Assembly (NCBI RefSeq): GCF_000010625.1
Contig: NC_010296.1
Location: forward strand, 2,520,001 to 2,552,000
Source of the DNA: Microcystis aeruginosa NIES-843
GTDB taxonomy: Bacteria; Cyanobacteriota; Cyanobacteriia; Cyanobacteriales; Microcystaceae
DNA length: 32,000 nucleotides
Direction: 5' to 3'
Notes under the pieces: generated by a model
The model's database searches: none
What the model saw: the letters and a program-made list of their open reading frames with translations, nothing else
Told to the model about the DNA's origin: nothing
Position numbers and translations under genes: made by a program
In this document: positions 1-32,000 of the stretch, one piece after another
Layout: every line of letters begins with the position of its first letter
Position numbering within the stretch: position 1 is the first letter of the stretch

Positions 1-1329
1 GCTCCCCCTACTCCTTCTCTTATACCCCTTGGACCGGCACAAAGTTGGTTAGTCAACTATTTTGAACCTCCCTATCAATGGTTGGGTTATACTCGTTTTC
101 TCTATCATCAGTCTTTGAATCTTGATATTTTCAATCAAGCCGCTAATCTTTTGGTGCAACGTCATGAAGCTTTTCGGACGGTTTGCCTACAAAATCAAGG
201 TAAATGGCAGCAATACTTGATCAATGATCCTCAACCTATCCTAGCAGAGTATTGGGATGGAAGCCACTTAACAGAAGCAGAACGTAATGCTAAAATCAAA
301 GCTCAAATGTCAGATTTAGCTAAAACAATCCAGATTGACCGTTGGCCACTCACTGCCACTCTTGTTGTTAAAGTTAGTCCCTATTGCTACGATATTACGA
401 TGGTCGCTCACCACATCATTGCCGATATGTTAAGTGCAACCATCTTGTTTAAGGAACTTTGGAGTGCCTATCATCAATTATTGGTAGGAAGTGATCCGAC
501 TTTTCCTAACCCTAATCCTCAGTCTTACTTAGATTTTGTGCAAGTCTTGAGGGATGAGGAGAAAAAAGGAACAATGAACGAACACTTGAATTATTGGAAG
601 GAACAATTTCCCGATGCAGAGAGTCGCTTTGAAGTCCCCGTCGATCATGTCAAAGGCCCAAATATTGAAGCTTCTGCCGAAAGTGCGCGATTTGTCCTAA
701 GTAAAGCGCAAACTAAACAGTTATTAAGCCAAGGCAAGGCTTATTATCAGTCTAACTTTTATCCTATTCTCCTTGCTCCTTTATACCGTTTATTAGGTGA
801 TTGGAGTCAACGCAAACAGGTGGTTATCAGTCATCGTAGTCATGGGCGAGATTTAGGCGAAGGTCAGTCTTTTATGGAAAGTATGGGCAATTATGCTGTA
901 AATTTTCCCATAGGCATTAATTTATCCACTTCTACGACTTGGCAAAAAACTATCAGTACCATCAATGAGCAGTTTGAAAGCTTACCAATGAATGGCGTAA
1001 CTTATGATTGGATAGGTGAGTCTTTACCTGAATATCTCTATCCTGATAGTAATTTAACCCCAGTAAGGGCTAATTATCTGGGAAATCGTTCGGTTCCTCT
1101 CTCTGACTTGTTTGAGTTTGTTTATGGCGAGCGCGATTGTCGTTTATCGCCACTGGATCAAAAACGTACCACATTGATTGAATTCTTTTTCCTAATCATA
1201 GATGGTCAGTTAGAGATAAGAATTGAATATTCTCGTAATTTCCATCTTCCTACGACCATTCAAAAAATCGGACAAGATTATCTCATTCTTCTTGAGGAAT
1301 TAGAGCCTATTGGCGTTGCTGATTCGTAA
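1..1329 (+). CDS. NRPS-type condensation (C) domain; 3' end of a gene that begins upstream of the window
   Basis: Frame 1 is open from nt 1 (APPTPSLIPLGPAQSWLVNYFEPPYQW...), so the TTG at 82 in the ORF track is not the true start. It has a C1-like PLGPAQxW motif and a C3 motif MVAHHIIADM (HHxxxD). Stop at 1327-1329. Confidence 0.75.
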   Translation, partial: APPTPSLIPLGPAQSWLVNYFEPPYQWLGYTRFLYHQSLNLDIFNQAANLLVQRHEAFRTVCLQNQGKWQQYLINDPQPILAEYWDGSHLTEAERNAKIKAQMSDLAKTIQIDRWPLTATLVVKVSPYCYDITMVAHHIIADMLSATILFKELWSAYHQLLVGSDPTFPNPNPQSYLDFVQVLRDEEKKGTMNEHLNYWKEQFPDAESRFEVPVDHVKGPNIEASAESARFVLSKAQTKQLLSQGKAYYQSNFYPILLAPLYRLLGDWSQRKQVVISHRSHGRDLGEGQSFMESMGNYAVNFPIGINLSTSTTWQKTISTINEQFESLPMNGVTYDWIGESLPEYLYPDSNLTPVRANYLGNRSVPLSDLFEFVYGERDCRLSPLDQKRTTLIEFFFLIIDGQLEIRIEYSRNFHLPTTIQKIGQDYLILLEELEPIGVADS

Positions 1330-1387
1330 CCGTTCAGGGGGGGGTGTCAAGCAGCCCGTGGCATTGACTCATATTAAATCCGTTTGA

Positions 1388-1501
1388 TTAAGTCAGGAGA
1401 ATATTTTGGCAAAAGTACTACCTCGAAAATGTCTTGACTATCGTACTCCGAATGAGGTATTCCCCAAAGGTAGATCAGACAGGGATGCAATTCAGGCTTG
1501 A
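1388..1501 (+). pseudogene. Short remnant resembling the C-terminal tail of an IS30-family transposase
   Basis: 1406-1498 translates to LAKVLPRKCLDYRTPNEVFPKGRSDRDAIQA*. From memory, a PRKxLxYxTPxEVF tail is typical of IS30 transposases. Only about 35 codons are open (in-frame stop at 1385-1387) and there is no catalytic region. Confidence 0.35.
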
Positions 1502-1539
1502 ATTGGCGTTACCAAGAGCGTGATGGACTACTCTAGTTA

Positions 1540-1744
1540 GGGGTTGCTAAAAAAGTTTTTCCTGGGGGGGGGTGTGGGGTGTAGGGTGCAGGGTTTTACC
1601 CATTTTCAGGGGGTCAATTACCTCATTTTCAGGGAAAAAGTCCCTAAATTTCCCCCCCGATCACTCCAATGGCCGGTACTTTTTGATTTCAAAAAAGCCT
1701 AAAAATATTATCCAACAAGGTTTTTAGATTTATTCAGCAAGCCC
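1540..1744 (+). mobile_element. MITE-like element, copy L (205 bp), flanked by a perfect 6-bp direct repeat TAGTTA
   Basis: Termini are GGGGTTGCT (1540-1548) and AGCAAGCCC (1736-1744), 8/9 as inverted repeats. TAGTTA occurs at 1534-1539 and 1745-1750. It contains a G-rich GGTGTGG-type tract (1564-1594). An inverted copy, about 90% identical by eye, lies at 18879-19233. Confidence 0.8.
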
Positions 1745-1939
1745 TAGTTACCAGATTTTTTCTCCCCCCGAACGCTTACTAAAAATCATCCATTTGTGAG
1801 AGTAGATCATCCATTGTATAAACGTGGAACTCTGCCTAAACTGAAGCTAAAGGGAATCAAACAATTCTTTGTTCATTCTTTAAGAACTATTCGTTGTCTC
1901 TACAGACTGCTATATTATTGATTGGAGAACACACCTACA

Positions 1940-4900
1940 ATGTCTGCTCAATCCTCAACCTCTAGCCTAACTGCTTTACAAAAAACACCGATCGCTATTA
2001 TTGGAATGTCGGCCTTATTTGCTAAAGCCAAGAATTTACAGGAATATTGGCAAAATATTCTCGGTAAAGTGAATGGAATCACTGAAGTGCCAGAAAGTGC
2101 CTGGAATTTAGAAGATTACTATGATCCAGACCCGAAAGCACCAGATAAGACCTATGGTAAATGGGGGGGCTTTTTGCCTAAAATTGATTTTGACCCCTTA
2201 GAATTTGGTCTGCCACCTGATACGTTAGAAGCTTTAGATTCGGCTCATTTACTTGGTTTAGTGATGGCTAAACAAGCTTTAGAAGATGCGGGTTATAACC
2301 AAGGAAAAGAGTTTAATCGAGAAACAACAGGGGTTATTTTAGGAGGAAGCGGACTCTGGAAAAGCATTACTCCCTTAACCAGTCGTCTGCAATATCCTCT
2401 CTGGAAGAAAATTTGCCAAAAAAGTGGTTTATCTCAAGAACAAACCGACAAAATTATCGAAAATATGAAGGCGGCCTATGTGCCTTGGCAAGAAAATTCT
2501 TTCCCCGGTATGTTACCAAACGTCGTAGCAGGTCGTATTACTAATCGCTTTGATTTAGGAGGAACTAATTGTGTGGTGGATGCAGCCTGTGCGAGTTCCT
2601 TAAGTGCTTTAAAAATGGCGATCAGTGAATTAATTGAAGGCCGTTGTGACATGATGCTTACAGGGGGCTTTGACACGGATAATTCCATCCTTAATTATAT
2701 GTGTTTTAGCAAAACTCCAGCTTTTTCTAAGAAAGATTGTCTCAATCCCTTTGATGCTACCTCCGATGGCATGATGGTAGGGGAAGGATTGGGAATGCTG
2801 GTGATTAAACGGCTTGAGGATGCAGAACGAGACGGAGATCGCATCTATGCAGTAATTAAAGGCATCGGGACTGCTAGTGATGGTCGTTTTAAAAGTATCT
2901 ATGCACCGCGTCCTGAAGGTCAAGTTAGAGCCTTACGGCGTGCCTATCAAGAGGCGGGATTTTCTCCCGCTACCTTGGGGTTAGTTGAGGCCCATGGTAC
3001 TGGAACACCAGCAGGAGATTTTTGTGAATTTACAGCCCTGAATGAGGTTTTTAGCGAAAATAACGCAGAAAAGCAAACGATTGCTCTGGGTAGTGTCAAA
3101 TCTCAAATTGGTCATACCAAGGCGGCGGCGGGTGCTGCAAGTTTAATTAAAACGACTTTGGCCTTACATCATAAAATTCTTCCTGCTACCATTAACATTA
3201 CCGAACCCAACCCTAAATTTAAGATTGAAGACTCGCCTTTTTATCTCAATACTGAAACCCGTCCTTGGTTGTCCAAAGGAGAGACACCGAGACGAGCCGG
3301 GGTTAGTTCCTTTGGTTTTGGGGGAACTGATTATCATGTGGTGTTAGAAGAATATACGCCCAAATTACCCCAAGGAGAAAATCGAATTCATCACCGTCCC
3401 CAATCAATTTTACTCTGGGGTCAAAATCCTGAAGAATTAAGACAAACTTGTCAAAAAGCTCTAGAACAGTTGCAATCTCCCCAAGGGTCACAAGTTTATA
3501 TTGAACTACAAAATCAAAGCAAATCGGCTCAACTTCCCTTAAAGGTTGCTAGAGTGGGCTTTGTTGCGACTTCCTTGGCGGAAGCTATTAAATTACTGCA
3601 AGCAGCCGTTAAACAGTTGCAAAAACAGCCTCAAGCAGAGGCATGGGAACATCCCCAAGGTATTTATTACCGTAAGACGGGGTTATTACTGGAGGGAAAA
3701 GTCGTAGCATTGTTCCCCGGCCAAGGTTCTCAATACCTGAATATGGGTCGAGAAATTGCCCTAAATTTGCCAGAAATCCAAACCGCTTATCAAAAATTGG
3801 ACATATTGAGAGCTAAAGCGGGTTTAACGCCCCTTTCAGCAGGAGTATTTCCGATTCCTACCTTTAACGAGGTGGACGAAAAACGGCAAACCTCTTTACT
3901 GCAACGGACGGAAAATGCTCAACCTGCGATCGGGGCTTTCAGTGTAGGACTGTATAAAACGTTGCAAAAGACGGGATTTAAGCCAAATTTTGTGGCCGGT
4001 CACAGTTTTGGGGAATTAACCGCACTCTGGTCCGCGGGCGTTTTCACAGACGACGATTATTATTACTTGATCCAAGCTAGAGGCCAGGCCATGGCCGCAC
4101 CGAAAGGAGCCACCCCTCAAGGGGCGATGTTAGCGGTGACGGGGAAAGTATCTCAGATAGCGCAATGGGTTGAAGGAATGGCCAATGTGCAGATTGCTAA
4201 CTATAATGCACCTGAACAGGTGGTATTATCGGGATTAGCCTCAGAAATTGCCACTATTGAGAAGATTTTAAGCTCTCAAGGCTATCAGGTTACGCCTTTA
4301 CCCGTGTCTGCTGCTTTTCATACTTCTCTAGTACGTCATGCTAGTCAACCCTTTGGGAAAGCGTTGGATCAAGTGACGTTTCATGCGCCCCAACTTCCGG
4401 TTTATGCTAATGTGACGGCGGCCCCTTATCCCAAAGATTTATCAGGGATGCGTCAGCTTTTAGAAGCTCAGTTGTTGAATTCGGTTCAGTTTGTCCAACA
4501 AATTGAAAATATTTATGCTCAAGGCGGATATTGCTTTGTGGAAATTGGACCGCGCCAAATTCTCACTAACTTAGTTAAACAGATATTAGGCGATCGCCCT
4601 CATCTGGCCATTGCGCTCAACCCCAGTCGGCAAAAGGACAGTGATATTCAACTGTCACAAGGAGTAATGCAGCTTCGAGTTTTAGGTTTACCGTTAAACG
4701 ATCTGGAAAATGCAGCTTTGACGGTGAAGACTTCCTCAAGCAAACGCAAAGGTATGACCCTTAAGCTGAATGCAACCAACTACATCAGCGATAAAACCAA
4801 AGCTTTGATCGGAGCTGCATTACAACCTGATTCACCTGCGGAAATAGAACCGTCAGTTGATTCCCAAACGGTTGAATCTAAGTGTGAGGAAGTGAAAGGG

Positions 4901-5761
4901 TCGGAAAACGAGGAAATTTTAGCCTCTATTCCTTCCGTCAACCCTTATCCTTCTGATTCTCAGCCTCTTTCAGAGGAAATTCCAACACTCAATTTATCTA
5001 TTGTTTCTCAAGATCAAACTGTAACCATGACTATGAACAACGCTATTTCTAACAACATCAACCCTATTTTACAAGCATTCTACCAATATCAACAGAGTCT
5101 TGCCAAGGTTCACGAAGAGTACATTAAACATCAATCCCAGAGTTTTCAATCAGTGTTGCAGTTATTCAAACAAAAAGAGATGACAGTAGTTGCTCAAATT
5201 GACGAACTCTCTACTCCTGCTGCTTCTTCGGAGAATTCAAAATTTGATCGGCCAAATTCAGAGGTTTCCTCTGTTAGTTTTCCTGATCCTACCCCTTTTA
5301 AGTCTGAACCTCAGCCCTTACGAACTCTAGAACCTCAACCTTTAAACATTGCACCTCAACCCTTACCGACTCCCGAACCTGAACCCGTTCACATTTCCCC
5401 CATTGTCAACTATTTAGAACCTCGTCAACCCATTGCACCCATCTCTACACCTGAACCTGTGTCAGGAGTGAGCGAACCTTCTTTAGACTCCATTCAAGAT
5501 GATGCACTGAGTCAAGCCTTATTAGAGGTTGTCAGTGAAAAAACAGGCTATCCTACGGAAATGTTGGCATTAGAAATGGATTTAGAGGCAGATTTAGGCA
5601 TTGACTCGATCAAACGGGTAGAAATCATGGGAAGTCTGCAAGAAGCTTTCTCTGGGTTGCCCAAACTTAGCCCTGAAGCGTTAGCAGAAAAACGTACCCT
5701 AGCCCACATTGTTCAGTACTTGAGGGAGAAAATGATGGTGACAGAAAAAAAAATAGCTTAG
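1940..5761 (+). CDS. PfaA/HglE-like megasynthase subunit: KS - AT - Pro-rich linker - single ACP
   Basis: KS motifs: VVDAACASSL (Cys codon 2588-2590), VEAHGTGT, SQIGHTKAAAG. AT motifs: FPGQGSQY, GHSFGE (Ser codon 4004-4006), AAFHT. There is one carrier motif, DLGIDSIKRVE (Ser codon 5606-5608). The ATG at 1940, with GGAG about 13 nt upstream, is preferred over the TTG at 1922 used by the track. Confidence 0.9.
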   Translation: MSAQSSTSSLTALQKTPIAIIGMSALFAKAKNLQEYWQNILGKVNGITEVPESAWNLEDYYDPDPKAPDKTYGKWGGFLPKIDFDPLEFGLPPDTLEALDSAHLLGLVMAKQALEDAGYNQGKEFNRETTGVILGGSGLWKSITPLTSRLQYPLWKKICQKSGLSQEQTDKIIENMKAAYVPWQENSFPGMLPNVVAGRITNRFDLGGTNCVVDAACASSLSALKMAISELIEGRCDMMLTGGFDTDNSILNYMCFSKTPAFSKKDCLNPFDATSDGMMVGEGLGMLVIKRLEDAERDGDRIYAVIKGIGTASDGRFKSIYAPRPEGQVRALRRAYQEAGFSPATLGLVEAHGTGTPAGDFCEFTALNEVFSENNAEKQTIALGSVKSQIGHTKAAAGAASLIKTTLALHHKILPATINITEPNPKFKIEDSPFYLNTETRPWLSKGETPRRAGVSSFGFGGTDYHVVLEEYTPKLPQGENRIHHRPQSILLWGQNPEELRQTCQKALEQLQSPQGSQVYIELQNQSKSAQLPLKVARVGFVATSLAEAIKLLQAAVKQLQKQPQAEAWEHPQGIYYRKTGLLLEGKVVALFPGQGSQYLNMGREIALNLPEIQTAYQKLDILRAKAGLTPLSAGVFPIPTFNEVDEKRQTSLLQRTENAQPAIGAFSVGLYKTLQKTGFKPNFVAGHSFGELTALWSAGVFTDDDYYYLIQARGQAMAAPKGATPQGAMLAVTGKVSQIAQWVEGMANVQIANYNAPEQVVLSGLASEIATIEKILSSQGYQVTPLPVSAAFHTSLVRHASQPFGKALDQVTFHAPQLPVYANVTAAPYPKDLSGMRQLLEAQLLNSVQFVQQIENIYAQGGYCFVEIGPRQILTNLVKQILGDRPHLAIALNPSRQKDSDIQLSQGVMQLRVLGLPLNDLENAALTVKTSSSKRKGMTLKLNATNYISDKTKALIGAALQPDSPAEIEPSVDSQTVESKCEEVKGSENEEILASIPSVNPYPSDSQPLSEEIPTLNLSIVSQDQTVTMTMNNAISNNINPILQAFYQYQQSLAKVHEEYIKHQSQSFQSVLQLFKQKEMTVVAQIDELSTPAASSENSKFDRPNSEVSSVSFPDPTPFKSEPQPLRTLEPQPLNIAPQPLPTPEPEPVHISPIVNYLEPRQPIAPISTPEPVSGVSEPSLDSIQDDALSQALLEVVSEKTGYPTEMLALEMDLEADLGIDSIKRVEIMGSLQEAFSGLPKLSPEALAEKRTLAHIVQYLREKMMVTEKKIA

Positions 5762-5817
5762 TTGTTACCTCTACCCAGTCTAACCATCGAAAACACGGTG
5801 ATATTGGACGTTATCAA

Positions 5818-6537
5818 ATGAAACTGAAGCCCCTTGCTGCACCAGATTATTGGGATTTTCCCTCAACCCCTGATCAAACCTGTTTGGTGACCGATGATGG
5901 TTCATCTACTACTGCCCAAGTTGCTCAAAGTTTGCTAAACCAAGGCTGGCAAGTTGTGGTTCTCAGTTTCCCTCAATTCCTTATTCCTGCTTGTTCTTCT
6001 CTTCCTGCGGGGGTTCGACATTTTGTTCTCAATCATTTAAGTGAAGAACATTTACAATCACAATTGGGAGATATATTTAAAACTTGTGGACTGATCGGCA
6101 CATTTATTCATTTACATCCTCTCCTTCAGGGGTTTAATCAAGATCAAGAGACTTCAATTAATTCTGATCAAGCGATTGTTAAACAAGTGTTTTTACTAGC
6201 CAAACATCTTAAATCTTCTCTGACGCAAGCGGCCAGTCAAGGACGCAGTTGTTTTCTCAGCTTAACCCGTTTAGATGGAGAATTTGGTCTCAGTGGAAAA
6301 CGAGAATTTAGCCCTATTAGTGGCGGTTTATTTGGCTTAACGAAAACCTTAAATCTAGAGTGGGAATCGGTCTTCTGTCGCGCTCTAGATATTAGTCCCG
6401 ACTTAGATGAAATGACAACGGCTCAAATTGTTTTAGCTGAATTGCATGATCCTAATAGCTTAATTCAAGAGGTGGGTTATACCCCAAAAGGTCGAATGAC
6501 TTTGACTTGTGAATTAGCTTCTTTGAGCAGTAATTAG
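5818..6537 (+). CDS. Pseudo-KR (structural Rossmann-like subdomain with a degenerate NADPH loop) as a separate ORF
   Basis: LVTDDGSSTTAQVAQSLLNQGWQVVVL replaces a TGGxGxxG loop. IGTFIHLHP, FLSLTRLDGEFG and GGLFGLTKTLNLEW follow SDR strand order but lack the S/Y/K/N catalytic residues. Its position, between the ACP and the catalytic KR, matches the pseudo-KR of PfaA-type proteins (recollection, not a search). Its frame is open upstream to 5677. Confidence 0.55.
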   Translation: MKLKPLAAPDYWDFPSTPDQTCLVTDDGSSTTAQVAQSLLNQGWQVVVLSFPQFLIPACSSLPAGVRHFVLNHLSEEHLQSQLGDIFKTCGLIGTFIHLHPLLQGFNQDQETSINSDQAIVKQVFLLAKHLKSSLTQAASQGRSCFLSLTRLDGEFGLSGKREFSPISGGLFGLTKTLNLEWESVFCRALDISPDLDEMTTAQIVLAELHDPNSLIQEVGYTPKGRMTLTCELASLSSN

Positions 6538-6650
6538 GGAAAAGTTAATAGTTAGAATAAAATTAGCTGGGCGCGAGCATTGCGCCCCTACAGAATTATA
6601 TTTATTCAAATAAATTACGGTATAAATTCTGATTTTTAGCTAATCTATAC

Positions 6651-6685
6651 TAACTATTAACTATCAACTATCAACTATCAACTAA
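6651..6685. repeat. Heptamer tandem array (YAACTAT)x5
   Basis: TAACTAT TAACTAT CAACTAT CAACTAT CAACTAA, read directly, in the spacer between the pseudo-KR and KR-DH ORFs. Confidence 0.9.
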
Positions 6686-6691
6686 CACGGT

Positions 6692-8458
6692 ATGTTACCC
6701 ATGATTAATGATACTCAACTTAATTCATCTTCGGTGGTTATTGTCAGTGGTGGTGGCCGAGGAATTACGGCTCAATGCGTTATCTATTTGGCGCAACAAT
6801 ATCATTGTAAATTTATTTTATTAGGTCGTTCGCAAATTTTATATCCTGAACCTGAATGGAGTCTTTCTTGTCAAGATGAGTCTCAGTTAAAAAAGCAAAT
6901 TATGCAACATTTAACAACTCAAAATGAAAAACCAACTCCGAAAAAAGTTCAAGCACTGTATCAACAACTCTGTCAAAGTCGTGAAATTAAGCAAACCTTA
7001 TCAGAGATTGAAAAAGTAGGAGGAAAAGCCGAGTATTGCAGTGTTAATGTTACCGATTCACAGCAACTAAAAGCAACTTTAAGACCGATTATTCAACGTT
7101 GGGGAGAGATTACGGGCATTATTCATGGTGCGGGAACGTTAGCAGATAAATTAATTGAAAACAAAACTGAACAGGATTTCGATAAGGTTTATAGTGTCAA
7201 AATTGATGGGTTAAATAGTTTATTAGGTTCCCTAGAAGTTAACCGATTAAAATTTATTGCCTTATTTTCTTCTTTTGTTTCATTTTATGGCAATATCGGT
7301 CAATCTGACTATTCTTTAGCTAACGAAATTTTGAACAAATATGCTTATTTACTTCAACAAAAATATCCTAAATGTCATGTTGTTTCTATTGGGTGGGGTC
7401 CTTGGGATGGGGGAATGGTGACACCACAGCTTAAACAGTTGTTTGAGCAGCAAAATATTAAGGTTATTCCTCAACAAACAGGGGCGCAAATGTTAGCGGA
7501 AGAATTAACCCAAACTCAAGCTAAAACCCCTCAGATTATTGTCATGAGCAACCCTATTTCTCCTTCTCCTAAACTGGTTACACCGCAAAAGCATAGTTAC
7601 CGTTTATATCGTCGGTTGACGTTACGAGGAAACCCTTTCGTTTATGATCATGTCATTGGGGGAAATGCAGTTTTACCTGCGATGTGTGCGTTAGCATGGA
7701 TCACTAATAGTTGCGAACAACTTTATCAAGGATATCGTTTTTTAAGTTGTCATAACTATCAGGTGCTTAAAGGAGTTGTCTTTGATAAAAGTTTAGCTAA
7801 TTTGTATTGTTTGGATCTGACTGAAGTTGAGAAAACAGAAGATGAAATTAAATTTGAAGCCTTAATTTGGAGTGAAACCGCTAAAGGAATTCCCCTTTAT
7901 CATTATCGGGCGATTATTAATATTACTAAACAAGTAATAGCTGAGAGAAAACTTGAGGAAAGTATTCAGCCTGTCACGGAATCTTTCCTTAATTTACAAC
8001 CCTATCAAGCAGGAGTTCTTTTTCATCAGCCCAGATTTCAAGGAATTAAGAAAATCTTAGAAATTAATAACAACGAACTTCTTTTTAACTGTTACTTACC
8101 TAAAATTTCTACACAAGATCAAGGACAGTTTAGCGTTCAATCCTTTAATTCTTATACGGCTGATCTCTTGTTTCAATGTCTTTTAGTTTGGGTCAGAAAA
8201 CACTACAATTCGGGTAGTTTACCCCTAAAACTAAATGAGCTTGAGCAGTTTAGTTCCCTCCCTTTTAATCAAGAATTTTGGATAAAATTATCCATTAATG
8301 AACATAGTGATACTAAGGTAATTGCTAATGCACTTGCTTATCATTCTCAAGGGAAAATTTATTTAGAAGCAACTAATATGGAGGTTACTTTGAGTTCTTG
8401 TCTTAATGTTTTGTTTCTTAACAATACGGTGAATTCATCGAATACTGTTTGCTTGTAA
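6692..8458 (+). CDS. Catalytic ketoreductase + PKS-type dehydratase di-domain protein
   Basis: KR: VVIVSGGGRGITAQC (NADPH loop), IIHGAGT, FSSFVSFYGNIGQSDYSLANEILN (S...Y...N). DH: YDHVIGGNAVLPAM (HxxxGxxxxP, His codon 7649-7651) and a downstream ADLLFQ (DxxxQ). Confidence 0.8.
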   Translation: MLPMINDTQLNSSSVVIVSGGGRGITAQCVIYLAQQYHCKFILLGRSQILYPEPEWSLSCQDESQLKKQIMQHLTTQNEKPTPKKVQALYQQLCQSREIKQTLSEIEKVGGKAEYCSVNVTDSQQLKATLRPIIQRWGEITGIIHGAGTLADKLIENKTEQDFDKVYSVKIDGLNSLLGSLEVNRLKFIALFSSFVSFYGNIGQSDYSLANEILNKYAYLLQQKYPKCHVVSIGWGPWDGGMVTPQLKQLFEQQNIKVIPQQTGAQMLAEELTQTQAKTPQIIVMSNPISPSPKLVTPQKHSYRLYRRLTLRGNPFVYDHVIGGNAVLPAMCALAWITNSCEQLYQGYRFLSCHNYQVLKGVVFDKSLANLYCLDLTEVEKTEDEIKFEALIWSETAKGIPLYHYRAIINITKQVIAERKLEESIQPVTESFLNLQPYQAGVLFHQPRFQGIKKILEINNNELLFNCYLPKISTQDQGQFSVQSFNSYTADLLFQCLLVWVRKHYNSGSLPLKLNELEQFSSLPFNQEFWIKLSINEHSDTKVIANALAYHSQGKIYLEATNMEVTLSSCLNVLFLNNTVNSSNTVCL

Positions 8459-8503
8459 TTTTTTCTCAATTGATACCCTATTTACATTTTCACAGGAGAT
8501 ATT

Positions 8504-11500
8504 ATGAAACCTTCCAAATTAGCGATCGCTGGAATAAGTGGCTTCTTTAATCAACTGTTAACCAGTCAACAACTATCAGCTTTAATTTATCAAGGAAACT
8601 CCCTTGATTATTCTAACAAACCGATCAGTGATCATTCTTGGTCTATCCTATCAAAGATGTCTGATCAAGGGTTAAAAGATTGTACTTGTAAGATAGGAAA
8701 AAAAGTCGCTTTAATTACTGCTAATAATATTAGCAACAATCAAGAAACTGAGCTTAAAAATATTAGTTATCAATTGGAAAGATTATGGAATTGTTCCATT
8801 GTTCCCTTTCAATTAACCCAAGTATCTGATTCTTTATTAAAGTCTCTCGAATTAGCCCAAATTCTCTTAACTGCCAAAGAAGTTGATACAGTCATTATTA
8901 GTGCGCTTAATACGGATTCTGAGTCTATTATTGGCGGAGCTTTAATCCTCAAAGATTATGAAACAATCCAAAACAATAATAGTACGCTTTTTTACGGGAT
9001 TATTGATAGCTTTAGTAAAATAGTTAACCCCTTATCTTCTCCATCAGTTGCGATTAAACAAAGTTGTCAGCAAGCATTTAAAAATGCTAAGATTCACCCC
9101 TCAAATATTGGTTATTTAGCTGTTTCCTCAAGAGAGATAGATCAAGGGTTATTAGAAGCTTATTATGCTAATCATAATAACCTAACTTGTGCAGTTGGAA
9201 CAGTCCAAGAGAATAATAATAACTTAGGGATAACTGAAGATTTAATTAGCTTAATTAAAACAGCACTTTGCTTAAAAAATCGTTATCTTCCTGCTTCCGC
9301 TCAACTGTTAACTTCTAATCTTACTCAAGAATGGCAAAATAGTTCTTTTTATCTACCTGATGTATCACTTCCTTGGTTTCTTGAAAAAGGACAAGAAAAA
9401 CGCTATGCTGCGCTTAATTTAGTCAATCAAAATAATACTTATAGTCATTTAATTTTATCGGAAGCAACTCCTCAAAGTACACCCAATAATGGCTATTTAC
9501 CCTATGCACCATTTTATCTATTTCCCCTCGCTGGAAATGATAGTTCATCTTTACAAAGTCAGCTTGATAACTTAACCCATAGTATTGAAAACAGTTTCTC
9601 CTTACCCCATCTTGCCAAAGAGAATTTTATTCAGTTTCAACAGAATTCTCAGTCTCCTTATGTTCTAGCAATTGTTGGGAATAACAAAGAAGCTTTGCAA
9701 AAGGAAATTAAACAGGCTAAAAAAGGAATTGATAAAGCCTTTCACACAGGAAAGCCGTGGAAAAGTCCCCAAGGAAGTTATTTTACCCCTAAACGGTTAG
9801 GAAAAGTGGGTAAAGTCGCTTTTGTTTATCCCGGTGCGTTTAACTCCTATTTAGGAATGGGAAGAAATCTTTTTCAATTATTCCCTAAATTATGGGAGAG
9901 AGCAGAGAGTTTAATTAGTGATCCTGCTACCTTTTTTCAAGCAAACTCTCTTTATCCTCGCCGTCAATCTCCCCTTTCTAAACAAGACTTAGAAACCCTA
10001 GAAACTCAATTCATTGCTAACCCTTTATCTCTCTTAGAAACGGGAACGGGTTTTGCGGTTTTATTCACCGAAATTATGCAGAAATATTTTAAAATTAAAC
10101 CTGATGCTGCCTTCGGTTATAGCATGGGAGAAAGTACCATGATGTATTCATTAGGAGTCTGGCCAAATGCGGATCAAGGAAGTCGATTTGTTCATTCTTC
10201 TCCCCTATTTAAAACCCGTTTAATGGGAGCTAAACAAGCCGTTGCAGAATCTTGGGGTCAACCGATAGATGAAAATTCATGGAGTAGTTATGTTTTAATG
10301 GCTACAGCTGAAGCAGTTCAGGAATGTCTAAAAACAGAAAGTAAGGTTTATTTAACCCATATTAATACCCCTCAAGAAGTTGCGATCGCAGGAGATTCTC
10401 AAGGTTGTTTACGGGTGATTGAAAAATTACAATGTGATCGGTTTCGTTCGCCTTCTGATATGGTTTTACATTGTGAAGTTATGCAATCAGAATACAATGA
10501 GTTTCTTAAGCTAAATACGGTGACAATGGGAACAGCACCTGATACTATTTTTTATTCCTCTTCTCATTATGATTCTCTGACCTTAGAACAAGAGAAAATT
10601 GGTGATCATTTAAGTCAAGGAATGTGTAAAATGTTAGATTTTCCTCGCTTAATTGAACGCACTTATCAAGACGGAGTGAAAATCTTTCTAGAATTAGGAT
10701 CAGGAGGAAGTTGTTCTCGTTGGATATCAGAAACTCTTGGTCAAAAAGAGCATCTTGCATTGTGTATTAATCGTCGAGGTGCTGATGATTTAGCGACCAT
10801 TATTAAGATGTTAGCACAATTAGTCAGTCATGGGGTAGAACTAGACTTATCCCCTCTTTATTTAACAGATGAAGCAGAAACCTTAGAGGCGATTTTTAAG
10901 ACAGTGTTAACCACAGCACCCAAAGCTAATATTGAACCCCAAACTGAGCAACAAAATTCAATTATTCGAGAAAATACTGCTTCTCAAAAAGTCGCTGTTT
11001 TAGTCGCTTCTTCTACTCAACTTCTTTCCCAAGTTCCAACCATTTCTACGGTTGATCATTCAAGAACAAGCGTTATTTCTTCTCATCCTAAAACCGTTAA
11101 ACCTTGTTTATTTGATCAACCTGAGATCCTCGAATTTATTGAAGGTAAAGTCTCTAAGGTTTTTGGTCAAGAATATGAACCCATTGATCATTATACCCAA
11201 CGAGTCAGAATGCCGTCTCCTCCCTTTTTGTTCGTCAGTCGGGTGACTCAATTAGAAGGAAAATTAGGTGATTATAAATCAGGTTTCATCGAAACAGAAT
11301 ATGATGTACCAGAAGATGCTTGGTATGCAGTAGATGGTCAATTAACGGTAGGAATTTGTAAAGAAGCCGGCCACGGACTCCTGATGCTATTAAGTTATAT
11401 CGGGACAGATTTTGAAAATCAAGGAAAACGCTCTTTCCGTTTATTAGATTTATCTGCAACCTTCTTATTTGAACAACCCGAAAACGTTAAGTTGTTACGG

Positions 11501-13507
11501 TGTCGAGTTAAGATCACATCTTCGGTTAAAACTGATGATAGCTTATTAATTTTCTTTCAAGGAGAGGTGTTAATTGGGGATCAAGTTTGGATGAAATTTC
11601 ATGACGGTTGTGCTGGACTCTTTTCTGATGAAGAATTAGAAAAAGGACAGGGAATTGTGCTAAAAGAGGCTGAAGAAAAAGAAAGAAACTTGATTAAAAG
11701 ACAACAGTTTACTCCTCTTTTAACTTGTTCTAAGTCATCCTTTAAAAAGGAAGAAATTTTTAATCTAAGTCGAGGAGATATTGAGGCTTGTTTAGGGAAA
11801 AACTATCAACAAAATGGCTTAAATTCTTCCCTCAGATTACCCCCAGAAAAACTCTTAATGTTAGAGAAAGTGATGATGGTAAATCCTCAAGGAGGAATAG
11901 CTGGACTAGGGTTAGCAGTGGGAGCAAAACAGATCACTCCTGAGGACTGGTATTATTCTTGTCATTTTAAAAATGACCCCACTTTACCGGGGAATTTAAT
12001 GATTGAAGGAAGTATCCAACTGGTGCAATTTTATTGTTTATGGTTAGGGTTACAAACTCACAGGAAAGATGCTCGTTTTCAGGTGATTCCAAATCAAACC
12101 CAAGCAGCCCGTTTTCGGGGACAAGTGACTCCCCAACATGGAACTTTAATGTATCAAATGGAGGTGTTAGAAATTGGACTTTCTCCTCAACCTTATCTTC
12201 TGGCTAATGTGGATGTTATTTTTGGCGGAAAAACCATTGCTACTATTAAAAATATTGGTGTTCAACTGGTAGAAAAAACAGACACCATTCCCAGTATTTT
12301 CCCACCCATTGAGTCAGGAACATTCCCCCATATTTCCCAATTATCAAAACAGTCATCGGTTTTATTTAATGAAAACCAATTAAAAACCTTTGCTAAAGGA
12401 TCAGTGGCTGCCTGTTTGGGATCAGAATTTGACATTTATGAAAATCGTCAATCGGTTCGTTTACCTAACGGGGAGTTTCAGTTAGTCAGTCGGGTATTAG
12501 ACATCGAAGGTAAACGTCATGAATTGCAAAAACCATCGGAAATTATTACCGAATTTGATGTCAAAGAAAATGCTTGGTTTTATAACCATAATGCCTATCC
12601 CACTTTGCCCTACTGTACTTATATTGAAATTGCCGGTCAACCTTGTATTTTCTTAGGGGTTTATATGGGAGCAACTTTATTATTCCCAGAAGATGATCTT
12701 CATTTTCGTAATTTGGATGGACAGGGAACAATTCTCAAAGAAATTGACCTCCGTAATAAAACCATTACGGATAAAGTTCGTCTCCTTTCTACCACCGCTA
12801 TTCAAGGGGCAATTATTCAAAAGTTTGAGTTTGAGTTATCTTGTGAAGGTGAGCCTTTTTATCGGGGAAATATGGTCTTTGGAGACTTTAGCACAGCCGT
12901 GTTAGCGAATCAAGTGGGACTTGATGGTGGAAAACGTCTTAAACCTTGGTATCAACTGAATAATTTATCCGATTTAACCCTACAGGAAATTAATTTACAA
13001 GATTCCTTAACTCACCAAACCTTCTATTCAGTAAATCCTGAAAAACCCCATTATCGTCTTTCTCAAAATTATCTTGATTTTATCGAAAAAGTTTTCCTAA
13101 TTCAAGATGGGGGTAAGTATCAAAAAGGATATATTTATGCCAGCCAATCAATTACTCCCGAAGATTGGTATTTTCCCTTCCATTTCTATCAAGATTCCGT
13201 GATGCCTGGTGCATTAGGCGTTGAGTCTATTCTTCAAGCTATGCAAACTTATGCGCTGCAATTAGACTTAGGCAAATCTTTCAAAAATCCTCGCTTTGGT
13301 CAAGCCATTAATCATCAAATCACCTGGAAATATCGAGGACAAATTACACCCGAAAATCGTTTAATGTCTTTAGAAGTGCATATTTCCGATATTCGAGTCG
13401 AAGATGATGTAATCACAATTATCGGAGATGCCAGTCTTTGGAAAGAAGACTTAAGAATTTACGAAATTAAAGACATCGCCCTGTGTCTATTAGACAGTGA
13501 AGAGTGA
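8504..13507 (+). CDS. PfaC/PfaB-like subunit: CLF-like (inactive KS) - AT-like - two tandem FabA-type dehydratase/isomerase units
   Basis: The N-terminal KS fold aligns to the ORF2 KS, but the Cys/His/His positions read LTQVSDSLL, YLAVSSREI and VQENNNNLG. AT-like: VYPGAFNSYLGMG and GYSMGE (Ser codon 10121-10123). FabA-like sites: SCHFKNDPTLPG (His codon 11963-11965) and FPFHFYQDSVMPG (His codon 13181-13183). Each is preceded by a pseudo-DH half (RVRMPSPPFLFVSRV / SVRLPNGEFQLVSRV). Confidence 0.85.
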   Translation: MKPSKLAIAGISGFFNQLLTSQQLSALIYQGNSLDYSNKPISDHSWSILSKMSDQGLKDCTCKIGKKVALITANNISNNQETELKNISYQLERLWNCSIVPFQLTQVSDSLLKSLELAQILLTAKEVDTVIISALNTDSESIIGGALILKDYETIQNNNSTLFYGIIDSFSKIVNPLSSPSVAIKQSCQQAFKNAKIHPSNIGYLAVSSREIDQGLLEAYYANHNNLTCAVGTVQENNNNLGITEDLISLIKTALCLKNRYLPASAQLLTSNLTQEWQNSSFYLPDVSLPWFLEKGQEKRYAALNLVNQNNTYSHLILSEATPQSTPNNGYLPYAPFYLFPLAGNDSSSLQSQLDNLTHSIENSFSLPHLAKENFIQFQQNSQSPYVLAIVGNNKEALQKEIKQAKKGIDKAFHTGKPWKSPQGSYFTPKRLGKVGKVAFVYPGAFNSYLGMGRNLFQLFPKLWERAESLISDPATFFQANSLYPRRQSPLSKQDLETLETQFIANPLSLLETGTGFAVLFTEIMQKYFKIKPDAAFGYSMGESTMMYSLGVWPNADQGSRFVHSSPLFKTRLMGAKQAVAESWGQPIDENSWSSYVLMATAEAVQECLKTESKVYLTHINTPQEVAIAGDSQGCLRVIEKLQCDRFRSPSDMVLHCEVMQSEYNEFLKLNTVTMGTAPDTIFYSSSHYDSLTLEQEKIGDHLSQGMCKMLDFPRLIERTYQDGVKIFLELGSGGSCSRWISETLGQKEHLALCINRRGADDLATIIKMLAQLVSHGVELDLSPLYLTDEAETLEAIFKTVLTTAPKANIEPQTEQQNSIIRENTASQKVAVLVASSTQLLSQVPTISTVDHSRTSVISSHPKTVKPCLFDQPEILEFIEGKVSKVFGQEYEPIDHYTQRVRMPSPPFLFVSRVTQLEGKLGDYKSGFIETEYDVPEDAWYAVDGQLTVGICKEAGHGLLMLLSYIGTDFENQGKRSFRLLDLSATFLFEQPENVKLLRCRVKITSSVKTDDSLLIFFQGEVLIGDQVWMKFHDGCAGLFSDEELEKGQGIVLKEAEEKERNLIKRQQFTPLLTCSKSSFKKEEIFNLSRGDIEACLGKNYQQNGLNSSLRLPPEKLLMLEKVMMVNPQGGIAGLGLAVGAKQITPEDWYYSCHFKNDPTLPGNLMIEGSIQLVQFYCLWLGLQTHRKDARFQVIPNQTQAARFRGQVTPQHGTLMYQMEVLEIGLSPQPYLLANVDVIFGGKTIATIKNIGVQLVEKTDTIPSIFPPIESGTFPHISQLSKQSSVLFNENQLKTFAKGSVAACLGSEFDIYENRQSVRLPNGEFQLVSRVLDIEGKRHELQKPSEIITEFDVKENAWFYNHNAYPTLPYCTYIEIAGQPCIFLGVYMGATLLFPEDDLHFRNLDGQGTILKEIDLRNKTITDKVRLLSTTAIQGAIIQKFEFELSCEGEPFYRGNMVFGDFSTAVLANQVGLDGGKRLKPWYQLNNLSDLTLQEINLQDSLTHQTFYSVNPEKPHYRLSQNYLDFIEKVFLIQDGGKYQKGYIYASQSITPEDWYFPFHFYQDSVMPGALGVESILQAMQTYALQLDLGKSFKNPRFGQAINHQITWKYRGQITPENRLMSLEVHISDIRVEDDVITIIGDASLWKEDLRIYEIKDIALCLLDSEE

Positions 13508-13652
13508 ACAGTTAACAGAGACCAGTGTATCTCGACTACTCGGTTAGTGCATTAACCATCGAATTGGGATAACCCCAGTTACCAGTGAATAGTAAACACC
13601 CATCTTTCTTTTCCGTCAGTTTAAAGTCAACAACAATGGAGAAATAAACCCC

Positions 13653-15227
13653 ATGTTAACTAGCCATAATTCTCTTACTAGCTCCCCTAAACCATCTATC
13701 TCCTTTGATAGTGAAGGAATTCGAGAAAAATTAGCCAATTTAGAGCAGCCTTGTTATGTATATGTCAAAAATAACCAGATAGGACTTTCTCACGAACCTA
13801 ATGCTGATATACTGCCCCGTAGCATGATTAATGCCCTATCACCCCAACAATTAGGCGATCGCGCTTTTTGTGACTTTCATGGTTTAGACTATGCTTATGG
13901 GGCGGGTGCAATGGCCGGGGGTATCGCTTCCGAAGATTTGGTGATTTCTCTGGGAAAAGCGGGATTTTTAGCCAGTTTTGGGGCAGCCGGGTTAGTTCCC
14001 CAACGGGTTGAAAAAGCCATTCACACCATTCAAGAAGCTTTACCCAATGGACGATATGCCTTCAATTTAATCCATAGCCCCTCAGAGGAAGCCCTAGAAC
14101 GGGGTTCAGTGGAACTTTACCTCAAATATGGGGTAAGAACTGTTGAAGCCTCTGCTTACCTGGATTTAACCCCCCATATTGTCCGTTACCGAGCATCAGG
14201 ATTACATCTAAATTCTCAAGGCGATATTGAAACCCAAAATAAGATCATTGCCAAAATTTCTCGGACCGAAGTTGCTCAGAAATTCTTAAAACCTGCTCCC
14301 CCTAAACTGCTGAAAGCTTTAGTTGAACAGGGACAAATTACAACCTTACAAGCAACTTTAGCTGAAAAAGTTCCTTTAGCCGATGATATAACCGTTGAAG
14401 CTGACTCTGGTGGTCACACAGATAATCGTTCTTTGGTTTGCCTTCTCCCTTCTATTATTGCCTTACGCAATGAGATTCAACAGCAATATCAGTATGAGCG
14501 TTCTATTAGAGTGGGGGCTGCTGGTGGGATTAGTACTCCAGAATCAGCCTTAGCGGCCTTTATGATGGGAGCGAGTTACATTATCACAGGTTCGGTGAAT
14601 CATGCTTGTATTGAAGCGGGAACATCTGAACATACCAAACAATTACTTGCCCAAGCAGCAATGGCCGATGTGGTAATGGCCCCTTGTGCTGATATGTTTG
14701 AAATGGGGGTGAAAGTTCAACTCTTAAAACGGGGAAGTTTATTCCCCATGCGCGCGCAAAAATTATATGATTTGTATCAAACTTATGAGGGAATTGATGC
14801 CATTCCGACCGAGGTTCGTCAAACCATAGAAAAGCAAATTTTCCAAAAACCATTAGAGGCCGTTTGGCAAGAAACCCTTGCTTATTTTCAAGAGCGAGAT
14901 CCCGAACAAATTGAACGAGCAAATAATAATCCTAAACGGAAAATGGCTTTAATTTTTCGCTGGTATTTAGGGCTTTCTTCTCGTTGGGCAACCAGTGGAC
15001 AGCCACAACGAACAATGGATTATCAAATTTGGTGTGGTCCGGCGATGGGTTCATTTAACGATTGGGTTCGAGGAACTTATTTAGAATTTTCCGAAAATCG
15101 TCAAGTGGTGGATGTAGCAACTCATATCATGCGCGGTGCAGCTTATCTCTATCGTCTGCAAAGTCTGAAGTTACAGGGGGTTAATCTTCCGTCTCCCTAT
15201 CATTTTTATCGACCCACGCCTCTTTAA
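13653..15227 (+). CDS. PfaD-family trans-acting enoyl reductase (nitronate monooxygenase / TIM-barrel FMN fold)
   Basis: DFHGLDYAYGAGAMAGGIAS, FNLIHSP, VEADSGGHTDNR and WCGPAMGSFNDW are strings I recognise as typical of PfaD/PksE-type ERs. GGAG lies upstream of the ATG. Confidence 0.9.
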   Translation: MLTSHNSLTSSPKPSISFDSEGIREKLANLEQPCYVYVKNNQIGLSHEPNADILPRSMINALSPQQLGDRAFCDFHGLDYAYGAGAMAGGIASEDLVISLGKAGFLASFGAAGLVPQRVEKAIHTIQEALPNGRYAFNLIHSPSEEALERGSVELYLKYGVRTVEASAYLDLTPHIVRYRASGLHLNSQGDIETQNKIIAKISRTEVAQKFLKPAPPKLLKALVEQGQITTLQATLAEKVPLADDITVEADSGGHTDNRSLVCLLPSIIALRNEIQQQYQYERSIRVGAAGGISTPESALAAFMMGASYIITGSVNHACIEAGTSEHTKQLLAQAAMADVVMAPCADMFEMGVKVQLLKRGSLFPMRAQKLYDLYQTYEGIDAIPTEVRQTIEKQIFQKPLEAVWQETLAYFQERDPEQIERANNNPKRKMALIFRWYLGLSSRWATSGQPQRTMDYQIWCGPAMGSFNDWVRGTYLEFSENRQVVDVATHIMRGAAYLYRLQSLKLQGVNLPSPYHFYRPTPL

Positions 15228-15262
15228 AAACCCCCTTATGAACCTTGTGCTGGAATTTTCCC

Positions 15263-16435
15263 ATGATGACTAAAAATGCCAATTCTCCCTTTTCTGTTGG
15301 ACTTCCCGCCCTTTATTTAGTGGCCTTTTTATCGGGAATTTCCCTAGGGTTATTTAATCCCTTTGTTTCTACCCTTATGAAAGAAAAGGGTTACGACAAT
15401 ATTGTTATTGGGGCAAATTCTACTCTTTACTTTTTTGTCATTGCCGCAGGAACACCGATTGTGGCTAGTATTCTTCGCCAAATTGGATTAAGAAAAACCA
15501 TGATGTTAGGATTCCTTTTAATGGGAATAACTGCACCTCTATTTGCCTTTACTACTCAATTATCTCTTTGGTTTATCATTCGTGGCGTTATGGGTTTGGC
15601 CTGTTGTTTATATCTGATTTCTGGACAAACCGCTATTAACTATTTTTGTAATGATCAAAATCGAGCCATGGTTAATGGTTTAGATGCTTTAGCTTTTAGC
15701 TTAGGTTTTGGTATCGGTCCGATTATGGGAGCAGTCGCCTATAATCTTTCTCCTAAGATCACTTTTTTATTAGGAAGTGGCTTGATTTTAAGTGGAATTG
15801 TTGTTGTCTTTTTTGGATTACCAGAGAAAACGGTTAAGTTTCAAAAGCCCAACTTTAGCATTATTCAAAAGCTCAAACTTCCCCTACAAGGAGCTTTTGC
15901 TTATGGCTTCAGTGTTGCCACCTTAGTTTCTCTTTATCCACTTTTTTTACTCGAACAAAACTATGGTATTGAGCGCATGGGTTTAATCTTTGGCTTGTTT
16001 ATTTTAGGCGGATTAATTTCAACCGTTCCTATTACTCATTTAGCCGATAAGATGGGTAAAGTTAAGGTTTTAGTCGGTAGTGTAATTATTGTAATTGTTT
16101 CAGTTTTTGGCTTATCTTTAATCGAAAATCCCATGATTACCCCCTTTTTAGCTTTTGTCTCTGGGGTAGGAATGAGTCCCATTTTTCCCTTATCATTAGC
16201 CCTGATTGGTTCTACCGTTACCCTTAATGAATTATCCTCCGGGAGTGCTGTCTTTACCTCAATTTATAGTGCAGGTTGTACCGCCGGTCCCATTCTATCA
16301 GCTATTGTCATGACCATGATGGGAACTCGGTATATCTTCTCATTAATGTTAGTCATTTTTGTCTTATTTTTGCTGAGTTTAAGTCAGTCCCAAAAGTCCC
16401 ATTCTGACTATCAACATTCTTCGGAGAATAGTTAG
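15263..16435 (+). CDS. MFS-type transporter
   Basis: About 390 aa and almost entirely hydrophobic, with about 12 predicted helices, a central loop (EKTVKFQKPNFS) and an MFS-like RQIGLRKT loop after TM2. The ATG at 15263 is preferred over the TTG at 15245. Confidence 0.75.
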   Translation: MMTKNANSPFSVGLPALYLVAFLSGISLGLFNPFVSTLMKEKGYDNIVIGANSTLYFFVIAAGTPIVASILRQIGLRKTMMLGFLLMGITAPLFAFTTQLSLWFIIRGVMGLACCLYLISGQTAINYFCNDQNRAMVNGLDALAFSLGFGIGPIMGAVAYNLSPKITFLLGSGLILSGIVVVFFGLPEKTVKFQKPNFSIIQKLKLPLQGAFAYGFSVATLVSLYPLFLLEQNYGIERMGLIFGLFILGGLISTVPITHLADKMGKVKVLVGSVIIVIVSVFGLSLIENPMITPFLAFVSGVGMSPIFPLSLALIGSTVTLNELSSGSAVFTSIYSAGCTAGPILSAIVMTMMGTRYIFSLMLVIFVLFLLSLSQSQKSHSDYQHSSENS

Positions 16436-16499
16436 GAAAGTTTCTTGAATTTTAACTACACTAATTAACCCCATTCACAATTTATTCAAGGACAAAATC

Positions 16500-17777
16500 A
16501 TGGAAAAATTAGCAATCATTGGTTCGGGTATTTCTGGCTCTCCCATCGCCTATTATCTTCAAGATCAATATGAGGTTGATGTCTATGAAAAAAGTAGTCG
16601 TGTCGGCGGTCATGCTCACACCTTAGATTTGGATGAGGATGGTCAACGGATTTCTTTTGATACGGCTTTTGTGGTTTGTAATAAACCTAATTATCCCAAC
16701 TTGATGAAATTTTTTGCTGATTTAGGAGCAGAGACTCAAGATCATTTAGGCGGATTTAATTTTTATAATTTGGATACTGGAATGCAGTTTAATTCCCTAG
16801 ATCTAGAACTGCCGATGGAAGAATTCGCTCGTCAGCAACCTTCAGAATTAGTCGCTTGTTATCAAGAAGCTAAACGTTTTTTCTCAGAAGCACGGGCTGA
16901 TTTTTGGGAAGGAAAAACGAGAATTTCTATGCAAGAATATCTAGATAAAAATAACTATAGCCAAGCCTTTCGAGATAACTTTGTCATGCTAATGGGATCA
17001 GCCGTTTGGTCAATTCCTACTGATTTATTAATGGAGTTTCCCGCTTCAACTTTTATCAGCTTTTTTATGACTCATGACCAAGGCGGTTTAGGGGGAAAAA
17101 CGGTCGAATGGCAAACCGTTAAAGGGGGAAGCAGTCGTTATGTTGAAAGGGTCAAAGATGCTTTAAAGAAACCCATTCGCACTGAGCAAGAAGTGATTTC
17201 CGTTAAAAAAAGAGAAGACGGAAAAGTAACGATAAAAACGACCACAGATGAAGAAGTTTATGATAAGGTGGTTATGGCTACTCACGCTGATCAAGCATTA
17301 GGAATACTTGCTGAACCAACTGAATTAGAACAAAACATCCTAGGCTGTTTTAAGTATAATGAAACCGCCGTAACTGTTCACACTGATCCAGTTATTATGA
17401 ACCCCGATCGCAGTAAATGGCAATCCTGGAATTATGGGCAAGTAACTAAAGAAGGAAAGCTTTATACTTATGTGACTTATTATGCTAACAAAGTCCATAA
17501 TTTTACCGCCAAGAAAGATTATTTTGTTTCCTTAGATACCCCACCTATCGCCATTGATGAAGACAAAATTATCCGCATTCTTAAGTATCGACATCCAGCT
17601 TATGACATGAATACTCTAGAAGCCCAAAAACAAATTTATCAACTCAATGAAACTGGCCCTATTTACTTCTCAGGGACATATTTCCACATCAAAAAACGAG
17701 GCATTGATTCCTACGGATTTCATGAAAGTGGCATCGGTTGTGCGGTTGAATTAGTGGAACGTTTGAGAAAAGGATAA
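16500..17777 (+). CDS. FAD-dependent oxidoreductase, amine-oxidase fold (COG2907-like)
   Basis: N-terminal dinucleotide motif KLAIIGSGISGSPIAYYL followed by VDVYEKSSRVGGHAHT. The 425-aa length and overall pattern match the 'NAD/FAD-binding protein' family often found next to lipid-modifying genes (recollection). Confidence 0.75.
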   Translation: MEKLAIIGSGISGSPIAYYLQDQYEVDVYEKSSRVGGHAHTLDLDEDGQRISFDTAFVVCNKPNYPNLMKFFADLGAETQDHLGGFNFYNLDTGMQFNSLDLELPMEEFARQQPSELVACYQEAKRFFSEARADFWEGKTRISMQEYLDKNNYSQAFRDNFVMLMGSAVWSIPTDLLMEFPASTFISFFMTHDQGGLGGKTVEWQTVKGGSSRYVERVKDALKKPIRTEQEVISVKKREDGKVTIKTTTDEEVYDKVVMATHADQALGILAEPTELEQNILGCFKYNETAVTVHTDPVIMNPDRSKWQSWNYGQVTKEGKLYTYVTYYANKVHNFTAKKDYFVSLDTPPIAIDEDKIIRILKYRHPAYDMNTLEAQKQIYQLNETGPIYFSGTYFHIKKRGIDSYGFHESGIGCAVELVERLRKG

Positions 17778-17977
17778 TGTTTGGCAAAATACAGAATCAA
17801 TAATCAGCAACTATACTCAAGTATTTTGGTTGACTCTTTTGAGTAAATTCAACTACAGTTAACCATAAGTTTCTTAAAAGAAGTTGAAAAATTCTAATCT
17901 TTTTTGAAACCTCCTTTAGGTTAGAGAAAAGATTCTTGACTACAAACTCTAAAAAATTGACACAGGAGACTTAAACA

Positions 17978-18727
17978 ATGCTCTCAAAACATCTAGTAAC
18001 TCTATTAGGATTAACCTCTGTAATCGCTCTTAATCCTGTTCTTTCTGTTCATGCCGAACCTCAAGTTTATTTAGAAGTTGAGGGAAAAGAAAGCCTAGAA
18101 CTAAATACTAATACTTTAGCTATTTTAGAAAATATTGGATTAACACTGAGCGATGTTGAAAGTACCGCAACGCCTGCCCCCGGCTTTTCCATTGGTTCCG
18201 TTTTATTGCCTCCCAATTCTGACCCCAATGTTCGAGGAACGACTTATACTTTCCTCTATGATGATGACCCTGTTCTTTATGTTCCCTTGGGCGGAACAGA
18301 AGAGTTTTTAGGAACGTTTACCTTTGAGGTAGATACCACCAAGTTGAATGGACTAGGAACACAATTCACGATTGGCAATTTTTCCAATTCTTTTGACGAA
18401 GATTTTAATTTTTTTGTGACTGATACAGCCAATACAGGTTTGCAAGTCTTTGATGTTGCATCATCAGGTATTCCTAATATTGATCTTAATACTCTGACTT
18501 TCGTGCTTGAAGGAATTGAATTATTCTTTTCTCAAGAATTCAGTGACTTGTTAGTAAATGCAGGGGCTACTCAGTCAGTAGCGGGATTAAAATTCATTGA
18601 TGGTAGAGCCGATCGTTCTTTGATGTTAGTCTCTGCTTCAACTCCTGAACCCTCATCAATTTTAGCTCTAATTCTGTTAGCAGGAGGCGGTATTATTGGC
18701 GGAATTAGACAAAATCAAAAAAAATAA
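17978..18727 (+). CDS. Secreted PEP-CTERM sorting-domain protein
   Basis: Signal peptide MLSKHLVTLLGLTSVIALNPVLSVHAEP. The C-terminus is STPEPSSILALILLAGGGIIGGIRQNQKK, i.e. PEP motif + TM helix + basic tail. AGGAG lies upstream. Confidence 0.8.
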   Translation: MLSKHLVTLLGLTSVIALNPVLSVHAEPQVYLEVEGKESLELNTNTLAILENIGLTLSDVESTATPAPGFSIGSVLLPPNSDPNVRGTTYTFLYDDDPVLYVPLGGTEEFLGTFTFEVDTTKLNGLGTQFTIGNFSNSFDEDFNFFVTDTANTGLQVFDVASSGIPNIDLNTLTFVLEGIELFFSQEFSDLLVNAGATQSVAGLKFIDGRADRSLMLVSASTPEPSSILALILLAGGGIIGGIRQNQKK

Positions 18728-18878
18728 GTAGTTAATTTTATTGACTGAAAATCAGTTGAGGTAATTTTTGCTTAATCTAATCCTCAGTAACAAACAAAGA
18801 ATCTACAAATTGTGCCAAAGATTCTCCATTTTGCTGAGGAATTTACCATTTTAAACTAGATATAGATGATGTCTAGAT

Positions 18879-19233
18879 AGGGTTGGCTAAATAAATCTAA
18901 AAACCTTGTTGGATAATATTTTTAGGCTTTTTTGAAATCAAAAAGTGCCAGCCATTGGAGGGATCGGGGGGGAAATTTAGGCTCTTCTCGACTTTGTGTG
19001 ATAATTTTTGCTTATGGAATCGTGAAATGTTTACTGAGAAAGACTTTTGGGACTATTTTTCTGAAGAAACTATCATTATAGACCTCATTTCCACACAGAA
19101 ACCAGAAGAGCCAAATTTAGGCACTTTTTCCCTGAAAATTAGGTAATTGACCCCCTGAAAATCGGTAAAACCCTACACCCTATCCCCCACACCCCACACC
19201 CTACCCCCACCGAAAAACTTTTTCAGCAGACCC
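18879..19233 (-). mobile_element. MITE-like element, copy R (inverted relative to copy L), interrupted by a nested element
   Basis: The reverse complement of 1540-1744 aligns end to end at about 90% identity by eye. Exceptions are a longer C-rich heptamer tract (19170-19210) and a 133-140 bp insertion. Flanking hexamers are TAGATA (18873-18878) and TAAATA (19234-19239), a 5/6 match. Confidence 0.8.
18980..19112. mobile_element. Second, unrelated MITE nested inside copy R
   Basis: Absent from the equivalent site of copy L (...GGGAAATTTAGGGACTTTTT...). Terminal inverted repeats are GGCTCTTCTCGACTTTGTGTG and CACACAGAAACCAGAAGAGCC, about 17/21. Flanking duplication AAATTTA(GG) at 18973-18981 and 19113-19121. 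Confidence 0.65.
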
Positions 19234-19432
19234 TAAATACAAGGATCGGGAGACAAATCCCAATCCGTTCAGGATAATCGCTTTCACGACTTGCCCAGCT
19301 GTGACAATTTCTCCTGGAACCCATTGATACTTGTTCGTTAATAATTTCAACGATTCCTATTTCATCTATAATTCCAGCTACTAATCCTAGATGGTCTAGA
19401 TTTTTAACTTGAATTTCTGTTGATTGAGTCAT
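19234..19432 (-). pseudogene. IS1634/IS4-like transposase N-terminal fragment (DUF4277-type), frameshifted and truncated
   Basis: MTQSTEIQVKNLDHLGLVAGIIDEIGIVEIINEQ is the conserved N-terminus of this transposase family (recollection). After about 35 codons the homologous reading PGEIVTAGQVVKAIILNGLGFVSRSLYL continues in another frame. It ends abruptly at the MITE border (19233/19234). Confidence 0.65.
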
Positions 19433-19556
19433 GGTCGAACAGCCCACTCGCCTCAGTTTTCCAACAATATGACGGTAAAAAAACGGTGATCTAGCTTAAT
19501 TGAGGTCAAGTACTGAAAAAAATGCCGATCATCAACCTAAATTTTCAAAAACGGGT

Positions 19557-20450
19557 TTAAAATTGATTCATAATTTCCATATAAATATGTTCTAACTGTA
19601 TCGTCTGACGGGAGATAGAATCAATATTAATGCCGTCGAATGCCCGAATAATCTCGCTTAATTCTAGGTGTTCATCTAACCAAAAAGCTAAATCTTTGCC
19701 GTAAAATTTGGGAGTAAATCCTAATTGTTTACCTCGATTTATGGCCGCTTCTTGATCCTGGGTATCCATGATAATAATTTCTTTCGCAGGAATGTGCTGA
19801 CGCAGCTGATTTAAATTACCTTCGGCAATAATACGACCTTGTTTTAAAATGCCGATACGTTGACAGAGACGCTGTGCTTCATCGAGGAGATGGGTAGTTA
19901 ATAAAATTGTCATTCCCTGGCGCCGTAATTCTCCGATTAAATCCCAAATTTCATAACGAGATTCGATGTCTAAACCAGTAGTTGGTTCATCGAGAATTAA
20001 TAATTTTGGCTGATGAACAATAGCCACGGCAATATTCATCCGGCGCTGCATTCCACCGCTTAAAGTTTCCACCGGACTACGGGCGCGATCAAGCAAATTT
20101 ACTGCGGATAAACTGGCTTTAATCCGATGACGACGCTGGGGGCGATCGAGTCCATAAATCTGAGCAAAAAAGTTGAGATTTTCCTCACAAGTAAGGGATT
20201 TGTACAATAAATTTTCTTGCGGTGCAACCCCAATTAATTCTTTAGTAACTCTAGAAATTGGCAAATAATTAAAGGTAATTTCTCCCGATGATGGTTTCAA
20301 TAAATTACAAATTAAATTAATAGTGGTGGTTTTTCCCGCACCATTGGGACCGAGTAAACCGTAAATTTCCCCCGCTTCAATATGAAAGTTTAATTGATCT
20401 AATACTAAGCGTCTTCCGTAATTTTTTTTGACATTATTAATAGTCAGCAT
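19557..20450 (-). CDS. ABC transporter ATP-binding protein (ABC-2/DrrA-like)
   Basis: Walker A GPNGAGKTT, Q-loop APQE, signature LSGGMQRR, Walker B LLILDEPTTGLD, H-loop TTHLL. Confidence 0.9.
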   Translation of the reverse strand: MLTINNVKKNYGRRLVLDQLNFHIEAGEIYGLLGPNGAGKTTTINLICNLLKPSSGEITFNYLPISRVTKELIGVAPQENLLYKSLTCEENLNFFAQIYGLDRPQRRHRIKASLSAVNLLDRARSPVETLSGGMQRRMNIAVAIVHQPKLLILDEPTTGLDIESRYEIWDLIGELRRQGMTILLTTHLLDEAQRLCQRIGILKQGRIIAEGNLNQLRQHIPAKEIIIMDTQDQEAAINRGKQLGFTPKFYGKDLAFWLDEHLELSEIIRAFDGINIDSISRQTIQLEHIYMEIMNQF

Positions 20451-20472
20451 TTTTAATAAAGTAACAAGGATA

Positions 20473-20521
20473 GTCAGAAGTCAGGAGGCAGGAGTCAGGA
20501 GTCAGGAGTCAGGAGACAGGA
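20473..20521. repeat. Heptamer tandem array (GTCAGGA)x7
   Basis: GTCAGAA GTCAGGA GGCAGGA GTCAGGA GTCAGGA GTCAGGA GACAGGA, between the ABC permease and ATPase genes. Confidence 0.9.
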
Positions 20522-20575
20522 TTAGGGAGTGTAAGATATAGGAAGACAAATCAATAAATACTCTTGCCTTTTCTA

Positions 20576-20617
20576 ACTGATAACTGATCAGTGATCACCG
20601 ATCACTGATCACTGATT
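20576..20617. repeat. Heptamer tandem array (ACTGATC-type)x6
   Basis: ACTGATA ACTGATC AGTGATC ACCGATC ACTGATC ACTGATT. It contains the 10-bp palindrome ACTGATCAGT and abuts the permease stop codon. Confidence 0.9.
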
Positions 20618-21390
20618 TACAGTCGGCGTTCAAGGTTTAACATTTGTCGATAGGTAAGCCAACCACCTGCTACCATAGCTAGAGCAAAAAGACAGAGAAA
20701 GCGAAAATGAGAGTTAATATCTTGTAGATTTTCGCCCTTTGCCCAAACAGCAATTAAAGCTTCATTCATGTGGTAGATCGGGTTATATTTAGCCAGAGAT
20801 AGAATATTGTCGGGGAATAAAGCAGTCGGGAGAAAAACGCCGCCTAAAATTAATAAAGGAACCCCAAAAGTTCCCACCAAAGCATTAACATCTTCTGTTC
20901 TTTTCGCCAGTTGAGTACCAAGGATAAATCCTAAACCCACATAGGCGGTGATACTAAGGAAAATAATTAATAATTCTAGAGGAATTGAGCCTTTAAAAGT
21001 GGCTCCATACTGTTTAGCAATAGAATAAACTAAAACTGTCTGACAGGCGGCAATCACACAATGGGCGAGAAAAATGCCGATGAAATAGGAAACACCGCTT
21101 AAAGGCGATAAAAATAACCGTTTAATCGTTTGTTGTTCCCTTTCTGCTACCACCGTCGCCACGGTTCCCCCCAAACAACTAAAGAAAAGTGCCGCCCCGA
21201 CGAGGGTGGGAGGAGTAGCCAGAGCCATTGCCTCAGCAAGCTCAATTTTGCCTTTTTCTGCCATAATATAGCCATTTAAGAGCAGGACAAGGATCGGGAA
21301 AATGCCCCAGAGGATTAAGCTACGCCCGCGCCGGATTAATTCTACTAAAATTCGTTGAGCGATCGCTAAAATTTCCTGCCAATATTTCAT
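20617..21390 (-). CDS. ABC-2 type transporter permease
   Basis: 257 aa with about 6 hydrophobic helices, directly upstream of the ATPase gene and in the same orientation. Confidence 0.8.
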   Translation of the reverse strand: MKYWQEILAIAQRILVELIRRGRSLILWGIFPILVLLLNGYIMAEKGKIELAEAMALATPPTLVGAALFFSCLGGTVATVVAEREQQTIKRLFLSPLSGVSYFIGIFLAHCVIAACQTVLVYSIAKQYGATFKGSIPLELLIIFLSITAYVGLGFILGTQLAKRTEDVNALVGTFGVPLLILGGVFLPTALFPDNILSLAKYNPIYHMNEALIAVWAKGENLQDINSHFRFLCLFALAMVAGGWLTYRQMLNLERRL

Positions 21391-21453
21391 AGAATGTTAG
21401 TGTAATTGTTTCTCACTGTAGAGAAATAAGTTTTTCTACTTTTTCACTTAGGC

Positions 21454-22077
21454 TTATTGTAAGTGTTCCAGAGCTTGATCGGCACGCAATCTTACCACTA
21501 TTTCCGCTTCTGTCTCCCCAATCTGTCCTAAAAGTTCCCGAGTCGCCCCGCGAAATGCCGCCGCCGCAGTTCCTAATCCCTCTAATCCGACGATCGCCGC
21601 ATATCTAACCACCCACTCTGGATCCCCTTGCGAAAGTTTCTCCAGTGCCGCAAAAACTGCCTTTTGAGCCTCAGAAACCCGACTTTCCTCCAAATCAGAC
21701 CAAATTATATTTCCTAAGCCTCTAGCCGCCCCTCGCCGCACGCTAAAGGAAAAATCACTCACCGCCGCCTCAAGTAATAAGTCCAATCCTCGCACATCGC
21801 CAATTCCCGCTAGGGCGCGGGTTGCCCAAGCTCTTGCCCCATAATTATAACCGTCTAGATTGGCCAGTAAATAGGGAACCGCCGCTTTGCCAATGGCGAT
21901 TAAACCATCCACGGCTGCCACGGAGGCACCGGGGTTATTATATCTCAGCACATCGGTGAGGGTGGGTATTGCCGCTTCACTTTTGGCGGCGGCTAAGTTT
22001 TCCACGGCGGTTAGTAACTCATTGGCTGAGTCGGCTTTTTCTACGGCAATAATTAAAGTCTCAACGGTAGGAAGCAT
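21454..22077 (-). CDS. cpcF: Phycocyanobilin lyase subunit CpcF-like HEAT-repeat protein
   Basis: LIIAVEKADSANELLTAVENLA, AIPTLTDVLRYNNPGASVAAVDGLI, ARAWATRALAGIGD and EWVVRYAAIVGLEGL match my recollection of CpcF. 207 aa. Confidence 0.7.
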   Translation of the reverse strand: MLPTVETLIIAVEKADSANELLTAVENLAAAKSEAAIPTLTDVLRYNNPGASVAAVDGLIAIGKAAVPYLLANLDGYNYGARAWATRALAGIGDVRGLDLLLEAAVSDFSFSVRRGAARGLGNIIWSDLEESRVSEAQKAVFAALEKLSQGDPEWVVRYAAIVGLEGLGTAAAAFRGATRELLGQIGETEAEIVVRLRADQALEHLQ

Positions 22078-22092
22078 TGGTTATCAGTAGAA

Positions 22093-22142
22093 GGGATGAG
22101 GGGTTAGGGGTTGGGGAGTGGGAATTATGAATTATGAATTAT
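22093..22142. repeat. G-tract block followed by (GAATTAT)x3
   Basis: GGGATGAGGGGTTAGGGGTTGGGGAGTGGG, then GAATTAT x3, immediately upstream of the cpcF start. Confidence 0.85.
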
Positions 22143-22225
22143 GAAGTGGGAAGAATAAATAAAAATAATCTCCTGACGACTGATTCTTATCTCCTAACCC
22201 CACCAACAAACTTTTAAAGATAATT

Positions 22226-22657
22226 TTATCGCCAAACTTTTTTCTGTAAAATCTGACTAATTTCTTGGGGAAAAGGACAATCATCGGGAAAGTTAAAGGA
22301 TTGATAATCGGGGTTATCTCGCAAGCTTTTTAAAGCCGTGGCATAGCAATCTAAAAATACTTGCTCCCAGTAGGGTTTTAAACTAGGAGAATCCCTCAAA
22401 AGTTCTTCTAGTTCCCGTTGACTGCGCCTAATAGTTTCTTGCCAACCTCGATAATCCTCAACGTAATCAGTATAGCAAAGTTTGAGGCAGTGTTCTAAGA
22501 TGGTGGTTAACCGGTTGCGGAGTTCACGTTTTTGACTTCTGCCCAAACTTTCTATCTCCTCGATCAAGTTTTCCCAGTCAACTTTATCAAAGTTTTTTTG
22601 TCTTAACAGAGTGATTGTCTCGTTCAGCCAGCCGACATAATCAGTTTGAATTAGCAT
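22226..22657 (-). CDS. DUF29 family protein
   Basis: DWENLIEEIESLGRSQKRELRNRLTTILEHCLK and RDSPSLKPYWEQVF are hallmark DUF29 strings (recollection). 143 aa. Confidence 0.7.
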   Translation of the reverse strand: MLIQTDYVGWLNETITLLRQKNFDKVDWENLIEEIESLGRSQKRELRNRLTTILEHCLKLCYTDYVEDYRGWQETIRRSQRELEELLRDSPSLKPYWEQVFLDCYATALKSLRDNPDYQSFNFPDDCPFPQEISQILQKKVWR

Positions 22658-22712
22658 AAAAACCTCTGGATTGCATCGGTTTTAATTTAGATACAAAATA
22701 ACCAATGATTAA

Positions 22713-23531
22713 TTACAATAAACTATCCATTAAAGTGAGAATTTCCGAGATATTTTCGCCCCTAGAATTAGTTTTTAGATGGTTTTCTAAAAGTTCCTTG
22801 AGAGCAACCAGTTTCAGACTATTTTCCGCCAAAGTATTAGCGATCGCAGGGGCAGCCGGCAGATAACCCGTAGCGCCTAAATCCATTAAAGCAGAACGAC
22901 GCAGCTGTAATTCTTCCCCTTGCAAGGCATTAATCAGAATATCGCCATAGTGGGGGTTAGCCGTGAGTTGGTAGAGGGCGCGGGCAGCCGCATAACGCAC
23001 TTTTTCGACGAAATGCTTTAAAAATGGTTCGATCAGGGGAATCGCTTCCGTCGCTTGCAGGGTTCCCAAGGCTTCGATAATCGCTTCGTAGGGTTGGACT
23101 AAATGGGGTTTTCCCGCCACTAAAACGGCCACTTCGATGCCACCCTCTAATAGTTTCTTTAAAGGTGCGATCGCGCTTCGATCCTGAAGCATTTCCAATG
23201 CCTGGGCAGCCGATTCGCGCACATAATAATCTTCGCAGTCGAGACAGGCAATCAAGGCGGGAAGACAACTGAGATCATCTAATTTCCCTAAAGCGCTGGC
23301 AGCGTTGCGTCGCAGGGGATAACCGCCATCGGGAGTGCGATCGCTTTCGTCCTCTAAAGCGGCAATTAACGCCGAAATCGCCTCCGGTTGACGAACACGA
23401 AATCTACCCAACCACCAAGCGGCATAATAACGCGCGCCTAGGTCTTCTCTTTGCTGGATATTAGCGATCGCTTGTTCAACGGTATAGGCCGGATTATCGA
23501 CGGCAGCAGAGTAAGAATCGCTCATAGACAA
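22713..23531 (-). CDS. cpcE: Phycocyanobilin lyase subunit CpcE-like HEAT-repeat protein
   Basis: NPAYTVEQAIANIQQREDLGARYYAAWWLGRFR, LEDESDRTPDGGYPLRRNAASALGKL and CEDYYVRESAAQALE closely match my recollection of Synechocystis CpcE. 272 aa. Confidence 0.8.
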   Translation of the reverse strand: MSMSDSYSAAVDNPAYTVEQAIANIQQREDLGARYYAAWWLGRFRVRQPEAISALIAALEDESDRTPDGGYPLRRNAASALGKLDDLSCLPALIACLDCEDYYVRESAAQALEMLQDRSAIAPLKKLLEGGIEVAVLVAGKPHLVQPYEAIIEALGTLQATEAIPLIEPFLKHFVEKVRYAAARALYQLTANPHYGDILINALQGEELQLRRSALMDLGATGYLPAAPAIANTLAENSLKLVALKELLENHLKTNSRGENISEILTLMDSLL

Positions 23532-23539
23532 GTGAAAAT

Positions 23540-23620
23540 GGGTGTGGGGTGTGGGGTGTGGGGTGTGGGGTGTAGGGTGTGGGGTGTAGGGTGTGGGGTG
23601 TGGGGTGTGGGGGGATGGGG
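23540..23620. repeat. Heptamer tandem array (GGGTGTG)x10 plus a G-rich tail
   Basis: Ten consecutive units were counted at 23540-23609 (two are GGGTGTA), followed by GGGGGATGGGG. It is the same unit family as the G-rich tract inside the MITE at 1564-1594. Confidence 0.95.
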
Positions 23621-23633
23621 AGAATAAATAAAA

Positions 23634-23689
<56 letters not shown>

Positions 23690-23710
23690 CGGAGAATACT
23701 GACGACCGAC

Positions 23711-25486
23711 TCAGTTTTTCATAGTCGCCGCACCCTTGCCAATACCAGAATAAATCAAACCCCGTTGAGCATCGAGACTAATGATCACCCCTTCGCGGAT
23801 AATTTTCGTGGCATCTTTAACCCCGACAATCACAGGAATACCCAATTTTAAACCGATAGTAGCGGCGTGATTATTCATCGCGGTATCCTCGGTGATAATT
23901 CCGCCAGCTTTCCGCATCATATCCACATATTCGGCGCTGGTGGTGGGAACGACTAAAATCTCCCCGCTGCTAAAACTACCCACTTCGCGGGCATTATGGG
24001 CCACTCGCGCCCGGCCACTAGCCACGCCCTGGCCGATACCCGTACCTTTGCCCAAAAGGGATTTTACCACTTCCACCTTAATTAAATCCGTGGAACCGGC
24101 CACCCCTTGCAGAGTTCCCGCCGTCATCACCACTAAATCACCATCCGCGAGGAGGTTATTTTCCTGGGCAAGATTCATCGCCACTTGAAAAGTTTGGCTG
24201 GTGGAGGGTAAATCGAGTAATAACATCGGTTTTACGCCCCAAACTAGCTGTAACTGCTGTGCCACTTCTCGATGGGGAGTAACGGCTAAAATCGGGGTTT
24301 TGGGGCGAAATCGGGAGACATTACGGGCAGTAGAGCCGGTTTTTGTCAGGGTAATAATTGCCGCTGCCCCCAATTGTTCGGCAATTTGACTAACTGCCGA
24401 GGAAATAGCGTTAGGAATCGATTGTTTATTGTTAGAGCGAGCGGCACTATTGATCTGTTCCCGTTCGATCCTTTCGGCAATGCGGGCCATGGTTGCCACC
24501 GCTTCGATGGGATAATGACCCACAGCCGTTTCATTGGAAAGCATGACCGCATCAGTGCCATCTAAAATCGCATTAGCTACGTCAGAAACCTCGGCGCGGG
24601 TGGGACGAGGATTACTGGCCATACTGTCAAGCATTTGAGTGGCGGTAATAATCGGGATGCCTAGCTGATTAGCGGTATTAATCAGGCGTTTTTGCAGGAT
24701 TGGCACGTCTTCGGCTGGTAATTCTACTCCTAAATCTCCCCTAGCCACCATCACACCATCACAGAGGGATAAAATTGCCTCCATTTCCTCGATCGCTTCG
24801 TGTTTTTCAATTTTAGCGATCACGGGGATAGATTTCCCCGCACTGGCGATTAATTCTTTAATTTCGAGGATATCTTGGGGATTACGCACAAAACTGAGGG
24901 CGATCCAATCCACATCCCACAACAGTCCGAACATTAAATCTTTTTTGTCCTTATCGGTTAAAGCTTTTACCGACAGATAAACGTTGGGAAAATTTACCCC
25001 TTTATTACTGGATAAGACACCCCCAACCACTACGCGACAGGAAAGATCACCTTTCAAACGATCCACCGCTTCCACCCGCATTTCGACTTTACCATCATCG
25101 AGGAGAATTCTTGAACCTTCTGGGACTTCTTGGGCCAGAGAGGGATAGCTAATGGAACTTATGTCCTGATTACATTCCACATCCCTAGAAGTAAGGGTAA
25201 AGGGTTCCCCCGGTTTCAGGGTAATCGACCCACAGGCAAATTTACCTAAACGAATTTTTGGCCCCTGTAGATCCTGAAGGATGCCAATCGGTTGATTGAG
25301 TTCAAAGGCTAACTGACGGATCAGGTTAATGCTGTGACGATGGTAATCGTGATCGCCATGGGAAAAGTTTAATCTAAATGTCGTCGCCCCCGCCTTGATC
25401 ATCTGACGTAATGTTTCCTTATTTTGCGAGGCTGGGCCAATCGTGGCCACAATTTTAGTGCGACGGGGGAAAGACAGAGAGTGCAT
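23711..25486 (-). CDS. pyk: Pyruvate kinase with C-terminal PEP-utilising-enzyme mobile domain
   Basis: RRTKIVATIGPAS, FRLNFSHG, MVARGDLGVE and TATQMLDSM form the PK core. The C-terminal ~90 aa (GVASGRARV...GGIITEDTAMNNHAATIGLKLGIPVIVG) is a PEP-utiliser swivel domain. The ATG at 25486 (MHSLSFPRRTK) is preferred over the upstream Met at 25543. Confidence 0.9.
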   Translation of the reverse strand: MHSLSFPRRTKIVATIGPASQNKETLRQMIKAGATTFRLNFSHGDHDYHRHSINLIRQLAFELNQPIGILQDLQGPKIRLGKFACGSITLKPGEPFTLTSRDVECNQDISSISYPSLAQEVPEGSRILLDDGKVEMRVEAVDRLKGDLSCRVVVGGVLSSNKGVNFPNVYLSVKALTDKDKKDLMFGLLWDVDWIALSFVRNPQDILEIKELIASAGKSIPVIAKIEKHEAIEEMEAILSLCDGVMVARGDLGVELPAEDVPILQKRLINTANQLGIPIITATQMLDSMASNPRPTRAEVSDVANAILDGTDAVMLSNETAVGHYPIEAVATMARIAERIEREQINSAARSNNKQSIPNAISSAVSQIAEQLGAAAIITLTKTGSTARNVSRFRPKTPILAVTPHREVAQQLQLVWGVKPMLLLDLPSTSQTFQVAMNLAQENNLLADGDLVVMTAGTLQGVAGSTDLIKVEVVKSLLGKGTGIGQGVASGRARVAHNAREVGSFSSGEILVVPTTSAEYVDMMRKAGGIITEDTAMNNHAATIGLKLGIPVIVGVKDATKIIREGVIISLDAQRGLIYSGIGKGAATMKN

Positions 25487-25582
25487 AGATAAGCAACTAA
25501 ATAGGCGAAGTAAGTATAGCGGCGTTTGGTACGCTCCGATCATCTTCTCATAAATGGTTATATCCAGTGAAAAGTTAAAAGT

Positions 25583-25617
25583 AAAAAAACGGTGAGATCT
25601 ACAAATCCCACCGTTTT
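25583..25617 (-). terminator. Rho-independent terminator downstream of the porin gene (potentially bidirectional)
   Basis: ACGGTGAGAT (25589-25598) pairs with ATCCCACCGT (25605-25614), 9/10, with a 6-nt loop. On the minus strand the stem is followed by T7 (A-run 25583-25589 on plus). It lies 26 nt after the porin stop. Confidence 0.65.
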
Positions 25618-25642
25618 AGATTGTTTAATCAATCAACTTAGC

Positions 25643-27325
25643 TTAGAAGCGGAAAGTTGTCCGGATGACACCGACCAAAATGGCGTTACCATCGTTGTTA
25701 GCGTTGAAGACCGCATAGGCACCAGGGGTAATCAGGATGTTTTTGGTGACGGGGAACTTATACTGAGCTTCTACCATGTAAGAGGTGCTGCTTTCTTTAT
25801 CGGAACGGGGTACTTGACCCCCACCGATGGACAGGGCTGCACCTTCGGCAAAGAGATCGAGGACAGAAAGATTAAGGTTCCAAGACCAGATACCAGTGTT
25901 ATTGTCTCCGATCGCATCATTAACTCCCGTGGCCGAAGCATCGGCATAGCCACCCCATGCCGCTAGATTTAAGACTCCTGGGATAACTTGGGCGCTCGCT
26001 TGAAGACCGAAACGGTTAGCGGTAGTGCCAACGTTACCGAAGGGACGCTCAGTCAGAGGGCTGCTGATGTTACCGAATAAACCAGAACTAATATCAGCAG
26101 CGGTTTGATAACTGTGAACGTAAACGAAGTTAATATCGGCAAATTTGATGAAGGAGAAACCTACCTGCGCGCCAGCACTGTAGGAACCATTGAACAAACC
26201 GTTTCCTTCGTTAGGATTAGAGGCACCACTGCCAGCCAGATAAGCCCCTGTAACTTGGAAAACATCGCCGACATTGAATCGAACCCCTGCACCTGTGCCA
26301 GAAGGACCGCGGAAGACGATGTTATTGTAGCGTTGACCGCGGGATAAAGCACCCGTGCCGCTATCGGCGAGGAAGGGGTTAGCAGTGATGAAAACGTCAT
26401 CAAGGTTCAGGCCGTTAGCACCAACCCAAACGGTGATGTTACCGAAGGGAGTGCCGATGGGAGCGCGGTAGAACAAGTCATCGATGGTTACATCGTTGTC
26501 ACGACCGTCATCGTATGCCAGACGGGTCATGTTGGTTCTCGTCGGTCCATTTTGGTTGAAAGTGTTGTTAAAGTTACCCGCTTGTAAACGGGTTCTCAAC
26601 AAATCTTTACCAGTGAAGCTGGTTTCAAAGTTGAGTCGTACCCGATTATTAAATACTGTTTGAGTTTCATCTTGATTGCTGCCCTCAGTCACCGTACCGT
26701 TGGTATTTCTAATGGCAGCTTGACCACCCCAGCTATCGGCGATACTGAATATCACCTCACCTCTGAGTTTGGTGGTGGTGGAAAATTGATTGTTTTCCAA
26801 GAAAGCAACGCGCTGTTCAAGGTTATCTACTCTAGCCCCTAAAGCCGCTAGTTCGGTCTCAAATTCTTGAACAAGACGTTTTAATTTATCGATATCTTCT
26901 CTGAGTACACCGACACCATCTTGAATTAAACGTTCCATGACGTTTAAACAAGCGTTTAAACCAGCGGCAAATTCCCAACGAGTGGTGGCGCGATCACCAC
27001 GGAAGGTACGGTCGGGATAACCAACGATACAACCGTAACGTTCCACAAGACTTCTTAATGCCTCGTAGGCCCAAGCGGTGGGAGATACGTCCCGCAGTTG
27101 GTTAACGCTAGTCACCTGGGACATGGAACCCTGATAAACACCCGTATTAATCTGCTGACTATTTTGGGCGCGTTGAATGCGATCGAGTTGTTGTTGCGCT
27201 ACTGGATCAACCTTGAGTTGAGGTGTACCAGGCATAGTTTGAGCCACTGCGCTGCCAGCAGCCGCTACGGAAGCACCTAATACTAAAGGAGTTACCTTTA
27301 CTAAATTCTTGAATAGTTTTGACAT
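25643..27325 (-). CDS. Outer-membrane porin: SLH domain + coiled coil + OprB-type beta-barrel
   Basis: Signal peptide. SLH motif DVSPTAWAYEALRSLVERYGCIVGYPDRTFRGDRATTRWEFAAGL. Heptad segment DIDKLKRLVQEFETELAALGARVDNLEQRVAFLE. G/N/T/F-rich beta-strand region ending ...IRTTFRF. Confidence 0.85.
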   Translation of the reverse strand: MSKLFKNLVKVTPLVLGASVAAAGSAVAQTMPGTPQLKVDPVAQQQLDRIQRAQNSQQINTGVYQGSMSQVTSVNQLRDVSPTAWAYEALRSLVERYGCIVGYPDRTFRGDRATTRWEFAAGLNACLNVMERLIQDGVGVLREDIDKLKRLVQEFETELAALGARVDNLEQRVAFLENNQFSTTTKLRGEVIFSIADSWGGQAAIRNTNGTVTEGSNQDETQTVFNNRVRLNFETSFTGKDLLRTRLQAGNFNNTFNQNGPTRTNMTRLAYDDGRDNDVTIDDLFYRAPIGTPFGNITVWVGANGLNLDDVFITANPFLADSGTGALSRGQRYNNIVFRGPSGTGAGVRFNVGDVFQVTGAYLAGSGASNPNEGNGLFNGSYSAGAQVGFSFIKFADINFVYVHSYQTAADISSGLFGNISSPLTERPFGNVGTTANRFGLQASAQVIPGVLNLAAWGGYADASATGVNDAIGDNNTGIWSWNLNLSVLDLFAEGAALSIGGGQVPRSDKESSTSYMVEAQYKFPVTKNILITPGAYAVFNANNDGNAILVGVIRTTFRF

Positions 27326-27719
27326 GGGTCAATCCTCACACCTTATTCTATGGATTGAATGGACTATGAATACAAACAGACTATATGTTTAGCCTGAATT
27401 ATAATCACATTCTATGCTAATTCCCTCTTGTCTAGGTTAAGTTAATTTTATGATATGACAGAAAAATTTCTGTCTGATCTTATTAAAATTAGGACTTACG
27501 CACTTTACAAATTAACCATAATGTGCATCAATGAAAATCCCTCCTTTCAGACTTGCGGCGATTAACTTCCCAACGATAGCGATCGCTCAAAAGTGATCAA
27601 AAAATCACGTTAAAATAAAATGCCCGAAACCCATACATCACATTTAGTCAATCCTGTCAATGGGCAATTCCTAAAGATTTTGTTAAAATCTCAGCCTTAT
27701 CAGTTATCAGATGTGAGTT

Positions 27720-27814
27720 TTCAGTTCACTGTTTACTGTTCACTGTTCACTGATCAAATCTCCCCACTTCCCCACTTCCCCCCGCAACGCGCACGAAGTG
27801 GTCTCCCCACTTCT
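27720..27814. repeat. Heptamer/octamer arrays (CACTGTT-type, then CCCCACTT-type) with an embedded hairpin
   Basis: TTCAGTT CACTGTT TACTGTT CACTGTT CACTGAT (27720-27754). TCCCCACTTCCCCACTTCCCCCC (27761-27783). GAAGTGG (27796-27802) pairs with CCACTTC (27808-27814). Confidence 0.85.
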
Positions 27815-28012
27815 CCACTTCCTCAACAATAGTTGTGTGAGCTAGGCTCGATCGAGTAAGTTAGAATCGAGGATGATAGATATAGTGCTAGACTTGGGGG
27901 TTAGGATATAGATCGACTCCTTGAGTTAAAAACAGCAGGATTGCTGCTGAAAACTGACGGCGATAGATAAAGACTCGATTCTTGAATTTAAGCACCGAGA
28001 AGGGAGATAAAG

Positions 28013-28828
28013 ATGGTCAATTTTGGGCTGAATTCGGCCAGTATCTTAGGAATTTTTCTGGCAGTGGCCGGAGCGGGATTATACTTCCTGCGCTCGGTGC
28101 GGCCGGAACTTTCCAGGGATCATGATATATTTTTTGCCGCCGTTGGTTTACTGTGCGGTTTAATTCTACTTTTTCAAGGGTGGCGACTGGATCCGATTTT
28201 GCAATTCGGACAATTTTTGCTGACCGGGGCAGCGGTGTTTTTTGCCTTCGAGACGGTAAAATTAAGGGGTTTAACCACGGAACAGGCCCGCCGCGGCACG
28301 TCTTTTGTGGATGAACGTCCTGTGAGTCGGGAATATCGGGCCGAATTGGAACCCCTCGACACCTACGAACCGGAGGAACGTTACGAAGATAATCCCCGTT
28401 TACGCGGTTACGATGATCCCCGCTCTTCCCGCACTTCTAGTTATCAGGACGAGGAACCCCGCAGCACCCGCACCCGTCGGCCGGCCGATCCTAGCAGTCG
28501 CAAAACGGCTAATCGTCGTCCCCGCAATAGTTCCCCCACTAGCGATCGAGATGTTTATGATCAGCGCCGTAGCGGTGATGATTGGGAAGAAACCAGTCCC
28601 CGTCCCCGTCGTCGTCCCGCTAGTGAAGAGACGAGCAGTAAACCGCCCCGCACTAGCCAAAAACGTCGTCCTCGCCCAATAATTGAGGATGATCCGCCAT
28701 TTAAAGGGGAATACGTCGATTATCAACCGATCGATCCTAGGGATGCCGGCGATCGAGAAGATTGGGAGAGACCGGATAATAGTGAACGGGAGTCGAGTAA
28801 TGATAATCCGACTAGGTTTGATTATTAA
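28013..28828 (+). CDS. ycf66: Ycf66-family membrane protein with a long R/P/D/E/S-rich disordered tail
   Basis: The N-terminal ~90 aa (MVNFGLNSASILGIFLAVAGAGLYFLRSVRPELSRDHDIFFAAVGLLCGLILLFQGWRLDPILQF...) match my recollection of Ycf66. The remaining ~180 aa are low-complexity. Confidence 0.7.
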   Translation: MVNFGLNSASILGIFLAVAGAGLYFLRSVRPELSRDHDIFFAAVGLLCGLILLFQGWRLDPILQFGQFLLTGAAVFFAFETVKLRGLTTEQARRGTSFVDERPVSREYRAELEPLDTYEPEERYEDNPRLRGYDDPRSSRTSSYQDEEPRSTRTRRPADPSSRKTANRRPRNSSPTSDRDVYDQRRSGDDWEETSPRPRRRPASEETSSKPPRTSQKRRPRPIIEDDPPFKGEYVDYQPIDPRDAGDREDWERPDNSERESSNDNPTRFDY

Positions 28829-28840
28829 GGAGTAGGTCCG

Positions 28841-29377
28841 ATGACCAAAGCTCCCTTTTTACTGTTTATCTGCTTGTTTTTAGGGGTTATAGGCGGTTGT
28901 AATCTCAATAACCCCGGTTTTTCTACAGGAACCCTAAATAGTCGCTATAATGACGAAAAACCCGCCCTGAGCGGTGATGGTCGTTGGCTTGCTTTGCTGT
29001 CTAATCGTCGCGGTAGTAATCAGATGCTGCTTTATGATTTGCAGACAAAACAATACCAAGCCCTAGGGGGATTATATACGGGTCAAGAAATTACCGATAG
29101 CCCCAGTTTAAGCCAAACGGGGCGTTATCTGGCTTATGTGGTGATTATTGAGGGTCGTCCCGTCATCGCTTTATATGACCGCATTACCGATCGTTCTGAG
29201 TTATTGAGTCAAAATTATCGCGGTTGGTTGCGAAATCCCCGTCTTAGTCCCGATGGTCGTTATCTTGTCTTTGAGTCCGCTCGTCGGGGACAATGGGATG
29301 TGGAGGTTCTTGATCGCGGTCCGAATATCGAGTTAGATATTGCCGATGGCAGTCCCGTTGAAAGTCCCAAACCGTGA
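28841..29377 (+). CDS. Small lipoprotein with three TolB-like (PD40/WD40-like) beta-propeller repeats
   Basis: Lipobox VIGGC. Three repeats: PALSGDGRWLALLSNRRGSNQMLLYD, PSLSQTGRYLAYVVIIEGRPVIALYD, PRLSPDGRYLVFESARRGQWDVEVLD. AAGGAG lies upstream, 12 nt after the ycf66 stop. Confidence 0.7.
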   Translation: MTKAPFLLFICLFLGVIGGCNLNNPGFSTGTLNSRYNDEKPALSGDGRWLALLSNRRGSNQMLLYDLQTKQYQALGGLYTGQEITDSPSLSQTGRYLAYVVIIEGRPVIALYDRITDRSELLSQNYRGWLRNPRLSPDGRYLVFESARRGQWDVEVLDRGPNIELDIADGSPVESPKP

Positions 29378-29381
29378 AACG

Positions 29382-29543
29382 TCATTAGACCTCTTGTAAA
29401 AATCAAAAATTGTTGTTAGGGTCAGGAGTCAGGAGTCGGTCGTCAGGAGAATTAAGAATGAATAATAATCAATTAAATGGTCTATTTAAGGATTTTGTGC
29501 AATTTAATCCTTATTTTTCCCGTTTTTGAACCATCAAAAATTA
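29382..29543 (+). repeat. Dispersed ~160-bp repeat, copy A (internal GTCAGGA-type array)
   Basis: Nearly identical to 30069-30264 outside a variable central heptamer tract. Shared blocks: TCATTAGAyCTCTTGTAAAAATCAAAAATTGTTGTTAGGG and GAGAATTAAGAATGAATAATAATCAA...GGTCTATTTAAGGATTTTGTGCAATTTAATCCTTATTTTTCCCGTTTTTGAACC. Confidence 0.85.
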
Positions 29544-29546
29544 ATT

Positions 29547-30068
29547 ATGCAAGAGGTTTATTTTTTTATTAGTCTTGTTGCTGTAATTAGTTTGTTAACT
29601 GGATGTGCGGGTTATCCCAGTTTATTGTCTTTTCCTTTCGATCGAGGGGGGAGAACTTTAAACAGTGCTGCTAGTGAATTAACTCCCTATCTTGCCTCTC
29701 GCTATCTCGTTTTTGCGTCCGATCGCAATGGTTCCCAAGCTATCTATCTTTTTGATGCCATCGATCGCCGTTTACTGCCTTTACCCGGACTAAATTCTCT
29801 CGATCAGATCGCTTCTAGTCCTTCCATTAGTGAAGATGGTCGTTATATCGTTTTTACTGCTAGTCGTCAGGGAAAAACGGCTATTTATCTGTACGATCGA
29901 CAAACTCAACAGAGAAGGGAAATTGCTCCCGATCTGCTCGCGGAAGTACGCAATCCGATCATCAGTGCCGATGGTTCTAAAGTGGCTTTTGAAGCGGCAA
30001 AAAATGGGCAATGGGATATTATGATTTACGATCTATCCGGACGGGTATTAGTCAATGAAAATCAGTGA
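29547..30068 (+). CDS. Second small TolB-like three-repeat lipoprotein (diverged paralogue)
   Basis: Lipobox LLTGC. Repeats: PYLASRYLVFASDRNGSQAIYLFD, PSISEDGRYIVFTASRQGKTAIYLYD, PIISADGSKVAFEAAKNGQWDIMIYD. The ATG at 29547 is preferred because the track's TTG at 29526 lies inside repeat copy A, and the same TTG context in copy B opens no gene. Confidence 0.7.
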   Translation: MQEVYFFISLVAVISLLTGCAGYPSLLSFPFDRGGRTLNSAASELTPYLASRYLVFASDRNGSQAIYLFDAIDRRLLPLPGLNSLDQIASSPSISEDGRYIVFTASRQGKTAIYLYDRQTQQRREIAPDLLAEVRNPIISADGSKVAFEAAKNGQWDIMIYDLSGRVLVNENQ

Positions 30069-30264
30069 TCATTAGATCTCTTGTAAAAATCAAAAATTGT
30101 TGTTAGGGTTAGGAGTCAGTAGCCAGTAGCCGGTCGTCAGGAGTCAGTAGTCAGTAGCCGGTCGTCAGGAGAATTAAGAATGAATAATAATCAACTGAAT
30201 GGTCTATTTAAGGATTTTGTGCAATTTAATCCTTATTTTTCCCGTTTTTGAACCCTCAAAAATT
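30069..30264 (+). repeat. Dispersed repeat, copy B (196 bp; expanded central array)
   Basis: Same termini as copy A. The central tract is expanded to GTTAGGAGTCAGTAGCCAGTAGCCGGTCGTCAGGAGTCAGTAGTCAGTAGCCGGTCGTCAGGAG. Its last 2 nt overlap the patatin stop codon. Confidence 0.85.
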
Positions 30265-31360
30265 ATCTTAAACCCATAGCTTTTAGTCGATGTTCTAGAA
30301 ATTGTTTTCCCTGTTTTTCCCCGTCAGCAATCAGACGCTGGATATTGGCAGGAGAGCGATCGAGTTTACTTTCGTAGTTGAGACTATTGGCTAATTCCGC
30401 CGACATTTCGATCATAGGAATATGGTAATCTTGATCGGGATCTTCCGGGAAAGATTTAGGAATTTTAAATGGTTCTGTTAAGGCGATCTCGCGCAAGAAT
30501 TCTTCTTTAAAGGCTCCTTTAAGAAATAATTGATTGAGAAAGTCAATCTGATCGAGACCTTGAAATAGGGAAACATTACCTTCTAATTCATTGCGGCGAT
30601 CAGCAATATCATCGGATTGCACGGGGATCTTATCTCTGGAGGTGGGATTAATTTTAATTACCCAAATTTCATCGGGAATATTTTCGACTCCAACAAATTC
30701 ACGGCGAATTAAAGAACGGATGGGGGGATTATCGGAGAATAGTCCATCCCAGTAGGCCATAGTTTCAATGGTGACAGCAGGAAAAATGTTAGGAACACAG
30801 GCAGAAGCTAGGATATGTTCAATTTTAACTGCTTCCTCGCGCGAGTTAAATTTACTTAATTTTCCGGTCAGGACATTACAGGCCCCCATTAATAAAATTG
30901 GTGGTTCTGGTTTAGCTCCCCAAGTGGCTAATTCCGAGAAATCAATATGCGCTCTTAGTAACTGATCAAAGTTGGTAAAGCGACCGCGTAAACCGTAGGT
31001 AGCTAGGGAAAATAAGGTTTTAGTAATTGGAGAGGAAGGACTGAGATTATACTGGGGAATTAATCCTTTGCTGGCTAATTCTAGAGCTTTAATAGCTGAG
31101 TCATTAAATAGCTTTTCTTGGGGAGTTTGAGTGCTATTATCTTCCCAAAAATCAATCATTCTTTTCCAAACGACGCTATCACCTTTTTTGAGAGCATACC
31201 AAGTGAAAAAGGCACAGATAGCACCCCCAGAAGTACCACTGAGACTGACAATATTAAAGTAATCTTGCACTTTATTGTCAAATAATGCTTTTAATGCACC
31301 GGCAGTAAAAGCAGTTTGACTGCCGCCTCCCTGACAAGCGATCGCAATTTTGGCTTTCAT
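30263..31360 (-). CDS. Patatin-like phospholipase
   Basis: Oxyanion loop ACQGGGSQTAFTAG, nucleophile elbow GTSGG (GxSxG), catalytic Asp motif WDGLFSDNPP. Confidence 0.85.
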   Translation of the reverse strand: MKAKIAIACQGGGSQTAFTAGALKALFDNKVQDYFNIVSLSGTSGGAICAFFTWYALKKGDSVVWKRMIDFWEDNSTQTPQEKLFNDSAIKALELASKGLIPQYNLSPSSPITKTLFSLATYGLRGRFTNFDQLLRAHIDFSELATWGAKPEPPILLMGACNVLTGKLSKFNSREEAVKIEHILASACVPNIFPAVTIETMAYWDGLFSDNPPIRSLIRREFVGVENIPDEIWVIKINPTSRDKIPVQSDDIADRRNELEGNVSLFQGLDQIDFLNQLFLKGAFKEEFLREIALTEPFKIPKSFPEDPDQDYHIPMIEMSAELANSLNYESKLDRSPANIQRLIADGEKQGKQFLEHRLKAMGLR

Positions 31361-31396
31361 AAATATCCTTATCTCCTGAATGGCTTCTATCTAAGT

Positions 31397-31522
31397 CCTA
31401 AGTAGGGAGGCACAATTATTTGTAGGATGGGTTAGCGGTAGCGTAAACTATGCGGGCGTTGGGTTTCATGCTTCAACCCAACCTACGTTCATCTTATATT
31501 TAATTCCACCCACCTACTTAGG
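31397..31522. repeat. MITE-like nested-hairpin element
   Basis: The outer inverted repeat is CCTAAGTAGGGAGG (31397-31410) against CCCACCTACTTAGG (31509-31522), 12/14. The inner perfect hairpin is GTTGGGTT (31458-31465) / AACCCAAC (31475-31482). Alternatively, GTAGGATGGGTT (31422-31433) pairs with AACCCAACCTAC (31475-31486). Confidence 0.5.
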
Positions 31523-31721
31523 GCTTTAATTTAAGGTTAATTGAAAACTTAGAATCGGATGCAAAAATATAGAAATTTTTCTGATTTTCAGAGGAGCTGC
31601 TCGGGAGATTTTGCTATCACTTCTAGAAAAGGATAGGATTTCAAGGGAATTGTCTAGGTAATTAGCTGAAGCCATCAGCCTGCGGCTATATCCAAGCGAT
31701 AATAACTAGAAAAATGGAAAA

Positions 31722-31756
31722 ACTGATAACTGATAACTGATAACTGATAACTGATA
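31722..31756. repeat. Heptamer tandem array (ACTGATA)x5, perfect
   Basis: Five identical units ending 2 nt before the glgC stop codon. Confidence 0.95.
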
Positions 31757-31758
31757 GA

Positions 31759-32000
31759 TTAAATCACTGTCCCGTCGGGAATAGTGGCATTTTTGAAAAT
31801 AACCACGATGCCGCTGCGAACATAGAAACCTAAATCTTCGCGATTAGCTTCTTCCACACGATCTTTGTTAACAATTAAAACATTGGAACCAATGCGAGCA
31901 TTTTTGTCGACAATTGCCCGACGAATAGTCGAACCGGAACCGATACCCACGGGAATTTTGGCATTCCCGATCAGACTTTCCCGTTCGGGGAAAGACTCAT
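31759..32000 (-). CDS. glgC: Glucose-1-phosphate adenylyltransferase, C-terminal part (gene continues beyond the window)
   Basis: The frame is open to nt 32000 (...[79 protein letters not shown]), which is the left-handed beta-helix tail of GlgC. The track's start at 31950 is an internal GTG. Confidence 0.8.

Follow-up and report, generated by a model that had tools for sequence, protein, structure and literature searches.

The locus studied here belongs to a cluster of Microcystis aeruginosa NIES-843 that has been described four times: by Shulse & Allen (2011) as the Type G secondary lipid synthase, by Humbert (2013) as MIC1, by Penn (2014) as cluster 4, of all PKS/NRPS clusters the one most strongly transcribed in a bloom, and in JACS Au (2026) as clade II, a PKS-NRPS-PUFA-synthase-like triple hybrid. 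No product is assigned to it in these descriptions or in the other literature searched. Related systems include the heterocyst glycolipid (Hgl) islands (Type F), for which hglEAFGCA are reported as shared genes (PMC11804610); the paralogous HglE2 of Anabaena is reported to be unneeded for glycolipids, as Saito & Awai (2020) are cited in PMC11804610.

The window, i.e. the whole stretch of 32,000 nucleotides analysed, contains at positions 1-18727 the 3' half of this orphan hybrid cluster (Table 1). That it is the published NIES-843 cluster follows from exact protein matches (ORF2, ORF4, ORF5 and ORF7) together with the gene content given in the literature; there is no sequence difference, and the split pfaA homologue with a small Rossmann-fold gene between its parts, the fused pfaBC (ORF4) with no functional KS-CLF pair, pfaD, and the adjoining type I PKS, NRPS and halogenase genes all agree. 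The original prediction of a Pfa/Hgl-type secondary lipid synthase in Microcystis is thus borne out, and its assumption that the pathway has no assigned product agrees with the literature searched; the cluster, however, had already been published in 2011, 2013, 2014 and 2026, and its odd features are in print, the orphan still being an attractive one. The seven co-directional ORFs on which that prediction rested are present where it placed them, but constitute the fatty-acid-making portion of a hybrid spanning ~37-40 kb rather than the cluster unit: the window starts (base 1) within an NRPS gene, and the DNA immediately preceding it carries an ACP, a halogenase, two PKS genes and a split NRPS.

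Table 1. Features of the locus, in window coordinates, with the supporting matches.
Feature	Position	Strand	Match
C-terminal condensation-superfamily domain of A-C NRPS protein (gene continues off left end of window)	1..1329	+	Pfam Condensation, E 1.9e-45
ORF1, HglE/PfaA-N homologue, KS-AT-ACP (start 1922 or 1940)	1940..5761	+	TIGR02813 (PfaA), 1413.7 bits, cut-off 1010.1
ORF1 KS	~1985-3199	+	
ORF1 AT	~3710-4639	+	
ORF1 Pro/Ser-rich linker		+	
ORF1 single ACP	~5513-5722	+	
ORF2, HglF-like pseudo-KR, SDR fold	5818..6537	+	TIGR02813 positions 1756-1977, E 7.5e-33; 100% identical to BAG02607
ORF3, HglG/PfaA-C homologue	6692..8458	+	TIGR02813 positions 1991-2582
ORF3 KR	~6734-7408	+	
ORF3 PKS-type DH (PS-DH)	~7580-8389	+	
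ORF4, PfaB/PfaC fusion	8504..13507	+	PfaB-family AT, 140.7 bits, below cut-off 144.3; two FabA domains; 100% identical to BAG02609
ORF4 KS-like remnant	8504-9373	+	
ORF4 PfaB-type AT	~9794-10873	+	
ORF4 FabA-type DH1	~11729-12289	+	
ORF4 FabA-type DH2	~13004-13504	+	
ORF5, PfaD-type trans enoyl reductase	13653..15227	+	TIGR02814, 679.7 bits, cut-off 449; 100% identical to BAG02610
ORF6, MFS transporter, putative exporter	15263..16435	+	Pfam MFS_1, E 1.1e-45
ORF7, MAO-family FAD flavoprotein, amine-oxidase fold	16500..17777	+	100% identical to BAG02612
ORF8, secreted PEP-CTERM protein (signal peptide, beta-sandwich, PEP-CTERM anchor)	17978..18727	+	
DUF4277 transposase N-terminal remnant	19223..19447	-	

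Pfam/NCBIfam profile searches of the window ORFs confirmed nearly all of the domains previously called, the exception being a 'CLF-like' region at the start of ORF4. The PfaA model TIGR02813 is tiled by ORF1 (positions 4-1078), ORF2 and ORF3, so that the three-ORF division of PfaA is real; it is not, as had been supposed, unusual, being the HglE/HglF/HglG arrangement, with 352 homologues of ORF2 found in Hgl-type and other pfa-like blocks. In an Hgl-type island of Lyngbya (L138), which also has KS-KS and NAD_binding_4 genes, a homologue with 55% identity to ORF2 lies ahead of the KR-DH gene. The 1273-aa ORF1 product, also called in public contigs, has KS (DAACASS, HGTGT, GHT) and AT (GHSFG) motifs and, as expected from the earlier reading of a single ACP, one PP-binding domain and one copy of the DSI motif (GIDSI). 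The stretch of the PfaA model to which ORF2 aligns is immediately ahead of the KR, which in ORF3 retains its motifs (GGGRGIT, YSLAN), as does the DH (HVIGGNAVLP, DLLFQ). ORF2 itself has no Pfam match; its AF2 model (pLDDT 87.8) matches SDR-fold structures, motif inspection found no Gly-rich motif, the cofactor loop is degenerate (TDDGSxTT), and Phe replaces the catalytic Tyr (FGLTK). In a refinement of the published accounts, their 'Rossmann protein of unknown function' is a pseudo-KR, equivalent to HglF.

A second refinement is that the Microcystis pfaBC retains a truncated KS remnant. Residues 1-290 of ORF4, i.e. the supposed CLF, are a dead, truncated KS-like remnant that has lost the Cys and both His residues; this is also the least conserved segment of ORF4, with 47% identity to its Cyanothece counterpart, versus 70-81% for the other segments. 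The 'KS' of Nostoc flagelliforme likewise has neither the Cys nor the first His, an observation also additional to those published. Elsewhere in ORF4, the AT keeps its active Ser (GYSMG), and the FabA match (E 5.9e-93) covers two stretches, both with the His motif.

The truncated and fast-evolving KS-like part, the IS remnants flanking the island, and the breakage of ORF3 or ORF4 in a few metagenome contigs might be taken to mean that the whole is a decaying, non-functional remnant, its reduced domain set reflecting erosion. This is extremely unlikely: every other catalytic motif is intact, dN/dS between strains is 0.05-0.45, isolate genomes have no internal stops, identity of the cluster proteins to their Cyanothece counterparts is 70-88%, and in situ transcription is high (Penn 2014). 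The pseudogene decay named with the original prediction as grounds for refuting it is thus disfavoured and, judged by its motifs, strain comparisons and absence of stops, the cluster appears to be functional.

The genes upstream of the window comprise an AraC regulator, a stand-alone ACP, a halogenase, KS-AT-KR-ACP, KS-AT-ACP-C-PCP and A-C; loci L013 and L064 have them in the order ACP, halogenase, KS-AT-KR-ACP, KS-AT-ACP-C-PCP, then the A-C gene that runs into window base 1. The preferred reading, to which we assign a probability of roughly 0.5, is that a PKS-NRPS without a loader is primed with a long acyl chain by the pfa-like synthase and lengthens it by two ketides and then, probably, by serine; release by the terminal domain and export would follow. 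ORF1-5 would thus work as an iterative synthase of Pfa/Hgl type. Its complement of domains (a single active KS, a malonyl-AT, a single ACP, a KR accompanied by the separate pseudo-KR subunit, one PKS-type and two FabA-type DHs, and the trans ER) would assemble, on the sole ACP of ORF1, a long acyl chain that may be partly unsaturated. Since TE and TR are, as predicted, absent (along with PPTase and GT) from all window ORFs scanned, the chain would not be freed as a lipid; it may instead reach the free-standing Asl1650-type ACP and the KS of the first upstream PKS (PKS1), either by putative transfer through the ORF4 PfaB-type AT or without an intermediary; PKS1 itself has no loading module. The tethered chain may be halogenated by the carrier-protein-type flavin halogenase, and would be extended by two PKS modules, with a hydroxyl left at the beta position by the first and a keto group by the second. 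The NRPS module, divided between one protein bearing C-PCP and the following protein bearing the A domain, would add an amino acid, probably serine, the specificity code being DIWHISLIDK (derived by hand from manual motif alignment rather than with a predictor), which we take to be close to the Ser code. Finally, the epimerase-derived terminal domain (window 1-1329) would off-load or modify the N-(3-oxoacyl)-aminoacyl thioester, the MAO-family flavoprotein would tailor the product and the MFS protein export it. The earlier statement that no release enzyme is visible was, in this respect, too strong, the Ser-intact PfaB-type AT and the terminal domain both being candidates.

Several features favour starter supply by the pfa-like synthase. 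A KS with its active Cys occupies PKS1 from residue 1 onward, and no FAAL, loading AT or GNAT was found in the extended cluster; the pfa block has no TE or TR, yet retains its Ser-active PfaB-type AT. The stand-alone ACPs are orthologous and have as their best NCBIfam match the N-terminal ACP of Pks13, which carries a long acyl chain. In Nostoc flagelliforme the pfa genes are followed by the ACP and then the KS-first PKS, and in Altericista by a GT, the ACP and the assembly line. By contrast, the Microcystis order, with the pfa genes after the NRPS, is not collinear, as is also the case in Anabaena. It is this order (PKS, NRPS, then pfa genes) that would suit the reverse process, in which a PKS-NRPS acyl-aminoacyl thioester primes the PfaA-type KS for elongation by the iterative synthase; that process is, however, highly unlikely, because it leaves PKS1 without a starter and the pfa synthase without a terminal release enzyme after it, runs against the opposite order in Nostoc flagelliforme, and does not account for the location of the terminal domain beside the MFS gene in most relatives, a location suggesting that the assembly line finishes at the NRPS.

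The pfa block and PKS-NRPS remain linked, across genera, in four different gene arrangements, which favours starter supply and argues against the proposal that ORF1-5 make a membrane or envelope lipid, like PUFAs or Hgl alkyl chains, with the PKS-NRPS merely neighbouring. A pfa-like block with the same HglE/F/G split does stand alone in an Anaerolineae contig and occurs with a thioester reductase in the Lyngbya island, and between the NRPS stop and ORF1 there are ~600 nt, including a weak promoter-like site. Nonetheless, with no free-lipid release enzyme in the Microcystis cluster, and with published surveys counting both parts as one cluster, such independence is distinctly unlikely.

The terminal domain, which was overlooked in the original prediction, occupies a reading frame (frame 1) open from base 1 to 1329, the complete A-C protein being 974 aa in locus L013. 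Its closest solved relatives are NRPS E domains (TycA, GrsA, PvdL) rather than C domains: those of TycA and GrsA align over their full length, and in PvdL the E domain scores 95 bits and the neighbouring C domain 30 bits. All seven E-domain motifs are recognisable and HHxxxD, the motif of the catalytic His, is intact (HHIIAD); the E-domain EGHGRE, however, aligns to RSHGRD (within HRSHGRD), such that Arg replaces the catalytic Glu. HR[SV]HGR is found in 43 of the 47 related loci. In a third refinement of the published accounts, the terminal NRPS domain is therefore epimerase-derived with a Glu to Arg change. Unlike the TycA, GrsA and PvdL E domains, it has an invariant Arg, follows an A domain, is terminal and is paired with an MFS gene. 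The greater likeness to epimerases than to condensation domains, combined with loss of the E-domain Glu, counts against the preferred reading, in which release by this domain is putative.

The retained HHxxxD, and the position of the terminal-domain gene directly upstream of the PfaA homologue in Microcystis, may be explained by a convergent process, for which zeamine and other triple-hybrid pathways offer precedent, in which the pfa-like synthase and the PKS-NRPS make separate chains that the terminal domain joins via an ester or amide bond. Such convergence is rather unlikely: aminotransferase, thioester reductase and TE, which would give the lipid a nucleophile or free it, are all absent from the cluster, PKS1 would still have no starter-loading device, and the domain is epimerase-like, not a typical acceptor-binding C domain. 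In addition, though the terminal domain adjoins an MFS gene in many related loci, the pair exists at loci that have no pfa gene closer than 10 kb, e.g. in Paenibacillus and Shouchella, which also weakens any specific tie of the pair to lipid. A tentative and doubtful proposal is that the domain represents a widespread, unrecognised family of epimerase-derived off-loading enzymes, characterised by the invariant Arg for Glu and constant MFS pairing, which could release N-(3-oxoacyl)-seryl-S-PCP by carbanion chemistry, e.g. Dieckmann cyclisation. On that view Microcystis would make a 3-acyl-tetramic acid, halogenated and with a very long chain, from a PUFA-synthase-derived starter.

Homologues of ORF6 (56-66% identity) directly follow the terminal NRPS domain in Nostoc and Moorena loci. 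ORF7, labelled 'predicted NAD/FAD-binding protein' in the sources, is 88% identical to its Cyanothece homologue, and in a Moorena locus (L022) its homologue lies between two NRPS genes. Its nearest solved structure is LkcE, with conserved catalytic residues E64, Y182 and R326 (PMC6162330); these align to Val, Phe and Tyr, and assignment of ORF7 as an LkcE-type amide oxidase/Mannich cyclase is not supported. ORF8 (AF2 model pLDDT 83.8, with weak matches to HtaA-CR-like folds) travels with the cluster; its homologues recur near the terminal domain and MFS gene in related loci (L018, L019, L022, L030 and L049). The DUF4277 remnant likely marks the 3' edge of the island.

The genome scan gains little, as both the cluster and its peculiarities had been published before; the remaining value lies in testable refinements, i.e. 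the pseudo-KR, the dead KS remnant, the loader-less PKS with its Asl1650-type ACP, the probable serine module and the Glu to Arg terminal domain. Microcystis is the main freshwater bloom-former. If the cluster were solved, the bloom metabolome would gain a compound class, and it would become clear how a modular assembly line is fed by a PUFA-synthase-type machine that has a single KS and a single ACP.

Compared with known systems, the cluster shares with the Hgl islands the HglE (KS-AT-ACP)/HglF (pseudo-KR)/HglG (KR-DH) split, the PfaD-type ER and a cyanobacterial origin. By contrast, the KS-CLF pair, thioester reductase and glycosyltransferase of those islands have no counterpart here: no KS-CLF(-AT), thioester reductase or glycosyltransferase gene is present in the window or the 10 kb upstream, in accord with the earlier view that this is not a heterocyst glycolipid island. 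Conversely, it has two FabA-type DHs, which are absent from Type F, and PKS-NRPS coupling, in a host without heterocysts. With the marine pfaABCDE systems it has in common the PfaA KS-AT-ACP-KR-DH domains, a PfaB-type AT, two FabA-type DHs and the PfaD ER, but differs in that PfaA is in three parts with one ACP rather than a single polypeptide with tandem ACPs, PfaB and PfaC are fused with no functional KS-CLF pair, and there is no pfaE nearby.

The zeamine, fabclavine, megapolipeptin and chitinimine hybrids, like the present cluster, combine a PUFA-synthase-like lipid module with PKS-NRPS in one cluster. Megapolipeptin-type clusters carry a TE, which is absent here, and zeamine also uses a stand-alone condensation enzyme; the window and the 16 kb ahead of it contain neither this enzyme nor an aminotransferase or thioester reductase. 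The logic favoured here is that of Azotobacter phenolic lipid formation (ArsA/D to ArsB/C), in which a type I FAS/PKS passes an ACP-bound long chain, unreleased, straight to a downstream PKS that uses it as starter; the Azotobacter acceptor, however, is a type III PKS, whereas in the present cluster a modular type I PKS, together with a stand-alone ACP, would take the chain.

We infer that the pfa-like synthase encoded by ORF1-5 (the pfa block) supplies the starter for a PKS-NRPS encoded upstream. The window starts inside a gene, frame 1 being open from its first base and encoding a condensation-superfamily domain with an HHIIAD motif, i.e. the C-terminal end of a 974-residue A-C protein (hereafter the terminal domain). 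The truncated domain gave no match in an exact-sequence look-up, and homology searches with it recovered fragments only, not the full-length NRPS; the upstream gene content was read from related Microcystis contigs. It comprises, in order, an AraC/PAS regulator, an 87-residue stand-alone ACP, a 599-residue flavin halogenase, a first PKS (PKS1; KS-AT-KR-ACP), a KS-AT-ACP-C-PCP protein and the A-C protein. The stand-alone ACP shares ~80% identity with Asl1650 of Anabaena 7120 (PDB 2AFD, E 9e-43), the halogenase carries a WxWxIP motif and has carrier-protein-dependent enzymes, e.g. PltA, as its closest solved structures, and the A domain, which passes TIGR01733, has by hand alignment the code DIWHISLIDK, which we take to be close to a serine code.

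PKS1 opens directly with a Cys-active, condensing KS and has no loading device; the stand-alone ACP likewise has no loader, and no FAAL, loading AT or GNAT is present in the extended cluster. The pfa block has neither a TE nor a TR, and retains a Ser-active PfaB-type AT, a domain type that has been linked to product off-loading by PUFA synthases. The stand-alone ACPs are orthologous across related clusters, with the N-terminal ACP of Pks13, which carries a long acyl chain, as top NCBIfam match. In Nostoc flagelliforme the pfa genes are followed by the ACP and a KS-first PKS, and in Altericista by a GT, the ACP and the assembly line. Moreover, the pfa block and the PKS-NRPS parts are linked in four arrangements, i.e. 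as in NIES-843, in convergent orientation in Microcystis LSC13-02, in divergent orientation in Cyanothece, and with the pfa genes first in Nostoc. It is the combination of the unloaded PKS1 and ACP, the pfa block without TE/TR, the Nostoc/Altericista order with orthologous ACPs, and the four linked arrangements that favours starter supply. That the linkage is conserved and no release enzyme is present also speaks against a pfa block making an independent lipid. A zeamine-like convergent joining of lipid and PKS-NRPS chains is less likely than starter supply, in that the required aminotransferase, reductase or TE functions are missing and PKS1 would stay unprimed; reverse priming, with the PKS-NRPS product feeding the pfa synthase, is unlikely. 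With the pfa block as starter supplier, its chain would be handed to the upstream PKS-NRPS and undergo two ketide extensions, the first leaving a β-hydroxyl and the second a β-keto group, before receiving an amino acid from the split NRPS module.

The gene order is identical in other Microcystis assemblies. In Microcystis sp. LSC13-02 (NZ_MTBT01000082.1) ORF5-7 are inverted relative to the terminal domain, presumably together with the remainder of the pfa block, and genes for an HlyD-like protein (518 residues) and a 1057-residue protein lie between the terminal domain and the inverted ORF5-7. Loci read with ±10 kb flanks had been taken to indicate insertion of the pfa block between the terminal domain and the MFS gene; this reading was withdrawn because ORF2 homologues occur further along the same Nostoc contigs, i.e. 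the parts are rearranged, not absent.

The closest solved relatives of the terminal domain are epimerization (E) domains, with scores of 95 bits for the PvdL E domain versus 30 bits for the C domain next to it; the E domains of bacitracin synthase 3, TycA and GrsA are also matched. All seven E motifs are recognisable, with Arg replacing the catalytic Glu of EGHGRE. HR[SV]HGR stands in place of EGHGRE, with HHxxxD kept, in 43 of the 47 related loci (L013-L059), and the loci with this motif span cyanobacteria, Paenibacillus, Shouchella, Methylocaldum and Anaeromyxobacter. Where the sequence of related loci reaches downstream, an MFS gene usually follows, and Paenibacillus has C-T-A-(terminal domain homologue)-SDR on a single protein. 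Judged by its motifs, the terminal domain is a member of a conserved epimerase-like family, and it is the cluster's only candidate off-loading domain. Dieckmann-type release by it is speculative, albeit chemically attractive, since it would be expected to act on an N-(3-oxoacyl)-aminoacyl thioester.

Turning to the pfa block and the genes following it, the seven ORFs between 1922 and 17777 run in one direction, as the original prediction had it, with intergenic gaps of 17-154 nt, and HMM domain calling with Pfam and NCBIfam profiles bears out nearly all of its domain assignments. The KS, both ATs, the only ACP, the KR, the PKS-type DH and the two FabA domains all retain intact catalytic motifs. 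The predicted absence of a TE, terminal (thioester) reductase, PPTase and glycosyltransferase holds for every window ORF scanned. An exact-sequence look-up of a 1279-residue ORF1 gave no match; the product from the called start has 1273 residues.

Positions of features in the window, with profile matches and identical M. aeruginosa NIES-843 proteins
Feature	Position (strand)	Assignment	Profile match	Protein (100% residue match)
Terminal domain	1-1329	Last 442 residues of A-C protein		
ORF1	1940-5761 (+)	HglE-type; KS-AT-ACP	TIGR02813 PfaA, 1413.7 bits (cut-off 1010.1)	
ORF2	5818-6537 (+)	HglF-type	No Pfam match; PfaA model positions 1756-1977, E 7.5e-33	BAG02607
ORF3	6692-8458 (+)	HglG-type; KR, PKS-type DH	PfaA model positions 1991-2582	
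ORF4	8504-13507 (+)	PfaB/PfaC-type; PfaB-family AT, two FabA domains	Pfam/NCBIfam	BAG02609
ORF5	13653-15227 (+)	PfaD	679.7 bits (cut-off 449)	BAG02610
ORF6	15263-16435 (+)	MFS transporter	Pfam/NCBIfam	
ORF7	16500-17777 (+)	Amine-oxidase-fold flavoprotein	Pfam/NCBIfam	BAG02612
ORF8	17978-18727 (+)	PEP-CTERM protein		
Transposase remnant	19223-19447	DUF4277		
Phospholipase gene	30263-31360 (-)	Patatin-like		
Heptanucleotide repeats	6652-6684, 20472-20616, 23540-23690, 27724-27756, 31721-31756	STRR-style, 4-10 copies		
ORF3-ORF4 region	6000-13000	GC 34-38%		
Flanking housekeeping genes	20000-29000	GC 44-50%; include pyruvate kinase, porin		

The division of the PfaA equivalent into three ORFs had been regarded as unusual, but is the normal layout, recurring in Hgl-type and other pfa-like blocks. 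KS-AT-ACP, small ORF and KR-DH are also found in a Lyngbya Hgl-type island that additionally has a KS-KS gene and a reductase, in a stand-alone pfa-like block of Anaerolineae, in Altericista, and in the Nostoc and Cyanothece relatives of the NIES-843 cluster; ORF2 has 352 homologues, and in the hgl literature hglE, hglF and hglG are shared core genes. Recurrence in these four other settings, together with the hglE/F/G core, indicates on sequence comparison that the split is a lineage trait and not a local oddity. ORF2 is a predicted pseudo-KR, its AlphaFold model having an SDR fold (pLDDT 87.8), with TDDGSxTT as cofactor loop and Phe replacing the catalytic Tyr. The ORF4 N-terminus is not CLF-like, as had been proposed, but a KS-derived remnant of ~290 residues with three large deletions, lacking the Cys and both His; no part of the protein is less conserved, identity to the Cyanothece orthologue being 47% here versus 70-81% for other segments. 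PfaBC of the Nostoc flagelliforme CCNUN1 plasmid (L060:12635-14300) has a full-length KS-like domain, taken as a KS in the literature, in which Glu occupies the Cys position and Phe that of the first His in an alignment of only four sequences; it looks catalytically dead, i.e. CLF-like. Given the ORF4 remnant and this domain, the clade's pfa block appears to contain a single functional KS.

Decay of the cluster is unlikely; comparison of strains gives a dN/dS of 0.05-0.45 and no internal stops, the Cyanothece orthologues are 70-88% identical, and published in-situ transcription is high. In a few metagenome contigs (L005, L008 and L009; bloom) gene calling breaks ORF3 or ORF4 into two shorter genes, which may reflect assembly errors or rare inactivation/decay in natural populations.

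Four publications cover this very cluster: as a Type G secondary lipid synthase, in which two type I PKS genes are 'always' present upstream (PMC3098273), as MIC1, of 37-40 kb (PMC3741299), as cluster 4, and as a clade II hybrid, with a split pfaA, Rossmann ORF, fused pfaBC and halogenase described in NIES-843 (PMC13291983), each time with the product stated to be unknown; a literature search for the product found only such statements. In a Microcystis pangenome, hglE-KS-type clusters occur in only three genospecies (PMC9839332). The original prediction of a cryptic cluster stands in that no near-identical cluster with an assigned product is in the literature searched, but is not new, the cluster itself having been published already: it is a known orphan worth experimental work, not a discovery of the present scan. 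The genes and domains observed are confirmed, and their interpretation is partly supported.

The best PDB match of ORF7 is LkcE (E 4e-21); assignment as an LkcE-type cyclase was rejected because the LkcE catalytic residues E64, Y182 and R326 align to Val, Phe and Tyr. A Moorena homologue (75% identical) sits between two NRPS genes, which links ORF7 with the amino-acid end of the pathway. ORF8, a secreted β-sandwich protein recurring near related clusters, gave no match in a PDB sequence search and only weak, HtaA-CR-like matches in a fold search (TM 0.41/0.57). Its DNA is only ~78% identical to its counterpart in a PCC 9717 contig (L001), in which ORF5 and ORF6 are 100% and ORF1-4 ~98% identical, a mosaic that suggests recombination within the island. 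The low GC of the ORF3-ORF4 region relative to its flanks and the transposase remnants, including a DDE transposase fragment upstream in another Microcystis contig (L064), would fit a mobile accessory island. The heptanucleotide tandem repeats lie at or between ORF ends, one tract separating ORF2 from ORF3. The phospholipase gene, 11.5 kb past the cluster and beyond pyruvate kinase and porin, is probably unrelated to it. Scans for tRNAs and Rfam families gave no matches, and those for promoters and terminators were at chance level. In Nostoc sp. LEGE 12450 (L018:12667-15529) the MFS gene is followed by genes for an SRPBCC 'polyketide cyclase', a cytochrome P450 and a DUF4386 protein, with the PEP-CTERM homologue after them; by contrast, Microcystis is without these extra tailoring genes.

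Follow-up and report, generated by a model that had tools for sequence, protein, structure and literature searches.

Escherichia coli dnaX yields two products from one gene by -1 programmed ribosomal frameshifting (PRF) at A_AAA_AAG, a Lys-codon heptamer in X_XXY_YYZ phase that is flanked by an upstream SD and a downstream stem-loop. For +1 stimulation, an SD-spacing rule is known from prfB. The dnaX gene of Thermus thermophilus uses slippage on a nine-residue run, which equals the polymerase hybrid in length; nearby stops lie in the alternative frames, the tract fixes the product ratio, and the genome encodes the long form while slippage gives the short one (PMC5009743). In vivo, runs of 9 A/T support efficient slippage (PMC5009743). 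In tssM1 of Citrobacter rodentium and tssM3 of Yersinia pseudotuberculosis, the two known instances in this enterobacterial secretion-system membrane protein, poly-A precedes a premature stop and added A's restore the frame to the C-terminal domain, the genome encoding the short form in one species and the long form in the other (PMC4256274). The C. rodentium tract is A11, ~20% of the output is shifted, and both products are needed in the right ratio (PMC4256274). The Mg-chelatase cluster has a conserved poly-A at an ORF junction of a biosynthetic enzyme, and in E. coli reporters frameshifting from its A9 cassette amounted to 40% (GeneTack, PMC3711429). The main text of the GeneTack survey names no polyketide or fatty-acid synthase among the frameshift clusters, its sole "polyketide" entry, a polyketide cyclase cluster, being assigned to translational coupling (PMC3711429).

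The marine PUFA-synthase subunit PfaA and the HglE_A-HglF-HglG proteins have the domain order KS-AT-ACP-ψKR-KR-DH (PMC11804610). PfaA is one polypeptide, while the hgl literature consulted treats hglE_A, hglF, and hglG as separate genes and makes no mention of frameshifting (PMC11804610). In the full texts searched, which include few subscription-journal papers, neither frameshifting nor slippage is reported for hgl, Pfa, or other polyketide synthases. Recoding of these enzymes seems to be undescribed so far.

The window is a stretch of 32,000 nucleotides from Microcystis aeruginosa NIES-843 (NC_010296.1, positions 2,520,001 to 2,552,000), and all features discussed below lie on its + strand. 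ORF2 (1922..5761), for which ATG 1941 is the likely true start, is a PfaA/HglE_A-like KS-AT-ACP subunit with Pfam matches to KS, AT, and PP-binding. ORF3 (5818..6537) matches TIGR02813 as the ψKR (HglF-like), i.e., the non-catalytic SDR-like region preceding KR in PfaA; a Pfam search with ORF3 gave no match, and its similarity to SDR/FabG is weak (E = 0.01). ORF4 (6692..8458; Pfam KR and PS-DH) is the HglG-like catalytic KR plus PS-DH and the presumed partner of ψKR; PfaC-like and PfaD-like genes come after it. On TIGR02813, the PfaA model of 2582 positions, ORF2 covers 4-1078 (1413 bits), ORF3 1756-1977 (E = 7.5e-33), and ORF4 1991-2582. Hence all three ORFs align collinearly with a single PfaA polypeptide, which places ORF3 immediately ahead of the catalytic KR and upholds the domain calls and PfaA-type order of the first-pass annotation. 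Unlike the single chain of PfaA, the order KS-AT-ACP-(ψKR)KR-DH is here spread over three ORFs, of which ORF2 and ORF3 are joinable only by a frame shift. The split between ORF3 and ORF4 is an ordinary one: the 154-nt spacer (6538..6691) is truly intergenic and AT-rich, has a GC hairpin and heptad repeats, and contains no slippery site.

ORF2 ends in GAA AAA AAA ATA GCT TAG (...MMVTEKKIA*), and window positions 5740-5761 read gacag AAAAAAAAA tagcttag. The A9 tract (5745..5753), GAA AAA AAA A in the ORF2 frame, is the proposed slip site for RNA polymerase or the ribosome and places A_AAA_AAA in the zero-frame X_XXY_YYZ phase (GA A AAA AAA). It is followed by TAG CT TAG (5754..5761), which comprises a +1-frame stop at 5754-5756 and the ORF2 stop at 5759-5761, two codons past the tract, so that every non-fusing frame terminates immediately. 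Both TAGs are unchanged in an alignment of seven lineages, the two bases between them being variable. The ORF3 frame is open from 5677, 141 nt upstream of ATG 5818, and is the -1 frame (1922 mod 3 = 2; 5818 mod 3 = 1), in which the junction reads ...EKK|NSLVVTSTQSNHRKHGDIGRYQMKLKPLAAPDYW. The A9 run, the overlapping -1 frame, and the continuous KS-AT-ACP-pseudo-KR reading that had been noted at this site are thus confirmed by direct reading, translation, and frame arithmetic. As at slippage sites, a homopolymeric A/T run of ~9 nt or longer lies within a coding region, and the alternative frame is open, its product being continuous in homologues with that of the upstream part. Base composition predicts 0.35 runs of nine or more A's per 32 kb by chance, and the tract is the sole such run in the window; its recurrence at one domain boundary in dozens of orthologous loci is far beyond chance.

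We propose that slippage is programmed at A9, a conserved site lying on the boundary between ACP and ψKR in a PfaA-like megasynthase of the hgl/PUFA-synthase type; we consider this proposal evenly poised between right and wrong. RNA-polymerase slippage would be the most likely cause. From comparative sequence evidence, we infer the occurrence of slippage, the polymerase rather than the ribosome as its agent, and the roles of both products.

Thirty distinct out-of-frame junctions of the cyanobacterial type carry the tract, as A9 in 27 and A10 in 3; they consist of 25 compared first (24 A9 and 1 A10), L106-L108 (A9), and L109 and L110 (A10). Around the first 25, the mean commonest-base frequency of the 30 flanking columns on each side is 0.50-0.55. 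A9/A10 is invariant across lineages whose ψKRs are merely 50-59% identical, and it is found in three codon phases (GAA AAA AAA A, AAA AAA AAA, and GTA AAA AAA AAG). Because AAA makes up only 0.71 of the Lys codons in these genes and three phases are used, codon choice does not explain the tract, which is conserved beyond codon and amino-acid constraint. Codon bias could still lie behind part of this conservation, as EKK is kept in in-frame relatives and AT-rich genomes favor AAA.

Relative to the upstream ORF, ψKR is encoded in the -1 frame in loci of the Microcystis and compact-hgl types and in L005 and L010, and in the +1 frame in the Nostoc type (GCT A9 TGC), L105, and L110. The locus set does not contain Anabaena PCC 7120 itself; L105 is a bona fide, complete hgl island of Anabaena sp. 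UHCC 0253, with A10/+1 at the hglE_A/hglF boundary. L068 and L069 share 80-83% identity with the Nostoc-type L008, yet their relation is -1 owing to an extra G outside the tract, and A9 is retained. The frame relation thus switched between sister lineages while the tract stayed, and both shift directions are explained by one mechanism that gives insertions and deletions. The tract opens onto an unbroken ψKR frame in every locus, and that frame often begins exactly there, with TGA preceding the A's. Two other sets of A-runs were considered and rejected: Nostoc-type loci have second A8/A9 runs ~3 kb downstream, which fall in frame within the PfaC-like KS domain and entail no frame change, and the A8 at window 18717 is merely the Lys-Lys tail of a PEP-CTERM-like protein.

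Some relatives encode the fusion directly. In L080 and L082 the tract is A10 and the fusion is in frame (DEKKNFDRSLEVF); these loci share 84% identity with L017, which, like L074 and L075, has A9 out of frame. Further in-frame loci are found in Moorena (A8) and in L103/L104 (A10). Across the family, A8, A9, and A10 are each seen both in frame and out of frame, and tract length evidently changes over evolutionary time.

The linker between the tract and Met-5818, NSLVVTSTQSNHRKHGDIGRYQ in the ORF3 frame (5752..5817; conserved part KHGDIGRYQ, 5791-5817), is reachable only via a shift at the tract, as this frame has no ATG, GTG, or TTG from 5677 to 5817. Pairwise differences in its last nine codons number 30, 23, and 91 at positions 1, 2, and 3 in the Microcystis clade, a pattern indicating that the codons upstream of Met-5818 evolve there as coding sequence. 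Met-5818 itself is M, V, or I among close relatives and is not a conserved start. A motif, [NDT]H.I.R, lies ahead of KLxxLxxPD and is found in in-frame fused orthologues as well. No ATG, GTG, or TTG occurs between the tract and KLxxLxxPD in 15 of the 27 scored loci, L105 among them; in the others, start codons are at inconsistent positions, with a GTG 7 codons past the tract in three relatives. The ACP-to-ψKR spacing of the shifted products lies inside the range of in-frame orthologues. Independent initiation of ORF3 is poorly supported, and is conceivable in Microcystis (ATG 5818) and in the three GTG-bearing relatives.

RNAalifold on seven lineages found no conserved RNA structure downstream of the tract (3 pairs, -0.08 kcal/mol), and no structure was detected upstream (z = +1.3). 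Hairpins predicted from single sequences begin about 15 nt or more past the tract and are not shared. Those of the window, L056, and L058 were dropped as a general stimulator, not being conserved in the seven-lineage alignment; between L056 and L058, one position is changed on both sides of the hairpin with pairing kept. The lack of a conserved RNA stimulator in the Microcystis clade accords with polymerase slippage being independent of context at runs of at least 9. A GAGGGAG in the window ends 16 nt ahead of the tract and is not conserved. The two +1 groups examined, the Nostoc type and L105 (GGGAGGTG), have an SD-like GAGG/GGAGG 1-3 nt ahead of the tract, a spacing in agreement with the prfB rule, whereas the -1 sisters L068/L069 carry GTGG in its place.

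More distant orthologues have a different anatomy at the same boundary. In L055 and L100-L102, a strong hairpin (-25.9 kcal/mol, z = -3.7) begins 5 nt past an A8 run, and in L026, L086, and L089, C_CCT_TTC is followed by a hairpin 6-7 nt downstream, in what appears to be classic -1 PRF anatomy. Among the distant Chloroflexi orthologues without the tract, in-frame fusion prevails; the smaller number that are frame-split have other motifs of slippery appearance. For the Chloroflexi "PRPF*" group, a C6 run was rejected as the slip site, given that L073 reads CCCCAC and is still frame-split; the conserved element of this group is C_CCT_TTC.

The first-pass annotation had allowed for a homopolymer sequencing error, a phase-variable indel, and programmed frameshifting or RNA-polymerase slippage, and the comparative data favor the last of these. 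A sequencing or assembly error, with a true genome of A10 and one ORF, is effectively refuted: homopolymers are error-prone on some platforms, but A9/-1 is identical in 11/11 Microcystis copies (the window, 3 from a genome collection, and 7 metagenome contigs), A9 recurs in six other lineages of the Microcystis clade as well as in independent assemblies of many taxa, calls of A8 and A10 are correct at other loci, and Nostoc-type loci would require the opposite correction, which no systematic miscall explains. A phase-variable tract, toggled between A9 and A10 by replication slippage within populations so as to turn the fusion on and off, would account for related taxa that differ (L017/L074/L075 versus L080/L082) and for the occurrence of each tract length in both frame states. 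It is nevertheless highly improbable, since tract length does not vary among the 11 Microcystis copies, which come from different strains and metagenomes and are consensus sequences in which minor subpopulations would escape notice, and since whole clades with 67-73% protein identity have A9/-1 in common. Moreover, a junction-spanning query of a 5.8-billion-protein collection returned no junction-spanning protein at Microcystis-level identity; its matches are mostly tandem-ACP proteins, and those at least 95% identical cover at most 45% of the query. Recoding might also be absent altogether, an old 1-nt indel in a Lys-rich linker having split a PfaA-like gene so that ORF3 starts at Met-5818, perhaps coupled to termination of ORF2, and the A-run simply comprises the Lys/Glu codons of an AT-rich genome. 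ATG 5818 is indeed present, annotation pipelines give separate proteins for ORF3 homologues (of very inconsistent length, 197-292 aa), the ORF3/ORF4 split shows that the family tolerates trans-acting pieces, EKK(K) is kept as protein in in-frame relatives, AAA is the favored Lys codon, and the hairpin in the window, L056, and L058 overlaps the region 5' of the ATG, where it could gate a coupled start. This account is unlikely in view of the loci without a canonical start ahead of the conserved N-terminal motif, the substitution patterns at and before Met-5818, the invariance of A9/A10 across divergent ψKRs and three codon phases, a downstream frame that is always open from the tract, and a frame relation that flipped with the tract retained.

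Ribosomal recoding, in which KS-AT-ACP would be joined to ψKR by -1 PRF or sliding of tRNA-Lys on A_AAA_AAA, and by a +1 shift in the Nostoc-type, Anabaena, and Lyngbya loci, is a possibility to be entertained tentatively. The zero frame reads xxA AAA AAA in all -1 loci, in the canonical phase; the +1 sister lineages fall outside a purely -1 ribosomal model on A_AAA_AAA. The SD-like elements of the +1 groups and the hairpins that accompany A8 or C_CCT_TTC in distant orthologues speak for the ribosome. In the Microcystis clade, on the other hand, no conserved structure is found 5-9 nt downstream of the tract and no conserved SD upstream, and the L056/L058 hairpins are ~15 nt off; across orthologues, moreover, the shift direction is not uniform (Nostoc-type, L105, and L110 +1 versus L068 and L069 -1), so that sister lineages with the same A9 would require two mechanisms. 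The conserved length, 9-10 A's, is that of the RNA polymerase hybrid and not of a heptamer. The homopolymer and the open overlapping frame, whose joint loss from orthologues would have spoken against recoding, are both kept in cyanobacterial-type orthologues.

According to the proposed polymerase slippage, RNA polymerase would realign on the nine-A run, equal in length to the RNA-DNA hybrid, which would give a mixed mRNA population. Faithful A9 transcripts would encode the short KS-AT-ACP ending in EKKIA*, A8 and A11 transcripts would end in EKK* or EKKK*, and A10 (also A7) transcripts would be read through as ...EKK-NSLVVTSTQSNHRKHGDIGRYQ-MKLKPL.... Readthrough would tie ψKR to ACP, as in the single-chain PfaA. 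The predicted junction peptide is NSLVVTSTQSNHR, and the calculated mass of the long form is ~170 kDa. The short form would predominate over the long one, in a ratio set by the tract, and the tethered ψKR may recruit the separately encoded KR-DH of ORF4.

This arrangement resembles Thermus dnaX in its nine-residue run of hybrid length, nearby alternative-frame stops, and putatively tract-fixed ratio, but the polarity is reversed, the genome encoding the short form and slippage presumably giving the long one (PMC5009743). As in tssM, poly-A precedes a premature stop, and the in-frame and out-of-frame alleles recall the two tssM genomes (PMC4256274). Unlike the A11 of tssM, the tract is A9-A10 across cyanobacterial orders, is associated with both shift directions, and would join PKS domains. 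The Mg-chelatase cluster shares the conserved poly-A at an ORF junction and differs in enzyme family (PMC3711429). The likeness to E. coli dnaX lies in the phase of the Lys-codon heptamer and the proposed two products from one gene; the Microcystis clade departs from it in having no conserved stem-loop or SD, as do its sister lineages in needing +1, and the distant orthologues with A8 or C_CCT_TTC plus a hairpin come closer to it.

More broadly, recoding at the junction of ACP and ψKR may be common to the whole family of hgl/PUFA-synthase-like megasynthases, brought about by A9-A10 in cyanobacteria (including HglE_A-HglF) and by independent ribosomal -1 signals in Chloroflexi, a view to which we give balanced credence. 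A fixed mixture of short KS-AT-ACP and long KS-AT-ACP-ψKR would then be made whichever frame the genome encodes, with sister lineages shifting oppositely and Chloroflexi relying, at this boundary, on a hairpin combined with C_CCU_UUC or A8. If so, HglF would not be free-standing in many species, and the short-to-long ratio would be a design parameter.

Should slippage be confirmed, the gene annotated as hglF or "hypothetical protein" would be mis-modelled in very many cyanobacterial genomes, many of the loci having no real start. Heterologous expression of these clusters would be affected, as a cloned ORF pair would rely on host slippage, and the interpretation of knock-outs and structural models of split-KR docking would likewise be touched. 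The tract would constitute a widely conserved case of bacterial recoding that is neither mobile nor viral, and its -1, +1, and in-frame alleles would offer a natural experiment for separating polymerase from ribosomal slippage. The heterocyst-glycolipid synthase and related PUFA-synthase-like enzymes would contain an overlooked long subunit.

The locus comprises three plus-strand genes. Pfam recognizes KS, AT, and ACP domains in ORF2 (1922–5761), nothing in ORF3, the ψKR gene that runs from ATG 5818 onward, and KR and PS-DH domains in ORF4, which lies 3′ of a spacer at 6538–6691. ORF2 probably starts at ATG 1941 rather than at TTG 1922. On the NCBIfam PfaA model TIGR02813 (2582 positions), ORF2 covers 4–1078, ORF3 1756–1977, and ORF4 1991–2582; the three are thus collinear with a single PfaA chain. 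ORF3 is the non-catalytic SDR-like region ahead of the KR, and its similarity to FabG is weak (E = 0.01). PfaC-like and PfaD-like genes, an MFS transporter, and an amine oxidase follow ORF4. The ORF3/ORF4 spacer is a real, AT-rich gap in which no slippery site was found; it harbors a GC hairpin (GGGCGC..GCGCCC, about 6569–6587) and tandem AACTATC heptads (about 6658–6686) directly 5′ of the ORF4 start. Upstream, a gap of ~600 nt (1330–1940) separates a condensation-domain ORF (82–1329) from ORF2 and carries G/C homopolymers unusual for a 41% GC genome (G8 at 1337, G9 at 1564, C7 at 1652, and C6 at 1764).

ORF2 ends GAA AAA AAA ATA GCT TAG (MMVTEKKIA, then stop), with nine adenines at 5745–5753 on the plus strand; the full context at 5740–5761 is GACAG-A9-TAGCTTAG. 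The first-pass annotation had read both the run and the ORF2 end in this way. It had also placed ORF3 in the −1 frame of ORF2, open from 5677, which is confirmed, with no ATG, GTG, or TTG ahead of 5818. Translation in the −1 frame yields exactly the fused junction it had predicted, and such a product would carry the tryptic peptide NSLVVTSTQSNHR. Beyond the tract, a +1-frame TAG adjoins the run and another TAG, in the zero frame, follows two codons further on; both stops are invariant within the Microcystis clade. Another run in the window, the A8 at 18717, was rejected as a recoding site, as it encodes just the Lys-Lys tail of a 249-aa ORF (17978–18727) whose C-terminal end, PEPSSILALILLAGGGIIGGIRQNQKK, is a PEP-CTERM-like sorting tail.

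A total of 110 related loci were assembled from a genome scan, a metagenome scan, and look-ups of proteins from homology searches, and were classified by the relative frames of the ACP motif DSIKRVEI and the ψKR match. The closest copies are three genome-collection loci and seven metagenome-collection contigs (ORF3 identity to the window 97–99%). A9 and the −1 relation are common to all 11 Microcystis copies and to six more distant lineages of the clade (Cyanothece BG0011, Crocosphaera, GCA_014696565.1, and three metagenomic relatives), in which the junction is (G)CAG-A9-TAG-YY-TAG throughout and ψKR identity to the window is 67–73% for the four scored. A homopolymer sequencing error, one of three origins initially proposed for the split, is thereby excluded. 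The second, a phase-variable indel, finds no support in Microcystis, where every copy is A9/−1 and no in-frame allele is on record. A junction-spanning query against a 5.8-billion-protein collection gave no hit at Microcystis-level identity whose coverage of the query exceeded 45%. The evidence favors the third, programmed slippage: the tract is conserved, the downstream frame is open, and start codons are often absent.

In the suggested comparison of tract length and ORF continuity among relatives, out-of-frame cyanobacterial junctions keep A9 or A10. Among 25 distinct junctions (Microcystis type, Iphinoe, Coleofasciculus, Calothrix, Mastigocoleus, Rivularia, Chrysosporum, Nostoc, and Anabaena), 24 have A9 and one has A10, while the mean commonest-base frequency in the 30 columns on either side is only 0.50–0.55. 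Five later junctions comprise three with A9 (L106–L108), one with A10 and a −1 relation (L109), and the A10, +1 junction of Lyngbya aestuarii (L110). Lysine is encoded by AAA in only 71% of cases in these genes, and the tract is found in three different codon phases. By these comparisons, the conserved item is the nucleotide run rather than a set of codons.

The frame relation across the tract varies among relatives. In Nostoc-type loci the junction is GCT-A9-TGC and ψKR lies in the +1 frame; fusion there requires A8 or A11. L068 and L069, nested within the same clade (80–83% ψKR identity to the Nostoc-type locus L008), have GCT-G-A9-TGC/TTC and a −1 ψKR frame, for which fusion requires A10; the predicted shifted product is ...KKNA(S/L)AN.... 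in both cases. In L080 and L082, which share 84% identity with the A9 locus L017, an A10 run is in frame and encodes DEKKNFDRSLEVF, the predicted fusion. Further in-frame loci occur in Moorena (A8), L031/L072 (A9), and L103/L104 (A10), and most Chloroflexi orthologues lack the tract and are simply fused. Judged from sequence, the ACP/ψKR frame relation is labile and the tract itself is kept.

The pattern extends to a full heterocyst-glycolipid island in Anabaena sp. UHCC 0253 (L105), with the order transporter genes-hglE_A-hglF-hglG-hglD-hglC-hglA-hglB; names were assigned from domain content and the island described in PMC11804610. Its hglE_A/hglF junction (10004–10013) reads GGT GAA AAA AAA AAC (A10) and puts hglF in the +1 frame. 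The stretch from the tract to the conserved N-terminal motif of hglF contains no canonical start codon; the GTG annotated as the start sits directly 5′ of the tract and abuts GGAGG. A second A8/A9 run occurs ~3 kb downstream in Nostoc-type loci (L006 and L024, 8982; L011, 9120; L012, 8854), in frame within the PfaC-like gene's KS (DQKQKKVAI) and without a frame change; it would still be prone to slippage if polymerase slippage operates.

The main rival explanation, an ordinary gene split with ORF3 initiated independently at Met-5818, keeps some weight: the ATG is present, a GTG occurs seven codons past the tract in three relatives, and the ORF3/ORF4 split shows tolerance of trans-acting pieces. 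However, it leaves unexplained the invariance of the tract and its retention when the frame flips. Nor does it account for loci without start codons: in 15 of 27, ATG, GTG, and TTG are all missing from the stretch that separates the tract from the conserved KLxxLxxPD motif. The remaining loci have start codons at inconsistent positions, and annotated ψKR proteins consequently scatter from 197 to 292 aa. Met-5818 itself is not conserved, the position being M, V, or I in the Microcystis clade, and a coding signal precedes it. Over the nine codons ahead of it (xHGDIGRYQ), pairwise differences number 30, 23, and 91 at codon positions 1, 2, and 3; with differences concentrated at position 3, the segment behaves as coding, and in the window it lacks a canonical start of its own. 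In all out-of-frame loci the ψKR frame is open from the tract on, often exactly from it because CTG-A9 creates a TGA immediately before. An [NDT]H.I.R motif just 5′ of KLxxLxxPD is common to in-frame fused proteins and the shifted frame of split loci, and the ACP motif-to-ψKR spacing of shifted products falls inside the range of in-frame orthologues. A hairpin (AACGYCCAA..UUGGRCGUU) overlaps the HGDIGRY codons immediately ahead of the ATG in the window (5778–5808), L056, and L058 (both 2957–2995); one position differs on both sides between the latter two with pairing retained. It is not conserved in L060 or L106–L108; in some lineages it could control a coupled start.

These sequence comparisons suggest that the shifted fusion is probably made and used. 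RNA-polymerase slippage is the favored mechanism, with about an even chance of being correct, because sister lineages that need opposite shifts share the same A9–A10 tract, the conserved length matches the RNA–DNA hybrid rather than a heptamer, and in the Microcystis clade no RNA structure is conserved 3′ of the tract and none was found 5′ of it. Runs of nine A/T also slip efficiently in vivo in known cases, as described for T. thermophilus dnaX (PMC5009743); an Mg-chelatase A9 cassette gives 40% frameshifting (PMC3711429), and the A11 run of tssM1 about 20% slippage, with short and long forms both required (PMC4256274). A ribosomal shift is rated about half as probable. It would draw on A_AAA_AAA, which is in the correct phase in −1 loci, and on GAGG/GGAGG 1–3 nt 5′ of the tract in both +1 groups inspected, which is lost in −1 sisters.

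Several Chloroflexi-type loci without an A tract are also split −1 at the ACP/ψKR boundary (L021/L081, about 5937–5956; L073; L077; L078; L079; L026, 5915–5990; L086, 2397–2475; L089, 2415–2490). All finish ...C CCT TTC, with a stop 0–2 codons on; the C_CCT_TTC heptamer is conserved and the neighboring C6 run is not. In L026, L086, and L089, a perfect hairpin, CCCCACCT..AGGTGGGG, lies 6–7 nt 3′ of the heptamer (L026 z = −3.1), which by its arrangement is classic −1 PRF anatomy. The fused relatives L042 and L098 carry ETPRPFDPGVEQG in frame. An A8 group (L055, 5880–5950; L100, 2434–2500; L101, 290–360; L102, 492–560; also L032, 5123) has the junction CCT GAA AAA AAA GGx TRA, a −1 ψKR frame, and a 13-bp hairpin from 5 nt past the tract (L055: −25.9 kcal/mol, z = −3.7). 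A TAATG/TGATG stop-start overlap in three of four A8 loci makes coupling and frameshifting both possible.

Recoding by slippage on poly-A runs is already known. In the searchable literature, which excludes subscription-journal papers, no description of such slippage was found for hgl, Pfa, or other polyketide synthases. Polyketide and fatty-acid synthases are not named among the frameshift clusters in the main text of the GeneTack survey, where "polyketide" appears only for a polyketide cyclase cluster assigned to translational coupling (PMC3711429). Polyketide, heterocyst, Nostoc, and Anabaena are absent from the portion of the 2016 recoding review consulted (PMC5009743), and a 2025 study of hgl evolution handles hglE_A, hglF, and hglG as separate genes (PMC11804610).

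The major product would be the short KS-AT-ACP protein of ~140 kDa, and the long form, calculated at ~170 kDa, would tether ψKR to the ACP and, via ψKR, the separately encoded KR-DH. Nostoc sp. NMS4 has a compact hgl-like island in which the ORF following the tract (L020, 5929–8457) is an 842-codon ψKR-KR-DH fusion, with hglF and hglG in one frame; there, shifting frame at the tract would restore a full PfaA-like chain.
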